Source: an uncultured Candidatus Saccharibacteria bacterium | Lineage (GTDB): Bacteria; Patescibacteriota; Saccharimonadia; Saccharimonadales; Saccharimonadaceae | DNA length: 64,000 nt | Direction of reading: 5' to 3' | Assembly: GCA_964499245.1 (NCBI GenBank) | Contig: CAZCIN010000001.1 | Location: forward strand, 5,106 to 69,105 | Shown here: positions 1 to 64,000 of the stretch, piece after piece | Layout: every line of letters starts with the position of its first letter | Position numbering within the stretch: the stretch's first letter is position 1 | The notes under the pieces: model-generated | Told to the model about the DNA's origin: nothing | The model's database searches: none | What the model saw: the letters and a program-made list of their open reading frames with translations, nothing else | Translations under genes and position numbers: made by a program

Positions 1-1
1 C

Positions 2-553
2 CGTCAGCACCCCGTCTTTCAGGCGGTAGCCCATCATTTTTCCAACTGTGGTGCGTCCTTCCTCGAAGGCTTTTTTGATGCGCCATTTTTGGTTTTCACT
101 GGCAGAGTAGCTTTCCGCCTGTGCATAAGCGGCGAGCAGGGTGATAAGAAATTCCCCGTTCTCTGAAAGCGAATGGATATTGTCTTTTTCAAAATACACA
201 TCGATTCCGAGGGCTTTTAGCTCGCGCAGTGTACTTAAAAGCACCACCGTGTTGCGGGCAAAGCGTGTAAACGCTTTGGTGAGGATCAGGTCAACCTTGC
301 CTGCCCGGCAGTCCGCCAGCAGCTGCTGAAATGCTGGCCGCATCTCCTTCGTGCCGGAAATGCCCCGGTCTTCATAGATACCGGCAAATTCCCAATTGGG
401 GTTTGCCTTGATCTGCGCTGTGTAAACTTCCGCCTGATTTTCCAGAGAATTTAGCGCCATTTCTTTTTCCGTGGAGACACGGACATAAGCAGCCACCCGT
501 TTCTTCCTGTGCCGCGGGCTGACTGTCTGGCTGTCTAATTTCTCAATCCTCAT
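2..553 (-). CDS. Large serine recombinase, N-terminal resolvase domain (runs off the window)
   Basis: Hand translation MRIEKLDSQTVSPRHRKKRVAAYVRVSTEKE...YEDRGISGT...DLILTKAFTRFARN; catalytic YxRVS motif; AGGAG RBS; not in the ORF track because it is truncated. Confidence 0.92.
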   Translation of the reverse strand, partial: MRIEKLDSQTVSPRHRKKRVAAYVRVSTEKEMALNSLENQAEVYTAQIKANPNWEFAGIYEDRGISGTKEMRPAFQQLLADCRAGKVDLILTKAFTRFARNTVVLLSTLRELKALGIDVYFEKDNIHSLSENGEFLITLLAAYAQAESYSASENQKWRIKKAFEEGRTTVGKMMGYRLKDGVLT

Positions 554-614
554 AATGCATCATCTCCTTTTTGGTGTTGGAAAGAGGGGGCAGAACGCCC
601 CCTCAGCCTGTAAG

Positions 615-845
615 TTACAATTTCCTGATTTCATCCTCCCCATAGACTGCGCCGAGGCTGCAACCGTTCTCCCAGCTGACAAACACGGTGCCCGTGTCGT
701 CTACTGATTTTACGGTGCCTTTTAAGCCCGGCGGCATATCGCGGTATGGGTCATTCATGGAAACCAGTTCTACCTTTGTGCCTGCGGGATATTGTTCCCG
801 TATTTTTTCTACTATTTCCCGGCTTGGGAACTTCATCTGCGGCAT
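615..845 (-). CDS. DUF4314-type small protein
   Basis: YPAGTKVELVSMNDPY...GTVKSVDDTGTVFVSWENGCSLG pattern, typical neighbour of clostridial recombinases. Confidence 0.8.
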   Translation of the reverse strand: MPQMKFPSREIVEKIREQYPAGTKVELVSMNDPYRDMPPGLKGTVKSVDDTGTVFVSWENGCSLGAVYGEDEIRKL

Positions 846-926
846 GGTGTCTGCTCCTTTCTTTTCTGCGTCACTCTATTAGTCACTCAGGTTGGCATTT
901 CCATCAAGTCTTGATATCATGCCGGA

Positions 927-1385
927 TCATGGCATAGTGTCAGCGTTCCCCGCCTTGCCCGAATCCTCCACAGCCTTCAGAAGAATTTCCCGGTCAAAAT
1001 CCGCATCAAGATATCCTTGATGGATTGTCCCAAGATACCCCCTGCCCGGTGCGCAGTAATGTCTGCCTTCCGTGTTCATGATGTAGACCATTGCATAAAC
1101 CCGGCGGCCATTTACCGTGACCCGCAGCCGTTCCTTGCGGTAAAGGCAGGGCCAGCCTTCATAGCGGTCAAGCGCCTGTTCGTCCCCCGGCTGAATCCGC
1201 CAGACCAGGACGGGGACTTCCCCGCCTTTGCGGCGTTCAATCGTCGCTACCGAGTAGAACATCAGCCGCCAGTTCCTCAGTGTCGCTGTTCCCACGACCT
1301 GTGCCGTGGGACAGCGGTGTGCCATCTGCTCCAGATTGAGGTTGGAGCCGTAGGCGATGTAGAGCCTTTCTTTCCTATTCTTCAT
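927..1385 (-). CDS. Gamma-glutamylcyclotransferase (AIG2-like) family protein
   Basis: LYIAYGSNLN and LDRYEG motifs; start moved to MKNRKE. Confidence 0.88.
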   Translation of the reverse strand: MKNRKERLYIAYGSNLNLEQMAHRCPTAQVVGTATLRNWRLMFYSVATIERRKGGEVPVLVWRIQPGDEQALDRYEGWPCLYRKERLRVTVNGRRVYAMVYIMNTEGRHYCAPGRGYLGTIHQGYLDADFDREILLKAVEDSGKAGNADTMP

Positions 1386-2322
1386 GTGTATTCCCTCCGT
1401 TCCCGATATGGCTTCTGACATTTTCCCGGCTGCCGTAGCGCCAGGCGGCGTTTCCATCCAGATGTTTGTAAAGGTGCTCCCTGCAGCTCTTAAATTCCTC
1501 ACCGATAAAGCCAATGCGGTTTAAATAGGTGCGCATGGCGAACTTCTCGTTCTCGGCCTGGACTTTATGGTAGCGTGCAGACTTCTGTGTAAGGGCCTGA
1601 TGATCCATCGCAAGGGCGAAAACGATATAGGCCCGGACTTTCCCGGCGTGGAGCTCACTGTTGAACCCCCTCAGCTCCACGGTGTGGTTGCCGTGGAAGA
1701 AACTGTGGAGATTGAGGAAATGATACCGGCTCTGGTGGTAATGGGAGTTACGGTTGCCGGCATACTTCTCATACCAAATCCTCTCGATCTGCTCAAATGT
1801 CTTTGGCTTTTGCCGGTTCATCTGATTTACCAGGTAAGCATCCATCTTTTTGCAGTATTCCATCCGGTCCGGTGCAATTTGGAAAGCCTTGTAGAACAGG
1901 TCATTGCGCGAGGCAATCAGGTTCACAAAGTTACGGATGCTGCGCGGGGTGTGTTCGCCCCCGTCCAGATGGATATGGATGCCGCAGGTATTGTTCGTAA
2001 AACCTCCGGCTTTCCGCAGCCTCCTGATGAGTGACTGGATGCTGCCGATATCCTCGTAATAACTGAGGATCGGGCTGACCATCTCCACACTGTAGCTGCT
2101 GTCCGCGCCGACAATCCTCCGGCTCTTTTTCTTCTGGCATCTGATGCTGCCGTCATACATGAATTTCCAGACCCGCCCATCCGGCGCGGTCACTTCGTAG
2201 GCCTCATAGTAGCCGCCGGAATACCTTGCGCTGCCGCGCAGATATTCTGCGGCCGCACCGGCCGCCTTTTCACGGGTAATGCCGGTAAACTCCACCTCAA
2301 TGCCAAATTTGTGTGTAAACAA
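1375..2322 (-). CDS. Putative amidoligase (COOH-NH2 ligase, Amidoligase_2 family)
   Basis: FGIEVEF, EMVSPIL, CGIHIH, TVELRGFN motifs; TTG start behind GGAGGT. Confidence 0.88.
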   Translation of the reverse strand: MFTHKFGIEVEFTGITREKAAGAAAEYLRGSARYSGGYYEAYEVTAPDGRVWKFMYDGSIRCQKKKSRRIVGADSSYSVEMVSPILSYYEDIGSIQSLIRRLRKAGGFTNNTCGIHIHLDGGEHTPRSIRNFVNLIASRNDLFYKAFQIAPDRMEYCKKMDAYLVNQMNRQKPKTFEQIERIWYEKYAGNRNSHYHQSRYHFLNLHSFFHGNHTVELRGFNSELHAGKVRAYIVFALAMDHQALTQKSARYHKVQAENEKFAMRTYLNRIGFIGEEFKSCREHLYKHLDGNAAWRYGSRENVRSHIGNGGNTHEE

Positions 2323-2431
2323 CTGTATCCCACCTCCTTTTTGATTGGCGGCCACGGGAGGCTCTGCGGCACACCGCAGAAAGAAATCCCCGGTGTACCG
2401 CATGCAGTTGTTTCGCTGTTAAAGTTATGCT

Positions 2432-2605
2432 TTAATTTATTACATTTTCCTCCTTTCCCGGCGGCGCGCCGCCGCCAAGGTATCTCTGTGATAATTTCTG
2501 TAAAATCCGATGGTATTCACTAAGCGTGATAAGCCCCTGCCCCAGCAGGTCATCCGTCATGCAACAGAGGGCATGGTACCGAAGCTGGCGTTCAAAAGCT
2601 GTCAT
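2432..2605 (-). CDS. Small SHOCT-like hypothetical protein
   Basis: LLGQGLITLSEY motif; ATGA overlap with the upstream gene. Confidence 0.5.
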   Translation of the reverse strand: MTAFERQLRYHALCCMTDDLLGQGLITLSEYHRILQKLSQRYLGGGAPPGKEENVIN

Positions 2606-3048
2606 CCCCGCACCTCCATACATGTATCTGCCTGCGCAGCTTTCTGGCTGTCGGCAAAACATTTCCGGCAGCAGAACCGTTTATGCGGATTGCCGAAGGC
2701 AGTAAACTCACGCCCGCACTGCTCGCAGACCCGGCTATAAGGGATGCGGCGTTTCTGCTCATTGCCCCATGCGTTCCGGCAGCGGGCTGAACAGAACAGC
2801 TGTTTGCCGCCCAGGGCAGGCTTCTCAAAGTCCCTGCCGCAGTATTTGCATCTGGGCGTAGCGGGCGTCCCCGCGCCCAAAACCACCGCAGGGATAATCT
2901 CATCCGCCTTCGGTGCTTTGCCCATGATATGTCGAAAGGCATAGCGCACAGAACTCTCTCCCCGGCCAAGTTCCCGGCCAATCTGTACAAAACTCTTTCC
3001 CAAAGTCCTCTGTTTCACGATATATTGTTTTTCCTGTTCAGACATCAT
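2602..3048 (-). CDS. HTH plus Cys-rich zinc-finger protein
   Basis: N-terminal SFVQIGRELGRGESSVR helix-turn-helix; CxxC...FCSxxC motif twice. Confidence 0.65.
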   Translation of the reverse strand: MMSEQEKQYIVKQRTLGKSFVQIGRELGRGESSVRYAFRHIMGKAPKADEIIPAVVLGAGTPATPRCKYCGRDFEKPALGGKQLFCSARCRNAWGNEQKRRIPYSRVCEQCGREFTAFGNPHKRFCCRKCFADSQKAAQADTCMEVRG

Positions 3049-3096
3049 GTCTCTTCCCTCCTTCCTGCTATAGCCACGGTGCATAAGTTAAAAATA

Positions 3097-4080
3097 TCAA
3101 AGTGGGCATAGGCAGTCCTCCATATCCAGCTCATCCCGAAGCATGTCGGTAAACTCATCCGGCAGGATTACCGCAAAAACACGCGGGTACTGCGGGAAAG
3201 TCTCACGGATGTGCCGGATCAGCGAACGTTTCCGCGCTTCGTTCTTTACGATCCAGACCACCAGCGGGAATACATCGTCATGCAGGCGCTGTTCGGTGTC
3301 GCTTTTGTAGTATTCATAATAGCGGCGGCATTTTCCGATAATGGTCTGGATGTCCTCAGTGTTCAGGTCTACCTCGATAAACCAGCGCAATTCATACCAT
3401 GCCTCCTCATGGGTCATCCAATCCTGTTTTTCCGTGACAATGGCAAGGTCAGGTTTCAGGATGCGGTTTTTATAACTGCCCTGGTATGGCCGCCAGCAGT
3501 CCGGCTCCACCTGGAGTTCTATAAGTTTCATGTCTTCTTTCTGACAGGTTTCCACCGCCAGCACATAACATTCAGCCACGGAAACAGTATGTGCCAGGGT
3601 TGCAATAGATGGCTCAATGTTACGTTTCCTGATTTCTGGTTCATGGCGGTGTATCTGCAGGATATGCTCGCCGGCTTCGGTCAGGTAATAAATGTATGCC
3701 ATATAGCCACGGCTGCGGCAGTCCACCTTCCGATTGGCGGCGGCAATGAGTCCCAAATCAGACAGAGCTTTCAGGCGGCGGTTGGCAGCGGTCGTGCTGG
3801 CATTTTTACTCGCCCGGCCTGTAAAATAAAGCCGCTGAATCTGTTTTCCGAGGATTGCCCGGCACCGGCAGATGGTGCCAAGAATCTGCCAGTCGAGGTC
3901 GGAGAGTTCCGTCTCCAGTGCAAGCAGGCGCTTTCGGCTGAGCCTTGACGGCGCAGCACTTGTGGCAGGAGATACCGATTCAGAACGGTATCCGTCTTTT
4001 CCCTTATCAGGGGCGGAAGTGCCGCTTTGTGCGCCTTCCGGGAATCCAGTTGTGACTGTGCTGTTCATGGGGTTATTCAT
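3097..4080 (-). CDS. Replication-relaxation (Replic_Relax) family protein
   Basis: Winged-helix N-terminus, LAHTVSVAE, KPDL and FIEVDLNTE motifs. Confidence 0.85.
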   Translation of the reverse strand: MNNPMNSTVTTGFPEGAQSGTSAPDKGKDGYRSESVSPATSAAPSRLSRKRLLALETELSDLDWQILGTICRCRAILGKQIQRLYFTGRASKNASTTAANRRLKALSDLGLIAAANRKVDCRSRGYMAYIYYLTEAGEHILQIHRHEPEIRKRNIEPSIATLAHTVSVAECYVLAVETCQKEDMKLIELQVEPDCWRPYQGSYKNRILKPDLAIVTEKQDWMTHEEAWYELRWFIEVDLNTEDIQTIIGKCRRYYEYYKSDTEQRLHDDVFPLVVWIVKNEARKRSLIRHIRETFPQYPRVFAVILPDEFTDMLRDELDMEDCLCPL

Positions 4081-6253
4081 CCTTCTGCTCCTTCCTGCGG
4101 CGTCCTATGCCGCTCTTTTTGAACCCTTTTGCTTCTTCCTGCGGCGTGGTGGCAGTATCCTGAAATATCCCTTTCAGCTCTGTCTCTACCGCTTCGGCTG
4201 GTGTGCCGTAGCGCGCCATGCTGGCCGCCCTAAGCTCCGCCGCCCCCTGCAGGGGTTCCGGCTTTGGGAGGGTCACGCCCTGCACCCAGCCGGTATTTCT
4301 GCCGCCGCTCTGGAAACTAGCATAGACGTGGTAGCGCATGAGCGAGGCAAAATCCAGCGCCTCCAGCCCGTCAGCCATTGCCGCCATATCCTTGGCGTCC
4401 TTCCCGCTGATGCCGAAAATAATCTTGTTCCGGGCATTGGCATCCACGCCGGAGCGGAGCAGCACCGGCAGCTGGTCACGGTATTGGTGTGCCATGGTAA
4501 TCGCAAGCCCCATGCCCCTTGCCTGCGCCAATGCGTCCGATAAATCGGTTGGCAGTGAGAGGTAATCCTGCAGCTCATCAATGTAGATGCTCACCATTTT
4601 CCGCTTTTCCTGCGGGACATTTGCCCGGCCAAGCGCCAGTGTCCAGGTCAGGCCGACGATCAGTGAGCCAAGCAGCCTTGCAGATTCACCGCCGATAACG
4701 CCTTTATTCAGCGGCACCAGCACAATCTTTGATTCGGTGTAAAGGCTATTTAAGTCAAACTTCGGGTGTCCCTGCCCCAGGCAGTTACGGAGCTTTGGGC
4801 GGAGCAGGAACTGCCGGAGCTTGTTCAAAACGGGCTCGGTCATCTGCTGCCGCTGATATGGGGTCAGGTTCTCAAAACGTGACCAGAAAGGCTTCAGGGC
4901 GATTTCATCTTTTACATTTTTTGTGACGACAGCGCGGAACTTTTCGTTCGTCAGAAGTTCCGGCAGCCACATCAGGGAAGCGCCGTCCACCTCCATGAGT
5001 GTCAGGATGGCAGCCGATAAAATATCCTGTGTGCGGATGCCCCAGCTGTCTGCAAAAATCTCTTTCAAGACTGAAAGTACCGTGTCGGCGGTCAGTTCCT
5101 TGTCCTGCCCCTTTGCACAGGTCAGCGGGTTGAACCCTACCGGCTCCGGGCTGGCCGGATCTATCACCACCACATCTTCTCTGCGGTGCGCGGGAATACG
5201 CTCCAGTACATCATCCACCAGATCCTGCTTCGGGTCGATCACAAGGACACCCCGCCCAGCACCAATATCTGAGAGGATCAGGTTCAGCATGGCGGTAGAC
5301 TTCCCACTCCCCGTAGGCCCTAAAATGATCGTGTGCTCCAGTGCGTCTTTCGGGGAAATACTGAGCCTTTCCCCATTCATGGCAGCCGCAAAGCTCCTGT
5401 CCCCGTTCTTAAACACCGGCTCACTGTACCATCCGGGCGGCAGGGCGGCTTTGGGGTGAAGCGAAACAGTCCCGGGCAGTGCATCCTCGCCTACCGGCAG
5501 GAGCATGAAACCGGAAAGTTCTTTCACCGACAGCCGGAGTGGGAAATGCCATGGCACGCCTGCCCCGGTCAGTTTCTTCGGGTTCTCGCTGGCGGTATAG
5601 ATTTTGACACCTGCCGATTCCAGAATGCGGAAAGCAGCAGTCAGGTTGTGCAGTGGGTCAATATAATCCTTCCAGTTACTGGAGCCGATGCGGATCACCG
5701 CCTGGAACCCGCTCTGTTCGGCTTTTTCCTTTGCCGACTTCACCATGTCGCTGGTGGCTTTCTGTACCGTCCCGGTGATAATCTCCAGCCATGAGGCGTT
5801 CGGATCCTGCATCCCACCAGAGAGCGGCACCGGGCTGTAAGAAGCGCCCAAGACAATCTGTATGGCCAGTTCCTCATTTTCCCCGGTGTTTGCCAGTGCC
5901 GCCAGCCCTGCCCGGAGTACCGCCATGGAAGTGTCCATGTTGAGGGAGAGCAGTTTTTTGGAAGTTTTAAGCTGTGCCGCCCCGGCAGTCTCTTTCCGCG
6001 GGGTCTGACAGATGCTCCCAAAACGGACATCCCCGTGCGCCTTAAAAATGTGTTCTATCTTATCAAGATGCTGGCGTTCCGCGCCGAGCAGGTAACGGAT
6101 TTTACCGCCGCTGCCCCGGCACTCCCACACCACCGCGCCGCGCGGGTGTGTGGCGGCAAGGTGGGAGAGCATACCCCACACCGCTTCAATGGCAAACGGC
6201 CTCTGCCATGCCACTTCCCGCCAGACAAGCTCCTTAAAATCATGTGTACTCAT
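4073..6253 (-). CDS. Type IV coupling protein (VirD4/TraD-like ATPase)
   Basis: Walker A GPTGSGKS, VIDPK, Walker B IYIDELQ, AHQY motif. Confidence 0.85.
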   Translation of the reverse strand: MSTHDFKELVWREVAWQRPFAIEAVWGMLSHLAATHPRGAVVWECRGSGGKIRYLLGAERQHLDKIEHIFKAHGDVRFGSICQTPRKETAGAAQLKTSKKLLSLNMDTSMAVLRAGLAALANTGENEELAIQIVLGASYSPVPLSGGMQDPNASWLEIITGTVQKATSDMVKSAKEKAEQSGFQAVIRIGSSNWKDYIDPLHNLTAAFRILESAGVKIYTASENPKKLTGAGVPWHFPLRLSVKELSGFMLLPVGEDALPGTVSLHPKAALPPGWYSEPVFKNGDRSFAAAMNGERLSISPKDALEHTIILGPTGSGKSTAMLNLILSDIGAGRGVLVIDPKQDLVDDVLERIPAHRREDVVVIDPASPEPVGFNPLTCAKGQDKELTADTVLSVLKEIFADSWGIRTQDILSAAILTLMEVDGASLMWLPELLTNEKFRAVVTKNVKDEIALKPFWSRFENLTPYQRQQMTEPVLNKLRQFLLRPKLRNCLGQGHPKFDLNSLYTESKIVLVPLNKGVIGGESARLLGSLIVGLTWTLALGRANVPQEKRKMVSIYIDELQDYLSLPTDLSDALAQARGMGLAITMAHQYRDQLPVLLRSGVDANARNKIIFGISGKDAKDMAAMADGLEALDFASLMRYHVYASFQSGGRNTGWVQGVTLPKPEPLQGAAELRAASMARYGTPAEAVETELKGIFQDTATTPQEEAKGFKKSGIGRRRKEQKDE

Positions 6254-6266
6254 AATGCTGCCTCCT

Positions 6267-6482
6267 TTACCACCTGTCGCCATGCCGGTTTTTCCAGATA
6301 CGCCAGCCGATAGCTGCTCCGGCTGTCACCGCCGCAATAATGAGCAGCACCCACCAGACTTCGAGGAAGAACTGCACGCCCAGCCGGATCAGGTAGCCGC
6401 TGGCGGCAATGATGACAGCCGCCTCGAAAAGATATCCAATCCACCGGCCGGGGCCGCCCCTGTGGTCTCCACATTCGAACAT
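6267..6482 (-). CDS. Small membrane protein
   Basis: Two hydrophobic segments; sits within the operon. Confidence 0.6.
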   Translation of the reverse strand: MFECGDHRGGPGRWIGYLFEAAVIIAASGYLIRLGVQFFLEVWWVLLIIAAVTAGAAIGWRIWKNRHGDRW

Positions 6483-6488
6483 AAGCCA

Positions 6489-7169
6489 TCACGCTCCCTC
6501 CGTTTTCTTCGTAATATCTTTTGTAGTGTAATCTGCCGATACCGCATTAGCGCATTCCGCTCTTTTCAGGAGATCATATTTCAAAGCGTCACTGTATTGG
6601 GGTACCGGAAAGCCGGGGATAACCACATCGCTTGCGATTTCATTTCCCCAGACGGCCCAGCCGTGGCGGGGACGCCTTGCAAACAGTTCTAAGTATGGGC
6701 CGGGGGATACACGCTCCACGATGTCATAAAATTCCTCCGGCTTATGGGAATGATCCTGTACCGGAAAAAAGCCCCAGTTCGGCTGGCTTTTATATTTTAC
6801 CGGCGCCTTGCCGCGTGTCCCCAGCAGACAGTGTTCTGTGGCATTGCGCAGATATGCCCCCAGCCCGATGCGCGGCTTCACCCATGTAAAGGTTGAACGC
6901 GGCGTAAAACCCCAGACCTCCAGAATGTCATAGCCGATGCGCAGGGTGCCATTCGTCACCCAGAGCCACAGATGGGCATTTTCTTCACAAAGGTCTGCAA
7001 CCGGCAGATCTTTGATCCGAAACGGTTTCAACAGGCTGTAATATCTGACGGCGCCATGCAGCCCATGCTGCAGCACATCCCAGGGCGGGTCGACCACCAC
7101 GGTGGCGGCTCCGTTTGCCAATGTGTCCGGGAATATAGGCATATTTATTGTCATTGCATCAAAACTCAT
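6489..7169 (-). CDS. MT-A70 family adenine methyltransferase (copy 2)
   Basis: VVVDPPW, HLWLWVTN, EHCLLGTRG, HSHKPEEF, LELFARR motifs; start moved to MSFDAM. Confidence 0.9.
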   Translation of the reverse strand: MSFDAMTINMPIFPDTLANGAATVVVDPPWDVLQHGLHGAVRYYSLLKPFRIKDLPVADLCEENAHLWLWVTNGTLRIGYDILEVWGFTPRSTFTWVKPRIGLGAYLRNATEHCLLGTRGKAPVKYKSQPNWGFFPVQDHSHKPEEFYDIVERVSPGPYLELFARRPRHGWAVWGNEIASDVVIPGFPVPQYSDALKYDLLKRAECANAVSADYTTKDITKKTEGA

Positions 7170-7803
7170 AATTTTTCTTCTCCTCTCTGTTTTTGCTGTC
7201 TGGCAAAGCAGACAGAATAGTGCCGCTGTATTTTGGTACTGGAAAACCGGGAACGACCACATCGGAATCAATCTCATTTCCCCAGGCAGCCCAGCCGTGC
7301 CTGCGCCGCCTTGCAAATAACTCCAGGTATGGGCCGGGAGACACACGCTCCACGATGTCATAAAATTCCTCCGGCTTGTGGCTGTGATCCTGTATAGGGA
7401 AAATCCCAACGTTTGGCTGGTTTTTTACCCTGACCGGGGCTTTGCCACGGGTGGCCAGGATGCAGTGTTCGGTGCAGTTTCTCAGGTATACGCCCAGACC
7501 GAGCCGGGGCTTGAACCATGTGAAAATAGAACGGGGTGTGAACCCCCATGCCCTCAGGATGGAGAAACCTTCCTCCATCGTGGCGTTGGTGACCCAGAGC
7601 CAGCAGTGCGCGTTCTCCGCACAGAGGCTTCCGACCGGCAGGGCTTTGATCCGCTCCAGCGTCATGAGTTTATAGTGGTTTACCGCACCATAATTTCCGC
7701 GCTGTTGCACATCCCAGGGCGGGTCAACGATTACCGTGGACGCGCCCTTCGGCATTGTGCCCGGCAGTATGGGAGCCTTTATTTTCATAGCATCAAAAAC
7801 CAT
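7159..7803 (-). CDS. MT-A70 family adenine methyltransferase (copy 1)
   Basis: VIVDPPW, HCWLWVTN, HSHKPEEF, LELFARR motifs. Confidence 0.9.
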   Translation of the reverse strand: MVFDAMKIKAPILPGTMPKGASTVIVDPPWDVQQRGNYGAVNHYKLMTLERIKALPVGSLCAENAHCWLWVTNATMEEGFSILRAWGFTPRSIFTWFKPRLGLGVYLRNCTEHCILATRGKAPVRVKNQPNVGIFPIQDHSHKPEEFYDIVERVSPGPYLELFARRRRHGWAAWGNEIDSDVVVPGFPVPKYSGTILSALPDSKNREEKKNYEF

Positions 7804-7988
7804 GCATTCCTTCCCGACTATTTAATTTTTATTGCCACACCGATTTGACAGGCTGTCAAACCGGCGGGCGATTGGTGCGATTATAACGCCTCCCCGCCAA
7901 AAGCCGTGGAAATATGTAAGTTATGCTTACGCCGTGAGCATAACTTTTACGGTATTGGCATTGCACAGCCCTGTCCATTGGCAGTGTC

Positions 7989-8243
7989 TCAGATATCCTT
8001 ATCCACGGTGTTTTCCCCAAACCCGTGCAGGCAGGCGGCGCTGAACATCTTGCTAAAAGCTTCCATGCCGTCATTGTCCAACAGAAACTCATCCTGGATT
8101 AGCTGACGGAGATACTTGTTTTCTTCCTGCAGATCTGTCAGCCTGCCGGAATTGAAAAAAACTGTATCGACAAGCCAGAGCAGTGCGCTGGCCATCAGCA
8201 GGAGCACAATAATAAGTATAATGATAACTATGTATCCATCCAT
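7989..8243 (-). CDS. Hypothetical protein with N-terminal TM helix
   Basis: ORF with RBS, co-oriented with the operon. Confidence 0.55.
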   Translation of the reverse strand: MDGYIVIIILIIVLLLMASALLWLVDTVFFNSGRLTDLQEENKYLRQLIQDEFLLDNDGMEAFSKMFSAACLHGFGENTVDKDI

Positions 8244-8248
8244 TCCGG

Positions 8249-8572
8249 CTACCTCCTTTCCATCATCTGCTGTAGGCTCTTCCTGGCGTACACCGCCAGT
8301 ATGGCTTCATAATACTCGCGCCCCAGCGGTGCCGCTTCGGATAATTTAGTTGCCATGAAAGCCAGCCCACCGGTATTCTCCATGATGGATTTGGCGAACA
8401 GTACATCCCGGCGGTTCTGGAGGATTGACAGCGCAGCGGACTCCGTGAAGTCCTCCGGGTGTACATACTCCCCTGCGCCTGCCGGGATGAGGCTGATGAT
8501 GTCCTCCGCCTCCGGCGGGGCGTCATAAGTGTTGTAGACATAGTTTCTGTTACTGGTTGTTTGTCTTCGCAT
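8249..8572 (-). CDS. Hypothetical protein, first gene of the mobilisation operon
   Basis: GGAGG RBS, 107-aa ORF. Confidence 0.6.
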   Translation of the reverse strand: MRRQTTSNRNYVYNTYDAPPEAEDIISLIPAGAGEYVHPEDFTESAALSILQNRRDVLFAKSIMENTGGLAFMATKLSEAAPLGREYYEAILAVYARKSLQQMMERR

Positions 8573-8683
8573 TGTGAAAACCTCCTTCTGATTTTTGGAG
8601 GGCTGTTTTATCCCTCTACAACAGAAAGGACTCGCTTTCTCTATTTGAGTAGTAAAAGCAAAATTTTCCTGGAAAAGGCGTAA

Positions 8684-8728
8684 AAAATAAGCCCGCGCTG
8701 TGTGATATGCACAGAACAGGCTTATTTT
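8684..8728 (-). terminator. Intrinsic terminator after the DUF11 gene
   Basis: AAAATAAGCC...GGCTTATTTT inverted repeat with A/T tails. Confidence 0.6.
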
Positions 8729-8755
8729 AGTTATATGGATATTTTAAGTACCGGT

Positions 8756-10003
8756 TTACTTATGACGTCGCAGTTTATAATACAATCGGATGATGTTTGC
8801 CAGGCATGCAACAATGAACCCCCAAAGGACAACCGTTATAATGACCGCAGCTTTTTCCGATTTTTTTACCCTTACCGCAGCATGATCCTGATAGATGGTA
8901 GAGCTGACCATACCTTGCGCCCAGTTGACAAGCACGTTGTCGCCACAGGCGAGATCTTTATCAACAACCTCAGCGGTAAAGCGCACCCAACCAGAGGCGT
9001 TGGCCTTATAAGCACCGATATTGATGCCAGTGGTAAAGAGGTCGCCATCTGGAGTGATCTGCTTACCCTCCTTGTGGTTAGAGTTGTAAAGGTAAGTTGT
9101 GTTCGCGACATAAGCCATGTTGTTTGGCAAAACGTCACGGATAATTACATTCTCTTGAATGTCATTAACAGTATTGTTGTGGAATTCGATTTGGTATTCG
9201 ACCCTATCACCGACCTTAGCGTCGACAGATTCGGTGAATTCATCATGCGTACCGACCAAGCGGACTTTCTTATCTATTTCAAATTCATAGTCATAAACCA
9301 CTCTTACCTTTAAGGTAATATAGCAGGCATACTGGTATCCGCCTGGCATTATGCCGTCCATTTTATCATAACCAATTAAAACGCCTTCCGCTGTTGTTGT
9401 GATTTTATCACCCAGCTCAAGTCCGTCTGGATAAGCATTGTTGTATATAATTGCTGAACCATAAACATATTCCAAATGGAAATTGGTGTCGCTGTGAAAA
9501 TTGACGTAATCCCAATATTTATCCGGGGTTGCATTACTGGAAGTAATAAATCCATTTACTTTAACAGTGGTGCCGCTGTTGTCGGGGATGCTTACCTGAA
9601 CTCTGGTATCCTGGGATGCCGCACCAGACTCTTCATCCTGCTGAGGTACGCTGTTATTATGCACATAGAGCCGGATAAGATATTCCCTTCCATCCTCAAC
9701 ATCCATCACGTCATTTCCGTACCAGTTACTTTTCGTATTATTGGCGATAATATCGGCATTTTGCGCAGAAACAAAATTTGGCTCGTAAGGCTGTGCCCCT
9801 TCTGGGTCAACAATGGAATTAAGCGTAACTGTATCCCCTAATGCCCCTGAGTTTATTTCCTCGATTGTGTAATGTGTGCGGCCACCGCTACTGTCTCCCC
9901 ATGCTAGAGTTTTTATCGGGCTCAGCATGCACAAAAGAATCACTACAGCCAAGCCAACTGGAAAAAGTGAGACATTTGCTTTGGATAATCTGTTCCCCAT
10001 CAA
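8756..10003 (-). CDS. Secreted, membrane-anchored DUF11-type surface protein
   Basis: Signal peptide, KVGDRVEYQIEF...VIIRDVLPNNMAYVANTT conserved-repeat motif, C-terminal TM helix. Confidence 0.7.
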   Translation of the reverse strand: MMGNRLSKANVSLFPVGLAVVILLCMLSPIKTLAWGDSSGGRTHYTIEEINSGALGDTVTLNSIVDPEGAQPYEPNFVSAQNADIIANNTKSNWYGNDVMDVEDGREYLIRLYVHNNSVPQQDEESGAASQDTRVQVSIPDNSGTTVKVNGFITSSNATPDKYWDYVNFHSDTNFHLEYVYGSAIIYNNAYPDGLELGDKITTTAEGVLIGYDKMDGIMPGGYQYACYITLKVRVVYDYEFEIDKKVRLVGTHDEFTESVDAKVGDRVEYQIEFHNNTVNDIQENVIIRDVLPNNMAYVANTTYLYNSNHKEGKQITPDGDLFTTGINIGAYKANASGWVRFTAEVVDKDLACGDNVLVNWAQGMVSSTIYQDHAAVRVKKSEKAAVIITVVLWGFIVACLANIIRLYYKLRRHK

Positions 10004-10992
10004 TTGTCACCTCCGTTGTCAATATCCGTTCCCGTACCAATATGGCCGATGTTGTAATGCTCGACTGGTTCTGGATTTTTGACTGTGACGTTCACATAGG
10101 CAGGGTCAATTCTTCCCGTTTGGACAATTATAGTGGATAAATGCTCATCTTCGTCCTGTATATCCTCCACAGCGTTGACTAGCAGATGTTCTGTCCATGC
10201 AATTTCTGGATTCTCAGTGACAGTGCTGAGCCTGTTTTTATTTGCCTCATCAGGATAGACATCCACGTCAATGAACTCCTGACCACCTGGGACAAGACAA
10301 ATATCTGGATTCATGACCGAAAAACTTATGATTTCCGGGCTGCCATCTTCATCAGGTTCTTCCTTTTTCGGAGGATTAGGTACAAAATCACTAAGATAAA
10401 TGTGCAATATAATCGCTAAGAAAATAAGTATTGCCACAATATTTCCGCTCAGCCATTTCAGGAATTTTCTTTTATCCCATTCTTTTTTTGGCGGCTTTGA
10501 CGGTACTGGTTTGGCACCGTCCAACTCTGCAAACACTTCATCTGCGAGTAACTTCAACTCGTAGCGGTCATTTTTCTGAATTTCATTGAGTAGCTCCTTG
10601 ACAACTCCCACTATTGCCTTATCTTCCTTGTTCCGTACAGTTTTGGTAGTGACTCCCATTTCATCTGCAATTTTTTTATATCTTGACCCTACGCCTAACT
10701 CACAGTATTTCTCAGAAAAACCGTTGATACCTAAAAGCAACTCTCGATCATCATCGTCTGTATACACCTTTAATACCCTTTTAGCATATGGTTGCCTAAA
10801 AGCCTTCCATTCTTCCTCCCTATGCTCTTTCCTGTGTTCCTTGATGTATTCATCTCCCACAAGTATTTGAACAAATTTAGATATATTGTAATCTGTCTCC
10901 CTATTGGTGCCGTCATGCTTTATTTCATACATGCACCTCGTTATCTGAACCTCTAAGTCCCCATAATTAGCTGTTTCCTTATTTCCAGACAC
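10000..10992 (-). CDS. Hypothetical bitopic protein: cytoplasmic HTH, TM helix, Ig-like C-terminus
   Basis: YKKIADEMGVTTKTVRN HTH-like segment, TM at IVAILIFLAIILHIYL, beta-rich C-terminus. Confidence 0.55.
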   Translation of the reverse strand: MSGNKETANYGDLEVQITRCMYEIKHDGTNRETDYNISKFVQILVGDEYIKEHRKEHREEEWKAFRQPYAKRVLKVYTDDDDRELLLGINGFSEKYCELGVGSRYKKIADEMGVTTKTVRNKEDKAIVGVVKELLNEIQKNDRYELKLLADEVFAELDGAKPVPSKPPKKEWDKRKFLKWLSGNIVAILIFLAIILHIYLSDFVPNPPKKEEPDEDGSPEIISFSVMNPDICLVPGGQEFIDVDVYPDEANKNRLSTVTENPEIAWTEHLLVNAVEDIQDEDEHLSTIIVQTGRIDPAYVNVTVKNPEPVEHYNIGHIGTGTDIDNGGDN

Positions 10993-11097
10993 GCAGACAC
11001 CCCTCCTTGCCTAAAAGATGTATAAATTATAACATTTTTTTCGCCTTTTGAAAATGCGCAAGAAAAATGGCTGCAGTATACACCGCAGCCACTTGGC

Positions 11098-11694
11098 TTA
11101 GATACATTCATATTCTGTGATGTCCGCAAGGATGCTCCATTTGTTAAGTATGTTGTTGTACTTCTTTGGGTCTTTAATTCGGAGATCGATGCTCCGCGCT
11201 CGGTATCCCACATCTTCATAAATGTAGGATGTCTGATTGCCATGCAGCCCAATCGTGTATTCAGGTCGTACCCCAGAAGACAATTCCGGACCCTTGACCT
11301 CAAGACGTAGATCTGCGGCATCATAAATCCCCAGAAAACCGTACATATTCGTCTCCACATGAAAAAAATCGAACAATATCGCTGTAGGCGAAACTTCGAT
11401 TTCCGTAATTTCCCACCCAGGGACGTGGCCCCTCAGAATTGATTTGTAGTTGCCCACAAAATGGTCCAGCTGTTCTGGGTCAAGTGTAGTATCGCGGAAC
11501 ATGTCGGAATCGATGTAGGGAAATACATACTTCTCCCATTGTTCATCCGTTTCAATCCTCATGTGGCCAGAATAAAATTCCACTTCCAAAGCCTGGCAAT
11601 GGCGAGGGGAAAATTCATGCATGCGATGGAAATCCTTGCCAACAATTTTGTATCCCGATGTGTCATAATCCCTTACATAAGATTCTACTCTCAT
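11098..11694 (-). CDS. Hypothetical protein
   Basis: AGGAGG RBS before MRVESY; own sigma70 promoter upstream. Confidence 0.6.
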   Translation of the reverse strand: MRVESYVRDYDTSGYKIVGKDFHRMHEFSPRHCQALEVEFYSGHMRIETDEQWEKYVFPYIDSDMFRDTTLDPEQLDHFVGNYKSILRGHVPGWEITEIEVSPTAILFDFFHVETNMYGFLGIYDAADLRLEVKGPELSSGVRPEYTIGLHGNQTSYIYEDVGYRARSIDLRIKDPKKYNNILNKWSILADITEYECI

Positions 11695-11868
11695 ATTCTT
11701 CCTCCTATTTTTTGCAAATTTGCACAATAATCGCATCATCGCCCATCCTGCGAGAGGAGAAGCGAGTTCTGCGATTATCGGGAGGGAAACGGGTAGATTA
11801 GATATGTATTAGACATACAGAATATTTTAGTATCTTAATATGCTTATAAGTTAGCTTTATCTAACTTA

Positions 11869-11904
11869 TGCTTTCATTGTAGCACACATGTTCGATTTTG
11901 TCAA
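11869..11904 (-). promoter_or_regulatory. Sigma70 promoter TTGACA-N17-TACAAT
   Basis: Read directly; same extended motif recurs at 18974, 26496 and 35372. Confidence 0.75.
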
Positions 11905-12366
11905 TACTTTTTATGTTTTTTCGTTTAATTTGGCAACCCTTATACAATAATGTGTGAAAGAATTATGCGTTTTTCTTCTCAGCGGTTTCAACTTTGTTTC
12001 ACGTTCATTTCAACTTGTTTTCACAATACAGACAGTTTCTAATCTCTCCCCTAAAATGTATTTAAGCAAGGCAAACCCCTACATCAAACCACAGAAAGCG
12101 GGGTGAAAATCTTCATTGGCGGTCGGGGGAGTTGACTGCTAAGACACTAGAAACCATTAACAAATTCATATCAGGCCACATGTGCGCAGTGAGGCGGGAT
12201 ACGACATACCACATCCTTATGACCGTGATAAAGGCGGTTGTTGGGAGTGGGGGTGTAAGTACCCTTGTTTCCTGCGCATCTTTTTTGCCGTACCTGGGTA
12301 CTGCGGGTTAATCCGATTCTTGGCATCCTGCCGTCACTGCCTCTCTGGCTGGAAAGAGAGGCAAAA

Positions 12367-12837
12367 ATGTCTGATTACAATGATTACATGGAACTCAAAA
12401 AATACTATTTCGAATATCTGTCGATGGACATCATGACCCTAGAAATCAAACAACTATACTGGCGCAGCCTCAAAGGTTCAGAAAGAAGCTCCCGCTGCAG
12501 GCTGGAGAACGGCACCCGCTGCATGGCAAACTGCCGCAACTGCCCAAGACAACGAGAGGGCAATCCGCTTTCCCTTGATGCCTTGTCGGAAACAGGCATA
12601 GAGGCCGCCGATGTGTTCTCTTTGGAAGACCATATCATGGAACTGGAACTATCAGAGGCTCTCGCTGATGCCATCAACGCCCTGAGCGAGCAGAATCGAA
12701 TCATTATCCTCCTGTTCAGCGAAGGTGCCACAGAACGGGCTATCGCAGCAAAGGTCGGCATGAGCCAGAAAGGGGTCAACAACCGAATACACAAAATTAT
12801 TAATATATTGCGAGAAAGCCTCAAGGGCTTCTTCTAA
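12367..12837 (+). CDS. Sigma70 region-4 domain protein of the type found on clostridial mobile elements
   Basis: LSEQNRIIILLFSEGATERAIAAKVGMSQKGVNNRIHKI region-4 HTH; start moved to MSDYND. Confidence 0.75.
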   Translation: MSDYNDYMELKKYYFEYLSMDIMTLEIKQLYWRSLKGSERSSRCRLENGTRCMANCRNCPRQREGNPLSLDALSETGIEAADVFSLEDHIMELELSEALADAINALSEQNRIIILLFSEGATERAIAAKVGMSQKGVNNRIHKIINILRESLKGFF

Positions 12838-12842
12838 GGTTA

Positions 12843-12869
12843 GTGCCGCCAGCCAAATACTGGCGGCAC
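12843..12869. terminator. Hairpin between convergent genes
   Basis: GTGCCGCCAG / CTGGCGGCAC 10-bp stem. Confidence 0.6.
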
Positions 12870-12876
12870 CGCTTCG

Positions 12877-13461
12877 TTAATCTGTCTTTTCCATCTTCAT
12901 ATGCTCTCTCAGATAACTTTCCTGACAGCCAAGGATTACCAGTGGGTCGATTTTTTCTACCAAATAACTTTTCTGCATTAGCTCCAGCCCATATATGATA
13001 AGCCCTATATTATGGTCTGCCGATGCACTGAGAAGTCTAATAGCTTCTCCATACAGGCATTCATCACAATCAAATCTGGATAGATCCTCCTCGATCAGAT
13101 AGAGCAGCCATTGGAGTGCTTCGGCTATAAAAAAATTAACATCTTGGGTAAGCTCCTCATTTTTCTTTGCCAAAACTCCCATCGCATCATTAAAAATATC
13201 CGACTCTACAGCATAATAAATGCCTAATCCGATATAGAGCAAATCTGACAGGTCTGTATCTTCCGGAATATCCAGCCTGTCGCACCCCAATAGTTCAAGG
13301 GTGCGTAACCCGTAGATTACTGTTGTGAACGCATAGTGAAGTTTATACTCTTTCACTAAATAATCAGCCACACCATATTTATCCTCACCGTGCGGATATG
13401 GTGTCAGCAGCGGAGTCGCTATCTGCCCCTGTTCATCAATAATTCTTATCATCTCTACCAT
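12877..13461 (-). CDS. Hypothetical protein
   Basis: 194-aa ORF with AGGAGG RBS. Confidence 0.6.
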   Translation of the reverse strand: MVEMIRIIDEQGQIATPLLTPYPHGEDKYGVADYLVKEYKLHYAFTTVIYGLRTLELLGCDRLDIPEDTDLSDLLYIGLGIYYAVESDIFNDAMGVLAKKNEELTQDVNFFIAEALQWLLYLIEEDLSRFDCDECLYGEAIRLLSASADHNIGLIIYGLELMQKSYLVEKIDPLVILGCQESYLREHMKMEKTD

Positions 13462-13573
13462 CCCTATATGCCTCCTTCTGGTTTATAGAGCCGCCGGGCA
13501 GCCATTATTGCCCCGTCTCTCTATAGTGCAGAGGACAATTATTGGGTGTTTGAGAACTGGAAAGAACAGAAAC

Positions 13574-14146
13574 CTAGAACAGCCGCATCTCCAGATATGC
13601 TTTGTCCAGATCATCCTGCGCCACACCGAGGTAGCGTTTCGTGACCTCATAGCTACTATGGTTATAAATTTCCGTAATGATTATGGGTGACACGTTTCCG
13701 CTTGTCCACGCATGGTATCCCCATGTCTTTCTGAGACTATGACAGCCAAGGTTGCCATCCAAGCCTAATTCTGTAGCTGCGTCCTGTATAATCCGCCAAG
13801 CCTGCACCCGGCTGATTGGACGCGCATTTTTACGGTTGTTTACAAAAACAAAATCGCTGTGGCTGTGTGGGTAGTACAGCCGCAGCGCATCAATGGCCTG
13901 TTCGTTTAGGGCAATCAATTTTGCTTTGCCGGTTTTTTGTTCTGTAATTTTGACGTGTACCTTGAAGCGATCCCGCTCCACGTCATAAATCTCTGACCAG
14001 CAGATTCCTAATAAGTCGCTGATTCGTAATGCCGTACAGGTACCAAGCACCACCAGCGTATAGTTCCTTAATTCCCCTTTCTCCAAAAAATAATCCGCTA
14101 AAGCATGAAGCTGGGACTGGTCTCGGATTGGTTCAGTTGTTGCCAT
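13574..14146 (-). CDS. Small tyrosine recombinase (catalytic domain only)
   Basis: LRISDL, HSLRKTWGYH, TKRYLG supply the R-H-R-Y catalytic set; no arm-binding domain. Confidence 0.9.
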   Translation of the reverse strand: MATTEPIRDQSQLHALADYFLEKGELRNYTLVVLGTCTALRISDLLGICWSEIYDVERDRFKVHVKITEQKTGKAKLIALNEQAIDALRLYYPHSHSDFVFVNNRKNARPISRVQAWRIIQDAATELGLDGNLGCHSLRKTWGYHAWTSGNVSPIIITEIYNHSSYEVTKRYLGVAQDDLDKAYLEMRLF

Positions 14147-14471
14147 AATACATTCCCTCCTAATCTGTTTTTGCAATAAGTATAAAGCTCACAGATTAGG
14201 ATGTAACAAACTTTGAAAATTATTACCTCTTTTGGCAGATATTTTATGGTTAACAAGGGTAATGTGTGGTAAAACGTTCCTCAAAAGTGGACGAACCACT
14301 AAAATATGTTTGGACAATACCGGAAAAGAGCCATAAAATGCCCCTTATGTGCCTTGAACGCAGGGGTAAAATATGCTAAAATAAGACAGACTTCAAAAAA
14401 TGTTACATCCGACCCGCCAGGGCGGTTTTTTGACGAGCAAAACAAATATAACAGAGAGGAAAAAGTGAAGA

Positions 14472-15410
14472 ATGAAAAGACAATTTATGGTAATTTTGTT
14501 GGCCGGTGGGCTGACGCTTGGACTGTGCGGATGCGGAGGGGGCAGTAGTGCAAGTGCAATGTCGGCGCCGCCGGAGGAAACGGTAGAGCCGAGCGTGGAG
14601 GATGAAGCAGCCGTCGCGGAGAGCGAAGTGAAGTCTGAAGAAGCTGATGCGGAAAGCTATTCTGTTGATGAGGAACAGCCGGATCAGGCATCAAGTGACG
14701 CAGAACCCATTACTCAACCGGAAGAAAGTCTGGAAAACGAAAATGCCGAGAGCAACGCCGATATGTTGTCGCTGCTGAGTACTCACGTAATTGAGTATGA
14801 AGACCAGGGCGGCTATCAAATCCGCGAGACATGTCAGCTGAACCCGATTTTCCGGGAAGATGACAGTGAGGATATGTATGCGTTATGGGAAGCACTCGGT
14901 AATGATGTTGCGGATTTTCCGAACGAGGAGTCGTTGTATGGCGCGAGCCACTCTATGGAATATGCCCGTGACGCCGACAGCTGTAGCAGTATGGAGTACA
15001 TTATCGGAACCTACAAAATAGAGAATTTAACGGATGGTTTCCCGATTACTCCCGACAATCTTCGTACTTACGTCAGGGCACTCCATGCCGAGCAAGTTAC
15101 CGCCGGCGATAATGAACATGACGCAAACGCGGCCAATTCCTTTAATCTCCGTTCTGTGTCTGCGGTCATAAATGCCGACGGTATCGTTTGCTACGGAGAG
15201 CAAGACGCGGTGGTAATTGGCAACCTAAAGATGACTTCCGATACTTGGGGACCAGTATGCTTTGTCATTGCCCTACCGAATGGGGCTACACCTAACCGGC
15301 CTAATGGGTACTGTTATGATAAGATCAGCGTAGAATTTGGCAACAAAGCCTACGCCGACTCCGGTTATGACGTGTTTGAATTAAATTATTTTGGAGAAGG
15401 AGGTGATTGA
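14472..15410 (+). CDS. Acidic lipoprotein, paralog A
   Basis: Lipobox LCGC; similar to 16019-17038. Confidence 0.75.
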   Translation: MKRQFMVILLAGGLTLGLCGCGGGSSASAMSAPPEETVEPSVEDEAAVAESEVKSEEADAESYSVDEEQPDQASSDAEPITQPEESLENENAESNADMLSLLSTHVIEYEDQGGYQIRETCQLNPIFREDDSEDMYALWEALGNDVADFPNEESLYGASHSMEYARDADSCSSMEYIIGTYKIENLTDGFPITPDNLRTYVRALHAEQVTAGDNEHDANAANSFNLRSVSAVINADGIVCYGEQDAVVIGNLKMTSDTWGPVCFVIALPNGATPNRPNGYCYDKISVEFGNKAYADSGYDVFELNYFGEGGD

Positions 15411-15411
15411 T

Positions 15412-15780
15412 ATGGTATCAACATATACTATGTCAGTGGACGATGAACTTTTTTGGATCTGGAGACTGAAGCGAGGAAAGGCAGAACCTCCTGAACCGGC
15501 GTATGTACCGGTTGAAGAAAAATATGATAGAAATGCCCTGAAAAACATTCTTCGTGAATGGTATGGCCGGCACAGCTGTCCGGCTTGTGGTAAATCATTT
15601 TTCTTTATTCATTCGGCATTCAACTGTCATCCGAAAGCATCAGCTTATAAGGTTTGGGAGGAATTTGCACACAAAGGTCCGGCAGGTGCTACGTCATTAT
15701 CGGATTTGGTTAGGGCTGACGTCTGCAACCCTTACTCCGGTGGCGGTTATTACGGTGGCGGCGGGCCTTATGGCTTTTAA
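15412..15780 (+). CDS. Hypothetical protein with CxxC
   Basis: GGAGG RBS, CPACG motif. Confidence 0.5.
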   Translation: MVSTYTMSVDDELFWIWRLKRGKAEPPEPAYVPVEEKYDRNALKNILREWYGRHSCPACGKSFFFIHSAFNCHPKASAYKVWEEFAHKGPAGATSLSDLVRADVCNPYSGGGYYGGGGPYGF

Positions 15781-16018
15781 GCTGCCTTCTGCCCAATCGT
15801 GGGGGTGGCGCTTAGGCGCTGAATCAGGCTAAATACCTCGAAGTAGAAATCAGGAGTCGTATCACTATCACGGCCCAGCGCAAACTCGCGCTTTTTACTC
15901 TTTGCTTTTGAGCCCCAACGGAATTACAGTTATTTCCGTCGCCCCCTTCAAAATGATATCCTTGGTTGACAAGGGCTATTTTTATTGATAAGTCAAACAA
16001 TGGGAGGAAAAGTGAAAG

Positions 16019-17038
16019 ATGAAAAGACGATTTATGGCAATCTTGTTGGCTGGTGGGCTGATGCTCGGACTGTGTGGGTGCGAGGATAGTGTATCTATCG
16101 ATGCAGACGAGTATATGGAACAGCTAAGACAGGAAGAAGCATCAAGGCAGGAGCCCATGAGTGAGATATCGCCCGAGGGACTCGACATGGAAGATTATTC
16201 TATCGATAAACTGGTAGAGATGTGGTCTTCAGGAGTTCTCACTGAGGAAGATCTCGGACGCAAGGTTGCAACCGGAGAAATAAGTTACGAAACTTACGAG
16301 GAGTTCTTAAGCTATATAGGGGACGACAATCAGGAATTTGACATTGCCCGGCCAGAAGAAACCTTGGAAGGCAATAATCCTGCAGGCGACATCGACACAT
16401 CAGGACTCTTGACTGCACACATGGTGGAATACGAGGATCAAGACGGTTACACGATCCGTGAGACTTGTCAGTTGAGTCCGATTTTCACAGAAGATGATGC
16501 GGAAACTATGTATGCATTGTGGGAAGCGCTGGGCCAGGATGCAACATCTTTCCCGAGTGAGGAATCGCTGTATAATGCAAGCTACTTATTGAGGGATGCC
16601 CGTGATACATGCAACTGTAACAAACTGGAATATATTATTGGGACTTATACGATAGAAAATTTAACGGAAGGATTCCCGATTACGCCCGATAGCCCTCGCA
16701 CTTATGCTGGGCAACTTGCGACCAAACATGTTTCTGCTACAGATCGAGAGCATGATGCAACTGCTGCCGACTTCTTCAACGTGCGTTCCGTGGTGACAGT
16801 TGTGCAGTCTAGTGATACGGTTTGTTATGCCGAACAAGATGCGGTAATATTTGGTAAAGCAACAATGGATTCAAATACTTGGGGTCCGTATACCTTTGTC
16901 ATTGCTCTACCGAACGGGATTACGCCCAACCGACCCGATGGATATCGTTATGACAAAATTCCGGTAATACTTAGTGCGCATGTTTACTTCTATTCAGATT
17001 ATGACGCATTTGGATTGACATACTTTGAAGATTATTAA
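16019..17038 (+). CDS. Acidic lipoprotein, paralog B
   Basis: Lipobox LCGC; shares IRETCQL, EYIIGTY, FPITPD and IALPNGxTPNRP blocks with paralog A. Confidence 0.75.
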   Translation: MKRRFMAILLAGGLMLGLCGCEDSVSIDADEYMEQLRQEEASRQEPMSEISPEGLDMEDYSIDKLVEMWSSGVLTEEDLGRKVATGEISYETYEEFLSYIGDDNQEFDIARPEETLEGNNPAGDIDTSGLLTAHMVEYEDQDGYTIRETCQLSPIFTEDDAETMYALWEALGQDATSFPSEESLYNASYLLRDARDTCNCNKLEYIIGTYTIENLTEGFPITPDSPRTYAGQLATKHVSATDREHDATAADFFNVRSVVTVVQSSDTVCYAEQDAVIFGKATMDSNTWGPYTFVIALPNGITPNRPDGYRYDKIPVILSAHVYFYSDYDAFGLTYFEDY

Positions 17039-17225
17039 AAGGAAAATCCCCGCCCATTTGGACGGGAATTTTTATGTCCTTTATGCTTGTACTCGATGCT
17101 TTATAAATATTTTCTAGCCGTTGCATAAAAGAAGTAAATCAAGTAAAATAAGGTGAAACAAGTAGAATAACGTAAAACAAGTAAAATGCCACATCGGGGG
17201 TTCGGACTGACGTGGTAACACAGGA

Positions 17226-17261
17226 AGCAAAGACTCTATACCAAAGTATAGAGTCTTTGCT
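17226..17261 (+). terminator. Perfect 16-bp hairpin followed by a T-run
   Basis: AGCAAAGACTCTATAC-CAAA-GTATAGAGTCTTTGCT. Confidence 0.7.
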
Positions 17262-17404
17262 TTTCTGTAAGTGAGAACCGAAGCGCGCTAGCGCTAGGTT
17301 CGTTATCCGCCCGGTCGCGTAGCGACGACGGCGCGGATTTCTTTCCTGTCGCTTCCATTTCCCTATTATTTACATTATAATATGAGTAATTTGGAGTTTT
17401 ATTT

Positions 17405-17842
17405 ATGAAATTCTATGGTGAAGAATATGCGGAATTACCAAGATTAAAAGACGGCGATAGCCGTGTCCGGACTTTGGGAGATCTGTACGAGATCTTACGA
17501 AAATGTTGGAGCAGGGAGACAGCATATCCCAGCTGCCAGGCGGATTGGGTACCAGCTGACCCGACTTATGGACAGTGCGCAGTGACCGCGATGCTGGTTT
17601 ATGACTTGTTCGGCGGAACAATTCATAGAATTCGGGTTGAGGGTGGCGGAACGCATTATTTCAATAAAATTGATGGGCATTATATTGATTTGACTAGAGA
17701 ACAATTCGATTTGTACAATATTCCAGTTTTTTACGAACCAAATGAAGTGATGGATCGTCAATATTGTGGTAAAAATCTGGATACGAATCGACGTTATCAG
17801 CTGTTGGTTCAGCGAGTGACGGAATATTTGAAAGCCAACTAG
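17405..17842 (+). CDS. YunG-like protein
   Basis: CWSRETAY...GQCAVTAMLV...HYFN motif pattern. Confidence 0.65.
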   Translation: MKFYGEEYAELPRLKDGDSRVRTLGDLYEILRKCWSRETAYPSCQADWVPADPTYGQCAVTAMLVYDLFGGTIHRIRVEGGGTHYFNKIDGHYIDLTREQFDLYNIPVFYEPNEVMDRQYCGKNLDTNRRYQLLVQRVTEYLKAN

Positions 17843-17910
17843 GAAAAATGCAAAAAGAGCGACACGTGGCCGCTCTTTTGACAAAACTTTCTCCGCGGTC
17901 GGATTCACAG

Positions 17911-18918
17911 TCAGATGTGGCAATGGTCGGCGTAGCGCGTGAGTAACTCGTCTGTACAGAGATGGCATCCGCCACAGCTGGTAGGACACCCCCCCCCGCA
18001 AGCCTCAAGCAGCTGGCAACGCTGACATTCGTCACGGAGATATTTCTTCGCACGGAACTCCTTGAGTTCGGGGTGATTGATCCAGATTTCCGTCAATGGT
18101 GTTTCCAGAATGTTGCCGAGATCATGCCTGGCAACTGCGCAACGCGAAACCGAGCCATCCATGAATACCGCACAAGTGCCAAAGCCCCAATCACAACGAC
18201 CGGCATACTGACGCACTTCCTCGGGCAAGAGACAGAGCGGAAACGCATCGACCACTTCGGCGCGAATGCCCAGTTCATCGCTGAGACGGGCAATCTGCCG
18301 ATAAGCGGTTATCACCTCGTCGAGCGTGAGTTTCCAACTACCGTCAGTGGCACGGCCGTGCGGACCGATACGCTGCACCTGCACGTAATCAACCTTGATT
18401 CCCTGATGCAGGATCTTAGTAATTGTCTCGAAAATATGCGCGCAGTTAGCCTTGGTGAAATTGAGCGTGATGCCAGTGCCCTGCTCGGGGCGCTTGCACT
18501 GCTGCCAAGCCCTGAGATTGGCGATGACATTAGCGTATGCGCCATGGTGCGTGAAACTGTCATGGAGCTCCGGCAAACCGTGAATAGTAGTCTCGAGCGC
18601 AGTGACGTACGGCGTAATTTTCTCAATGGACGCATACTGATAGTAATGCGTGTTTGAGAGAATAGCCACCTCGAGTCCGGCTTGCTGGCAATACTGCAAA
18701 AGTTCCACAATGTGCGGATACAGAGACGGATTGCCGCCGACCAGCTCAATCGTTTCGACGCCGGCGATGGCCAGCTGATCAACGATGTGCTTCAAGGTTT
18801 CCAGATCACCATGCTGACGGGGTGCGCCCTTTTCTGTGATATAGCAGAAAGCGCAATCGCCCTCACAGTAAGTGGTGATGTGGAGTGCAGCAAAAACGGG
18901 TTTTACTAATTTTGTCAT
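17911..18918 (-). CDS. Radical SAM protein with SPASM domain
   Basis: CxxxCxxC (CEGDCAFC), GGNP, and C-terminal Cys cluster ending CQRCQLLEACGGGC. Confidence 0.9.
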   Translation of the reverse strand: MTKLVKPVFAALHITTYCEGDCAFCYITEKGAPRQHGDLETLKHIVDQLAIAGVETIELVGGNPSLYPHIVELLQYCQQAGLEVAILSNTHYYQYASIEKITPYVTALETTIHGLPELHDSFTHHGAYANVIANLRAWQQCKRPEQGTGITLNFTKANCAHIFETITKILHQGIKVDYVQVQRIGPHGRATDGSWKLTLDEVITAYRQIARLSDELGIRAEVVDAFPLCLLPEEVRQYAGRCDWGFGTCAVFMDGSVSRCAVARHDLGNILETPLTEIWINHPELKEFRAKKYLRDECQRCQLLEACGGGCPTSCGGCHLCTDELLTRYADHCHI

Positions 18919-18973
18919 ATGATTTCCCTCCCAAATCAATGTATTTTAATAATGCTACTAGGGACTATGCCCC

Positions 18974-19009
18974 ATACTTTCATTGTAGCACAGATTGACT
19001 AAAAAGTCA
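18974..19009 (-). promoter_or_regulatory. Sigma70 promoter TTGACT-N17-TACAAT for the radical SAM gene
   Basis: Read directly. Confidence 0.75.
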
Positions 19010-19120
19010 ATAGCGTTTATGTTTTTTGGTAGAAAAATCAAGAAAAATGGTCTTGATTGAAGCATTTGGGGCGAAAATATGATATAATTGGAGGAAGATA
19101 ATAAACAAATAAGGAGTTCT

Positions 19121-19636
19121 ATGGGAAAAGAGCGCGATTTGGTGCAACGAAGTTTGGTGGTGTGTAAGCCAGATGCAGTGCAGCGGGGGATTGTGGGGGA
19201 GATTATTCAACGGTTTGAGCGCGTGGGCCTGAAAATTGTGGGTATCAAAATGGTGATGCCGGACGAGGATCACTACCGAGCGCATTATGAGACGATTGGC
19301 AAGATGATCACTCGCCGGGGTGAAGAGGCTTATCGCTATAATTTGCATTATATGATGACCGGGCCGGTGATTGCGATGGTACTAGAGGGTGTCGAAGCGG
19401 TGCCGCTGGTACGGAAGATTGTGGGGCCAACCGAGCCGAAATCGGCAGAGATGGGGACGATTCGCGGGGATTACGCGCACATGAGCTTTGGTTATTCGGA
19501 TGCGAAAGGCATCGGTGTGCCGAACTTGATCCACGCTAGTGGTAGCCCGGAAGAGGCGAAGGAAGAAGTTGCGTTGTGGTTCAAGCCGGAAGAGCTCTAC
19601 GACTACTCGGATCTGAACGAGAAATATACGCGTTAG
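19121..19636 (+). CDS. ndk: Nucleoside diphosphate kinase
   Basis: KPDAVQRG, GPT.P...GTIRGD, NLIHASGS (catalytic His). Confidence 0.95.
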   Translation: MGKERDLVQRSLVVCKPDAVQRGIVGEIIQRFERVGLKIVGIKMVMPDEDHYRAHYETIGKMITRRGEEAYRYNLHYMMTGPVIAMVLEGVEAVPLVRKIVGPTEPKSAEMGTIRGDYAHMSFGYSDAKGIGVPNLIHASGSPEEAKEEVALWFKPEELYDYSDLNEKYTR

Positions 19637-19648
19637 AAATACAAGCGG

Positions 19649-19675
19649 AATCCGTCACGAAAGTGGCGGATTTTT
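19649..19675 (+). terminator. ndk terminator (GAAA tetraloop hairpin plus T5)
   Basis: AATCCGTCAC-GAAA-GTGGCGGATT-TTT; the G.U pair forms on the plus strand. Confidence 0.75.
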
Positions 19676-19870
19676 GCAGCGCAGAGCAAAGCCGAAGCCT
19701 CTAAAATAGCTGTTCTGGGCGTAGACATTACCGGCCCACGTACCCAGGCCGCGTCCGCTAGCAGCCGAACTGGCCGTGCTAGACCACCAGTAGCCATCCG
19801 TAGTACGCGCGTAGAGGTAGCCGTCGGAACGGTAGTAGACGCCGGTACGCAGGAACTGGAGAGGCCAAGG
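19676..19870 (-). pseudogene. Orphan C-terminal fragment of a FISUMP (Fib_succ_major)/C-type-lectin-fold protein, resembling a DGR variable region
   Basis: PWPLQFLRTG...GYWWSST...NSYFRGFGFALRC; no upstream gene body; only 2 of 65 codons end in A. Confidence 0.75.
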
Positions 19871-19876
19871 ATTAAC

Positions 19877-19963
19877 CAGTCCGGAGGACATGAAACAAAG
19901 TTTCATGTCCAGCAAGCAACTTTGTTGCTTGCTCTCAACTCTGAGGAGATGAGTTCCGGACTG
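19877..19963. other. Four-way-junction palindromic element
   Basis: 9-bp closing stem CAGTCCGGA/TCCGGACTG around three abutting hairpins of 11, 10 and 4+3 bp. Confidence 0.85.
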
Positions 19964-20015
19964 AACATTAATACGGTTGTAGTTGGGGACACTGGCACCG
20001 TTATTTAACCTAAGC

Positions 20016-20111
20016 GCTTATCCTTGTAGTTTCTCTCCAATCTGTGCTATACTATTGAGGGGGCCCGATACTTGACTAAAATATGATAATATTGAATAGT
20101 ATTGACTAGGA
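20016..20111 (+). repeat. 96-bp inverted repeat, copy 1 (contains extended -10 TGTGCTATACT)
   Basis: Roughly 90% identical to the reverse complement of 24820-24915 by manual alignment. Confidence 0.92.
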
Positions 20112-20201
20112 GATTGAACTGAGATAATATTAAAAAGGACAGCGGGGCCGTATGGGCACCACTTTCGGCATCATTTAATTAAGGGAAAGGAGGATTCGGG
20201 T

Positions 20202-20270
20202 ATGTCGATTTACTTCGGCTTTACTTTACTGCGCAAACGCTTTGAAGTAAAAATTTCTCTAGCTAAATAA
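20202..20270 (+). CDS. Candidate 22-aa peptide MSIYFGFTLLRKRFEVKISLAK
   Basis: AAGGAGG 8 nt before ATG; stop lies in an 11-bp hairpin; downstream of the repeat promoter. Confidence 0.4.
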   Translation: MSIYFGFTLLRKRFEVKISLAK

Positions 20271-20452
20271 GCTAGAGAAACCAACCTGTCTATATTCTAT
20301 CACCTGCACCGAGTAAGGTCAAGCGTTTATAGCAAGATTTTATGAAGAATTGTATGTGAAGCGGTATAGGCCCTATCCCCGCCGTCCGACCAAAATCTCC
20401 TACCACCGTAAAGCCAAAAGAAAACGCCCCAAAAGAATTTGGGGTGTTTTCT

Positions 20453-20529
20453 TGGTGACCCGGGCGCGAGTCGAACGCGCAACCTTTTCCTTAGGACGGA
20501 ACTGCTCTATCCAATTGAGCTACCAGGCC
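20453..20529 (-). tRNA. tRNA-Arg(CCU)
   Basis: Cloverleaf folded by hand, anticodon CCT, encoded CCA. Confidence 0.92.
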
Positions 20530-20571
20530 ATGCCTTATATTATACCATATTCAGAAGTTAGAACGAAGCTA

Positions 20572-20635
20572 ATAACCCTTTGCTCGGGCCGCTCCGGGGA
20601 GAAAGCCCAAGTCCTACTCCCTCATAAATGGTTAT
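20572..20635 (+). repeat. Dispersed hairpin repeat, copy a
   Basis: Core CTCGGGCCGCTCCGGGGAGAAAGCCCAAGTC in an ATAACC/GGTTAT stem. Confidence 0.75.
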
Positions 20636-20665
20636 CAGCTTCGCTTCAGCACCGATACGGTTTAA

Positions 20666-21409
20666 TTATTTCGACTCGGGGTCGTAGTTGGCGATACCCT
20701 CGGTGATGGCATTCGGAGCGATATTGAGGGTGGTGGCGATGGCAGCGGCGCAGGCCATATAGCCAATAACCGGCTCGCCGGTGAGGAAGCTGGCAACCGT
20801 GAAGGCCTGGCGACCAAAGCTGAGGCTGGCTTCGCAACCTTTGCGATAGAGCTTGGAATAATCAATCCGGAGATCAGAATCGGAAGACGCGCCATAGGTC
20901 AGAGTCTCAGTCTTGCCACGGAATTTGGCGAAATCGGCATAATGGGAATCGTCACGATTGAGGACAACGCTTTCTGGCTGCATCTCGAAAAGCGAAGATT
21001 GAGCGCCTAGATAGCCCGCAAGATCTTCGTCGGCGAGGCCGGTGGGTGCAAAATCAGTGAGGGCAGCGACATGGATTGGTAAGCCATAAAACGTATCAGC
21101 GGCAAGCGACTCGGCCGGCGCGGTGATGATAGCGTAGGTGACCTTGGCCTTCCAAGCGTCGTTCAAAAAGCGGTGCAAAACAGAGGCCTTGATGGCCTTC
21201 TCAGAAGCTAAAATCGCGGCCGGCTGCTTGGCGACGGCAAGAATTTCGTGGATATAGTGCGCCACGGTGACTTTGCCGGTAGTGCCGGTGATGCAAATAA
21301 GTTTAAGATCTCGCGCTGGGTGCCCATAGTAGGAGGCTAGAAGCTTCACCTTCGCGCGTTCGAGGCGAAACCGCTTTTTACCTCCAGAAAGTTTCGCAGT
21401 TTGTTCCAT
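20666..21409 (-). CDS. Mur-ligase central-domain protein (truncated MurE-like)
   Basis: RDLKLICITGTTGKVT, VVLNRDD, TYG motifs; no C-terminal ligase domain; start moved to MEQTAK. Confidence 0.75.
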   Translation of the reverse strand: MEQTAKLSGGKKRFRLERAKVKLLASYYGHPARDLKLICITGTTGKVTVAHYIHEILAVAKQPAAILASEKAIKASVLHRFLNDAWKAKVTYAIITAPAESLAADTFYGLPIHVAALTDFAPTGLADEDLAGYLGAQSSLFEMQPESVVLNRDDSHYADFAKFRGKTETLTYGASSDSDLRIDYSKLYRKGCEASLSFGRQAFTVASFLTGEPVIGYMACAAAIATTLNIAPNAITEGIANYDPESK

Positions 21410-21624
21410 AATTTGATTATAGCACAGATAATAGAGATTGACCCCAATTTGCGTGAATTGAGGGCGATTTGGCGATGAATTTGGCAATTTTCTCAAGAAA
21501 AAATATATTTTTACTCTATCACTTTTCTTAAAATGTGCTATAATGATGGTATTGTAAGTTTTACAATGCCCTTTTAATCTTTGGTGGATGTCGTAGCGCT
21601 CAGCGCGAAAATATCCACACATGT

Positions 21625-21701
21625 GTGCCCGTAGCTCAGCTGGATAGAGCGTTAGCTTGCGGAGCTAAAGGTCGTAGGTTCGAATCCTGTCGGGCATACC
21701 A
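21625..21701 (+). tRNA. tRNA-Arg(GCG)
   Basis: Cloverleaf, anticodon stem TTAGC/GCTAA around TTGCGGA, encoded CCA. Confidence 0.93.
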
Positions 21702-21745
21702 TAGAAAATACCTTACTTTCACGAGTAAGGTATTTTCTATGGTAT
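21696..21745. terminator. 22-bp perfect hairpin overlapping the tRNA 3' end
   Basis: ATACCATAGAAAATACCTTACT / AGTAAGGTATTTTCTATGGTAT. Confidence 0.75.
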
Positions 21746-21950
21746 ATTTCGTAGGGGTCGATATCGGAGCCATTTATGGCAAGGTTCGTTATCGAACGAA
21801 GTGAGATGCGGAGCGCAAGCAGAGCTTTCCTGTCGGGCATACTAAGACTACCATCTAGTCGTACTAGATAGCTTATATTTCCATATTAGCACAGATTTGT
21901 ATTTTTGTCAACCACTAGTTTTTTAGAAGAGGGTCTGATATAATAAGGTT

Positions 21951-23753
21951 ATGTTTGAGGGTACTACGGGTGGGCCGGACGGCATGACGGCGACGGAGAA
22001 GCGACAGCTGGAGATTATTCGATATTTTATGCCGCGGCTAACAGCGGAGGCGAACCGCATTGCGACTGAAAAAGCAAAAATGGCCGCGAAAGAAGCAGCG
22101 AAAAATGCAAAGACGGATGCGGAACGGGCAGCGGCGGCTCAGCAACAGACCGTGCAACTTTTGCCAGAACAGCCGGATCCGGCAGTGGCACGGCAGATGT
22201 TTCTCGCGGCACTGAGAGATGGACAGATTACTACGGCGGACGAAAACGAATACCTGCTGAGCTTGCCGTCGCAGTTAGAACGATATGGTGAACAGCGGAT
22301 TTTTGACGAAATCGCCGGGAGATTGCGTGATAAGCAGATCCTAGCAATAGTGACGGGTTTCACAACGAAAAATTGGCAGGACGTGAAGGCGGCAGACGTG
22401 AAAACATTCCTGAGCAATCCGCGACGAGGGCAGGAAGATTACCGAACGCCAGTAGGATTTGCGGATCTGAGACGAAAGTTCTTGTCGGAAATTCATCCGA
22501 TTGCTAGCCCGAAGCAATTTGACGACTATGTGCGTTCGATGAACGAGCTGGAAAACGCGCTTTACGGACCGCGATTTGCAGGGTTTAAGCAGTTTGAGAC
22601 TTTGCGCAAAGAAGCGATGGCGCTGGGGCAGGATTATGAGGCGAGCTTGGTAACAGAGACGGATCCATCGCTTGACCCGGCCCTTGGCGGGAGCGCAAGT
22701 GGAGAGACGCCAATGCTAGCAAAGGCACTGCACGAAACAACGTTGACGCCGATTGAGACAGAGGTGGGTGATCAGATTTTGAACCGGGCGACGATTGATG
22801 GTGATGTTTGGAAGCAGGGTGGTCAGGAATATTCACTTAGCATACCGAATTTGATCAGCGCAGGGCTAAATCCAGCCTATCATATTTTGGTGGCTAATCA
22901 GGAAATCTATCTATCAAATCTCTTTAATTTGACAAGCGATCAAATGGCGGCGATTGCTTATATCCCGACGACAGTAGGGGTGAAAGTACGGTCATTTTAT
23001 CGCGATAAAGCACAGGCACTGTGGCGATATTTGCCGGATTATGTCCGTGGGATTAACGGTGAAGGAATTGATATTTTTGGGAGTGGATTTGACGAGCGGT
23101 CGATTATTTTGCCGATTGCTTTGCAATCAGCGTTGAATCAGATTGAGCGATACCGAGGGATTGTGGATCTTTCCGGCACGAATCCGGATTTCCTATTCGC
23201 GGGGACAGCGATGGCGTATAATTCGCGCCAAGAATATCGCGAGGCGTTCCAGCGAGGGCTGATGCGGGGGGACTTCTACCGTGAAGTGTCGCCGACCGCG
23301 ATGAACGCGGAACAATCGTCGACAACCGAGCCGGGGCATCGCAAAGTGGCTCCACAGCTATTGTCGGTGGCGGAAAGCTTTGCACCAGATTTTGAGAGAT
23401 TGATTGCGAGATATTCAGTTTATTCGACTTTTGCGGGGCAGATTATGGGCGAGGGATATGTTTCGCACGACGCGCAGTATTATTGGCTATTTTCGACGGA
23501 TTATCGAGGACGAAGTTGGGTAGCAAATATTGAGACGAATGCGATGGTGACGTCGACGGGATGCCGGCAGGAGTGGCTGGCGCCGGTCGATATTACGACG
23601 CCGCTTTATGAGGCGCTGAGGCTGGCGGATGGTTATGGCGATCCAAGCGACACGCGGACGGGCAATTATATTTCGATGTGGAATAATTATCTTGCGAAAG
23701 TGCCACTGATTCAAAATTATACGGCGGTGGTGAAAGCAAGTTCAGAAAACTAG
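21951..23753 (+). CDS. Hypothetical 600-aa protein
   Basis: Long ORF with TGA-TATAAT 6 nt before ATG; no recognisable motif. Confidence 0.8.
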   Translation: MFEGTTGGPDGMTATEKRQLEIIRYFMPRLTAEANRIATEKAKMAAKEAAKNAKTDAERAAAAQQQTVQLLPEQPDPAVARQMFLAALRDGQITTADENEYLLSLPSQLERYGEQRIFDEIAGRLRDKQILAIVTGFTTKNWQDVKAADVKTFLSNPRRGQEDYRTPVGFADLRRKFLSEIHPIASPKQFDDYVRSMNELENALYGPRFAGFKQFETLRKEAMALGQDYEASLVTETDPSLDPALGGSASGETPMLAKALHETTLTPIETEVGDQILNRATIDGDVWKQGGQEYSLSIPNLISAGLNPAYHILVANQEIYLSNLFNLTSDQMAAIAYIPTTVGVKVRSFYRDKAQALWRYLPDYVRGINGEGIDIFGSGFDERSIILPIALQSALNQIERYRGIVDLSGTNPDFLFAGTAMAYNSRQEYREAFQRGLMRGDFYREVSPTAMNAEQSSTTEPGHRKVAPQLLSVAESFAPDFERLIARYSVYSTFAGQIMGEGYVSHDAQYYWLFSTDYRGRSWVANIETNAMVTSTGCRQEWLAPVDITTPLYEALRLADGYGDPSDTRTGNYISMWNNYLAKVPLIQNYTAVVKASSEN

Positions 23754-24491
23754 TTCTGCTAAATTGATGCCAGTAACTTTATAGAAACCTTTGAACTGAG
23801 GAGAGCGGTTGATTTCGATAATGACAAGTGAGCCGTCGTCAAGCACGGCTAGATCAACGCCGACGAAATCAAGCTCCGGGAATTTGGCCATGGCTCTCTT
23901 CACGAAGTCCATTTGCTCATCGGTGAGCTGATGTTCGCCGATGACTTTGACGCCCTGAGATTCAGTCTTGCTAGTGCGAGTCTCAGCAGTGCGGAAAACC
24001 TGACCGTTAAGATAGAAAACACGCATTTCTTGAGCAATGTTGACACGGCGCTGGATAATGTAGCTATCAAGATTAGCACCCTCGGGAATCTCAAAGTGAA
24101 CATCACGACAACGGCAGGAAATGCGCTTTTTAACGATCATTTTGCCGGGAATAAATTCTTGTTCCCTGGCGAGCCAAGTTTCGGGCATGAAATCTTTACC
24201 GAATTGATAAAACTGGCGCCATTTATCCTCGATATAAAAGTCTTCGACAGTGTGGACGTGGTCGATGGAATAACAATCGGGGTTGTCGTGGAAGAATTGA
24301 GTGGTGATTTCCTCAAGGCGGCTATCTAGGGTAGGGTCGGTGGGGTCGTTGAAGGGATCGCGGAAATAGACCTTGTCGAACTGCGGAAAAGTGGCAGGGA
24401 GTTCGTCGTTGTAATAGTAGATGGCGTCGACGTTTGGTTCCCAAAGCGGAAGGGCAAGGTCGGCGTGAGTGGTGAATAAGGCTGATTTCAT
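23742..24491 (-). CDS. ATP-grasp (RimK-like) ligase
   Basis: IVKKR, IIQRRV...EMRVF, FVGVDL...IIEINRSPQF motifs. Confidence 0.75.
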   Translation of the reverse strand: MKSALFTTHADLALPLWEPNVDAIYYYNDELPATFPQFDKVYFRDPFNDPTDPTLDSRLEEITTQFFHDNPDCYSIDHVHTVEDFYIEDKWRQFYQFGKDFMPETWLAREQEFIPGKMIVKKRISCRCRDVHFEIPEGANLDSYIIQRRVNIAQEMRVFYLNGQVFRTAETRTSKTESQGVKVIGEHQLTDEQMDFVKRAMAKFPELDFVGVDLAVLDDGSLVIIEINRSPQFKGFYKVTGINLAELVF

Positions 24492-24819
24492 AAGGATATT
24501 ATAACACATGCTTTATGGTGAATGGGGTATTGTGGTGGATGGCGGGCTTGCTCTATCGCCTCACTCGCAAATCCAAGCTCTTGACGGAACTTGGTAGCCG
24601 TGATAGGATAGAGGTAGGTTTATTGGCGGTTCCGTTTTAGCGGGATCGCTTTTGTGTAGATTCTAGTCCCAGTGAGACTATTCTCTAACACAGCACTAAG
24701 GCTTTTTATTTCTAGCGGTTGCACTGCATCTACCTTTCTCCCCTCATTAGCTTTTTAATTTACTCGTAGACGCTTCGCATAGCGCCCGCCATCCTTTTCA
24801 ATATTACCCTAGTTTATCA

Positions 24820-24915
24820 TCCTAGTCAATACTATTCAATATTATTATAATTTAGTCAAATATCGGGCCCCCTCAATAGTATAGCACAGATTGAGAGAAA
24901 ACTACAAGGGTAAGC
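24820..24915 (-). repeat. 96-bp inverted repeat, copy 2
   Basis: Reverse complement of 20016-20111; weaker similarity continues about 45 bp inward. Confidence 0.92.
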
Positions 24916-24974
24916 AATATTTTTATATGTTGTAGATTAATATAATCGACACAGCGCAGAGCAAATGATAAGCC

Positions 24975-25047
24975 CACACTGGCTTTTCTCGACCTTGCGC
25001 TCCAGGCCGCGCGGCCAAGTCTTTACGGTCTTCAAAAAGCCAGTGTG
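24975..25047 (+). repeat. Dispersed hairpin repeat, copy b
   Basis: Core CTCGACCTTGCGCTCCAGGCCGCGCGGCCAAGTC in a CACACTGGCTTTT/AAAAGCCAGTGTG stem. Confidence 0.85.
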
Positions 25048-25129
25048 AAACCTATCATCTTTCTAGTACAGCATATACCATTAAAATCCAAAATGGAGAC
25101 AGATCGGGGGGGCGATACTGTCTCCATTT

Positions 25130-25206
25130 TGGTGGCGGGAGTTGGATTTGAACCAACGACCTTTTGGTTATGAGCCAAACGAGCTACCAGGCTGCTCTAT
25201 CCCGCG
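25130..25206 (-). tRNA. Initiator tRNA-fMet(CAU)
   Basis: C1:C72 mismatch, A11-U24, anticodon CAT, encoded CCA; terminator hairpin at 25088-25132. Confidence 0.9.
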
Positions 25207-25306
25207 ACATGTGTTCATTATATCGCAAGACGCGAAAAAATGCAAGAGTTTTCTTGAAACAAAATTCAACCCCGCTTTGTGGGCGGGGCTGGTGGAACTA
25301 AAATAC

Positions 25307-26389
25307 TTAATAATCACCTCCAAACGTGGGAATTTTAGGCTCGTAATCAGCGGGAGGAGTAGGTATGGGATCCGGCGTAGGGACTGGAGTAGGTTCCGGG
25401 TTCTTAGGCATAGGAGTCGGAGTAGGTGCGGGCATGGGCTTGGGATAGTTATCGACGTCGATATCGATATCGTCATCATCACTAGGCCGCGTCACAAAGC
25501 GTTCTTCCGATTCGTAGCCTTCGGCACCATAGTTATAGTTGTAATAACCGTCTACGCCACTAACGCCATTGCTCTCATACTCGGCATAATCACCAGATGT
25601 ATAGAAACATAAGATGAATTCTCCATCCTCGATGCGAGGACGACTGCCATAAGCACGGCGATAGCACTCACTGGAACAAAACTCGATGCCTAAATTATCG
25701 GCAGCGGTAGTGATGTCCAGCTCACCAACGTGACGAACGTGCTGACGGTTGTCATCAATGGTAATAGTGATAACACCAGGCTCGTCTTCCGTGATAAGAT
25801 AAGTGCTGTTTGCAGTAATGTCGGCTTTGACTTCCCCTTTTTCATTCCGATAAAGCGGAATGGCATCCCAACAGATTGCGTAGACCGCGTCCGATTCTAA
25901 AGTGTAGCTACCGTCAAAATTGGGTTCGATGAGAATGTTATCATCCCGCACCGGCACCTGATAAAGCGTGAGATTCATGCTCTTCTCGGTATAGACCGGT
26001 TCCGAGGTTGTGTCCTCAAGCAGTTTGTCCTCATCGGACAGATAGCTGTCCTCGTATTTAGCTTCAGACGGTTCATTCTCGTCAGGCGGATAATCGTCTT
26101 CGTTCCGATTTACGGCGAAGCCGGAGACGGGCAGTTCAGAATCTTGCTGGTCCGCATTGCTGACGACTTCAGTTTTGTCAACATACTTCTCAGAAGTATG
26201 TTTGTTGAAGACGTACATCAAAAGAGAGCCTAACAAAAATATTACTGCGCCGACACAAAGACATGCTGCGACGATCGCCTTACCGCTAAGTTTGTCCGGT
26301 TTTTGGTTCATGTAATCAAACCGGCTGTCGCGAGTGTCCTGATTGTCCTGATTTACCTGTTCCTGGTTGTTGTTCTGTTCGTTTGCCAT
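25307..26389 (-). CDS. Hypothetical bitopic membrane protein with Pro/Thr-rich tail
   Basis: TM helix near the N-terminus, acidic extracellular part, PTP repeats; GGAGG RBS. Confidence 0.75.
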   Translation of the reverse strand: MANEQNNNQEQVNQDNQDTRDSRFDYMNQKPDKLSGKAIVAACLCVGAVIFLLGSLLMYVFNKHTSEKYVDKTEVVSNADQQDSELPVSGFAVNRNEDDYPPDENEPSEAKYEDSYLSDEDKLLEDTTSEPVYTEKSMNLTLYQVPVRDDNILIEPNFDGSYTLESDAVYAICWDAIPLYRNEKGEVKADITANSTYLITEDEPGVITITIDDNRQHVRHVGELDITTAADNLGIEFCSSECYRRAYGSRPRIEDGEFILCFYTSGDYAEYESNGVSGVDGYYNYNYGAEGYESEERFVTRPSDDDDIDIDVDNYPKPMPAPTPTPMPKNPEPTPVPTPDPIPTPPADYEPKIPTFGGDY

Positions 26390-26495
26390 AATAAATTCCC
26401 TCCAATTTTATATTTTAATTTGAAACGAAAGTTAACAGCTACACACAGGGGTTTTAAGCTTTAGTTCTTAATTTGCTTAACTTCCCCCATAGTTA

Positions 26496-26531
26496 TACTT
26501 CCATTGTAGCACAGATTGTCCAAAAAGTCAA
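26496..26531 (-). promoter_or_regulatory. Sigma70 promoter TTGACT-N17-TACAAT
   Basis: Read directly. Confidence 0.75.
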
Positions 26532-28330
26532 GAGTGTTTATGCTTATTTTGCAATTCTGGCAAAGATTTGGTGGAATTTTTTGAGATTTTGACAGTTTTT
26601 CGGGGATTTGACAAGGTTGACGAGTTTGAGTGGATCGTGGCATAGCTGGGTAGGAAAATATAGTATAACAGGGGTGGGAGAAGGTAGATGTGAAGAGCGT
26701 TGGGGAGGCCGGCGAAGAATTGCAGAGAGAGGAGATAGGCGGTGATAAGAGCGACGAGGAAGGGGAGATTTTGAGGGTTTTTGAGGGGCTTTGAGCGGAA
26801 GGCGAAATAGAGGGCGGCGAGGAGAAGGGCGACACCGAAAAGACCGGTCTCGAGGAGGAGGGAGATGGGCTGATTTTGGACGATTTCTTTGGGGCTGGGG
26901 TTATTCACGGGGTCGAAACGGTGCATGGCGACGCCGGCACCACCGAGACCAACGCCGAAGATCATGGTGGCTGGAGACTGAGACCAGGTGGCAAGGGCGG
27001 CGGAATTAAGGCCGAGACGAACATCGGTGGAATCGGCGACGTAACCATCAAATATGGGGGCAGGCAACTCGTCTTCAGATACGGTAACGCTCTCTGGACG
27101 CTCCCTGCGGGTGGCGTCCAGACCCGCGTTAGCCTGACCATCAGTACCTTCAGACAACCTCCCTGCCCCCTCATCGATGGTTGTGCTACCATCGTCCGGC
27201 TCGGTCTGACTATTTGTGCGAAAATCCAAGAAGCCGAGGGAAAGCTGGTGAATGGATTTAGTAACGGCGGAGGTGAAAGTCTCAGAAGTGGGGCCGAAAT
27301 GAGCGAAAGTTCCCTGTAAGCCGAGCGAAAGGAGGAAAGTGGCGACGGGAATAATAATGAGGGCGGGGCGGAAGGTGTGGCGACACAGGGTGAAGATAAT
27401 TAAAATAAGAAGGCCAAGGGCGTAGGAATAGATGGCGCCACGGGAAAAAGTGAAGAAAAGCGTAGTAGAAAATAAAATTGCACAGACGACAAGAGGGAGT
27501 TTTACGGAAGTTTTGCGCAGGTGTGGAAAAGTGGTTGTGGTTTGTTCGGCTCTTATATGTTCGGTTTTTGCGCGGTGTTCGGTTTTATTGGGGTGGGGTG
27601 TGGTTTCGCTGGTGGTTTGGCAGAGAAGGTAGAGAGCAAGAAGGGTGGGGGCGAGGAGGAGATTACCCATGAATTGCGGCTCGATGGCGAAGCCATTGGG
27701 ATGGGGGAAGCCGAAGGAGCGATAAGTGCAGCCGGCGCAGAGGAGAGTGGTTTCGCGGGAGAGGCCACAGGAATCGAGTATAGACTGGATAAAGCAAAAG
27801 AGGCATACCACAGCGGTGCTTACGAAGAAGGCCCCGAGGACCCAAATTTTGAGCTCTCGTGGGGGTTCTAGCCGGGGCGAGAGGCGGAGGATAGCAAAAA
27901 TGGCGAAAAAGAGGAGCCAGAGGATGCCGGCGGTGAGGATAGTGCGGAGGGGGTTGGCGGACCAGAAGACTGACAGGGTGGCATAGAGAGGAAAAAGCAA
28001 CCATAGTAGAAACTTTGTGACGTCTTTTCTCGAGCTGCGCTCCGGGGCGCGCGCCCGAGTCTTTATGCTCTCGAAAAGAGCCGCAAAGTTCCCTCTACTA
28101 ACTTTTTCCGCTTTGGGGCGCTGATCCAAGTCTTTACGGTCTCGAAAAAGCACCACAAAGTTGATGAAAGCAATAAGGTCGAAGAGGATGAGCCAGAGGA
28201 GCGGGAGGGAGAGCTCGAAATTCATGGAAGAATTGGCGCCGAGAGAGATGATGGGGTAATAGGAGAAAAAGAGGACGGCGGGGAGGGCGACAAGCAGGGC
28301 GAAATAGGCCATGCGGAAGAATTTAGACAT
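26528..28330 (-). CDS. O-antigen ligase/polymerase-like polytopic membrane protein with low-complexity insertions
   Basis: Many TM helices, PNGFAIEPQFMGN, TFSRGA, GVGLGG, LHIY motifs; start moved to MSKFF overlapping the upstream stop. Confidence 0.75.
   Translation of the reverse strand: MSKFFRMAYFALLVALPAVLFFSYYPIISLGANSSMNFELSLPLLWLILFDLIAFINFVVLFRDRKDLDQRPKAEKVSRGNFAALFESIKTRARAPERSSRKDVTKFLLWLLFPLYATLSVFWSANPLRTILTAGILWLLFFAIFAILRLSPRLEPPRELKIWVLGAFFVSTAVVCLFCFIQSILDSCGLSRETTLLCAGCTYRSFGFPHPNGFAIEPQFMGNLLLAPTLLALYLLCQTTSETTPHPNKTEHRAKTEHIRAEQTTTTFPHLRKTSVKLPLVVCAILFSTTLFFTFSRGAIYSYALGLLILIIFTLCRHTFRPALIIIPVATFLLSLGLQGTFAHFGPTSETFTSAVTKSIHQLSLGFLDFRTNSQTEPDDGSTTIDEGAGRLSEGTDGQANAGLDATRRERPESVTVSEDELPAPIFDGYVADSTDVRLGLNSAALATWSQSPATMIFGVGLGGAGVAMHRFDPVNNPSPKEIVQNQPISLLLETGLFGVALLLAALYFAFRSKPLKNPQNLPFLVALITAYLLSLQFFAGLPNALHIYLLPPLLYYIFLPSYATIHSNSSTLSNPRKTVKISKNSTKSLPELQNKHKHS
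28011..28162 (+). repeat. Dispersed hairpin repeat, copy c plus a partial second unit, in frame inside a CDS
   Basis: Core CTCGAGCTGCGCTCCGGGGCGCGCGCCCGAGTC; second CCAAGTCTTTACGGTCTCGAAAAAG. Confidence 0.8.
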
Positions 28331-29768
28331 TGGGGGCGTCCTCAGGGGCAGGGTCGGCGGCAGGTTCAGGGATGGGAGCGGGATTTTTGAGAGCTTGATC
28401 GATGAAAGCGGTGATTCCCTCGCGGAATTTGTTGACGTCGAACGGTGCGGCTGAGGCGGAGATTTTTTGACGGTCAAAATGATGGTCGGGGAATTCCTGA
28501 AGGGCGGTGACAAGTGAATCGACGGTTTGCTCGCGGAAGAAAAGGCCGTTTTCGCCGGGGTGCACAAAATCGCGGCTGCCACCGTCGGCGAAGGCAATCA
28601 CCGGGCAACCGGCGGCTAAAGCTTCGACGGGGGCGATACCGAAAGGCTCGAGACTTGGAAAAATGAAAGCGCGGGCATTTTGCAGGTGCTCGGCGAGCTG
28701 ATCGGAAGTGAGCCAAGGGAGAAATTCGATATGACTGGTGTCGCGGGCGGGGACGCTCATGGCGAGTTGTTGGAGTTTTTTGTGCTCGGGGCCGTCGCCA
28801 ATCACTTGCAGAGGGAGACCGAGGCGATTGCAAGCGGAGATAGCGAGATCGACGCGTTTCCAGGTAACCTGACGACAAGAGATGACAAAAGGATGATTTT
28901 GGGGCTGGCTGGAGTTAGAGTTATCCACAGAGTTTTGCACAGATTTATCCACAGATTTTGCGGAGTTTTCCACAGGTTTAACAGGGGTAGTGATAGATTT
29001 GGAGAATTTTTGGACGTCAACGGGCGGATAAATAATGGTGGCGTCGCGGTGATAGTATTTTTTGATCTGTTCGGCGGCGTAGCTAGAGATGGTGACGAAA
29101 TAATCCGGCTGCTGGGCAGCGGCGAAATCGGCTTTTCTAAGAGGTTTCACTAAGAGACGGAAAAAGAATTTAACGATAGGATTCAGGAAACCGAAGCCAG
29201 GATTTTGGAGATAGCGGTCGTAAGATTGCCAATAATACTGAGTGGGGACATGGCAATAACAGATATGGGTGGTGTGGGGCTGCATAGGGAGCAAGACTTC
29301 GTACTTCCCTTTCCGAGTGGCGGTGCGATAAGGCTTGGGCTGAGTGCGGACAGATTTGGCTTCGGCACCGGTAACAGAGATGACGAGGTCGTAATGGCTG
29401 AGGTCGAGATGGGAGAAATAATGCTGGCGCAGAGGGCCAAGAATGCGACGGAAAGTGGCGGGAAAAAGATTGAGCCAGCCGGTTTTGACGGTGGCGTCTT
29501 TGAACCAGTCGATGCGCTTTGGGCGATACTGAGAGGTATAGATGGGGGCGTCGGGATAGAGGTGGTGGAGCTCAAGAAGGACTTTTTCGGCACCGCCTTT
29601 TTCCGTTAGCCAATCACAAACGAGGGCAACAGTAGGGCGGGAGGGAGTGGTTGATTCACGGCGGTCAGAAGCAGAAGATTCTCCGGCTTCACCGGACGAA
29701 AAGGTTCCACGAACGGCGTCGCGCTGACCTTTTCTAGAATCTTCTGCTTTTGACCGGCTCATCAACAT
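28323..29768 (-). CDS. Glycosyltransferase family 4 (GT-B)
   Basis: GGAEKV, RQVTWKRVDL, EPFGIAPVEALAAG motifs. Confidence 0.9.
   Translation of the reverse strand: MLMSRSKAEDSRKGQRDAVRGTFSSGEAGESSASDRRESTTPSRPTVALVCDWLTEKGGAEKVLLELHHLYPDAPIYTSQYRPKRIDWFKDATVKTGWLNLFPATFRRILGPLRQHYFSHLDLSHYDLVISVTGAEAKSVRTQPKPYRTATRKGKYEVLLPMQPHTTHICYCHVPTQYYWQSYDRYLQNPGFGFLNPIVKFFFRLLVKPLRKADFAAAQQPDYFVTISSYAAEQIKKYYHRDATIIYPPVDVQKFSKSITTPVKPVENSAKSVDKSVQNSVDNSNSSQPQNHPFVISCRQVTWKRVDLAISACNRLGLPLQVIGDGPEHKKLQQLAMSVPARDTSHIEFLPWLTSDQLAEHLQNARAFIFPSLEPFGIAPVEALAAGCPVIAFADGGSRDFVHPGENGLFFREQTVDSLVTALQEFPDHHFDRQKISASAAPFDVNKFREGITAFIDQALKNPAPIPEPAADPAPEDAPNV
28921..28974 (+). promoter_or_regulatory. Cluster of DnaA-box sequences within the GT4 coding region
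   Basis: TTATCCACA at 28921 and 28945, TTTTGCACA at 28933, TTTTCCACA at 28966. Confidence 0.6.
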
Positions 29769-29818
29769 ACTCCCTCTCACCCTACTGTTGCTCTACATTG
29801 CGATTGATTAGCCATGAT

Positions 29819-31246
29819 CTATTTTGCACCTTTTCTTAGTAAAACAGCGCCGACGGTGCGAAAAAGGATGCGAAAGTCGAGCCAAAGACTCCAGTTCTGA
29901 ATGTAATAAATATCAAGGGCGCGACGTTCGGCAAAAGAGATGTCGCGGCGGCCGGAAACCTGGGCAAGACCAGTAAGGCCAGATTTGACCGAGAGAAGTA
30001 AGGAGCGGTCGCCATAATGACGGAGTTCGCCAGGGACGAGAGCACGGGGGCCGACTAAGGAAATATCACCACGAAGGACATTAAAGAGCTGTGGGAGCTC
30101 GTCAAGTGAGGTAGCGCGCAAGAAACGGCCAACTTTGGTAACGCGGGGGTCGTTTTTGATCTGATCGCCATCGGCGCGGTATTTCTTAATGAGATTCGGC
30201 TTGCCCATTTTGGTGAAGGCTTCCTCGGGAGAAATACCGCAATATTCGGGGTACATGGAGCGGAATTTATAGATTTTGAAGCGGCGATTATAGCGAGAGA
30301 GGCGAGTTTCGGCGTAGATGGCAGGGGCGTGAGGGTCGGCGATTTTCTCGGCGAGCCAGATGATAGCCATAGGGATAGCAGCGAGCAGAACTAGGATTGA
30401 GCCGAGAATGAGATCGGTACAACGTTTGACAAAACGAGCGCTACCAGCGAGAGGAGTGACAGGAACAAAGATAGTGGGGGTGCTACCGATGAGCTCGATT
30501 TCGCCCATTTGCGAAGAAAGATCGGCGGTCGACGGCACGTAATAATAGAGAAGATGGTGGTTGAGAGCCTGGCGATAGACATATTCGGAACTCTTGGAAT
30601 CGGTCTGGAAAATGACGTCGGGGCGAGTCTTTTTGAGGGCTTCTTTGAGCGAAGAATATTGCTTTTTGCGGAGGTCGGCGGGGATGTATTTGGCGCCGGC
30701 GACGATGCCAGCGAGCGAAAAGCCGGATTCGGGATAGGCAGCGATGTAATTGGCGATGGACTCGGTACTTTTATTATTACCGATGACGATGGCGCGAAGG
30801 GCAGTTTTACGACTGTGTTTGAGGGCGAAATTGCGAATAAAACGGACGAGGCCGCGGAAAAGACAGAGGAACAGGAAGCAGGCGAAGGCGGCATAGATGG
30901 CCATGATACGGACTGGGAAGAGATCGAGTTCGAGGAAGAAATCGATGGAAATGATAGTCATCATACCAACAAGCGAGGCAAAAAAGAGGCGGGCGACCTC
31001 AGTCCAGCGGCTGCTGCGCAGGAAGATGGATTTTTTGTAGAGGCCGAAGCAGGCGAGAATGATGACGTAAATTGGGATGAGAGAGAGCATGGTGAGAACG
31101 AAACGGCCGGGATCGGCGGTGAAGTAGAAAGGGCGCTGGTCGAGATGGGTGCGCATGAAATAGGCCGCCAAAAAGGAGAGGACAATAGAAAGAGCGTCCC
31201 CTAAAATGAGGAAGACGTGGAAGACCACACCGAAATCCCGTTTCAT
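29819..31246 (-). CDS. Polyprenyl glycosylphosphotransferase (initiating sugar transferase)
   Basis: [45 protein letters not shown]; start moved to MKRDFG. Confidence 0.92.
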
Positions 31247-31276
31247 AGGGTAATTATAGCATAAATAGATATATAG

Positions 31277-31349
31277 GGCTAGTAACCCTTTGCTCGGACC
31301 GCTCCGGGCCGCTTGGCCAAGTCGATATCCTCGCAAAGGGTTTCTAGCC
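31277..31349 (+). repeat. Dispersed hairpin repeat, copy d
   Basis: Core CTCGGACCGCTCCGGGCCGCTTGGCCAAGTC in an AACCCTTTGC/GCAAAGGGTT stem. Confidence 0.8.
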
Positions 31350-31399
31350 TTAAGATCGTTTTTGCATAATTCCTCTATAAAATGGGGTATAATTGGGGT

Positions 31400-32401
31400 A
31401 TGAAGATTTTAGTGACTGGGGGGACGGGATATATTGGTTCGCACACGGTGGTGGAGTTGATTCAGGCGGGGCATGAGGTGGAAATTCTTGATAATCTCTA
31501 TAATTCAAAGCGTGATGTTCTTTCGAAAATTGCGGAGATTACTGGGGTGGAACTGAAATTCTACGAAGTGGATCTGAGAGATAAGTCGGCGCTTGAGAAA
31601 GTGATGCAGGATGGCGGATACGAGGCGGTGATACATTTTGCGGGGCTGAAAGCGGTGGCGGAATCGGTGGAGAAACCGCTCACATACTACGAGAACAACG
31701 TGGGTGGGACGGTGAATTTGCTGGAAGCGATGGAAAAATTTGGGGTGAAAAAGTTGATTTTCTCGAGTTCGGCGACGGTTTATGGCAATCAGAAAGCTCC
31801 GTTTGTGGAAACAATGGAGACGGGGCGGAATATGACCAACCCTTACGGGCAGACGAAATACGTGATCGAGGAGATTATTAAAGACCTCTGTATAGCGGAT
31901 GCAGAATTTGAAGCGACGATTCTGCGGTATTTCAATCCAATCGGAGCGCACGAGTCGGGGCTAATTGGTGAGGAGCCAAATGGCATTCCGAATAATCTGA
32001 TGCCGATTATCATGAAAGTGGTGACGGGGGAGATGGAAGAGTTGCTGGTGTGCGGCGATGATTATCCAACGGCGGATGGGAGCGCGGAGCGGGATTATAT
32101 TCATGTGATGGATCTAGCGCAGGGGCACGTGGCGGCGCTTGAAAAAATGCAACCGGGGGCAACGGTTTATAACCTGGGAACAGGGCGGGGGGTGAGTGTG
32201 CTTAAGATAGTGGAGGCGTTTGAGAAAGTGAGTGGTTCCCCGCTGGCACACAGAATAGTGGGGCGGAGAGCAGGCGATCTCGCGGTGGTGTACGCGGATC
32301 CGAGTAAAGCGGAGCGAGAATTGGGCTGGAAAGCAACGCGGACGATTGAAGACGCGTTCCGGGATACGCTCAAATTCCTAAAACTTGACAAAAAAGCATA
32401 A
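31400..32401 (+). CDS. galE: UDP-glucose 4-epimerase
   Basis: GGTGYIGSH, SSSATVYG, YGQTK, LRYFNPIGAH. Confidence 0.95.
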   Translation: MKILVTGGTGYIGSHTVVELIQAGHEVEILDNLYNSKRDVLSKIAEITGVELKFYEVDLRDKSALEKVMQDGGYEAVIHFAGLKAVAESVEKPLTYYENNVGGTVNLLEAMEKFGVKKLIFSSSATVYGNQKAPFVETMETGRNMTNPYGQTKYVIEEIIKDLCIADAEFEATILRYFNPIGAHESGLIGEEPNGIPNNLMPIIMKVVTGEMEELLVCGDDYPTADGSAERDYIHVMDLAQGHVAALEKMQPGATVYNLGTGRGVSVLKIVEAFEKVSGSPLAHRIVGRRAGDLAVVYADPSKAERELGWKATRTIEDAFRDTLKFLKLDKKA

Positions 32402-32452
32402 GTGTGATAGGATGGGGGTAGTTAACCGCTTCGAGACGGAGCGGACGGGATT

Positions 32453-33235
32453 TTATTGTTCAAATAGTTTGGTGTAGGCTTTGGTGACTTCTTCAGGGGT
32501 GCCGGAAACGGCGATCTTTCCCTGCTCGAGCATGATGGCGCGGTCGCAAAAACGCAGGACGTTGTCCATGGAATGAGTAACGAGGATGACGGTTTGCTTG
32601 CCGTGGAGCGAGGCGAAATAATCATTGCATTTTTTCTGGAAGGCGGCGTCGCCGACGGCTAGGACTTCATCGAGAATGAGGATGTCGCCTTTGGCGCGGA
32701 TAGCGATGGAGAAAGCGAGGCGGACTTGCATACCGGAAGAATAATTTTTGAGTTTTTGATCCATGAAATCTTCGAGTTCGGCGAATTTGACGATGTCGTC
32801 GTACATGGCAGTGATCTCGGAATTACTAAAGCCGAGCATGGCACCGTTGAGATAAATATTCTCGCGGCCGGTGAGCTCCATATTGAAACCGACACCGAGT
32901 TCGATGAAAGGAATAAGATTGCCATTAATGATGACCTCACCGGCGCTGGGGTAGTAAACACCGGCGAGGATTTTGAGAAGGGTGGATTTGCCGGAGCCGT
33001 TGCGACCGACGATGCCGACGAATTCACCTTTTTTGATATCAAAACTGATATCGTCAAGAACTTGCTGATCACGATAGCCCTTGATGCCGCGGAGACGATT
33101 AAAGATGGCTTGCTTGAGACCCCAAGAGCGCTCAGTGGGAAGACGGAAGGACTTGGAGAGGTTTTTGACAGAAATGGCAATGTCGTTCTCTGGGTCGTGA
33201 GCCTCAATACGAGTGCCGATAACGCGTTTTTCCAT
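32453..33235 (-). CDS. wzt: Polysaccharide ABC transporter ATP-binding subunit
   Basis: GRNGSGKST, YSSGMQVRLAF, LDEVLAVGD. Confidence 0.9.
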   Translation of the reverse strand: MEKRVIGTRIEAHDPENDIAISVKNLSKSFRLPTERSWGLKQAIFNRLRGIKGYRDQQVLDDISFDIKKGEFVGIVGRNGSGKSTLLKILAGVYYPSAGEVIINGNLIPFIELGVGFNMELTGRENIYLNGAMLGFSNSEITAMYDDIVKFAELEDFMDQKLKNYSSGMQVRLAFSIAIRAKGDILILDEVLAVGDAAFQKKCNDYFASLHGKQTVILVTHSMDNVLRFCDRAIMLEQGKIAVSGTPEEVTKAYTKLFEQ

Positions 33236-34045
33236 TTAGATTTCCTCCGCAAAGAAGCGCGAACGGCGCCGGAAAATTAGTGCACCAATGACAAAGACAG
33301 CGAGGGCAAAAAGAATAGAGAAAACCTGGCCCCAGGGGCCGTTGAGGCTGAGGTTGGTGACACTGGTGTCGGTGATAAGACTCCAGCGGGCGTCTTGGAT
33401 GACTTGGGCGATGGGGTCGAGCATGATAACGCGAGCGGCGAGCATGCTGGTGCTTGCAACCATGGAGATAGGATAGATGATGGGAACGGCATAGAAAAGG
33501 GCTTGCAGAAGGACTTCCCAGATAGAACTGATGTCGCGATATTTGACGTTGATTGAACCAAGAAAGAGAGCGATGCCAAGGGAGAAAAGATAAAGTTCAA
33601 AAAGGAGAACCGGTACGAGTAGCCAGCTCCAAGACGGAGTGACGCCGTTGATGAGGGCGAAAATTACGACAACGACGAGATTGATGCAGACATTGATAAC
33701 GGCGGTAAGAGTGGCGGAGACGGTGATGATGTACTTGGGGAAGCTGATTTTGCGGATGAGATCGCCGCGGGTAATGACAGCCTGAATGCCTTGATTGGTG
33801 CATTCGGTAAAGAAGCTCCAGAGAACGGTACCAAGCAAAAGATAGACGGGGTAATGCGGGATGTCATTACCGAGGCGAAGAAGCTGAGCGAAGACGACGT
33901 AAAGAATGGCAAAAAGTAGGAGTGGGCGTAGTAAGGCCCAGAGATAGCCAAGAACGGAGCCCTGATAGCGAAGCTTAAAATCGGTTTTGGTGAGTTCTTG
34001 TAAGAGGACGCGGTTGCGTTTGTTCCAGAACTGGGGGATTTTCAT
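33236..34045 (-). CDS. wzm: Polysaccharide ABC transporter permease
   Basis: DFKLRYQGSVLGYLW, PIIYP; adjacent to wzt. Confidence 0.9.
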   Translation of the reverse strand: MKIPQFWNKRNRVLLQELTKTDFKLRYQGSVLGYLWALLRPLLLFAILYVVFAQLLRLGNDIPHYPVYLLLGTVLWSFFTECTNQGIQAVITRGDLIRKISFPKYIITVSATLTAVINVCINLVVVVIFALINGVTPSWSWLLVPVLLFELYLFSLGIALFLGSINVKYRDISSIWEVLLQALFYAVPIIYPISMVASTSMLAARVIMLDPIAQVIQDARWSLITDTSVTNLSLNGPWGQVFSILFALAVFVIGALIFRRRSRFFAEEI

Positions 34046-34106
34046 ATATACTATTATACCATATTTAGTATAATTCTTAGAAGTCGTTTAGCATAGGTGG
34101 TGGAAA

Positions 34107-34130
34107 ATGCCCCTACCGAAGTAGGGGCAT
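34107..34130 (-). terminator. Terminator of the orphan gene
   Basis: ATGCCCCTAC-CGAA-GTAGGGGCAT preceded by AAAA. Confidence 0.7.
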
Positions 34131-34157
34131 AATCGCTTTTGGAGCACAAACCAAATC

Positions 34158-35120
34158 TCAGTCTTTCAGGAAATCTCCTATGAATTCTTCCCTGTCAAGT
34201 TCGCCATCGAAAATTGCGGAGCTACGAACCCATACTCTTAGATAGTCAGTGTGAGATCTCAAATAGTCATACTCCCAAGTATGCAGAACTCTCTTGCTAT
34301 GCACGCCAAACCCTTGGTGATAACCGTCGTTGTGGCTCCCTCTGGTACGAAACGGTTCGTCGGCGCGGACCTCTAAACCTTTTTTACAGTGGTCGGGGTC
34401 AGGAACAACCTTGCCCGACACAAAGGTACAGACTTTACTAGGAACAACAAAGTCGTAAGAGGAAGTGTGAAACATCACCGAATCGCCAATATTGAAGTAG
34501 CCACAGGGCCGGAGGTGGGAAAAGCACGGTTTTTCTTCCGACTTCTCCAACATTCTCGTCAAATAGCGGATACGGGCCGTTACCTGCTGTATGCGGAGAG
34601 GTAACTCGGCTCTGCACACTTTCATGTGTGCCACGCAAGCATCTAGCGCGTCTTGCGTGCTGTTGGCGAGCACACAGGGAGTATCAAAATGGATATTATT
34701 TTGAGCTTTTAGTGGGATGAGTGAGCAAGCAACAGTAGAAGTGCACTCGCGGCACCGACCCCCATCGCAATCGGAGCACCGACGTTCGATACAGTATTTA
34801 CACCATCCGCAAACATTGAAAGTTGTTGCACCAAATTTACGGTTGATAGAATCTCCATACAGTGATTCCGGATTTTCATATTCGGCCGCTATCTTTTTAA
34901 TATCACTTAGAGTCATATTGGAAAACAGGTCAATCTCGTTGTTTATAGCCCTCAGTCTTCCATACATATATCTCCTCTCTTTTTGCCAATCTACCCTCAG
35001 CCGCTTAATATTTTTGCTACCGATAAAAATCAAATCTTCTTCAGTAGGTATACAGATCTTGTAGTCCCAGCGCCTGGGGATGAGGTCCTGCGGGTTGATG
35101 CTGATTTTTTGATTTGCCAT
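34158..35120 (-). CDS. Orphan Cys-rich hypothetical protein
   Basis: AAAGGAG RBS before MANQK; CGWCKYC...CSDCDGGRCRECTSTVAC cluster. Confidence 0.75.
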   Translation of the reverse strand: MANQKISINPQDLIPRRWDYKICIPTEEDLIFIGSKNIKRLRVDWQKERRYMYGRLRAINNEIDLFSNMTLSDIKKIAAEYENPESLYGDSINRKFGATTFNVCGWCKYCIERRCSDCDGGRCRECTSTVACSLIPLKAQNNIHFDTPCVLANSTQDALDACVAHMKVCRAELPLRIQQVTARIRYLTRMLEKSEEKPCFSHLRPCGYFNIGDSVMFHTSSYDFVVPSKVCTFVSGKVVPDPDHCKKGLEVRADEPFRTRGSHNDGYHQGFGVHSKRVLHTWEYDYLRSHTDYLRVWVRSSAIFDGELDREEFIGDFLKD

Positions 35121-35371
35121 AATGCAAATCTCCTTTCTTTTTGGCGGGGTTTCACCTACGAAACCTATCAACGTTGAGATATTGCTACTTGGTAGCATAC
35201 GACACACAAGAATCTATGCGCCCTATGCCACCAAGTAACAGGTAACCAAAAGCGATTTTAAGTTGCAAGACCTTCTAAGCGTGAAGAGGTATTCTTCGTA
35301 AGAACAATACCCTGCATACACAGGGTTCAATCTGCGCAACAGTCTATGGCGCGTAGATTTGATTATCTACG

Positions 35372-35407
35372 TACTTCCATTGTAGCATACATTGCTCAAA
35401 ATGTCAA
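35372..35407 (-). promoter_or_regulatory. Sigma70 promoter TTGACA-N17-TACAAT
   Basis: Read directly. Confidence 0.75.
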
Positions 35408-35544
35408 TGCTTTTTTAGAAGAATCTGTATTGGGGTGATAAGATATAAGATATGCATTACTATACTATGACTAAATATGTCATAGTATGTCTTTATTACG
35501 CGTAACGTGGGGGTAATAGGCGTTATCTATGGTATGATATATTT

Positions 35545-36918
35545 ATGAAATCCGTTAAATCTCCCCTCGTATCAATTGTTGTACCGGCTTATAATACTGG
35601 TAAGGCGGCACAAAAGGTGATTTCGCAGCTGTCGAAACAGAGTTATCAGAATATCGAGATTGTGGTGATTGATGACGGGTCGACAGATGATTCCCTGGTG
35701 CGGCTACAGGAAATCACGGGAAAAGAGCGACGGGTAAAATTATTCCATCAGAAGAATGCAGGGGTGAGTGCGGCACGCAATGCGGGGATCGAGCGGGCGC
35801 GGGGGGAGTATATGGTGTTTGTGGATTCGGATGACGAAGTGAAGCCGGAGTTCATTGCGAAACTAGTGGAAGCGATGAATGATCCTGACGTAGCGGTGGC
35901 ACTAACAGGCAAAGTGCATGAGAATTTACAGGATGAACGGCGGACGAAAGTAGTGGCAAAGCCGCGGCGGGAGCGTAAAAAACGGGAAAAATTAGCGAAT
36001 TATATGATGTATCTGCTGCTGCTGGACGGGCGGATGTATAGTGTGACGAATAAGATTTTCCGGGCAGACGTGATTCGAAAGCTGGGGTTGGAATTTGAGG
36101 AAGGGCGGGATTTTGCGGAAGATACGAAATTTGTGCTGGATTATCTGCAATTCCAGCCGGGAGAGATTAAGTTTATCCCGGAGGCGCTGTATATTTATAA
36201 ATTTGGGACGGAGACGAGTATCGTGCGGGGGGCGGCGACGAAGTGGGAGAACTGGCAGAGGAGTTATGATGACCTGAAGGAGTGGGTGCGCGAGACGGGG
36301 GGTGGAGGGTTTCGCTCCTGGGTTTTGCTACATCTTGTGAAATTGCGATGGCGAGTGTCATATGTGCGGTCAAAGAGGAGAGCGCGGAAGGCTGGTTTGG
36401 GGGTCGTCTCCGAGGCTGTGGAAAAACCTGTGGAAAAGTTTGAGCGACACGCCGTGAAATATGCGCTGGTAGGGGTATTTATCACGCTGTTTGATTTTGT
36501 GGTCTATACGGTGCTGGTGAAATTGGTTTTCCAGACGAATGACGCGCTAGAAATTTCGACGGCGATTGCGACAGTGCTGGCGACGATCCTTGCGTATATT
36601 CTACACAGTCGGATCACTTGGCGCGACCGCAAGCCGGCGAAATTTGGAGTGGTAAAATTCTTCCTATGGAATGGGCTAGTGGCAGTGGCACTGAAGCCGT
36701 TTACAGCCTGGGTGGTGGGGACGTGGACGGGGCTTTTCCAATTTGCGCTGATGGTGTCGGAGTGGCTGAGATTACCATTTGATTACGGAACGATTGAATA
36801 TCTGGGGGTGTATGGGATAGCGACGCTAGTGATTATGGTACTCAATTATTTCTTCTACGATAAACTAGTTTTTGGGTCTGAAAAGAAGGCGGTAAAGACG
36901 GGGGAAATGGCGAAGTAG
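35545..36918 (+). CDS. Glycosyltransferase family 2 fused to a GtrA-like flippase domain
   Basis: VSIVVPAYN, DDGSTD, FVDSDD; C-terminal KYALVGVFITLFDF...NYFFY GtrA pattern. Confidence 0.82.
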   Translation: MKSVKSPLVSIVVPAYNTGKAAQKVISQLSKQSYQNIEIVVIDDGSTDDSLVRLQEITGKERRVKLFHQKNAGVSAARNAGIERARGEYMVFVDSDDEVKPEFIAKLVEAMNDPDVAVALTGKVHENLQDERRTKVVAKPRRERKKREKLANYMMYLLLLDGRMYSVTNKIFRADVIRKLGLEFEEGRDFAEDTKFVLDYLQFQPGEIKFIPEALYIYKFGTETSIVRGAATKWENWQRSYDDLKEWVRETGGGGFRSWVLLHLVKLRWRVSYVRSKRRARKAGLGVVSEAVEKPVEKFERHAVKYALVGVFITLFDFVVYTVLVKLVFQTNDALEISTAIATVLATILAYILHSRITWRDRKPAKFGVVKFFLWNGLVAVALKPFTAWVVGTWTGLFQFALMVSEWLRLPFDYGTIEYLGVYGIATLVIMVLNYFFYDKLVFGSEKKAVKTGEMAK

Positions 36919-37824
36919 GACGGCGCGGGGAAAACTGCGTAAGGACTGGGGGCGAATGTATTTTTTGAAACCAGAGCGTGTGAATTTTTGATAAAACTTC
37001 AGAAAATCACGCTTGGGGAGTTGGCTTGCGAGGGTGAGGAAAGAGACTGAGAGGTAGTGCGAAATGGGGGCGGTGGATTTGGGGCTGATTTGATCGAGGA
37101 GTGGGAGTTGGTAGGCGAGGCCGGCGTAGGCATCAGCGACGCGCTTCTCAAGCTTGGCGGGGTCATGCATGATGCTACCGGAGCGAAGACGATAATTATA
37201 ACAGATGTCAGAAATGGCAGCGACGGAAGTGGCACGGGCGATAATGAGCGGAGTGAGACCAAAATCTTCGGCGAGTCGACCTTTGGCGTAGGCGAAATGA
37301 TTGGATTTAAAGAATTCGGTGCGGTAGCAGTAGAGCCAGGCATTTTCCGTATAATGATAGCGGGCGAGGAGTGGAAAAGCGGCAAGACCAGACATGGGGG
37401 CGAAATCGGGTTCTGAGTGCGGGACTAATTCCCCGTTTTCGAGGAGATCTTGGCACTGGAAACGGAGAAGGTCAACGGGAGCTTGCGCAGTTTCGTGAAA
37501 TTGATTAAGGGCGTCGGCGATTTTAGTGATGGCGCCCGGGGTGAGAGAGTCATCGCCGTCGAGGAAAATGAGGTATTCTCCAGTAGACTTTTTGACACCG
37601 GAATTACGGGCCTCAGAAAGGCCGGAATTGGGCTGGATAATAAGATGAACGCAGGGATCTTTTTGGGCGTATTGACGACAAATCGTGGTGGTGGAATCGG
37701 TGGAACCGTCATCGACGAGAATGATCTCGTAGTCGGAAAAATCTTGGCTTAGGACGGAATCGAGACAAGCGGGCAAAAAGTCCTCGACATTATAGGCGGG
37801 AATAATAATGGAAAACTTAGTCAT
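36865..37824 (-). CDS. Glycosyltransferase family 2
   Basis: SIIIPAYN, DDGSTD, FLDGDD; start moved to MTKFS. Confidence 0.9.
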   Translation of the reverse strand: MTKFSIIIPAYNVEDFLPACLDSVLSQDFSDYEIILVDDGSTDSTTTICRQYAQKDPCVHLIIQPNSGLSEARNSGVKKSTGEYLIFLDGDDSLTPGAITKIADALNQFHETAQAPVDLLRFQCQDLLENGELVPHSEPDFAPMSGLAAFPLLARYHYTENAWLYCYRTEFFKSNHFAYAKGRLAEDFGLTPLIIARATSVAAISDICYNYRLRSGSIMHDPAKLEKRVADAYAGLAYQLPLLDQISPKSTAPISHYLSVSFLTLASQLPKRDFLKFYQKFTRSGFKKYIRPQSLRSFPRAVLLRHFPRLYRLLFRPKN

Positions 37825-39085
37825 CGTGATGTTTCCCGATACGAACAAGATGAGCTTGATAGGCAAAAAGGAGAATATAAAGAACAAGCAAAGCAAACAT
37901 GGAGAAGAAATAAACGAGGCAAGCGCCGGTGATTCCTTTTGCGATGACGAAGAGGCGGGCGGTCATGAACGCAAAAAGGGCGACGAGGAAAAAGACAACA
38001 AGCTGGCTGGCGGTGTCGCGCATGGTGGTAAGAGAGGTGGAGATGACAACCGACATGGCGTAGAAGGTGCCGCCGGCAATAATGATGAGGAGCGGAACGA
38101 GATAGTCGCCGAGAGGAACATCATAAAGCAGCTCAAGAACTGGGATGCCGAGGAGCCAGGCAGCAAGTAGGCAGACGAAGCCAAAAACTAGGATGGAAAG
38201 GGTGAGGCGAATCGTAAGACGAATGAAGCGGGGAAAATTCTGGTGGAGACTGGTTTTGAGTGTCATGAGGAAGGGCTGGATGACATATTGGCCAAAGAGG
38301 GCGAGGACGGTAGCGGGCATAGCGATGATGCCGTAGATGGTCTGAGCTTCATTGGTAGAGACAGAGTCAATGGCATATTTGGGGGCATTGATGAGGTAAA
38401 TGCCGAGGAAGCTAAAGCCGAAAACGAAGAAACCTTTTTTGGTGAGGTACCAGACTTTGGCGAGGTTTGGTTTCTCTAGATGAAAGTGGGCCTGGCGGAG
38501 GCGCGGAATGTCATAAAAAAGGATGATCGAGGCGCTCGCGAGAACAAGCATAGTGCAGGTGAAGACGAGATTGTGGGTGAGGGCGTCGATGACGAAGAAG
38601 AAAATGAGCGAGAGGAGGGCTTTGAGAAAGAATGACTTACCAACTTGGTCGAGACGATCCTTTTTCTGGACGACAGCGTAGGTACTTTCGCTGATGGCCT
38701 CAAGGGCTTTGTAGAAAGTAAGGAGCATGATAATGGTGAATTTGTAGGCGTCATAGCCGCGGAAAATACAGAAAAAGAGGGCAAAAATGAGCATAGCGGC
38801 ACAGCTCCAGAAGCGAGCGTGGAAATAATCTGAGTCGGAAATTTCTTTGGTAGTGTCGGTGATTTGGAAAGTGCGACCGCTATAAACGCCGATGACATAA
38901 AAAACACAGGCGGTGGAGAAGGCAAAAGAAAAGATGCCGGCGTCGTCGATGCCGTTGAGGCGAGTGGCGAGCATCAAAAAGAAAAGCGAAGTGAAATTCC
39001 AGCAGGTAGTGCCGATTAAATTCCAAATAAAATTGCGACGGAAGGCGGGGGTGGCGACTTGACTATTTGTGAGACTTTTTGTCAT
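37817..39085 (-). CDS. Wzx-like oligosaccharide flippase
   Basis: About 12 TM helices, NFIWNLIG start, MOP-family layout. Confidence 0.75.
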   Translation of the reverse strand: MTKSLTNSQVATPAFRRNFIWNLIGTTCWNFTSLFFLMLATRLNGIDDAGIFSFAFSTACVFYVIGVYSGRTFQITDTTKEISDSDYFHARFWSCAAMLIFALFFCIFRGYDAYKFTIIMLLTFYKALEAISESTYAVVQKKDRLDQVGKSFFLKALLSLIFFFVIDALTHNLVFTCTMLVLASASIILFYDIPRLRQAHFHLEKPNLAKVWYLTKKGFFVFGFSFLGIYLINAPKYAIDSVSTNEAQTIYGIIAMPATVLALFGQYVIQPFLMTLKTSLHQNFPRFIRLTIRLTLSILVFGFVCLLAAWLLGIPVLELLYDVPLGDYLVPLLIIIAGGTFYAMSVVISTSLTTMRDTASQLVVFFLVALFAFMTARLFVIAKGITGACLVYFFSMFALLVLYILLFAYQAHLVRIGKHHDD

Positions 39086-39434
39086 GCGGTTCCTTTTTGG
39101 CAGAAGAACGAGATTGCTCGAATCGAAGAAGCGAGACTTGTTCGGCGAGCTCAGTGATTTTGGCTTGTTGCTCGGAGATGTGGCGAGAATCTTGGAAATT
39201 AATAAAAAGCAAGAAAACGACTGCGAGAGTTAGGAGCAAAGCAGGGGGGTAGGCGATGCCAAAGATTTCGGCAAGCCAGTTGATGGAGTAAGGAAAAATC
39301 GAAAGCAAAAGAATGACAATCGAACCGACCAACCACCAAAAGCTGGCTTTGACGGACAATTTGTTTTTGCGCACAGTATGAACGATGTAGATCATCAAAA
39401 TGATGGCGATGATGATAAAATAAATATTATTCAT
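39063..39434 (-). CDS. DUF2304 family membrane protein
   Basis: Pattern with GIAYPPALL, adjacent to a GT2 gene. Confidence 0.8.
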   Translation of the reverse strand: MNNIYFIIIAIILMIYIVHTVRKNKLSVKASFWWLVGSIVILLLSIFPYSINWLAEIFGIAYPPALLLTLAVVFLLFINFQDSRHISEQQAKITELAEQVSLLRFEQSRSSAKKEPHDKKSHK

Positions 39435-40168
39435 CGGTGAAGTTTCTCCTTAAAACGGCGCTTAAAGCCAAAATGTTGCAAGAAAACGAAGAAAATACTG
39501 TAGAACATATTAATCATGTAGGTGATCGGGCCAATAATACCACCATGCATACTCTCGCCGAACTGACGCTGGCGCATTTTAACAGGAGCTTCGGTGATTT
39601 GATAGCCGCGGTAAATCATTTCAATAATGAGATTAGCATCGGGGAACTCGGGATAATCATTGAAGCTGGCATATTTTTCGATGACGCGGCGATTGAGACA
39701 TTGGAAACCGGAAAGTGGGTCGGTGATGCGCTTGCGACAAAAGATGCGAATGAGAAGGGAAAAAATCTTTTGGCCGAGACGGCGGAAGAAGGGGCACTTA
39801 TAGCCAGAGTTTTCGAGATAGCGCGAACCGATAACAATGTCGGCTTTGGTGCTGACAGCGGTCTGATAGAGTTTGGCGGCTTCGGCGGCGATATGTTGAC
39901 CATCGGCATCGAACTGAATAGCATAATCATAATTATTGGTTGCGGCATACTTAAGACCAGTTTGGATCGACCAGGCATAACCAAGGTTGAAAATATTATC
40001 GACGCAAGGAACATGATGAGAAGCGACAATTTCGCGGGTGGCATCAGTGGAGTAATCGTTGATGACAAGAATGTCGGCAGTAGCAAAATCATGTTGCAAC
40101 TCAGTGATAACTGCAGTAATACTCTCGGCCTCATTGTGGGCGGGGATAATGACTAGAACTCTATGCAT
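39431..40168 (-). CDS. Glycosyltransferase family 2 (polyprenol-phosphate glycosyltransferase-like)
   Basis: IIPAHNE, QFDADGQH, VIGSRY, TDPLSGF. Confidence 0.88.
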   Translation of the reverse strand: MHRVLVIIPAHNEAESITAVITELQHDFATADILVINDYSTDATREIVASHHVPCVDNIFNLGYAWSIQTGLKYAATNNYDYAIQFDADGQHIAAEAAKLYQTAVSTKADIVIGSRYLENSGYKCPFFRRLGQKIFSLLIRIFCRKRITDPLSGFQCLNRRVIEKYASFNDYPEFPDANLIIEMIYRGYQITEAPVKMRQRQFGESMHGGIIGPITYMINMFYSIFFVFLQHFGFKRRFKEKLHR

Positions 40169-40267
40169 ATGTATATTATACGACTTTATAAGAGTGAGGG
40201 CAAGCCAGTGAGGATTTTGCCTAAAACAGTAGCAAGATTTGGTACAATAGTAAAAAGGAGTTACCCC

Positions 40268-41305
40268 ATGTCGAGACCGAAGTTGAGCATTATTATTCCC
40301 TGCTATAAAGTTGAGAAATACTTGCCAAAATGTTTGGATTCGCTAGTAAACCAAACCCTAAAAGATATTGAGCTAATTTGCATTAATGATGGTTCGCCAG
40401 ACAGTTGTCTAGAGATTCTCAAAAAGTATCAGAAGAAATATGGATCGAAGATTGTTATCATTGATAAAAAGAATGAGGGGGTTTGGATCGGTCGTCAAGA
40501 TGGCATTAAAAAAGCACAGGGTGAATACATTGGCTTTGTGGATAGTGATGATTATGTACATCCGGAATTTGCGGAAAAACTGTACAATGCTGCAAGCAGT
40601 CGAAATGCCGACATTGCGGTGTGTGGGTTCGAACGAATTGACCTTGAGACCGGAAAAGTTTACTCACGAGAGATGTGCAAAAAGAGGTCGGACATCGATT
40701 CGACGACAGATCCCGGTGCGATGTTGGAGTTAAACGGCGCTCCGTGGAACAAGGTATTTCGAGCTGAGCTGCTGAAAAAGAATTTTTATCAGATGAAAAA
40801 CGTACCAAAAGTGTTGGACGATATGATCTTTCAACTTTTAGTCTATTATAAGACAAAGAAAATTACTTTCGTACCGGATAGCCTGGTCTATTATATGGTG
40901 CGTAAAGATTCGATTATTAATACAGTAAAGATGGATTTGATACCGTCGACTTATGCGGCCATGGTGGAGGTGCGACAACTTTATGAACGCGAGAGGCCGG
41001 AACTTCTAGATTACATAGACGCAAATGCTTTCCTACATCTCGGAGTTTCATTTGTTTACCGACTGTCAGAAAATCCGGGCGTGAATTTGAAGCAACTGAT
41101 CCGCGAAAATCAGGAATTTCTCAACCAGAATTTTCCACGTTGGAAAAAGACACCCTACACAACTTTTGGGTATGTCTTGCGACACCACGGAGCAAATCTG
41201 AAACTTTGGATTGTGAAAGTGATTATAAATTTGGGGTTGTTTAGATGCTTCATCGGGACTTATAAATTTATGATCCGGACGCTGGGGGTAGATATAAAAT
41301 GGTAG
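40268..41305 (+). CDS. Glycosyltransferase family 2
   Basis: SIIIPCY, NDGSPD, FVDSDD, PWNKVF; start moved to MSRPK. Confidence 0.9.
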   Translation: MSRPKLSIIIPCYKVEKYLPKCLDSLVNQTLKDIELICINDGSPDSCLEILKKYQKKYGSKIVIIDKKNEGVWIGRQDGIKKAQGEYIGFVDSDDYVHPEFAEKLYNAASSRNADIAVCGFERIDLETGKVYSREMCKKRSDIDSTTDPGAMLELNGAPWNKVFRAELLKKNFYQMKNVPKVLDDMIFQLLVYYKTKKITFVPDSLVYYMVRKDSIINTVKMDLIPSTYAAMVEVRQLYERERPELLDYIDANAFLHLGVSFVYRLSENPGVNLKQLIRENQEFLNQNFPRWKKTPYTTFGYVLRHHGANLKLWIVKVIINLGLFRCFIGTYKFMIRTLGVDIKW

Positions 41306-42405
41306 ATTATGATTATTTGGTGGTTGGGGCGGGATTATTTGGCGCAACGATGGCCAATTTGCTGCACAAAGCAGGCAAAAAAGTCTTGGTGATTGATCGA
41401 CGCGAGCATATTGCTGGTAATATATATACAGAATTAGTAGAGGGTATTAATGTCCACCGCTACGGAGCGCATATTTTCCACACTGATAACAAAAAAGTTT
41501 GGGACTATGTGAATACATTTGCGGAATTTAACCGTTATACTAACTCACCGATTGCAAGATTTGGGGACGAATTATACAACTTGCCATTTAATATGAACAC
41601 ATTTTCGAAGATTTGGAGCGACGTAATAACTCCAGATGACGCCTTGCGACATATTGAAACGGAACGAAAAGAGATTGTGGGTAAGCCAAGAAATCTTGAG
41701 GAGCAGGCAATTAGTTTGGTGGGTCGGACAATTTATGAGAAGTTGATTAAGGGTTACACCGAGAAGCAATGGGGGCGCGATTGCAAAGATTTGCCGGCGA
41801 GCATTATCAAGAGAATCCCGGTGCGACTAATTTATGACAATAATTATTTTGATGACCGATATCAAGGGATTCCAATCGGCGGGTATACGGCAATGGTGGG
41901 GCGAATGCTGGACGGTATCGAAGTGAAACTTGGCGTAAATTTCTTTGAACGGCGCGATGAATGGCAAAAAATCGCCAACAAAATTGTGTATACTGGAGCA
42001 ATTGACGAATATTTTGATTGCTGCTTTGGGGAGTTGGAATATCGTTCCCTGCGATTTGATACTAAAATCTTAGAGACCAAAAACTTCCAAGGAAATGCGG
42101 TTGTGAATTATACTGGGCATGAAGTGGATTATACGCGCGTGATTGAACATCGACATTTTGAGAAGACTGATAGCGACAAAACGGTAGTGACCTACGAATA
42201 TCCGAACGATTACACGAAGGGGGCGGAAAAATATTATACAGTTAACGACGAAAAGAATAACCAAATGGCGGCTAAGTACCGCGCTTTGGCAGAGCAGGAA
42301 AAAGATGTGATTTTTGGGGGAAGGCTAGCAGAGTACAAATATTACGATATGGACGACGTGATTGCTTCAGCTTTCGCTGCGGCAGAAAAAGAGCAGCAGA
42401 GCTAA
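41299..42405 (+). CDS. glf: UDP-galactopyranose mutase
   Basis: VVGAGLFG, HRYGAHIFHT, GGRLAEYKYYDMD. Confidence 0.96.
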   Translation: MVDYDYLVVGAGLFGATMANLLHKAGKKVLVIDRREHIAGNIYTELVEGINVHRYGAHIFHTDNKKVWDYVNTFAEFNRYTNSPIARFGDELYNLPFNMNTFSKIWSDVITPDDALRHIETERKEIVGKPRNLEEQAISLVGRTIYEKLIKGYTEKQWGRDCKDLPASIIKRIPVRLIYDNNYFDDRYQGIPIGGYTAMVGRMLDGIEVKLGVNFFERRDEWQKIANKIVYTGAIDEYFDCCFGELEYRSLRFDTKILETKNFQGNAVVNYTGHEVDYTRVIEHRHFEKTDSDKTVVTYEYPNDYTKGAEKYYTVNDEKNNQMAAKYRALAEQEKDVIFGGRLAEYKYYDMDDVIASAFAAAEKEQQS

Positions 42406-42410
42406 ATCAA

Positions 42411-43970
42411 CTACATGATGCTGTACTTGGCGACATAGATAGCGACGGTGAGAGCAAGGCAGCAGTAAGAGACAAAAATGAGAGTGGTGGCATAGGGATA
42501 GGATTCGGTTTTGGCGCCGCGTGGTGCGAGTATAAGTGCAAAAAGTGGTAGAAGTGGTAAGAAGTAGCGGGACTGAATGCCGCTAGCATGTGGAGCACCG
42601 ACCTCAGCATACGAAAGATAGAGAGAGGCAACAATTGCGCCAACCACTACGACAAAGGCGAAAGCTAGGCAGATTTTTAGGCGGGTAGTAAAGATTTTCC
42701 GGTCAAGTTTGATTGTGAAAATAGTGGAGAAGAAAATGATAATCTGTATAAGCCCAACGAGAGCCGTAGTGTAATGACCGGTAGAAATGTACCCCATATT
42801 CCCAAATGATTCTGCAGAGAGAAACACAGGGGCAACGGCTTCAGTAATACTGCGCCCCACAATAACTGGCACGCGAACAGGGTGCGTAAATAGAAAGTGA
42901 AGTTGACCGCTAACACTGGTATTGCCACCACGCACATCAGGAGTCATACTACCACTGAGAACTGGCAAAACGAAAGTCGCCGCAATGAGCACAGTAATGA
43001 GTACTAGACTGAGTTTGATAGCGAGAGCGCGCTTGGGGCGATCAAATTGCTTACTAGGGATTAGGAGCGGCAATAGAAGCAGCGGGCAATAAATTGCTTT
43101 GGGAAGACAGCCCCAAATCGCAGCAAGAACAAAAGCAATGAGAAGCTTCGGATCGACTTTAGGCTGGCTGATCATGCGGGCAAAGATGGCAAGAGCAAGA
43201 CTAAGGCCAGCGGTAACCATGGGGTCGACAGAAAACTGGCTAGCAATACAGATACAACTGACGATGAGACCGGTTGCAAAGAAAATTGGACGAAGATGCT
43301 TTTGGCTGACCTTGATGGCAAAGTAAAAGAGGGCTATATAGCAAAGCATATTGCAAAGTTTTGCAAGCATAATGGTGGTGACGAAACTGAGATGGAGGAA
43401 AGAGCCAATATTAAAACCGAGATGATATGGCAAATAGGCAAGGCGTTGATACAGCTCAGCATCATTGTTTAATGTAATAATTTGGATGGTATCTGACTGA
43501 TTGGCAGCGTTAATAACGCGATAAGCCTCTTCACGTTCAATAAAATTAAGATTGCTCACGGACTTCGCGACATCGTTGGATTCGACAATACGAAAAGCGT
43601 CGCTGGCGGGAATTGAATCGCTAGATAATGCTAGCGCTCGTACAAAATGGATTTGGTCGTCAGGCGTAGCGTAAAGGGTACACGGTAAAATAATCACGTA
43701 AGATATACCAGTGACGAGCGAGATGAGAAGAAAGGCTTTGTGAAGATTCTCAGCAAAATAGCGACGGAACTTGATTAACAAGGCAAAACTACAGAGGAAC
43801 GCAGCGACGACTAAGAAGCGAGGCAAGTAGAAACGAGGTGCGTGGCTCAGCAGAAGACCAAAGATTACTACTTCGGCAAAGGCACTGAGAGCCAAACTTA
43901 CAGCGACACTTGCACCGATAAAAATAAGGTTGGGGCGATTATATTTAGCGAGAGGATTTTTGACCGTCAT
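42411..43970 (-). CDS. DUF2142-type polytopic membrane protein (GT-C-like)
   Basis: TPDDQIHF, KAIY, GIQSRYFLP motifs. Confidence 0.75.
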   Translation of the reverse strand: MTVKNPLAKYNRPNLIFIGASVAVSLALSAFAEVVIFGLLLSHAPRFYLPRFLVVAAFLCSFALLIKFRRYFAENLHKAFLLISLVTGISYVIILPCTLYATPDDQIHFVRALALSSDSIPASDAFRIVESNDVAKSVSNLNFIEREEAYRVINAANQSDTIQIITLNNDAELYQRLAYLPYHLGFNIGSFLHLSFVTTIMLAKLCNMLCYIALFYFAIKVSQKHLRPIFFATGLIVSCICIASQFSVDPMVTAGLSLALAIFARMISQPKVDPKLLIAFVLAAIWGCLPKAIYCPLLLLPLLIPSKQFDRPKRALAIKLSLVLITVLIAATFVLPVLSGSMTPDVRGGNTSVSGQLHFLFTHPVRVPVIVGRSITEAVAPVFLSAESFGNMGYISTGHYTTALVGLIQIIIFFSTIFTIKLDRKIFTTRLKICLAFAFVVVVGAIVASLYLSYAEVGAPHASGIQSRYFLPLLPLFALILAPRGAKTESYPYATTLIFVSYCCLALTVAIYVAKYSIM

Positions 43971-44577
43971 AGAACTCCTTATTAACTATTACGAGAGCGA
44001 TAAAAATAGCGAGGGCAGCGCCCATAATGAAATACCAGACGGCAAAAACATCTTTGTGCGACTTCGTGAAGGCCATAAGGAGATGTCGCTCGCTGGGTTT
44101 GCCATTGATCACGAGTGAAGCGGGATTTTGCTCGGAGGTACTAGTGAAAAAAGTGATGGGCGAGTCCGTGTCTGAAGTGTGAAGCTTGAGAATATAATTA
44201 ACCCCGGCGCTAAGATGATAGTCAAAATAAGCAAAGCTATTATCCAATAGACTACCGAGCGAGCGTTCGATAGTTGTGGGAGAAGCCCCCTCGGATTGGA
44301 TAGTGATAACGAGTTTGCCTTGATGAACTGGTCGACTATAATTGGCGAAATATAGACCAAAAGAGTCATAATCCTCGTCCACGGTGAATCGTTGTTCGAT
44401 GACATCGCCGGGTTCAATCTGATCAAGTGGGGCTAAGTCGGTAACAGTAAAAATACTGGTGCTATGTTTTGTGCGGGGGCTGACAACAGATATCACGCCA
44501 CCAATTAGACAGATGATTACAACAACGATGCAAGCGCAGACGCCGGGAGATAAGAGTTTTTTAAGCTTGGTAGGCAT
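43945..44577 (-). CDS. Hypothetical membrane protein
   Basis: N- and C-terminal TM helices; overlaps both neighbours. Confidence 0.7.
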   Translation of the reverse strand: MPTKLKKLLSPGVCACIVVVIICLIGGVISVVSPRTKHSTSIFTVTDLAPLDQIEPGDVIEQRFTVDEDYDSFGLYFANYSRPVHQGKLVITIQSEGASPTTIERSLGSLLDNSFAYFDYHLSAGVNYILKLHTSDTDSPITFFTSTSEQNPASLVINGKPSERHLLMAFTKSHKDVFAVWYFIMGAALAIFIALVIVNKEFYDGQKSSR

Positions 44578-45565
44578 TCCGGTATTCTCCGCTTTCGATG
44601 TTCTGCACCCAGTTCTGGTTTTCTAGATACCAATCGATTGTGGATTGCATGCCATCGTCAAAATTATACTTACGAGTCCAACCAAGTTCGGTTTCGGCTT
44701 TGGTGGGATCCATGGCATAGCGTAAATCGTGACCGGGGCGATCGGCAACAAATTCAATCAGGGTCTCTGGTTTGCCAAGCTGTTTCAGGATAGTTTTGAC
44801 GATAGTGAGATTGTCGCGTTCGGAACGACCGCCGAGATTATAAACTTCGCCTTCTTTGCCTTGGCGAACAATCATGTCGACGCCAACATTGTGGTCGTAG
44901 ACATGAATCCAGTCGCGAACGTTCTTCCCTTCTCCATAAACGGGGATTTTTTGATCTTTGACAGCACAAGCGATAGTGTGAGGGATTAATTTTTCGGGAA
45001 ATTGGTAGGGGCCATAATTGTTAGAACAGCGGCTGATGGTAGCTGGAAGTTTGAAAGTGCGCATATAGGCAAGGACGAGCAAATCGGCGCCACCCTTGGA
45101 AGCTGAGTAGGGACTGGAGGTGTGAAGTGGGGTGCTTTCAGTGAACAATAGGTCAGGACGATCGAGCGGCAGGTCGCCATAGACTTCGTCGGTGGAGACT
45201 TGGTGGTAACGCTTCACATTATGTTTCAAAGCGGCATCCATGAGAACTTGCGTGCCCATGACGTTGGTTTTGACAAAAATGCCGGGGTTTTTGATGGAAT
45301 TATCAACGTGGCTCTCGGCAGCGAAGTTGATGACGTAATCCGGTTTCTCGGCAGCAAAAAGTGCGTCAACGCCGTCACGATCAGTAATGTCGAGTTTTAC
45401 AAAACGGAAGTTTGGTTTATCGATGATTGGGTCGAGATTATGATAATTACCAGCATAAGTAAGTGAATCAATGCAGATAAATTCATCCTCGGGATATTTA
45501 TTCACAACGTAATGCAAATAATTGCTACCAATAAAACCGCAGCCACCAGTGACGATAAATTTCAT
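44561..45565 (-). CDS. rfbB: dTDP-glucose 4,6-dehydratase
   Basis: GGCGFIGSN, NFAAESHVD, VSTDEVYG, YSASK. Confidence 0.96.
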   Translation of the reverse strand: MKFIVTGGCGFIGSNYLHYVVNKYPEDEFICIDSLTYAGNYHNLDPIIDKPNFRFVKLDITDRDGVDALFAAEKPDYVINFAAESHVDNSIKNPGIFVKTNVMGTQVLMDAALKHNVKRYHQVSTDEVYGDLPLDRPDLLFTESTPLHTSSPYSASKGGADLLVLAYMRTFKLPATISRCSNNYGPYQFPEKLIPHTIACAVKDQKIPVYGEGKNVRDWIHVYDHNVGVDMIVRQGKEGEVYNLGGRSERDNLTIVKTILKQLGKPETLIEFVADRPGHDLRYAMDPTKAETELGWTRKYNFDDGMQSTIDWYLENQNWVQNIESGEYRNAYQA

Positions 45566-46440
45566 AATTCTCCTTCCTTTTTGAGTTCTTCAATATAACG
45601 CTTCGTGGCATCTTGCCAATTTGGCAAACGCGTAAAACCGTTTTTCTCGATACTGTCCTTGCTGAGCTTGGAATAATGGGGACGCTTGGCCTGTGGATGA
45701 CCGGCAATCTCAGCGTACTGCTCAGTAGTGACTTTTTTGACTTTGGTGTCGACGCCAGCGTTTCGGTAAATTTCTTCGGTGAATTCTGCCCACGAGCAAA
45801 AGCCTTCGTTGGTGGCATGATAAGTGCCATATTTATCACTTTCGGACAGATCGACGAGGAATTTGGCGAGATCGACCGTGTAAGTAGGAGAGCCGATTTG
45901 ATCGTCGACTACGGCGACTTCATCACGACCATTTGCAACTTTAAGCATGGTTTTTACAAAATTGTGACCATTAATGCCGAAGACCCAGGCGGTACGGACG
46001 ATGAAATGTTTAGGATACTGCCGAACGACTTGTTCCCCGTCGTATTTGGTCTGACCATAGACACTCTGGGGATCTACTGCGTGATTAACCGCATACGGCT
46101 CGGGATTTTCGCCATCGAAAACGTAATCCGTAGAAATGTAAATAATCTTTGCACCGACTTTCTCAGCAGCTTTGGTGAGATTGGCTGTACCGTCGACGTT
46201 GACTTTGCGACAAGTTTCGGCGTCATCCTCAGCACCATCAACATTGGTATAGGCAGCGCAATGGATAATCGCATCAGGACGGAAGTTTTCCACATAGTTT
46301 TCCACAGCTTGTGCATCGGTGATGTCAAGATCGGCCAGATGAGGAGCGGCAATATCAGGCTCGACAACACCGCGGCTGAGTAATTCCTTTTTGACATCAA
46401 AACCGAGTTGTCCACTAGCACCAGTAATAAGGTATTTCAT
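45562..46440 (-). CDS. rfbD: dTDP-4-dehydrorhamnose reductase
   Basis: GASGQLG, CAAYTNVD, STDYVFDG, YGQTK. Confidence 0.96.
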   Translation of the reverse strand: MKYLITGASGQLGFDVKKELLSRGVVEPDIAAPHLADLDITDAQAVENYVENFRPDAIIHCAAYTNVDGAEDDAETCRKVNVDGTANLTKAAEKVGAKIIYISTDYVFDGENPEPYAVNHAVDPQSVYGQTKYDGEQVVRQYPKHFIVRTAWVFGINGHNFVKTMLKVANGRDEVAVVDDQIGSPTYTVDLAKFLVDLSESDKYGTYHATNEGFCSWAEFTEEIYRNAGVDTKVKKVTTEQYAEIAGHPQAKRPHYSKLSKDSIEKNGFTRLPNWQDATKRYIEELKKEGEL

Positions 46441-47003
46441 TTCGATTGCTCCTGTTCGTACTCGGCGAGAGTATGACGGTGCTGGTCCTTTTCGGAAAGC
46501 ATCGGCGACTCAATACCATATTCACTGAAAATTTCCTGCCAGTTAATATTGATTTCGGGATCGTCCCAAGCGATACCATCTTCTTGCTCAGGAGCGTAGG
46601 CATTGTCAACGTAATATTGGAAAATCGTGTTATCTTCAAGGCTAAGGAAACCATGAGCAAAACCACGCGGAATATAAAGTTGGCGATTATTATCGGGGGT
46701 AAGTAACACAGAAGTGAACTTTCGATAACTGGGAGATTCTGAACGCATGTCGACAACGACATCCACGACCGAACCGCGGACTACTTCGACGATTTTGGCC
46801 TGAGCGTAGTCGCCTTTTTGGAAATGCATGCCACGCAAAATGCCTTTGCTAGATTTGCTACGACTGACTTGTTTGATACCTTTGAAACCTAACTCGACAA
46901 GTTCGGGTTCGATATAAACTGGCGAATAGTATCCACGGGCATCGCCAAATTGAGCCGGCTCAAGAATGAAACAATCTTTGAGATTAGTAGAAATTTTGTT
47001 CAT
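46437..47003 (-). CDS. rfbC: dTDP-4-dehydrorhamnose 3,5-epimerase
   Basis: LRGMHFQ, QAKIV, GFAHGF; start moved to MNKIS. Confidence 0.95.
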   Translation of the reverse strand: MNKISTNLKDCFILEPAQFGDARGYYSPVYIEPELVELGFKGIKQVSRSKSSKGILRGMHFQKGDYAQAKIVEVVRGSVVDVVVDMRSESPSYRKFTSVLLTPDNNRQLYIPRGFAHGFLSLEDNTIFQYYVDNAYAPEQEDGIAWDDPEININWQEIFSEYGIESPMLSEKDQHRHTLAEYEQEQSK

Positions 47004-47878
47004 CGGCGAACCTCCAAAACTTTCTGCAGGAAGGCACCATAGGAATTCTTTTTTAGGAGTTCGGCGCGCTCGGCTAATTGTTCTGCGGTGATCCAACCTT
47101 TGTCAAAAGCAATCTGCTCAGGACAGGCAATAACGCGACTTTGATTAGTCTCGAGGGCGCGAACCATAACGGCAGCGTCCATTTGGCTATCAAAAGTGCC
47201 AGTATCAAACCAGCAGAAACCATTGCCAAGCAACTGGCCGCTCAGTCTTCCTTCCTGGAGATACATATCATTGAGGGTGGAAATTTCGATTTCACCACGA
47301 GCAGAGGGGGCAACGCGCTTGGCGTATTCAGAAACGCCAGCTGGATAGAAATAAAGACCAGTGACGGCAAAATCGGATTTAGGAACGGCGGGCTTTTCCT
47401 CAATACTCAGAATACGACCATCGGGGCCGAGTTCCATGATGCCAAAGCGCTCCGGATCGTGGACACGGAAACCGAAATTAGTGGCGAGGCCAGCCTCAGC
47501 ATCTTGCTTGGCTTGTTGAAGGAGATTAGTGAAACCGTTGCCGTAGAAAATATTGTCACCGAGGATCATAGCACAGGCTTCGCCACCAATAAATTCTTCG
47601 CCGACAATAAAGGCGTCGGCAAGACCGCGAGGCTCGGACTGAACTGCATACTGAAGATTGAGACCAAATTTACTACCATCACCAAGAAGTTTTTGGAAGC
47701 TGGCTTGATCGTTTGGAGTAGTGATGATGAGGATGTCGCGAATATCAGCGAGCATGAGCGTGGTCAGAGGATAAAAGATCATTGGTTTATCATAAATTGG
47801 CATTAACTGCTTGCTAATACCTTCGGTGATTGGATAAATGCGCGTGCCTGAGCCACCAGCTAGAATTATTCCTCTCAT
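47000..47878 (-). CDS. rfbA: Glucose-1-phosphate thymidylyltransferase
   Basis: GIILAGGSGTR, KQLMPIYDKPM, WFDTGT. Confidence 0.97.
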   Translation of the reverse strand: MRGIILAGGSGTRIYPITEGISKQLMPIYDKPMIFYPLTTLMLADIRDILIITTPNDQASFQKLLGDGSKFGLNLQYAVQSEPRGLADAFIVGEEFIGGEACAMILGDNIFYGNGFTNLLQQAKQDAEAGLATNFGFRVHDPERFGIMELGPDGRILSIEEKPAVPKSDFAVTGLYFYPAGVSEYAKRVAPSARGEIEISTLNDMYLQEGRLSGQLLGNGFCWFDTGTFDSQMDAAVMVRALETNQSRVIACPEQIAFDKGWITAEQLAERAELLKKNSYGAFLQKVLEVRR

Positions 47879-49428
47879 AGATCTCCTTTTAGTTTATAAA
47901 TTAATACTTTGTAACCCTTGGTGGTATTGATTTTGTCGTGATAAATGCGGTAGGGGTCAGCACCGACGGAAAGCCCACGTTCGGTGTTGGCGGGATGTAA
48001 ACCGGCTTTTGACAGAAGTTCGGCATAGATTTTCTTCTGGTGGCTAGGGACAGCGAGAACAAGAACGGAGGCTGCGTGCATACTGGTCTTAAGGTTCTCG
48101 ATAAAAGCCGCGATCGAATCAGGAGCAGCCTTTGGATGAAGTGGCTGGGAGATGATAAGATCAAAAAACACGCGAGGACGGCTGGGAGTACGGAAGAAGA
48201 AATCCGTGAGAAATTTGGTCTTATAAGAGTAGGGATCAGATTCAAGCCACTCATTATTGAGGGCAATGACTTGGCTATCGTCGATCCCCATAGTTGCTAA
48301 ATCATAATCGCCAAAACGGCCGATAGTTAAAACCTCTGACTCTCTAGTGAGTGGAAACTTCAAATCGCGACGCGCAATACGGAAAACATTGGGCTCGCCA
48401 AGAGAAAGTGGCGTGTCGGTTTTATGATCGGACAAAATATAGTCCGATTGGTCGGAAGGCAAGTCAAGCTGCTCGGCAAGTTCGGTGATGCGCTTCTTGA
48501 GAGCGGTAAATTGATAATTGACTTTATCGTCGACGCGAGCATCAAAAAGCTCAAGAAACGGGTGCAAAATGAATTTAGCGATATGCTTAATTATATACTT
48601 GGGATGAAAATGATGAGTGTTTTCTCCTTCGGGGCGTCTTTCACGCACGGCGTTATCGACTTCGACGAGGTCGTAACCGCGTCTTTCAAGATCGTTTTCG
48701 ATTAAAGAAATGGGGTAATCGCTAACGTTGGTTAAGATTCCCCGCCAATCAGCAACTGGGCCTTGGTCGCGAATCCCACCGAGGAAGAATTTGACTTTTA
48801 GAAGTGGGAACCGGTGGCCGACAATGGCGTTCATGGCGTCCATGTAGGGATGGCTGCCAAGGTCATCATATTTGATGAAGGTGCTATGGGTGAAGCCAGA
48901 TTTATCAAGCACAAAGGTAAGACGGTCTTCGTACTTGGAACAAACGGCATGAACGTTTTTTTCGGGTTTGATTGAATCAAAGAATTGGTAGAAGACATCT
49001 GACTCGAGAACTGGTTTTTTGAAGGCAACAAAATAACTTTGGATATGCAAATGATGATGGAAGGCAGAAGTGAGGCCCCAAAAGTCATTATCGCGACTTT
49101 CCATTTCTTCAAAAAGTGGCGCGAGGTCAAAAAGTGGACCGTAGCATGAGTCGTTAGTGAGAATTAGCTCGTCGTACTGTGCAATTTTTTGACGCCCAAC
49201 GTGATGAATGAGCTCTTGCCAAGAGCCAAAGTCGTATTTACCATGACGCTTGGCGAATGCCTCAACACAGTAAGGTTTAAGCTTGGCAAGCTCCGTGGCG
49301 TCAGCATCAAAATCACCATAATAATAAACGTCGGCAAACTGAGATAAGGCCTTTACGAGATAAACGACATAATCGGCAATTTGCCCGTTCGCATCAAAGC
49401 CCGCAACAAAACAGATCCTCTTATTCAT
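47875..49428 (-). CDS. Rhamnan synthesis protein F (RgpF)-like rhamnosyltransferase
   Basis: YDFGSW, LTNDSCYGP, DFWGLT, HIQSYF motifs. Confidence 0.8.
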   Translation of the reverse strand: MNKRICFVAGFDANGQIADYVVYLVKALSQFADVYYYGDFDADATELAKLKPYCVEAFAKRHGKYDFGSWQELIHHVGRQKIAQYDELILTNDSCYGPLFDLAPLFEEMESRDNDFWGLTSAFHHHLHIQSYFVAFKKPVLESDVFYQFFDSIKPEKNVHAVCSKYEDRLTFVLDKSGFTHSTFIKYDDLGSHPYMDAMNAIVGHRFPLLKVKFFLGGIRDQGPVADWRGILTNVSDYPISLIENDLERRGYDLVEVDNAVRERRPEGENTHHFHPKYIIKHIAKFILHPFLELFDARVDDKVNYQFTALKKRITELAEQLDLPSDQSDYILSDHKTDTPLSLGEPNVFRIARRDLKFPLTRESEVLTIGRFGDYDLATMGIDDSQVIALNNEWLESDPYSYKTKFLTDFFFRTPSRPRVFFDLIISQPLHPKAAPDSIAAFIENLKTSMHAASVLVLAVPSHQKKIYAELLSKAGLHPANTERGLSVGADPYRIYHDKINTTKGYKVLIYKLKGDL

Positions 49429-49436
49429 AGTATCTA

Positions 49437-51143
49437 TTATACCATAAGACGGCAATCTGTATGGTCAAGAGAGAGGTTTGGGTTATAGAAGGGATCACCC
49501 TGAGCGAAAATAGTAGGATGTGCATCGCGAAGCTTGGTGGCGATGGTGGGGTCGACAATTTTAGGTTGGGATTTACCAAGACGTCGGAAGCTTGCGGTGG
49601 GATTATAGACAACACTAAGGCCAGCTTCACGAAGGCGAAGGCAGAAGTCCACATCAGCTAATGCACCGAAAGATGAATCAAAACCACCAAATTCCTGGTA
49701 AACGGACTTTTTGATCATAAGACAGCTACTAGAGACAGCAGAATATTCGCCAGCCAAAGCGCCGTGGTCATTATAAGTATAAGCGGGAGGTTCACCATAG
49801 AAGATATTGCCGACGGAATGATATATGCCGACGATGAGACCAGCGTGTTCGATGCGCCCGTTATGCTGGAGAATTTGACCGGCGACACAACCGACATTGC
49901 CACGCTGGAGGGTGCCGATGAGTTGAATGATGGCGTGTTTTGAAAGCGGCTGGAGGTCGTCATCAAGGAAGAAAAGAAACTCGCTTTTAGGATCGGCAGA
50001 AGCTACGTCGGTGACGATTTCAAAATTCGTGTAATCGTCAGCTTGCAGAGCGGTAATAAAACGTGCTTTATCTGGATTTGAAGTAACGATGCTAACTAAT
50101 GGCTGTGCTTGCAACTGGTAATCAACGCGATAAGAACCGGGCAGAACTGGCTGACTCACGGAGACTGGAAGCGTGGTTTGGTCTTTCAGATATTCAGTGA
50201 GAGCACGTTCACCAGCTGCATAGGCATATGACTTATTCTTGGGGTCTTTGGCGGTGGAATTTTCGGCAGCGCGCCAATGATAAAGAATTTTTGGAATATG
50301 ATGAAAAGTGGCATGAGGGAGTAGGCGCAGATACAAATCGTAGTCCTGAGCACCATCAAAAGCGGAACGTTCATATTCCCCGTCGGACGTTTGGATGGCA
50401 GGAAGGAGCGATTTGTCGCAGACAAAAAAATGATTGATATAGTTGCAACTTTCGAGTAAGAAACGATTGAAATCAGGTTTAACAACATAGTAAGCATCGG
50501 GATCGTCACGAAGGGCAACAACATCTTCGTCACAATATAGTAAACGAGCGTCGGGATGTTGATTGAGATATTTAGCGTATTCAAAAAGGGTGTTTGGTTC
50601 GAGATAATCATCGTGGTCACAGAGAGCGACATGGGTAACGTCGGGATCTTGAAGAGCGAGCTCGAGACCGCGATTAGTATTGCCGGAGATACCGTAATTC
50701 TGGCCTAGCACAGCGTAGTGAATAGGGAGAGAATTTTGATAGCTGGCGACAATGGAAGAAAGCGCAGTGGATGGCTCTGCTTCTGAAGATTCTGATAGAA
50801 GCGGCGAAGCGTCCACGAGGAAAAGTTTGAACTGCGAATAAGTCTGAGCTTCAAAACTCTCGAGAAGTTCACGCAAATAAGCTTCTTTGGTGTTATAAAG
50901 CGGTATAACAATGCCAAAAACGGGCTGAGTTTTGAATTGGAAACGACGTTGGTAAGCCAACTCGGCACTGGAAAGTTGGTGCTCGGCGCGGAACTTACGA
51001 TAATCCCGACGCCAAGCGGAGTATTTATACTGAAGACGACCTTTGAGCCGCTCGGAGAAACCCTTGAGCCCACTGGTGGCGAGAATATGAGCAGCTTTTT
51101 TAAAATTAGCAGGATGAAAAAGGCGGGAAATATAATTAAACAT
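49437..51143 (-). CDS. Glycosyltransferase family 2, two GT-A domains
   Basis: IVIPLYNT, DHDD, DGAQDYDL, LYHWR, DVDFCLRL. Confidence 0.88.
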   Translation of the reverse strand: MFNYISRLFHPANFKKAAHILATSGLKGFSERLKGRLQYKYSAWRRDYRKFRAEHQLSSAELAYQRRFQFKTQPVFGIVIPLYNTKEAYLRELLESFEAQTYSQFKLFLVDASPLLSESSEAEPSTALSSIVASYQNSLPIHYAVLGQNYGISGNTNRGLELALQDPDVTHVALCDHDDYLEPNTLFEYAKYLNQHPDARLLYCDEDVVALRDDPDAYYVVKPDFNRFLLESCNYINHFFVCDKSLLPAIQTSDGEYERSAFDGAQDYDLYLRLLPHATFHHIPKILYHWRAAENSTAKDPKNKSYAYAAGERALTEYLKDQTTLPVSVSQPVLPGSYRVDYQLQAQPLVSIVTSNPDKARFITALQADDYTNFEIVTDVASADPKSEFLFFLDDDLQPLSKHAIIQLIGTLQRGNVGCVAGQILQHNGRIEHAGLIVGIYHSVGNIFYGEPPAYTYNDHGALAGEYSAVSSSCLMIKKSVYQEFGGFDSSFGALADVDFCLRLREAGLSVVYNPTASFRRLGKSQPKIVDPTIATKLRDAHPTIFAQGDPFYNPNLSLDHTDCRLMV

Positions 51144-51157
51144 CTAATGATATTATA

Positions 51158-52954
51158 CTACTTTTTGACGATACGGATTTCCAAAGCTTCCATACGACGG
51201 GATTTGCCAGTGGTACCAGCCATTTCCCCATTTTTGACCCAACCTTGCCAATCTTCGTCCTCAACATGAGCGCGATATTCGATACCATAGTGTTCGGCAG
51301 CTTCGCCGGTGAGCTTGATCTCGATAGCTTCTATGCGAAGAGATCTGCCAGTAGTGCCAGCAAGGGCACCATTCTTAGCCCAGCCTTGCCAACCGTCCTC
51401 GGCAACATGAGTACGATATTCAATATCGTATTTATCAGCGTCTTTACCGGTGAGTTTAATATTCAAAGCTTCCATACGGCGGGACTTGCCGGTGGTGCCA
51501 GCGGTGGCGCCATCTTTAACCCAAGGTTGCCAATACTCATCCTGAACATGGGCACGATATTCGATGCCGTCGATGGCTGGGATCTTGGGGGCTTCCGGTT
51601 CTTCCTCGGTCTCTTGATTGATATAGGCGTCGCCGGAGCCAGATGGTGCTGTGGAGTTTTTGCGTAGAACAGTTATTTGAAGAGCTTCGACACCGGCAGT
51701 AGGAATGTTGGTGCCAGCGGGATCACCATTCTTGGCCCAGCCCATCCAGCCAATATCAGAAACGTGGACGCGATAATAGATATCATACTCTGAAGCTAGC
51801 TTATCGGACAATTTAATACTGACGGCATGGATGCGTTTGGAAGCACCAGTTGTACCGGAGACTTCGTTGTTGCTATGCCAATCGTTTTCCCAACCATTAC
51901 CTTCAACGTCCGATTTGTAGAGAATGTCTGGATTATCAATTTTATAGGCTTCTAGGCGCAGAGATGCACCGACGGAACCGATGGGTTGTCCGGCACGAAC
52001 TACCTCTTGCCAGCCGACATCTTGGACGTGCCCTGAGAAGCGGAAGTCATACTCGGCAGCGACACTAGGAATTTTGATATTAACTGCGGGCAAAGCTGAG
52101 CCTTGAGTGCTACCAAACCACTTGGTAAAGTAGGCATAGAAATTGCGATTGCCATAGGCGGAGCAGGCGTCGCCAGTGCCGGTGCCGGCGTTGATGGCGG
52201 CAGCGTTGGGCTGATAAGGAGTGTAACGATAGAGAGCGGCGGTGGCGCGATTCTCGATCCAAACCTCACTACTACCACAGTTTTTATTGGGGTGATAAGC
52301 GACATAGACACCGCTAGTCTTTTCGGGATAGGCATAGTAACCATTATCAAGAGTATAGCGGAAAAGTTCGGCAGCCTTATTGATCTGATTCTTAAGACCA
52401 TAATATTTAGAATCGCAAGCGGCGGTATCTGGGCAGCCATAACCAGTCGCAGAGCGATATTGAACATTATTAGGATAATCGTCGGTAATGAGGCTCTGCT
52501 CCTTTTCTAGCAGAACGAGGAGAACCTGAGGGTTGATGCGGTGAGTTTGAGCAGCCTCATAGATGATCTCAGCAGCAGTTTGGCCTTCGCCAATGGTAGT
52601 ACCATCACCGAATTTTTCTTCGGAAAGACAGACGAAATGGCCGTTATATGGTTCCCCGCTCCAGTGCCAGGAGAGGTGAGGGTATTTTTTGACGAGACTG
52701 AGATAAAAATTATAGTCGGTATTTTTACAAGAATTCTTGCTGGTAAGAAAATTCTGAATGTCGGTGACACTCATAGTATCGTAATTAGACATGGTGGCGT
52801 CGCTGATGATATTGCCAGGTTTGAAGCCGTCGAGAGCGGCGGCGGAAGACGAAGGAGAGGAAGAGAGCGACATGAAAGCAAGGATCGCTCCGAGGATAAA
52901 TGAAGCGGCGCCGAGGGCGATAATTCTTTTTGGAAGGTGGGATTTTTTAGGCAT
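51158..52954 (-). CDS. Secreted cell-surface protein with C-terminal ChW-like (clostridial hydrophobic-W) repeats
   Basis: Signal peptide; repeated YRxHVxxxGW...GTTGxSxRxEA units; start moved to MPKKS. Confidence 0.8.
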   Translation of the reverse strand: MPKKSHLPKRIIALGAASFILGAILAFMSLSSSPSSSAAALDGFKPGNIISDATMSNYDTMSVTDIQNFLTSKNSCKNTDYNFYLSLVKKYPHLSWHWSGEPYNGHFVCLSEEKFGDGTTIGEGQTAAEIIYEAAQTHRINPQVLLVLLEKEQSLITDDYPNNVQYRSATGYGCPDTAACDSKYYGLKNQINKAAELFRYTLDNGYYAYPEKTSGVYVAYHPNKNCGSSEVWIENRATAALYRYTPYQPNAAAINAGTGTGDACSAYGNRNFYAYFTKWFGSTQGSALPAVNIKIPSVAAEYDFRFSGHVQDVGWQEVVRAGQPIGSVGASLRLEAYKIDNPDILYKSDVEGNGWENDWHSNNEVSGTTGASKRIHAVSIKLSDKLASEYDIYYRVHVSDIGWMGWAKNGDPAGTNIPTAGVEALQITVLRKNSTAPSGSGDAYINQETEEEPEAPKIPAIDGIEYRAHVQDEYWQPWVKDGATAGTTGKSRRMEALNIKLTGKDADKYDIEYRTHVAEDGWQGWAKNGALAGTTGRSLRIEAIEIKLTGEAAEHYGIEYRAHVEDEDWQGWVKNGEMAGTTGKSRRMEALEIRIVKK

Positions 52955-52964
52955 AGGCTCCTTT

Positions 52965-53537
52965 CTATAAGTTAATTTCTGCGGTGATATGGCCGGATTT
53001 GTCCGGAGAAGTAATGATGACGTCAATGGTATAAGTGCCGGAAAGTTGGTTCACCGGTACGGTGAAAGGGCCACAAGCCGAACTGGTGGCTTCGGCGGTG
53101 ACAGGCAAACTATCAGTGCTTCTGACTTCTTGGCCACTTGAATCCTTGAGAACGAGACGGCAGTTGCTATCGGAAGATAAGAATTGGTCGATACTAGCAA
53201 CAACTGTCAATTCCCCGCTAGAGATACTACGGCGGGTGATGGAGCCGGTGAGTTCTTCAAGCTCATTGGGATTCTCGCCCTCAAATTGGATGGCTTTGTC
53301 AGGAGGATTTTCAACAGCTGTTGAATTATTGGAGTCAGTCGATGAACTACTAGTATTTAGGGTGGAACTAGTGGTAGCCTCCTCAGTTTTAGTAGGGCGA
53401 AGCAGGAAAAAGGCCACAATAGCAATAGCAATAGCAATAGCAATAGCAATGGCAACTATCAATATGATAGCAATGATAATGGTGATGGGACGGCGATAGA
53501 CGGGAACGCGCCGGGATTTTGTTTGAGTTTTTGTCAT
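52965..53537 (-). CDS. Hypothetical membrane-anchored protein
   Basis: AGGAG RBS, TM helix containing an AI dipeptide run. Confidence 0.7.
   Translation of the reverse strand: MTKTQTKSRRVPVYRRPITIIIAIILIVAIAIAIAIAIAIVAFFLLRPTKTEEATTSSTLNTSSSSTDSNNSTAVENPPDKAIQFEGENPNELEELTGSITRRSISSGELTVVASIDQFLSSDSNCRLVLKDSSGQEVRSTDSLPVTAEATSSACGPFTVPVNQLSGTYTIDVIITSPDKSGHITAEINL
53417..53452. repeat. Hexanucleotide tandem repeat (CAATAG)5 plus CAATGG
   Basis: Read directly; encodes the AI run. Confidence 0.85.
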
Positions 53538-53591
53538 AAAGTTCTCCTATGTATTATTATAGCGGAAAAACTGGTAAGTACAAGACAAAAA

Positions 53592-53933
53592 TTATTGGAG
53601 ATTAGTATCGGCGAGGTCGAGGCCGAGGATTTCGGCGGCTTGCTCGATAATACGAGCTTCGGCAGGCGAAGCGTAGGCAAGACGTTGGCGGAAAAGCAGG
53701 GTGGTTTCCGGAAAATTGAGGTCGACGACTTCAAGTGAACGGGCGGCGCCGGGAGTTTTGCGGAGAGCGCCTTTCATGACGAGATTTTCGATATGCTCGG
53801 CAACAGCGGAAACGGAGGAGAGACCGAGGGCGGACATGATCTCGCGATAAGATGGTGATTCCCCTTCGCGAGCAGTGTATTCGCTGATGAAATCAACGAT
53901 GAGAGATTGTTTTTTGGTGAGTTTCGCTTTCAT
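53592..53933 (-). CDS. LexA-type DNA-binding domain protein without the S24 peptidase domain
   Basis: LTKKQ...PSYREI...LSSVSAVAEHIENLVMKGAL winged HTH; only 113 aa. Confidence 0.8.
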   Translation of the reverse strand: MKAKLTKKQSLIVDFISEYTAREGESPSYREIMSALGLSSVSAVAEHIENLVMKGALRKTPGAARSLEVVDLNFPETTLLFRQRLAYASPAEARIIEQAAEILGLDLADTNLQ

Positions 53934-54014
53934 ATAAAATTTCCAAAATTGTTATGACTTTAGGCAAATAGGTGTTATAATGGTTATTATAAATTAGGGA
54001 AAAAAGCAAGTCAA

Positions 54015-55826
54015 ATGGGAAATACGACCATCGATGGCCTGAAGGTGCGTTCGGCAAAAAAACCGGCTCCGCGCGTGAAAAAAAGCGCAGGGGCGACGCT
54101 TGATTTGGCGAAAAAACCGGCGGCAAAGCCGAAACCGGCAGTGGCTAAAGCACCGAAGAAGCCAGTCAGTTCACGTGCAGTGGTGAAAGATTTTGCTGAG
54201 CAGGACGATAGCGATTGGTCGGATTTGCTGGGGCAGATGAGCAATGACAGGACCGAAGAGAAAAGACCAGTTCGTAATGATGAGATTTTTGATGAAGAGC
54301 TAGACAACGACCCACCCGATAATGATTGGGATGATGATAAAGTCGATGCCCTTGAAGATGGGAAGACATACGAAAAAGATGACGATTGGATGGCAGACTG
54401 GGGCGGTGAAGGCGATGGCCTATTAGATGATGATTTTAGTTTTGTTGATGAGGACGAGAAACCGCGGCGAAAGACAAATAATAGTAAGAAAAAATTAAAG
54501 CATGGCCGTGGTAAGCACTGGGGGCGTAAAATTGCAATCATTGTGGTTGGGCTAGTGCTAGTAGGCGGAATAGTAATATTCTTGTGGGGCGACGCTTTGA
54601 TTTCGCGTTTGACGGGCGGGCGCTCGGGGCTTTGGAGTACTTTCTCGGCGATGATAGCTGACACGGTACCATTTGAAGAAGACGCTCAGGGGCGTACCAA
54701 TGTATTGGTTTTTGGCACAGAGGGTTACAACATGAACGGTGATGTGGGCGACGGTCAACATGACGGCTCACAACTGACGGATTCTATTATGGTAATCAGT
54801 TTTGACCAGGATACAAAAGATGTAGCACTGATTAGTCTTCCGCGGGATTTGAAGGTGTCGCGTGCTTGTTATGCTGGGAAAATTAATGAGGTTTATTCTT
54901 GCCATAATGATAATGGTAGTAATGAGCAAGCCGGCGCGGAGACTTTGGCAAGACAAGTAGGTGAAGTACTGGGAATTGATATTCAATACTGGGTGCATGT
55001 CAACTGGGGATCGCTAGTGCAAATTGTGGATAATCTAGGCGGGATTACGGTGACACTAGATGAGGATATTAACGATGTCAGCTATACCGGGGCAGTCATT
55101 AAGGCCGGGGTGCCAGTGACGCTCAACGGTGATGCGGCGTCAGGTTTGGCACGGGCGAGACATGGCACGATAGGTGGAGATTTCACGCGTGGTAATACTC
55201 AACAAAAAATTGTGATCGCGATTGTGCAGAAAGTGTTGGAATCGCAACTGGGCTGGGGACAGGCGCTCAATCTTTTAAATATCCTAGGTGATAACTTGCG
55301 GACAAATCTGGCAGCGGAAAACTTTAAGTCAGGATTTGTGATGATCTCGGGCTTTGATATAAATAATATCCGACAAGTACCGCTGATGGATTATAACAAT
55401 GATATTTATTACCTGTCGACTGCGAATATTAATAATATTTCCTTTGTGTTGCCGGCGCTAGGTGAAGGCAATTATGATGACATTCAGGCTTATGTGCGAC
55501 AGATGCTAAATTCTGATCCGACAATACGAGAGGGAGCGACTATTGCAGTGCTGAATGCGACTGACGAGGTTGGTGTAGCGGGGGCGGAACGCAACCGCCT
55601 GACAGAAAAAGGCTATAATGTTGTAGAGGTGGGGGATGCACCGAATGAAAGTTGTCAAGAAAAGTATTGTGTATTCGTGACTAACGACTCCAAACCAGCT
55701 ACTAAGGCAGCTCTGGAGCAGGCTTATGGCGTTACGGCACAACCATTTAATGATAGTTTACCCTGGACGAACGCTGACATTATCGTAGTGATTGGGGCGA
55801 CAGATGAAGAAGCAACTGCAGAATAA
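54015..55826 (+). CDS. LCP (LytR-CpsA-Psr) family glycopolymer transferase with LytR_C domain
   Basis: TDSIMV, ISLPRD, KINEVY, LARAR, RGNTQQ; C-terminal VLNAT...AG. Confidence 0.9.
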   Translation: MGNTTIDGLKVRSAKKPAPRVKKSAGATLDLAKKPAAKPKPAVAKAPKKPVSSRAVVKDFAEQDDSDWSDLLGQMSNDRTEEKRPVRNDEIFDEELDNDPPDNDWDDDKVDALEDGKTYEKDDDWMADWGGEGDGLLDDDFSFVDEDEKPRRKTNNSKKKLKHGRGKHWGRKIAIIVVGLVLVGGIVIFLWGDALISRLTGGRSGLWSTFSAMIADTVPFEEDAQGRTNVLVFGTEGYNMNGDVGDGQHDGSQLTDSIMVISFDQDTKDVALISLPRDLKVSRACYAGKINEVYSCHNDNGSNEQAGAETLARQVGEVLGIDIQYWVHVNWGSLVQIVDNLGGITVTLDEDINDVSYTGAVIKAGVPVTLNGDAASGLARARHGTIGGDFTRGNTQQKIVIAIVQKVLESQLGWGQALNLLNILGDNLRTNLAAENFKSGFVMISGFDINNIRQVPLMDYNNDIYYLSTANINNISFVLPALGEGNYDDIQAYVRQMLNSDPTIREGATIAVLNATDEVGVAGAERNRLTEKGYNVVEVGDAPNESCQEKYCVFVTNDSKPATKAALEQAYGVTAQPFNDSLPWTNADIIVVIGATDEEATAE

Positions 55827-57312
55827 AATCAAAGATGAGTTTAAGGCTATGCGGGGGAGCTTGGTGATTTTTAAGGAGTGGAGGTGGCTCCTAGCGATAA
55901 TGACAGTGCTACTGGTGGCATACTTGGCGCTAATGCGGGCAAATTTCTACTACCTAGACGACCAAGGGAGGATGCTTGATGGCCATATGGGATGGATGGG
56001 GTTTAGCCGGTATACGACAACTTTGGCGGCTGGTGTGATGCAGATGGGCTCATATATGGCTGATTTGTCACCGCTAACGACGTTATTAGCTATTATACTG
56101 ATGGCGATGGCGGGACTGATTATTATTTATACAATCAAAGTAAAGATTTTTGAGAAAGAGATTAAGTGGTGGGATGTAATGATCGTAGCCATCATGGGAG
56201 TGACGCCATATTTTGCGGAGTGTATGTCGTACAAATTTGACACGCCATTTATGGCTTTGTCGGTACTAGCGAGCGTGATGCCGTTTGTATTCTATAAAGA
56301 TTCCAAGCTAGGATTTTATGGTACTGCAGTAATTGGGACGATGGTAATGTGCACAACTTATCAGGCGTCATCAGGGATTTTTCCGATGATGGTGATGGTG
56401 GTGGCTGCAGCGGAATGGGCGAACGGGAGAAAATGGAAGGACTTGTGGAAGTTTGTGCTAGGGTCGGGCTTGGTGTATTTGGCGACGGCAGTAGTATTTA
56501 AGGAATTTTTGATGATTCCCCAGTCGCTTTATGTATCGAACGAAGTGCTGGGGCTAGGTGATTTGTTACCGGGGATAATGAATAATCTGCGAGAATATTA
56601 TAGTCTTGTGATAAGTGATTCGCGGTGGCTATGGCTAGTAATCGGCGGAGCGATAATCATAGAGTTTGTGATTGTTTACACTGTGAAAGCGAAAGGTAAT
56701 AAACTAGCAGCGGGGGCAACAGCGCTACTAGTGGTGGCACTGATGGGGCTAATGGCGTTTGGCCTATACATCGTGCTGGTGGCGCCACTAACAGCGATGC
56801 GTGGGATGTACGGAATTGGCGTAGCAATGACACTACTCGCGGTGATGATTAGCGGGATGGCGGAGCGATGGATCTTGGAATTACCGGCGATAGTTCTAGC
56901 TTATAACTTTATTATTTTTACGACTACTTATGGAAATATGTTAGCAGTGCAAGACGCGGAAACAAAATTCCGAGCGGAAGCTCTAGCGATGGACTTGGCG
57001 AATCTAGAAATTATGCAGACAGATAAACCGAAATTTGTAAAAATCTATGGCGGGATTGGACCAGCGAGAGCAATCCAACAATGGACAGATAAAACTGGCT
57101 CGGGTGCTTTGATGCGACTAATACCAGTGCAGATGCACGGGGACGGTTGGACTTGGGGACAGATGTATTTCTTCAACCAGCTGGGATTAAAAACCGCAGT
57201 GATGGTGGGACAGGAAGATATAGAAATTGGAGACGACTGGGAAAAGTCAATTAGTAACTTATATCACGACGTCTACACAAAGAATAATCAAATAGTGATA
57301 TATATTAAATAG
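55792..57312 (+). CDS. GtrII-like glucosyltransferase (GT-C membrane protein)
   Basis: YYLDD, CMSYKFD, CTTYQAS motifs. Confidence 0.75.
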   Translation: MGRQMKKQLQNKIKDEFKAMRGSLVIFKEWRWLLAIMTVLLVAYLALMRANFYYLDDQGRMLDGHMGWMGFSRYTTTLAAGVMQMGSYMADLSPLTTLLAIILMAMAGLIIIYTIKVKIFEKEIKWWDVMIVAIMGVTPYFAECMSYKFDTPFMALSVLASVMPFVFYKDSKLGFYGTAVIGTMVMCTTYQASSGIFPMMVMVVAAAEWANGRKWKDLWKFVLGSGLVYLATAVVFKEFLMIPQSLYVSNEVLGLGDLLPGIMNNLREYYSLVISDSRWLWLVIGGAIIIEFVIVYTVKAKGNKLAAGATALLVVALMGLMAFGLYIVLVAPLTAMRGMYGIGVAMTLLAVMISGMAERWILELPAIVLAYNFIIFTTTYGNMLAVQDAETKFRAEALAMDLANLEIMQTDKPKFVKIYGGIGPARAIQQWTDKTGSGALMRLIPVQMHGDGWTWGQMYFFNQLGLKTAVMVGQEDIEIGDDWEKSISNLYHDVYTKNNQIVIYIK

Positions 57313-57766
57313 CTTTCTTAGTAATGAGGAGTTGGCGCTCGCGACCTTCACCTTCGGAGTGAGTTTCGATGTCGGAATAATCCTGAGCAACTTTATGAAC
57401 AACGCGACGATCGGCAGCGTTGAGGTTGAGGACCTTAGTCTGACCAGTGGCACGAACTTCGCGAATCCAATCTTCGGCCTGCTCGGCAATGCGATCTGCA
57501 CGTTGACGCTTATAATCAGCAACATCAACACTCACACGGGTAACTTCAGCACCGCGGCCGGCAAGTGCCATGGAGACAATATGTTGGAGAGCGCGGAGAT
57601 TATTGGCTTCTTTACCAATTAGTAGTGAGTTCATAGAGGTAGACGGGATGCTAAGCTGGATGACCTCATCATCAATAGTGGAATCGATGGCGACGTTGAT
57701 ACCAAAGAATGATAATAAATCCTCTAGATATTTAGTAGCGAAACGAATTGATTCATCTTTATTCAT
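57305..57766 (-). CDS. jag: Jag/KhpB RNA-binding protein (KH plus R3H)
   Basis: LLIGKEA, VDVADYK, DRRVVH, SEGEG; follows yidC. Confidence 0.88.
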   Translation of the reverse strand: MNKDESIRFATKYLEDLLSFFGINVAIDSTIDDEVIQLSIPSTSMNSLLIGKEANNLRALQHIVSMALAGRGAEVTRVSVDVADYKRQRADRIAEQAEDWIREVRATGQTKVLNLNAADRRVVHKVAQDYSDIETHSEGEGRERQLLITKKAI

Positions 57767-57768
57767 AA

Positions 57769-58872
57769 TTAACTCCTTTTCTTTTTAGTGCCCTTCCCGG
57801 CGGAAATGTGAGTGACGTGGACGCCGGCACCATCGGCATTTTTGGAATTTTTATTTTTGACCCAGCGACCAGTTTTGGTGGAGTCGCTGACAACTTGGGC
57901 TTCTTCAATATTTTTGAGTTCTTTAATAAGGCGCTTATCGGCGGAAATTTCCATCTCGTCGGTCTTTTTATTAAGGAGATATTTCTGCTGGATGCCGGTG
58001 AGAATATTACTAATACAATAATAGAAGACAAGTGCGCCGGGGAGATTAATCATGATCATAAACATCATGAGTGGCATAATGAAAGACATTTGGCCGGTCA
58101 TGGCTTGGCTGAGATCGGCTTGATCAGGTTCCTGACCATTGGCGGCTTCACGCATAAGCTGGCGGAAAGTTTTGCTATTCTTGGATTTCTTGGATGGCAA
58201 CTGCTGACGGGAAATCCAGTACTGAGTAAAGGCGGAAGCAACCGCGAATAATAGCATAATAATGGCAGAGAGTGAGCCAAAGCCTGGGCGTGGGTCGAGA
58301 TCAACTACCCCAAAAAGTTTGGGGTGGAATTTATATTCGGGAGCGGTAAGTTTGTTCGCGGCATCTTGATCTCCGGATTCCTCGGCGGCCTTTTTGGCTT
58401 CGTTATAAGTGTTAAGGTCGGCAAGATATTCGTCTTGATATTGAATAACTTCATCAATACGGCCAATCTGATTGACGCCGGGATAGGCGCGAATACTAAG
58501 ATTGTCCGACGGAGTAGGCATCACCATGACACGAACAGCGGTATAGAGAGCGATGAAGATCGGGAGCTGAATGATTATGGTGAGCATGGAGCGGAAAGGT
58601 TTGATATTGTGGCGCTTGTAGAGATCCATCATCTGTAAAGACTCAAGCTGGCGATTACCATTGCAATTCTTTTTGATCTCGGCGAGTTCAGGCTGAATTT
58701 TGCGCATAAGGCGGGTTTGGTGCATTTGGCGTTTAACTAGCGGCCAGAGACAAATTTTAATCAGGACAGTAAAAAGAATAATGGCGAGACCAAAGTCGCC
58801 AACGAACCCATAAATGATGAATAAAACATTTGTGATTGGACGAACAATCAACAGGTCAATTAACTCAAACAT
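57769..58872 (-). CDS. yidC: Membrane protein insertase
   Basis: DFGLAIILFT, IQPEL, LPIFIALY, GALVFYY. Confidence 0.93.
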   Translation of the reverse strand: MFELIDLLIVRPITNVLFIIYGFVGDFGLAIILFTVLIKICLWPLVKRQMHQTRLMRKIQPELAEIKKNCNGNRQLESLQMMDLYKRHNIKPFRSMLTIIIQLPIFIALYTAVRVMVMPTPSDNLSIRAYPGVNQIGRIDEVIQYQDEYLADLNTYNEAKKAAEESGDQDAANKLTAPEYKFHPKLFGVVDLDPRPGFGSLSAIIMLLFAVASAFTQYWISRQQLPSKKSKNSKTFRQLMREAANGQEPDQADLSQAMTGQMSFIMPLMMFMIMINLPGALVFYYCISNILTGIQQKYLLNKKTDEMEISADKRLIKELKNIEEAQVVSDSTKTGRWVKNKNSKNADGAGVHVTHISAGKGTKKKRS

Positions 58873-58929
58873 ATAGTCATTATATCACAAGAGGTAGTTG
58901 TAGGCAATTCACCCCGATATAGACAGATG

Positions 58930-59018
58930 GAGGCTTTACGCTAAGCTTTTCTCGACCTAGCGCTCCAGGCCGCGCGGCCAAGTCTTTACGGTCTTCGAAA
59001 AACTTAACATAAAGCCTC
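58930..59018 (+). repeat. Dispersed hairpin repeat, copy e
   Basis: Core CTCGACCTAGCGCTCCAGGCCGCGCGGCCAAGTCTTTACGGTCTTC, nearly identical to copy b, but in a different stem (GAGGCTTTA/TAAAGCCTC). Confidence 0.85.
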
Positions 59019-59079
59019 TACTAGCTGCTTATCATTAGGGAGAATTGCTTCTATACATCTCTTATGTTATAATTATTAT

Positions 59080-59418
59080 ATGTTAAGGCAGAAGTATCGG
59101 TTTCATTCGAGGGGTGGGGTGAATTTTGTTCACCAGAAAGGGCAGATGATTCGCACGCCGATGATGGCGGTGACTTTTATTCGAAATGAGCGGGGATTCC
59201 GAAGATTTGCAGTAGTGGTGTCAAAAAAAGTGATGAAATCAGCGGTGGGGCGAAACCGGATCCGACGGAGGGTTTACGAAGCGATCCGCCTAGAATTTCC
59301 TAGTGATAAACCACCGACGGATTATATTTTTACGGTTTATAACCCAGGTGTGATGAAAATTCCCTTTCGGGAGCTGAGACGAATAGTACAAGAATTAATT
59401 CTAAGAGCCGAACAATAA
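59080..59418 (+). CDS. rnpA: Ribonuclease P protein component
   Basis: FAVVVSKKV...AVGRNRIRRR RNR motif. Confidence 0.93.
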   Translation: MLRQKYRFHSRGGVNFVHQKGQMIRTPMMAVTFIRNERGFRRFAVVVSKKVMKSAVGRNRIRRRVYEAIRLEFPSDKPPTDYIFTVYNPGVMKIPFRELRRIVQELILRAEQ

Positions 59419-59445
59419 AAATATACGCTCTAGAGCGTATATTTT
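59418..59445. terminator. Bidirectional terminator between rnpA and rpmH
   Basis: AAATATACGCTC-TA-GAGCGTATATTT. Confidence 0.7.
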
Positions 59446-59452
59446 ATTAATA

Positions 59453-59590
59453 TTAGGCGGTGAGGCGAGCGCGGCCTTTAATACGGCGGCGTTTGAGAAC
59501 TTTTTGGCCGTTCTTTGTGCTGTTTCGCTTCATGAAGCCATGCTCAACCTTGCGCTGGCGCTTGTGAGGCTGGTATGTACGTTTTGGCAT
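59453..59590 (-). CDS. rpmH: 50S ribosomal protein L34
   Basis: Hand translation [45 protein letters not shown]; below the ORF-track cutoff. Confidence 0.95.
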
Positions 59591-59643
59591 ATCAATATCC
59601 TTTTACTTTTATTATCAGAAATACTTGTTCTAGTATACTCCAG

Positions 59644-59775
59644 TTTTCCACATTTTTCAAGGAGTTTTCCACATAACAGATTAGAGGTTTGGTGGAAAAG
59701 TGTGGAAAAACTACCCCTATTAGGCTGGTTTTATATTAGAACACAATGCAGAAATAGAGATAAAACTGTGGAAAA
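59644..59775. promoter_or_regulatory. DnaA-box cluster upstream of dnaA
   Basis: TTTTCCACA at 59644 and 59665; TGTGGAAAA at 59701 and 59767. Confidence 0.75.
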
Positions 59776-59825
59776 GTCGGTGGGGGTTTGGTATAATTGG
59801 GGTAGTAAGGAGGTCCGAGGGTTTT

Positions 59826-61181
59826 ATGCTAGAAGTCTGGAAAGGTGTACTGAACGAAGTTGAACAGGTGATTTCGCGAGAACAATACATGACATGGTTT
59901 CCGGAAACGGAATTGATTTCGGTCGAAGACGGGGTGGTGACAGTGGGGGCTCCAAACATCTTTAAGGTGAAACAACTTGAGGCAAAGTTTAGCGAGGTGA
60001 TTAAGGAAGCGTTGATTCACCAAGATATAGAGGTGAAGAAACTGGTTTATGTAGTGGCGAGTAGTACAAAGTCGAAAAGGCCACTACGTACAGAAAGTGG
60101 TATAACACGAACGGCACCGGTAAGTTTAGGATCGATAGGGCTAAATAATACCGGACGATTATCAACGGGCCTAAACCCGCGTTATACACTTGATAATTTT
60201 GTGCTAGGGTCAAATAATGAGCTAGCCGTGAACGTGGCGCGTAATATCGTGGATAATCCAGGAGTGAAATTTAATCCATTCTTCCTTTATGGTGGGCCGG
60301 GGCTTGGGAAAACACATTTGGTGCAGGCGATTGGTAATGCTTTGATGGAAAAGAATCCGAAATTAAAAATCTTATATCTGCCGACATCGGAATTTTATTC
60401 GGGATTCATCAAGGCTTTGGCGGCAAAAAAGGCAGATGAATACCGCCAAAAGTTTATGAAATTGGATGTACTGATCATTGATGATTTCCAGATGATCATG
60501 AATAAAGATGCTTCGCAGGTGGAATTCTTTGATATTTTCAATGCACTATATCAAGCAAATAAACATATTATTGTGACGTCGGATCGTTTGCCGGATCAGA
60601 TTAAATCAGTGGATGAACGATTAGCATCGAGGTTGACTTGGGCGGGGGCATACGATTTGCAACTGCCACAATTTGAAGATCGCTGCGCAATCTTGAAGGC
60701 AAAAGCGGAGTTTAAGGGTGTGGAAATTGAAGACGAAGCGATTGAATATATCGCGGAGAATATCAAATCAAATATTCGGGCGCTAGAAGGCGAACTAGAG
60801 CATATCCTTGCGATGGCGGATATCAAAAATATGACACCACTGAGAGTAATTAAAGAAGGTTACGCACCGGTGGTGGCAAATCCGCGCTCAAAGACCGTAA
60901 CAGCGAAACAAGTAGTGGAAAAAGTTGCAAAACATTATGGCTTGACAGTGAAAGAAATGTGCGGAAAAAGTCGAGTGGCAAATATTAAAAATGCTCGACA
61001 AGTGGCAATGTATATATTATCGAAGGATCTCGCAATGAGTACACCGAAAATTGCGGCTGAAGTAGGAGTGAAAGATCACACGACAGTGATGCATGGAGTT
61101 AAAAAAATTGAACAGGATTTGAAACTGAATTTTAATTTGCGGGACGAACTTAATTCAATTAAGGAAAAACTTTATGCATAA
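59826..61181 (+). CDS. dnaA: Chromosomal replication initiator
   Basis: LYGGPGLGKTHL, IIDDFQ, SDRLP, DHTTVMH. Confidence 0.98.
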   Translation: MLEVWKGVLNEVEQVISREQYMTWFPETELISVEDGVVTVGAPNIFKVKQLEAKFSEVIKEALIHQDIEVKKLVYVVASSTKSKRPLRTESGITRTAPVSLGSIGLNNTGRLSTGLNPRYTLDNFVLGSNNELAVNVARNIVDNPGVKFNPFFLYGGPGLGKTHLVQAIGNALMEKNPKLKILYLPTSEFYSGFIKALAAKKADEYRQKFMKLDVLIIDDFQMIMNKDASQVEFFDIFNALYQANKHIIVTSDRLPDQIKSVDERLASRLTWAGAYDLQLPQFEDRCAILKAKAEFKGVEIEDEAIEYIAENIKSNIRALEGELEHILAMADIKNMTPLRVIKEGYAPVVANPRSKTVTAKQVVEKVAKHYGLTVKEMCGKSRVANIKNARQVAMYILSKDLAMSTPKIAAEVGVKDHTTVMHGVKKIEQDLKLNFNLRDELNSIKEKLYA

Positions 61182-61420
61182 TGTGGAAAAGTTGTGGAAA
61201 AGCGCGCGAAAAAACTTGCGGAAAAGTTGTGGAGAAAAAAGTGGAAAAGTACGGATGTTGGAGTTTTCCACTAAACGTGAGGGAGTTTTCCATAGCATGA
61301 ATGAAATTGTGGAGAAGTTTTACATAGGTTTTACACATAGAATGACCGGTGTTATGAATGAGTTTTACACAATTTCCACAGGACTTACTAATACTACTAT
61401 TATTTTATGATAAGAAAGGA
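61182..61420 (+). promoter_or_regulatory. Putative oriC: DnaA boxes plus DnaA-trio unwinding element
   Basis: Several TGTGGAAAA-type boxes, then TTTCCACA (61373-61380) followed by TAC TAA TAC TAC TAT TAT (61386-61403) and an AT-rich tract. Confidence 0.8.
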
Positions 61421-61425
61421 AAGAG

Positions 61426-62532
61426 ATGGAGATTAAAATTCTACAAGAAAAGTTAGCAAAAGCACTAAACCATGTCAGTAAGGTAGTGGCTGGAGGAAGA
61501 GCGACTTTACCGATTTTGAATAATGTTTTGATTAGAGTGGATGATAAGAAAGTCACCCTTACAACGACAAATCTAGATATGGCGGTGGTGGATTATTTAT
61601 CGGTGATTGATAGTAAAAATGGTGTAGTGACGGTGCCGGCGCGGCTGATAGCGGAGTTTGTGTCAAATTTACCGAAAGGTAAGACGGTGACTTTGACTGC
61701 GGAAAATGAAAAAGTGACAGTGAAGGCGGACGGGTATAGTTCGGTGCTAAATGGTACACTAGCGGATGATTTTCCGGAATTACCTGGGATGGATGAAAGC
61801 AAAACAGTGAAATTTACAATGGGGGTAGAAGATTTTAAGAGGGGGCTTTCACAGGTGATGGTGGCGGCGAGTAATGATATGGCAAGGCCGGCGCTAACTG
61901 GGGTGTATTTTAATACGGCTGATGATACGCTTTATGTGGCGGCGACGGATGGGTATCGCTTGGCGGAGCGGAAATTAGCGGAGAAAGTTGGAGTGGAAGT
62001 GGCAGCGGTAGTGCCGGCGGCGTCACTAAGAACGGTGCTTAGCTTACTAGATGATGGCGTGGAAGAAGTGGAAATGATTTTTGATGAGACGCAGGTGAAA
62101 TTCCGCTTGAATGATGTGGAGGTAACTTCAAAATTAGTGGACGGGTCGTTTCCTGATTATCGGCAACTGATACCAAAAGATAGTGAGATAAAAGTTGATT
62201 TGGATCGAGATGAATTAGTGCGTGTGACGAAACTAGCGGCGCTGTTTGCGCGAGAGGTGGGTGGATCAATAGTCTGCTCGACTAGTGCAGAAAAAGGTAC
62301 GTTTGCGATTGCGGCGGTGGCAAATGAATTAGGGGAAAATAATTCGGAAATGGAAGCTAAAATAGAGGCGGACGGTAAGGTAACTTTGAATTCGCGGTTC
62401 TTATTAGATGCTTTGAATGCGTTAGAGGGCAAAAAAGTAAAGGTGGGATTCTCGAATAAACTAGATCCGATTGTGCTAAAGAGTGATCAAGATACTGGGT
62501 ATGTGCATATCGTGATGCCGCTGAAGGGGTGA
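61426..62532 (+). CDS. dnaN: DNA polymerase III beta clamp
   Basis: LPILNNVLI, ATDGYRL, GSFPDYRQLIP, VMPL. Confidence 0.97.
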   Translation: MEIKILQEKLAKALNHVSKVVAGGRATLPILNNVLIRVDDKKVTLTTTNLDMAVVDYLSVIDSKNGVVTVPARLIAEFVSNLPKGKTVTLTAENEKVTVKADGYSSVLNGTLADDFPELPGMDESKTVKFTMGVEDFKRGLSQVMVAASNDMARPALTGVYFNTADDTLYVAATDGYRLAERKLAEKVGVEVAAVVPAASLRTVLSLLDDGVEEVEMIFDETQVKFRLNDVEVTSKLVDGSFPDYRQLIPKDSEIKVDLDRDELVRVTKLAALFAREVGGSIVCSTSAEKGTFAIAAVANELGENNSEMEAKIEADGKVTLNSRFLLDALNALEGKKVKVGFSNKLDPIVLKSDQDTGYVHIVMPLKG

Positions 62533-62533
62533 G

Positions 62534-63538
62534 ATGATTATCCGAAAGGTGAAGCTAGTGGGTTTTCGGAGCCACGAAAATTTTGAACTGGTATGTCGAA
62601 AAAATATCACGACAATTACCGGTGAGAATGGTTGTGGAAAAACTTCTGTGATAGAGGCGATATATGAAGCACTGAGGGGGAAAAGTTTTCGGGCAGTGGA
62701 TGCGGAAATTATAAGGAGGGGGGCGGAGTTTTACCGGGTGGAGTTAGAATATGAAGATGGGCGGAAAGTGGTAGCGTATTATGACGGAGAGAAGAAAGAG
62801 TTTTTAGTTGAAGATAAAAAACAGAGGCGCTTACCGAAAAAGGCGAAATACCCGATTATATTATTTGAACCAGATGATTTACATTTGATTGGGGCGAGTC
62901 CGGTGAGTCGGAGGAATTATTTCGACCGATTTTTTGGACAGCTGAGTGATGGGTATGCGCTGGCGCTTACGCGCTATAATAAGGCTTTGAAGCAGCGAAA
63001 TGAGCTTCTGAAGACTAATGATGTGCAACCTGGTGATACTTTTGCGTGGGATGTGATGCTGGTAAAATACGGGGCGGAACTTGTGCAACAACGACGAAAA
63101 TGGACGGAAGCGGTGAATCGTAAATTTACGGAAACATATCGATCGATTGCGGAGAATAATGATGAGGTGGCGCTACAATACGAGAGTGAAATTCGGACGG
63201 ATAGTGATTTTTTGGAGAAGTTAAATCGGAATTTTGAACGTGATTCCCTGCTTGGGCACACAAGTTATGGGGTGCATCGGGATACTTACAATTTTATTTT
63301 TAATAAGGTGAAAGCGGATGGGTCGGCGAGTCGGGGTGAAGTGAGGTCGTCAGTCTTGGCGCTAAAATTTATTGAGGCGGAATTATTAGAGCGGACACTG
63401 GGGCAAAAGCCGGTGGTGCTGCTAGACGATGTGTTTTCTGAACTAGACCAGGCGCGACAAAAGTGTTTGGTGAAGAATTTTCAGAATAATCAAGTGATTT
63501 TGACGAGCGTGGGAGATGGGGAGATGGTGGTCGACTAA
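62534..63538 (+). CDS. recF: DNA replication and repair protein RecF (short form)
   Basis: GENGCGKTS, RRNYFD, GVHRD, SRGE, LLDDVFSELD. Confidence 0.93.
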   Translation: MIIRKVKLVGFRSHENFELVCRKNITTITGENGCGKTSVIEAIYEALRGKSFRAVDAEIIRRGAEFYRVELEYEDGRKVVAYYDGEKKEFLVEDKKQRRLPKKAKYPIILFEPDDLHLIGASPVSRRNYFDRFFGQLSDGYALALTRYNKALKQRNELLKTNDVQPGDTFAWDVMLVKYGAELVQQRRKWTEAVNRKFTETYRSIAENNDEVALQYESEIRTDSDFLEKLNRNFERDSLLGHTSYGVHRDTYNFIFNKVKADGSASRGEVRSSVLALKFIEAELLERTLGQKPVVLLDDVFSELDQARQKCLVKNFQNNQVILTSVGDGEMVVD

Positions 63539-63996
63539 GCGACGTAGTTGCGACTACGCAGATCGGCATAAATGATGTATTCTTTGGCGGCGATGACTGG
63601 CTCAGAGGAATTTTGAACGGGTGAGTCGTCGAGGAAGCGGAGATCTTCGTGTTTGAAGTTGGCAACGAGTTCGGCGCTGGAAGTACTAGTGAGTTCGTGC
63701 TCATCGAGAGCGACGCGAGTGTCGGGGTTATAGAGTTCAGTATAATTATAATAGTCGACGAGGGCGAGGACGGTCTCGACGTTGTCTTTGGTGAGACCGG
63801 AAATGCGGGAGAGATAATCAGCATACGAAGTAATGGGGTTTTCTGAGGTGTAGCGTTCGTAGTTGGCGAGGATTGGGCTGACGAAGGCGGCTTCTTCTTG
63901 ATTTTCTTCCTCTGAACTATTAGTGGACTTAGAGTCATCATTGTGCATCTGACTAATAACGCGCATATCTTCCATATAACGTTCATAATATCTCAT
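63535..63996 (-). CDS. Hypothetical acidic protein (start may lie outside the window)
   Basis: 153-aa ORF convergent with recF. Confidence 0.6.
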   Translation of the reverse strand: MRYYERYMEDMRVISQMHNDDSKSTNSSEEENQEEAAFVSPILANYERYTSENPITSYADYLSRISGLTKDNVETVLALVDYYNYTELYNPDTRVALDEHELTSTSSAELVANFKHEDLRFLDDSPVQNSSEPVIAAKEYIIYADLRSRNYVA

Positions 63997-64000
63997 TTCG

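Follow-up and report, generated by a model that had tools for sequence, protein, structure and literature searches.

A family of small palindromic DNA repeats with a near-invariant apical core in Saccharibacteria, other Patescibacteria and some Bifidobacterium

REP sequences are extragenic imperfect palindromes of 20–40 nt that follow a GTAG-like tetranucleotide, and the RAYT (Y1 HUH) gene is typically REP-flanked; IS200/IS605 elements show a strand bias relative to replication. Integron attC sites carry conserved boxes R''/L'' and L'/R' (RYYYAAC ... GTTRRRY) at the hairpin base and a variable centre, and are arranged in arrays next to intI. Bacterial MITEs (Correia, ERIC, RUP), some of them transcribed and some intragenic, have conserved terminal inverted repeats and a target-site duplication (TSD). 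Saccharibacteria, with their tiny gene-dense genomes, are thought to be poor in mobile elements. Rickettsia palindromic elements (RPE), like related coding palindromic repeats in Wolbachia and Methanocaldococcus jannaschii, are palindromes of ~100–150 bp in the reduced genomes of host-dependent organisms, where they are found in frame in unrelated housekeeping genes and also in intergenic DNA, with no known transposase (PMC10969869, PMC2996958).

In a 64,000-nt stretch of DNA from an uncultured Candidatus Saccharibacteria bacterium (the window), a sequence-only reading had pointed to five dispersed hairpins, all in one orientation whatever the local gene direction. We located all five where it had placed them and set a refined hairpin span for each. 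The covariance model that it had suggested, trained on foreign copies only and used to scan both strands with filters off, recovered the five full copies (37–57 bits, E 7e-8 to 1.5e-13) together with one 3'-partial copy. The observation is confirmed: all are on the plus strand, and the minus strand gave zero matches. The core GCTCCRGG-N8-CCRAGTC is exact in 5/5 full copies; the motif as originally written is a little too narrow to take in copies 1 and 3. The contexts, namely after a gene, inside a gene and between divergent genes, had been read correctly, as tRNA, Pfam and gene calls showed.

Copy 1 (20564–20643, +; subfamily B; 36.9 bits, E 6.8e-8), identified from sequence, fold, tRNA and Pfam evidence as well, keeps its 5' core intact but is degenerate in the P3 loop and the 3' half; it follows a Mur-ligase-like gene (20666–21622, −) and has tRNA-Arg(CCT) (20453–20529, −) on its other side. 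Copy 2 (24975–25047, +; subfamily A; 50.7 bits, with sequence evidence and an RNA fold z of −4.2) has a 13-bp outer stem, CACACTGGCTTTT/AAAAAGCCAGTGTG, and follows tRNA-Met (25130–25206, −) at a distance of 83 bp, upstream of an ATP-grasp gene (23742–24509, −). Copy 3 (28011–28090, +; subfamily A; 40.9 bits, with translation, Pfam and orthologue alignment) is in frame in an O-antigen-ligase-like Wzy_C membrane protein gene (26528–28330, −; Pfam), where its minus strand reads as NFAALFESIKTRARAPERSSRKDVTKF. Tandem to copy 3 is the 3'-partial copy (28100–28162, +), identified by a pattern match with 2 mismatches, a covariance score of 14.4 bits and translation. Its covariance match covers 28095–28157 and its hairpin extends to 28162; the 5' core is degenerate, and the reading frame shared with copy 3 gives NFVVLFRDRKDLDQRPKAEKVSRG. 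The insertion sits in the loop that follows predicted membrane helix 2 of the Wzy_C protein. Copies 4 and 5 are flanked by divergent genes: copy 4 (31277–31349, +; subfamily B; 56.8 bits) by a sugar-transferase gene (29819–31246, −) and a putative galE (31382–32401, +), named from its sequence, and copy 5 (58930–59018, +; subfamily A; 46.8 bits) by yidC (57769–58872, −) and rnpA (59080–59418, +), with dnaA 808 bp downstream.

The hairpin has a median length of ~97 nt (range ~70 to 130 nt). Its apical core is asymmetric and almost invariant, reading CUC / P2 / CGCUCC / P3-GCUN / AAGUCUUA / P2' / UUCG; this ~45-nt core is the conserved segment, and the remaining hairpin only has to pair. P1, P2 and P3 all covary around it. 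Across 115 copies, 90% of cells were paired compared with ≤54% when partners were slid, and double changes occupied 656 cells compared with 205 in shuffles; the covariation noted earlier is strong. Duplex energy averaged −28.1 kcal/mol with a copy's own flanks and −11.3 kcal/mol with flanks not its own. The outer 20 nt are near-random between copies (27% identity), yet complementary within each copy. The earlier description of the stems as unrelated in sequence but complementary needs one correction, since within subfamilies they are not unrelated: copies 1 and 4 have a common 5' arm, GCTArTAACCCTTTGC, and diverged outer stems are common to copy 3 and locus L196, and to copy 5 and locus L023. 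Conservation of the core is ~100%, both between phyla and among orthologous sites; pure selfish decay does not predict this without continual renewal or homogenisation of copies. Equally, the near-random outer stems make simple whole-hairpin copy-and-paste insufficient. A·C mismatches outnumber G·T by 107:38, irrespective of the mRNA strand. The minus-strand DNA hairpin is the more stable in 5/5 window copies, and it is the C-rich strand that folds better, rather than the expected exposed lagging-strand template.

More than 110 further copies were found, almost all of them in Saccharibacteria/Patescibacteria metagenome-assembled genomes and about ten Bifidobacterium species. Retrieving them took a degenerate pattern; an exact 25-mer of copy 2 had no match in species-representative genomes. 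Four non-CPR pattern matches (L006, L022, L050 and L078) lacked the stems and were set aside as chance. Abundance is patchy, with 5–6 copies in the 64-kb window versus 2 in 1.36 Mb (76 related dnaA loci). Decayed and partial copies also occur, and at L019 a tandem partial copy begins inside the core, as at 28100–28162 of the window. Plasmid, phage and IMG/VR collections held zero matches to the element, and Rfam returned no family at gathering score or E ≤ 10 over 20400–31500, only tRNAs and noise, in keeping with the view that the repeat is unannotated. The hairpins make up a family of small palindromic DNA repeats that has not been described before. They also break metagenome assemblies, and contigs were seen jumping between copies.

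Many copies are intragenic: 46 of 124 (~37%) lie in ORFs that run on for ≥240 nt to either side of the element. The intragenic claim is made for genomes other than Bifidobacterium, where calls of 'inside ORF' are unreliable because stop codons are rare at 60–68% GC. Among the host genes are those for IleRS, a translational GTPase, QueA, TGT, a P-type ATPase and an ABC transporter; the repeat colonises essential genes in frame (aminoacyl-tRNA synthetases, translational GTPase and the tRNA-modification enzymes QueA and TGT). The core lacks stop codons in four of six frames, several frames are used, and both orientations relative to the ORF occur. Wzy orthologues of ≥62% identity carry 1–3 tandem copies in three reading frames, and those of ≤56% identity carry zero. 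As one and the same DNA serves in three reading frames, there is no single conserved peptide; a protein search with the element-encoded peptide gave one candidate only and was uninformative. If translated, in-gene copies would be extra loop residues, and surface-polysaccharide proteins would be enlarged and diversified between strains (Wzy loop, 1–3 copies).

Comparison of orthologous sites showed that copies come and go. Copy 4 is absent from a related rat-gut strain, in which 31265–31398 is replaced by 26 nt (run X9), and copy 5 is absent from the closest genome, MGBC122299, in which 58885–59059 corresponds to only 35 bp (L115). Empty and filled sites were also seen at QueA, TGT and Wzy, so the empty sites in relatives that the sequence-only reading had proposed to look for do exist. 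The GTPase site is occupied in opposite orientations in L002 and L084, and the TGT site is likewise filled at the same position in opposite orientation. At TGT, GTPase, the nusG–rplK spacer and Wzy, the element persists at the same site in many genomes. In the TGT insertion of L043, the left flank is a mirror image of the host's conserved EQY codons to the right. The TSD-like signal equalled that of the control. As strains and species diverged, copies were gained and lost, changed orientation and were amplified in tandem, and the reading of the element as a mobile repeat is supported.

Element orientation agreed with local GC skew (G-rich strand) by 58:10, and by 46:7 at |skew| > 0.1, whereas relative to gene direction it was 37:40; at discordant loci, 15 followed skew and 0 followed genes. 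The skew rule holds for all four copies of MGBC122299 and for both dnaA-locus copies. At dnaA, no switch of GC skew is seen in the window, nor in 38/47 related loci. Skew is therefore an uncertain proxy for replication direction in this clade, and from it we infer, rather than observe, a 'replication strand' orientation. The possible replication-strand bias raised earlier stands as a bias that follows skew. A skew flip at ~14 kb was rejected as oriC because it marks a border of a conjugative island; clusters of DnaA boxes lie instead to either side of dnaA, at 59.6–61.3 kb.

A linked HUH/Y1 or integrase gene, which had been suggested as a partner, was not found. Neighbour-gene enrichment identified housekeeping genes as the recurrent neighbours of copies, with no transposase among them, and the only tyrosine recombinase/integrase in the window (13574–14176) belongs to the unrelated conjugative island. 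By tblastn, no HUH/RAYT gene was detected in the window or in 114 element loci, a weak test with RAYT and IS608 TnpA queries; the lone IS200-type tnpA match fell in an element-free locus, L155. The largest neighbour 'cluster' was an artefact in which element-encoded peptides linked unrelated proteins.

We favour, with a probability of roughly 60%, small imperfect-palindrome DNA repeats that are RPE-like, have REP and IS200/IS605 features and act at the DNA level. The original proposal of a mobile ssDNA or RNA repeat or recombination site thus survives as a mobile repeat, minus its partner enzyme, and DNA is preferred to RNA because of the absence of an Rfam match, the skew-linked orientation, and the presence/absence and flipping of copies. 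The element may act as folded single-stranded DNA exposed during replication, and the near-invariant unpaired core would be recognised by a structure-specific enzyme acting in trans from another locus, our leading guess being a Y1/HUH-type transposase or another hairpin-binding recombinase. The copies themselves fall both in intergenic DNA and, in any frame that stays open, in housekeeping genes, and make no TSD. The putative enzyme, or the element with it, may have moved between Patescibacteria and Bifidobacterium. The excess of A·C mismatches and the more stable minus-strand DNA hairpin also count in favour of this reading; counting against it are the search for a partner enzyme that found none, the housekeeping neighbours, the conservation of the core, the near-random outer stems, the behaviour of skew at dnaA and the better folding of the C-rich strand. 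That the hairpins represent a new ssDNA-hairpin mobility system, with a ~45-nt core, no TSD, an inverted flank copy, coupling to the fork and exchange between episymbiotic Saccharibacteria/Patescibacteria and Bifidobacterium, is a possibility that we regard as doubtful; an inverted flank copy, generated or required, would then produce unrelated but complementary stems, the element would mark host–epibiont DNA traffic, and gut Bifidobacterium could be hosts.

Other readings explain parts of these data. The tie between orientation and skew, the invariance of the unpaired core across phyla, the same-site persistence at TGT, GTPase, the nusG–rplK spacer and Wzy, and the failure of neighbour analysis and tblastn to find a transposase would all suit a host-beneficial, replication-polar DNA signal, kept by selection, whose folded core, on one strand, is bound by a conserved replication or repair factor (for example, to prime the lagging strand or load the primosome, to process forks, or to orient the chromosome as Chi or KOPS do). 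This is rather unlikely, given the extreme patchiness of the element, the close relatives without copies 4 and 5, the decayed and partial copies, and any-frame insertion into coding loops that looks tolerated, not designed. Enzyme-free spread, in which replication template switching or snap-back synthesis propagates hairpin-prone sequence, would have a nascent strand copy an exposed hairpin from another fork, with an inversely copied flank extending the stem. Such switching would yield a fork-fixed orientation, unrelated but complementary outer stems and no TSD, and the latter two are what we see; tandem partial copies that start inside the core (28100–28162; L019), the mirrored EQY codons in L043 and the variable copy number at Wzy fit as well. 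However, the identity of the ~45-nt core across phyla and the crossing between Patescibacteria and Bifidobacterium are left unexplained, and the mirrored flank, seen at one or two sites, may be coincidence; we consider this origin improbable.

The covariation looks like a textbook case and surrounds an asymmetric internal loop that is conserved, which also resembles a structured RNA (a cis-regulator, terminator or stabiliser, small RNA or ribozyme) whose P1 would only have to pair and whose core would bind protein or be catalytic. Several copies are at 5' or 3' untranslated positions, and RNA-seq assembly X28 holds a copy from another locus, although this evidence, from assembled contigs only, amounts to one transcribed foreign copy and nothing more. 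Against an RNA stand the empty Rfam search even at E ≤ 10, an orientation that is independent of genes and follows skew, the 37% of copies inside ORFs in both orientations, orthologous copies flipped relative to the mRNA, and a wobble asymmetry that does not follow the mRNA strand. A terminator was rejected because no T-run (U-tract) follows the five window hairpins, and structured RNA as a whole is distinctly unlikely. For the favoured mobile DNA repeat, the 45-nt core would offer bait for the enzyme, made feasible by cultivable carriers such as Bifidobacterium biavatii DSM 23969, B. goeldii or B. hapali, and the element offers a marker, spanning phyla, for exchange of DNA with Bifidobacterium.

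Set against described systems, the element resembles REP/BIME and IS200/IS605 sequences, as imperfect hairpins thought to be folded ssDNA, with no transposon-type terminal inverted repeats and no TSD. It differs from REP in its length (70–130 nt), in a conserved 5' CUCG inside the stem-loop with GTAG absent, in not being only extragenic (46/124 copies deep in ORFs), and in forming no BIME-style alternating clusters. Like IS200/IS605/PATE it is TSD-free and orientation-biased (58:10 with skew, from which a link to replication is suggested), but no RAYT, tnpA or tnpB was found beside any of its copies. With attC sites it has in common a structure-defined identity, variable sequence, conserved asymmetry (extrahelical features) and the use of one folded strand; its apex, however, is conserved and its base variable, without AAC/GTT boxes, and it is dispersed and intragenic, with no cassette array and no intI. 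MITEs are likewise short, non-autonomous and hairpin-capable, with lineage-specific copy number, whereas here the termini are not conserved (outer 20 nt, 27%), TSD does not exceed control and there is no parent IS. As in RPE, insertions lie in frame within many protein-coding genes that are unrelated to one another. It differs from RPE in host phyla, in conserving only the apical core, with free stems and a core shared across phyla, in being read in several frames without a conserved peptide, and in an orientation that follows GC skew. A sequence relationship to RPE is not expected; compared by description, the element is only of the RPE kind, and to class it within the RPE family would not be justified. 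No described element class combines a sequence-invariant apex and freely varying stems with the lack of a TSD and an orientation linked to skew.

The element is a palindromic DNA repeat whose copies come and go, invert and multiply in tandem, and whose polarity follows strand composition. In the window, the core GCTCCRGG-N8-CCRAGTC has five zero-mismatch matches, all on the + strand (copies 1–5; 20564–20643, 24975–25047, 28011–28090, 31277–31349 and 58930–59018), and the hairpin features described by the sequence-only reading are present at all five. We scanned the entire window, both strands and with filters off, using a covariance model (R1) trained on 37 copies exclusively from other genomes. 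This check, which the same reading had proposed on a genome scale, recovered the five copies at 37–57 bits (E 7e-8 to 1.5e-13) and none on the − strand, in line with its same-strand claim. A two-mismatch core match at 28110 represents a sixth, 3′-partial copy (28100–28162; 14 bits) immediately downstream of copy 3; other weak matches are plain hairpins. Subfamily A (copies at 24975, 28011 and 58930) carries CTTTTCTCGAsC ... GTCTTTAyGsTCTtCGAAAA and a GCGC loop, and subfamily B (20572 and 31277) has GCTArTAACCCTTTGCTCGG in common; the loop and 3′ half of copy 1 are decayed. A near-perfect 36-nt AT-rich palindrome directly following tRNA-Arg(GCG) (21703–21738) scored weakly under R1 on both strands, through its stem only, and is probably a bidirectional terminator-like hairpin outside the element family.

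Read 5′ to 3′ in the + form (as on the window + strand), the hairpin (median 97 nt, quartiles 87–116) consists of an outer stem, P1, of at least 12 bp, often 30 bp or more, and free in sequence; an internal loop (CUC / UUC); a 5-bp stem, P2 (GGGCC/GGCCC or GGGAG/CUCCC); an invariant asymmetric loop with (C)GCUCC on its 5′ side and AAGUCUUA on its 3′ side; and a stem, P3 (GGSC/GSCC), capped by a GCUN loop. The earlier description of a conserved asymmetric core with covarying stems proved accurate. In a model-fitted alignment of 115 copies, standard pairs made up 90.1% of cells versus 28–54% with partners slid, double-change cells numbered 656 versus 205 ± 13 in shuffles, and compensatory changes occurred in 12/12 pairs of P1, 5/5 of P2 and one pair of P3. 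MAFFT/RNAalifold, run independently, gave the same picture of covariation, and alignment-free duplexes between a copy's own 30-nt flanks averaged −28.1 kcal/mol versus −11.3 between different copies. The idea that the stems are unrelated in sequence holds for the outer 20 nt (27% identity between copies, the random level) but not for related copies, which share diverged stems.

Searching species-representative genomes with a degenerate pattern gave at least 114 matching loci. Among the matches listed, nearly all were in MAGs of Candidatus Saccharibacteria, Nanosyncoccus, Paceibacterota, Kaiserbacteria and other Patescibacteria, sampled from the gut (of ruminants, rodents and others) or from the environment; the element was also present in about 10 Bifidobacterium species, most of which come from New World primates. 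Four matches in other phyla lacked stems and were discarded as chance. The window comes from a rat-gut Saccharibacteria, and the closest genome compared is the mouse-gut MAG MGBC122299 (DnaA 93% identical); among 185,579 species genomes, the GCGC-loop subfamily was found only there, at three loci, none orthologous to a window copy. Copies are very unevenly spread: the 64 kb of the window has 5–6, against only 2 in the 1.36 Mb surrounding dnaA of 76 related genomes. The nusG–rplK intergenic spacer contains the element in three Saccharibacteria and one Paceibacterota (loci L041, L079, L094 and L111), in some cases pointing with the genes and in others against them. The same hairpin architecture is also built around a second core variant related to the first, aCTCAAGGsCGkTmGsCCrAGCyTAc (L079:7844–7912, L048:6562–6631, L061:3990–4056 and the TGT gene of L003 and L079), which sometimes occurs at a gene site also used by the main type.

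Comparison with relatives, as had been suggested, revealed unfilled orthologous sites for copies 4 and 5 and at QueA, TGT and Wzy. At copy 4, a related rat-gut strain (run assembly X9) has 26 nt in place of 31265–31398 and keeps the −10 box of the gene at 31382–32401, which we take to be a putative galE. At copy 5, the yidC–rnpA spacer is 175 bp in the window versus 35 bp in MGBC122299. At the copy 3 site, in the Wzy_C gene (26528–28330, − strand), orthologues of at least 62% identity carry between one and three tandem copies in a loop, with each of the three reading frames represented (ESIKTWPRGPERSS, CEGIRLGLAPRSG and FEDRKDLATRPGALG), and those of 56% identity or less carry none. L003 has a filled QueA site, L043 and L081 have an empty one, and QueA of L007 has a 9-nt remnant matching an element arm. 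Target-site duplication did not rise above control.

Four results, namely orientation, coding insertions, flips and mismatch asymmetry, point to the element acting as DNA. Among 94 Patescibacteria copies, the + form lay on the locally G-rich strand 58 versus 10 times at |skew|>0.05 (46 versus 7 at |skew|>0.1); when skew and genes conflicted, 15 copies went with skew and 0 with genes. By direct count the core is slightly C-rich, so this orientation is not a compositional artefact. Were the element to act at the mRNA level, as a structured RNA, it should track gene direction. It was co-oriented with genes in 37 copies versus 40, and 4/5 window copies sit amid − strand genes yet on the + (G-rich) strand, as the claim of orientation regardless of gene direction had it; mRNA-level action is therefore disfavoured. 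One foreign copy does occur in an RNA-seq assembly, which indicates no more than transcription of some copies. Of 124 copies, 46 lie in reading frames that run without a stop for 240 nt or more on both sides; hosts include genes for IleRS, a translational GTPase, QueA, TGT, a P-type ATPase and an ABC transporter. Four of six frames through the core are stop-free and at least three of those are in use, and in-frame copies appear to be tolerated in translated reading frames. In GTPase orthologues of two genomes, the element occupies the same codon position reverse-complemented (...SGALRGASPSL... versus ...EVARLGLAPRS...). Across six genomes, a single TGT site is occupied by antisense (type I), sense (type II) and variant-core copies; in MGBC122299 that site is empty. 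Mismatches in the + form comprise 107 A.C versus 38 G.T oppositions, an excess independent of whether host mRNA is sense, antisense or absent; with DNA parameters, the C-rich strand folds better, the − strand hairpin being more stable in 5/5 window copies.

The correlation of element orientation with GC skew is solid. Skew is generally used as a leading-strand indicator (PMC7111523), and may mark the leading strand in this clade. The window's dnaA (59826–61181) has the classic jag–yidC / rnpA–dnaA–dnaN setting, with TTTTCCACA DnaA boxes on both flanks (four at 59644–59775, four at 61182–61316) and positive skew on both sides; the sole skew sign change in the window, near 14 kb, was dismissed as an island boundary. 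Of 47 related dnaA loci flanked by 10 kb on either side, 30 had +/+ skew, 8 had −/− and only 8 showed the canonical flip; at nearly all of them, skew on the right exceeded that on the left by 0.1 to 0.2. On the suggested replication-strand bias, orientation tracks skew (58:10), and skew rarely switches at dnaA (8/47).

Some 28 kb of − strand envelope-polysaccharide genes (25300–53900; Wzy, GT4, sugar transferase and, judging by sequence motifs, presumably ABC-transporter genes) have a template (+) strand that is strongly G- and A-rich, with GC skew of +0.2 to +0.35; coding strands are usually purine-rich, the reverse of this region. Within the GT4 glycosyltransferase gene (28323–29780), 28921–28974 contains two perfect copies of the DnaA-box-like TTATCCACA, spaced by 24 nt, together with TTTTCCACA. 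A short tandem repeat in coding sequence is the probable explanation, as 24 nt are missing at precisely this point in related strains. Elsewhere, a ~190-bp segment (19676–19867; 86-aa ORF 19655–19915, no Pfam match) recurs at 74–77% identity on two other contigs, both of MGBC122299 (L195:2271–2462 and L196:929–1118, the latter 25 nt from an element copy).

The linked HUH or integrase gene anticipated by the sequence-only reading did not appear: the window has no HUH gene, and its only tyrosine recombinase belongs to an island. Genes recurrent beside copies at the 114 loci are all housekeeping, and tblastn with approximate IS608 TnpA and RAYT queries found a single IS200/IS605-type Y1 transposase homologue (L155:6919–7326; E 7e-19 with IS608 TnpA), in a Saccharibacteria dnaA locus without hairpin elements; neither the window nor the 114 element loci gave a linked enzyme. 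The island, at 1–14.2 kb, is an integrated conjugative or mobilisable one, encoding an amidoligase (1375–2403), a Replic_Relax protein (3097–4080), a VirD4/TraD-like coupling ATPase (4073–6283), an MT-A70 methylase (6489–7409), a sigma-70 r4 protein (12265–12837) and, at its edge, the short tyrosine integrase (13574–14176). Its GC content is 53–57% in 1–8 kb versus ~47% elsewhere, its GC skew is inverted and it contains no hairpin-element copies. Just beyond its boundary are two paralogous lipoprotein-like genes (14472–15410 and 16019–17038) whose signal peptides are almost the same and whose C-terminal halves resemble each other; the first gave no Pfam domain.

Selfish DNA is the best reading of the element. 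It would act as folded ssDNA at the replication fork, where the unpaired invariant core could serve as a protein recognition site. Its unrelated yet complementary outer stems might arise if the flank is copied in inverted form, for which L043 gives a hint at its TGT site; insertion into pre-existing mini-palindromes and compensatory drift are further candidates.

The sequence-only reading rightly called the element unannotated: no Rfam family matches it even at E<=10, plasmids, phages and IMG/VR gave zero matches, and we found no description in the Saccharibacteria/TM7 full-text literature or, in a narrower look, in that on Bifidobacterium hairpin repetitive elements. It is unusual and experimentally tractable in having a core invariant across phyla and skew-linked polarity without a known enzyme, and in colonising essential genes of ultra-small genomes. 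Membership among REP, MITE, attC and IS200/IS605 ends was rejected, the defining tests having failed for each. It resembles RPEs in kind, with in-frame coding palindromes in both, but assigning it to an RPE family would not be justified; no enzyme is known for RPEs. Its nearest analogies, besides RPEs, are IS200/IS605 and REP–RAYT, which combine ssDNA hairpins and strand bias with insertion free of target-site duplication.

What the first reader, a model, noticed from the sequence alone, without database searches (positions are those of the whole stretch)
28011..28162. Palindromic repeat inserted in frame in the O-antigen-ligase-like gene
Seen: one full and one partial hairpin unit lie between TM helices and translate without stops as DRKDLDQRPKAEKVSRGNFAALFESIKTRARAPERSSRKDVTKF. 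Known: coding-sequence insertion of palindromic repeats is described for Rickettsia palindromic elements. Inference: an analogous protein-remodelling repeat in a CPR lineage.
Basis: partly seen in the sequence, partly recalled or inferred. Interest (0 to 1): 0.65.

Follow-up and report, generated by a model that had tools for sequence, protein, structure and literature searches.

The report
In-frame palindromic repeats in a Saccharibacteria gene
A dispersed, roughly 90-110-base hairpin-forming repeat of a gut Saccharibacteria-like lineage sits in frame inside a membrane glycan-polymerase/ligase-like gene (and, in relatives, inside trmD and at the end of tdk), adding disordered peptide to a loop, much as the Rickettsia palindromic elements do.

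Summary
At 28005-28162 there is one complete and one partial copy of a hairpin repeat. Four more complete copies lie in the window, at about 20.6, 25.0, 31.3 and 59.0 kb. Both in-gene units are antisense to a Wzy_C/O-antigen-ligase-like gene on the minus strand (26528-28333). They are read without stops as about 45 residues between TM2 and TM3.

- **Orthologues:** Distant orthologues (P0082, P0101) lack both the DNA repeat and the segment. Every close relative carries 1-4 units in this same loop, read in all three frames.
- **Unit turnover:** Units differ in subfamily even between genes that are otherwise 100% identical.
- **Structure of the repeat:** It has a conserved asymmetric apex and arms that covary (92.8% paired against 74.7% in shuffles).
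- **Copy number:** About 35-40 copies per genome, estimated from read depth.
- **Known families:** It matches no Rfam family.
- **Other genes:** In other Ca. Saccharibacteria contigs it adds about 30 aa in frame to TrmD. In a related metagenome contig (L025) it supplies a 40-aa C-terminal tail to thymidine kinase.

How the repeat moves, whether it has a nucleic-acid-level function, and whether the peptide is made are all unproven. I rate it a new member of a known kind, of moderate to good interest.

The parts
26528..28333 (-). Wzy_C / O-antigen-ligase-like polytopic membrane protein gene (about 600 aa). This is the host gene of the insertion. It lies in a cell-surface polysaccharide locus.
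   Evidence: Pfam PF04932, E 3.9e-9. Full-length alignment with 24 orthologues, with many invariant residues kept. Neighbours are a GT4 glycosyltransferase and a Bac_transf sugar transferase, and the synteny is conserved in L001-L009.
28005..28099 (+). Complete palindromic repeat unit inside the gene. The element's orientation is +, antisense to the gene. It encodes roughly residues 79-110 (…RGNFAALFESIKTRARAPERSSRKDVTKFLL…).
   Evidence: Fold -38.8 kcal/mol, z -4.06. nhmmer E 2.2e-14. CM 99.7 bits, E 1e-23. Core 88-89% identical to L013 and L003_wzy.
28100..28162 (+). Partial, older repeat unit. It has the apex CGCTTTGGGGCGCTGATCCAAGTC (28109-28132) and the 3' arm, but its 5' arm is reduced to AACTTTTT. 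It encodes …NFVVLFRDRKDLDQRPKAEKVS…, read in a different frame of the element because units are spaced 71 nt apart.
   Evidence: the repeat finder D1/D5. nhmmer E 2.3e-10. A homologous degenerate first unit is present in L001, L003, L005 and L009.
24965..25058 (+). Intergenic copy (subfamily v1), downstream of tRNA-Met (25130-25206, minus).
   Evidence: Fold -36.3 kcal/mol, z -4.99. CM 84 bits. tRNA-Met found. A syntenic copy is at L001 13381-13437.
58925..59022 (+). Intergenic copy (subfamily v1), in a divergent intergenic region.
   Evidence: Fold -35.3 kcal/mol, z -3.14. CM 68.5 bits. Its core is 95% identical to the gene-internal unit of L001.
31274..31352 (+). Intergenic copy (subfamily v2), between the start of the Bac_transf gene and a divergent epimerase gene.
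   Evidence: Fold -42.7 kcal/mol, z -4.86. CM 65 bits. A syntenic copy is at L001 7201-7253.
20564..20643 (+). Intergenic copy (subfamily v2), between the stop of a Mur-ligase-like gene and tRNA-Arg(CCT).
   Evidence: Core pattern match. CM 63.7 bits. The fold is weaker here (z -1.83). tRNA-Arg found.

Best explanation
**What the stretch is.** It is an array of two units of a dispersed hairpin-forming repeat about 90-110 nt long. The family has about 35-40 v1-type copies per genome and belongs to a rodent- and ruminant-gut lineage that is most likely Candidatus Saccharibacteria. Each unit is a long imperfect palindrome. Its arms keep their pairing but not their sequence. The arms close on a conserved asymmetric apex (…TTTnCTCG…CGCTCC-[GC hairpin]-AAGTC…CGAAAA…).

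**How it got into the gene and why it persists.** Copies have entered the DNA encoding the first cytoplasmic loop (TM2-TM3) of a Wzy_C/O-antigen-ligase-like protein. That loop is a disordered, basic linker, and the element can be read without stops there. Insertions that keep the frame are therefore tolerated and are read through (inferred) as extra linker peptide.

**The site is a hot spot that turns over.**
- One degenerate unit is shared by the close relatives sampled at DNA level except L008, and so is old.
- Further units of different subfamilies have been added or exchanged.
- This gives 1-4 units per allele, read in all three frames.
- Whole cassettes are swapped by recombination between otherwise identical genes.

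**Shown and inferred.**
- Shown: family membership, in-frame position, absence of the segment from distant orthologues, turnover of units, structural covariation, and occurrence in trmD and tdk of relatives.
- Inferred: that the units arrive by a trans-acting, structure-specific mobilisation or by gene conversion. The conserved part is the apex, not the termini, which points away from a classical TIR/DDE MITE and towards hairpin recognition. Also inferred: that the peptide itself is a tolerated passenger and not a selected domain.
For: **Family and structure**
- 6 units at 5 sites in the window; the strict pattern matches 4 of them (the intergenic copies) against 0 expected by chance.
- 21 full copies from 14 loci align with 16 consensus pairs, 9 of which show compensatory changes.
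- 92.8% of cells are paired against 74.7% in shuffles (0 of 500 shuffles as good). The covariation score is 0.53 against 0.21, and 0.09-0.14 when the structure is slid.

**Insertion relative to orthologues**
- P0082 and P0101 lack the segment, and L007 has no DNA copy.
- L001, L003, L005, L008 and L009 carry 1-4 units at the same loop, read in frames giving FAMLFESIKTWPRGPERSSRK, FFEDRKDLAxRPGA..REK and GFCEGIRLGLAPRSGKNEK.

**Turnover**
- The L003 and L009 genes are 100% identical except for two blocks. One block is the unit plus the start of TM3, and it holds a v1 unit in L003 but a v2 unit in L009.
- The terminal unit in L001 is 95% identical to the intergenic copy at 58945. The window's unit at the same place is closest to L013 and L003_wzy.

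**Nucleic-acid-level constraint inside the CDS**
- The apical stem is GGGCGCGCGCCC in the window and GGCCCCGCGGCC in L003. This is compensatory, and it changes the peptide from TRARAP to TWPRGP.

**Tolerated position**
- AF2 gives pLDDT below 50 for residues 71-100, between helices with pLDDT 85-91.

**Generality**
- TrmD of Ca. Saccharibacteria RGIG2241 has about 28-30 extra residues encoded by the element, relative to solved TrmD structures. Its orthologues range from 215 to 299 aa, and all the length variation is at that loop.
- In L025 the element supplies residues 194-233 of thymidine kinase, beyond the complete TK domain.

**Copy number and assembly**
- Core depth divided by single-copy depth is about 17000/430 in one run and about 1280/37 in another.
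- An independent contig spans 27100-28700 with 0 differences.
Against: - **No empty site for the dispersed copies.** No clean filled-versus-empty site was found for an intergenic copy, and no target-site duplication could be identified. Transposition as such is therefore not demonstrated.
- **No candidate mobilising gene.** No transposase-like gene lies near any copy. Of the 48 window ORFs shortlisted, about 40 (1-53.5 kb) were scanned with Pfam; those from 54 to 64 kb were not. The scans found only an island integrase and relaxase unrelated in position.
- **Gene conversion could explain the unit differences.** Differences between alleles could come from homologous recombination or gene conversion between strains, not from new insertions. 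The divergent block between L003 and L009 extends beyond the unit into TM3.
- **A function for the hairpin is not excluded.** The strong conservation of the apex and the covariation of the arms are also what a functional RNA or ssDNA motif would show.
- **No sign the element is adapted for coding.** Depletion of stop codons in the cores is not significant (p 0.05-0.7).
- **Expression untested.** No true metatranscriptome holds the sequence, so neither transcription nor translation of the insert could be tested.
Confidence: 0.78

Rival explanations
1. The hairpins are functional nucleic-acid motifs, either a structured RNA or an ssDNA/dsDNA protein-binding site. Possible roles include a recombination or replication-associated site, an mRNA stabiliser or attenuator, or an antisense RNA. 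On this view they are kept by selection wherever they occur, including inside the gene, and the peptide is a side effect. This can coexist with mobility.
For: - The loop and apex nucleotides are invariant (TTT.CTCG, CGCTCC, AGTC, C.AAAA) while the stems covary, across different species.
- A compensatory change in the apical stem inside the CDS alters the peptide.
- The v3 subfamily has a conserved G·U (G·T) pair in one orientation only: column 42-81 shows 9 GU and 0 AC.
- All 5 window sites are co-oriented on the G-rich strand.
Against: - No Rfam family matches, even at E up to 10.
- Orientation relative to transcription is inconsistent: antisense in the Wzy-like gene and tdk, sense in trmD, and either way in intergenic positions.
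- There is no U-run for a terminator.
- The partial units decay (z -0.5).
- Copy number and array length vary freely between near-identical strains.
- 'Arms-only' and 'empty' alleles of trmD exist in intact genes.
Confidence: 0.25
2. The segment is removed before translation, or from the protein. It would then behave like a mini-intron or an intein-like intervening sequence, and the extra peptide would never be part of the mature protein.
For: CPR bacteria are known, from general knowledge, to carry many intervening sequences in rRNA genes. The element is a stable hairpin that could be a processing substrate.
Against: - Every allele examined keeps one continuous open frame through arrays of 1-4 units of different lengths and frames. 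The other frames of the array contain stops. Such a constraint is not expected if the segment were excised. This comes with an ascertainment caveat: the alleles were found as called ORFs.
- No ribozyme or intron family matches.
- There are no intein motifs in 30-45 aa.
Confidence: 0.04
3. The segment is an ordinary protein-level repeat or linker that arose by duplication within the gene and is selected for its basic cytoplasmic peptide. The DNA palindromy and the intergenic look-alikes would be incidental.
For: The loop is positively charged, as expected for a cytoplasmic loop. Loop length varies among even the distant orthologues.
Against: - The same DNA occurs in intergenic positions and in unrelated genes.
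- Units are read in three different frames, giving unrelated peptides.
- Pairing is conserved but the amino acids are not.
- Units at one site belong to different subfamilies that are shared with intergenic copies.
Confidence: 0.02
4. Assembly artefact: a repeat-induced chimera or collapse in a metagenome-assembled contig.
For: Repeats of this kind do break assemblies. Many short, high-depth unitigs exist for the core, and P0019 starts inside a unit.
Against: - An independent Logan contig of 4918 nt spans 27100-28700 with 0 differences at single-copy depth.
- The same architecture is seen in many independent assemblies and samples.
Confidence: 0.01

Closest known systems
Rickettsia palindromic elements (RPE-1 and related families; Ogata et al. 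2000/2002, as summarised in PMC10969869)
   Same: - A dispersed palindromic repeat of about 100-150 bp in a reduced-genome, host-dependent bacterium.
- Copies occur both between genes and in frame inside unrelated housekeeping genes.
- The inserted peptide lies in surface or loop positions compatible with the fold.
- There are several subfamilies.
   Different: - A different phylum, and no sequence relationship has been shown (not tested against RPE consensus sequences).
- The units here are shorter, with a core of about 56 nt and a whole length of 85-115 nt.
- Units pile up as head-to-tail arrays at single hot spots and are read in all three frames.
- Alleles differ between near-identical strains.
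- The most conserved part is the apex, not the whole element.
- Far fewer intragenic cases are documented so far.
Bacterial MITEs with in-frame intragenic copies (ERIC, BOX, Anabaena MITEs, QMITE1; reviewed in PMC10969869)
   Same: It is small, non-coding-capacity, multi-copy and able to form a hairpin. It occasionally creates in-frame fusions.
   Different: - No conserved terminal inverted repeats were seen; the termini are the least conserved part.
- No target-site duplication was found.
- No parent IS was identified.
REP/REPIN elements mobilised by RAYT, and IS200/IS605-derived palindrome-associated elements (ssDNA hairpin recognition)
   Same: - Recognition appears to be by structure plus a few fixed bases.
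- The arms covary.
- Copies cluster.
- The window copies are co-oriented on the G-rich strand. This would fit ssDNA-based mobilisation, but it is only a lead, based on 5 sites.
   Different: - REPs are 20-40 nt and extragenic.
- No RAYT or TnpA(Y1) gene was found in the DNA held here.
- No conserved 5' GTAG-like tetranucleotide was identified.

Membership tests
RPE-like in-frame palindromic repeats (functional class) | Multi-copy dispersed palindromic element able to form a stable hairpin | tested here: met
   6 units at 5 sites in the window. About 35-40 copies per genome from depth. z-scores -3.1 to -5.0 for four of the five full copies (-1.83 for the copy at 20564-20643). Covariation supported.
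RPE-like in-frame palindromic repeats (functional class) | Copies inserted in frame in unrelated protein-coding genes without disrupting the ORF; orthologues lack the segment | tested here: met
   Wzy-like gene. trmD. tdk C-terminal tail.
RPE-like in-frame palindromic repeats (functional class) | Insert lies in a loop or surface position compatible with the fold | tested here: met
   pLDDT is below 50 for residues 71-100, between confident TM helices. The TrmD insert falls between two alignment blocks that are contiguous in solved structures.
Rickettsia RPE families (homology) | Sequence similarity to RPE-1…RPE-10 consensus sequences | not tested
   No RPE sequences were available in the tools. 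The strict pattern occurs only in Ca. Saccharibacteria among species-representative genomes, so homology is unlikely.
Insert retained in mRNA and protein (as shown for RPE) | Transcription and translation through the element | not testable with these tools
   The runs that hold the sequence are DNA metagenomes, and the 'RNA?' runs hold contigs of more than 50 kb. Indirect support only: the frame is kept in all alleles.
Classical MITE (DDE-transposase-dependent) | Conserved terminal inverted repeats shared by all copies | tested here: not met
   In alignment A3 the outer columns are the least conserved and the centre is invariant. The arms differ between copies of one genome but pair within each copy.
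Classical MITE (DDE-transposase-dependent) | Target-site duplication flanking each copy | tested here: inconclusive
   No clean filled/empty pair exists for the intergenic copies. In the trmD series from empty to filled, no direct repeat longer than about 2-3 nt is visible.
REP/RAYT or IS200/IS605-derived elements | Associated Y1 (HUH) transposase gene in the genome | not testable with these tools
   Only 64 kb of the genome plus short loci are held. Pfam scans of about 40 of the 48 shortlisted window ORFs (1-53.5 kb; 54-64 kb not scanned) found none.
Described structured RNA families (Rfam 15) | Covariance-model match at or near the gathering score | tested here: not met
   Only tRNAs reach the gathering score. 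The best hits at E up to 10 are noise, at 18 bits or less against 40-86 needed.

The most novel reading that the evidence does not exclude
The repeat may be a previously undescribed class of hairpin-recognised mobile element, or a site for a structure-specific recombination system, in Saccharibacteria/CPR.
- Its conserved asymmetric apex would be bound by a dedicated trans-acting protein.
- It would insert preferentially next to or into existing hairpins on the transiently single-stranded template.
- It would thereby build hypervariable in-frame cassettes in conserved genes (the Wzy-like gene, trmD, tdk).

This would be a convergent but mechanistically distinct counterpart of the Rickettsia palindromic elements, and a source of rapid protein-loop variation in ultra-small epibionts.
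Probability: 0.3. Interest if true: 0.75.

Novelty: new member of a known kind. Interest (0 to 1): 0.6.

Why it matters
In-frame 'protein-coding palindromes' have been regarded as a peculiarity of Rickettsia. A recent MITE review only conjectures that the same process happens elsewhere (PMC10969869).

The present case shows the same phenomenon in an unrelated lineage that is also genome-reduced and host-dependent. Its extra features are hot spots with arrays of 1-4 units, use of all three frames, and allele swapping between near-identical strains. An essential enzyme, TrmD, is among the genes affected.

**Practical consequences**
- These repeats break assemblies.
- They create spurious ORF calls, such as P0122.
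- They inflate apparent protein diversity in CPR metagenomes.

**Biological value**
- They offer natural experiments on which protein loops tolerate 30-90 extra residues.
- The conserved-apex, covarying-arm architecture points to a recognition factor that has not yet been identified.

Tried and rejected
1. **Peptide search for other host proteins.** I searched the 5.8-billion-protein set with concatenated repeat-encoded peptides. The word index returned only 28 candidates and missed even P0005, so the search was uninformative. It did yield P0121, a truncated orthologue, and P0122, a spurious ORF over another copy on the same contig.
2. **Expression.** The runs that hold the sequence are DNA metagenomes from rodent gut. 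The runs guessed as 'RNA?' hold contigs of more than 50 kb, and the listed RNA runs are host transcriptomes. No conclusion is possible.
3. **Empty sites and target-site duplications for intergenic copies.** The orthologous intergenic regions in L003, L004, L008 and L009 are too diverged or rearranged to compare.
4. **GC-skew switch at 12-14 kb as a replication origin.** Rejected. Bases 1-14.2 kb are an integrative, conjugative-like island of different composition.
5. **'The element is specially stop-free.'** Per-core tests are not significant (p 0.05-0.7). The pooled test (3.67 against 2.38 open frames) is pseudo-replicated, because the copies are homologous.
6. **Known RNA families or ribozymes.** None match.
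7. **Inverted pair in L014 as a possible autonomous element.** The enclosed ORF looks CYTH-like by eye and is not a transposase.
8. **Second variable segment of the gene.** This is the 29-aa indel flanked by 'EPEQ' in relatives. It is not palindromic (z -0.98) and is not part of this family.
9. **P0122 locus look-up.** This failed because the protein is not on record.
Full report
**1. The observation**

The minus strand of 26528-28333 encodes a polytopic membrane protein of about 600 aa. It matches Pfam Wzy_C (O-antigen ligase/polymerase family, E 3.9e-9). The gene sits between a GT4 glycosyltransferase and a Bac_transf sugar transferase, inside a large cell-surface polysaccharide locus. That locus contains rmlABCD-type genes, several GT2 genes, an ABC-2 exporter, UDP-galactopyranose mutase, RgpF and a ChW-repeat protein.

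Translating 28011-28162 on the minus strand gives NFVVLFRDRKDLDQRPKAEKVSRGNFAALFESIKTRARAPERSSRKDVTK without stops. A neighbouring frame has four stops.

The DNA contains two units of a repeat.
- **Complete palindrome, 28005-28099.** It folds at -38.8 kcal/mol with z = -4.06.
- **Partial unit, 28100-28162.** It keeps the apex and one arm but not the other arm, and does not fold better than shuffles (z = -0.5).

The two units start 71 nt apart, so they are read in different frames of the element.

**2. It is a family, not a chance palindrome**

The same sequence occurs at 20578, 24982, 31288 and 58945, always on the + strand. The core pattern gives 4 matches against 0.00 expected. These 4 are the intergenic copies; the two in-gene cores deviate from the strict pattern and were found by the repeat finder and nhmmer. 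A covariance model run without filters over both strands of the window finds exactly the five full copies (64-100 bits) and, weakly, the partial one. It finds nothing in any other CDS.

Each copy is a long imperfect palindrome of 85-115 nt.
- **Arms.** They resemble AGTAGAGG-CTTTRCGATG-CTTTTCTCGASC.
- **Apex.** The arms close on an asymmetric apex, TGCGCTCC-GGCCGCGCGGCC-AAGTCTTTA.
- **Subfamilies.** Three can be told apart, v1 to v3.

Read depth gives a copy number. Depth over the core is about 17000 against about 430 for flanking single-copy sequence in one run, and about 1280 against 37 in a second run. That is roughly 35-40 v1-like copies per genome.

An independent assembly of a source run spans 27100-28700 with no differences, so the structure is not an assembly artefact.

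**3.

1630 homologues were found. In an alignment of 25 of them the TM2-TM3 loop is the most length-variable part of the protein's N-terminal half.
- **Most distant orthologues examined** (P0082, P0101; 46-49% identity). They have a minimal loop, …RSHQPN-QLPGISDR-RFFLL…. The P0082 locus (L007) has no DNA copy of the repeat.
- **Intermediate orthologues** (45-55% identity). They have unrelated loops of 25-55 aa.
- **All close orthologues** (62% identity or more). They carry extra sequence. At the DNA level this consists of 1-4 repeat units, all antisense to the gene: L008 has 1, L003 and L009 have 2, L001 has 3 and L005 has 4.

The units are read in all three frames of that orientation. This produces three unrelated peptide types:
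- FAMLFESIKTWPRGPERSSRK
- FFEDRKDLAxRPGAxxREK
- GFCEGIRLGLAPRSGKNEK

This is decisive against a protein-level repeat. It is what in-frame survival of a DNA element predicts.

**4. Dynamics at the site**

A degenerate first unit is shared by the window, L001, L003, L005 and L009, so it is old.

Only the last unit in gene orientation is a complete palindrome. Each earlier unit lacks the arm that faces its neighbour. This could arise in two ways: nested or adjacent insertion, or deletion of the perfect palindrome that two adjacent units would create. I could not decide between them.

Units at the same position belong to different subfamilies.
- The terminal unit of L001 is 95% identical in its core to the intergenic copy at 58945.
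- The window's unit is closest to L013 and L003_wzy, at 88-89%.
- The L003 and L009 genes are 100% identical over about 1780 nt except for two blocks. One block (nt about 213-385) holds a v1 unit in L003 and a v2 unit in L009, together with the start of TM3.

The loop cassette is therefore exchanged by recombination between strains, and units are either added or converted from dispersed copies.

**5. Structure is what is conserved**

Twenty-one full copies from 14 loci give a consensus of four helices with 16 pairs, 9 of which show compensatory changes.
- 92.8% of cells are paired, against 74.7% in shuffles (0 of 500 shuffles as good).
- The covariation score is 0.53, against 0.21 in shuffles and 0.09-0.14 when the structure is slid.

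The invariant positions are in the unpaired apex and internal loops: TTT.CTCG, CGCTCC, AGTC and C.AAAA. The outer ends are the least conserved part. This is the reverse of a classical TIR-bearing MITE. It suggests recognition of a folded strand plus a few fixed bases.

Inside the coding sequence the apical stem changes in a compensatory way, from GGGCGCGCGCCC in the window to GGCCCCGCGGCC in L003. The peptide changes with it, from TRARAP to TWPRGP. The constraint, or the homogenising mechanism, therefore acts on the nucleic acid and not on the peptide.

No Rfam family matches, even at E up to 10.

**6. Where the peptide sits**

By the positive-inside rule the basic loop is cytoplasmic. An AlphaFold2 model has mean pLDDT 63 and pTM 0.65. 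It places residues 71-100 in a segment with pLDDT below 50, between TM2 (H38-69, pLDDT 85-91) and TM3 (H99-123). The insert is a disordered linker extension. Nothing suggests that it forms a domain.

**7. Generality: other genes and other genomes**

*Genomes.* In 185,579 species-representative genomes the strict DNA pattern occurs in only three contigs. All three are labelled Candidatus Saccharibacteria, from goat duodenum and from a second study. A metagenome scan added 11 real copies.

*trmD.* In Ca. Saccharibacteria RGIG2241 the element lies in frame, in sense orientation, inside trmD.
- Against solved TrmD structures the alignment splits: query residues 3-97 and 126-240 match chain residues 26-119 and 119-233. 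The element therefore adds about 28-30 residues.
- TrmD orthologues at 80-90% identity range from 215 to 299 aa, with all length variation at this one loop.
- The DNA forms a series: empty (L028), arms only as a 42-nt hairpin (L026), arms plus core (L011), and the same outer arms around about 200 nt of further hairpins (L027).

*tdk.* In L025 the element lies antisense at the 3' end of the thymidine kinase gene. It supplies residues 194-233 and the stop codon, beyond a complete TK domain, and it abuts the start of tmk.

*Intergenic copies.* The other copies are intergenic. In one metagenome (WFLX01) near-identical copies precede members of a paralogous gene family and were apparently duplicated along with them.

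**8. Mechanism: what is shown and what is inferred**

*Shown*
- A dispersed palindromic family.
- In-frame residence in three unrelated genes.
- Absence from distant or empty alleles.
- Rapid turnover at hot spots.
- Structure-level conservation.

*Inferred*
- The units spread by a trans-acting, hairpin-recognising activity, by gene conversion among copies, or by both.
- Only insertions that land in tolerant loops or termini, and that keep the frame, survive.
- The peptide is a passenger.

*Leads that fit ssDNA-based mobilisation but are too weak to count as evidence*
- All five window sites are co-oriented on the G-rich strand.
- The v3 subfamily has a G·U/G·T pair conserved in one orientation only.

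*Negative findings*
- No transposase candidate was found in the DNA held; the window ORFs from 54 to 64 kb were not scanned.
- No target-site duplication could be defined.
- Stop-codon depletion of the cores is not significant, so there is no evidence that the element is adapted for coding.

**9. Comparison with known systems**

Functionally this is the same kind of thing as the Rickettsia palindromic elements and the rarer in-frame MITE insertions reviewed in PMC10969869. Membership of the RPE families by homology was not tested and is unlikely.

It fails the defining TIR feature of classical MITEs. It is longer than REPs and, unlike them, occurs inside genes. The features that may be new are the hot-spot arrays read in three frames and the conserved-apex, covarying-arm design.

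**10. Verdict**

I found no description of such elements in Saccharibacteria or Patescibacteria in the searchable literature. I classify it as a new member of a known kind, with interest 0.6.

Open points are expression of the insert, the mobilising factor, and whether the hairpin has a function of its own.

Noticed in passing
window 1-14200: An integrative, conjugative-like island. Its composition differs from the rest of the window (GC 53-56%, against 43-52% for 8-64 kb), and its GC skew is negative. It encodes a Replic_Relax relaxase-like protein (3097-4080), a T4SS coupling-protein-like ATPase (4073-6283), two tandem MT-A70 methyltransferase genes (6489-7803, a 300-nt direct repeat at 76% identity), a DUF11 protein, a sigma-70 r4 protein and a short tyrosine integrase (13574-14176). 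The sign change in skew at 12-14 kb marks this boundary and is not a replication origin.
   Followed up: partly
window 11868-11921, 18974-19027, 26495-26548, 35371-35424: A conserved 54-nt box. On the minus strand it reads as a strong sigma-70-type promoter (TTGACT…TGTGCTACAAT) in front of several genes. The copy at 26495 overlaps the last codons of the Wzy-like gene. Read depth over it is about 4 times single-copy depth, so there are more copies in the genome.
   Followed up: no
Wzy-like gene, window about 27050-27250 and 27480-27620; relatives L008 10763-10876: Two further hypervariable segments of the same gene. One is a periplasmic-loop region with large indels. The other is a 29-aa indel in relatives, flanked by a direct repeat (EPEQ…EPEQ). 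The indel is not palindromic (z -0.98) and is unrelated to the hairpin family. The L003 and L009 alleles also differ in a second recombination block at about nt 1490-1620.
   Followed up: partly
L027 4553-5452 (trmD of GCA_017516075.1), L026 1264-1953: The trmD hot spot also holds other nested palindromic material. In L027 about 200 nt of multiple hairpins lie between the same outer arms, and several alleles share a different insert peptide (…FSEAGLEFSSTSYAG…VRNIRVENSNQ…). This suggests additional palindromic families in these genomes. L026 keeps only the arms, as a 42-nt hairpin.
   Followed up: partly
L016, L018, L019, L022, L024 (WFLX01 metagenome contigs): Near-identical copies of the element lie immediately upstream of members of a paralogous gene family (…FPYSGYFDSGTS…YWSS-like; by recollection this resembles the Fibrobacter-type major paralogous domain). 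The homology starts about 25 nt before the element. The element seems to have been duplicated with the gene, or to mark cassette boundaries.
   Followed up: no
window 28323-29780 (GT4 gene) and P0122 (elsewhere on the same 144-kb contig): ORF callers are misled around these repeats. P0122 is a 90-aa 'protein' that simply reads through another intergenic copy (…LAFLDLALQAARPSLYGLRKA…). The mechanical ORF at 29819-31336 starts inside the 31288 copy (MRGYRLGQAARSGPSKG…). The GT4 orthologues vary from 429 to 492 aa at the N-terminus, and this was not examined.
   Followed up: no
window 51158-53026: A ChW-repeat (clostridial hydrophobic W) protein gene with three 141-nt tandem DNA repeats (51177-51568). 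This is an ordinary repeat-domain surface protein.
   Followed up: no
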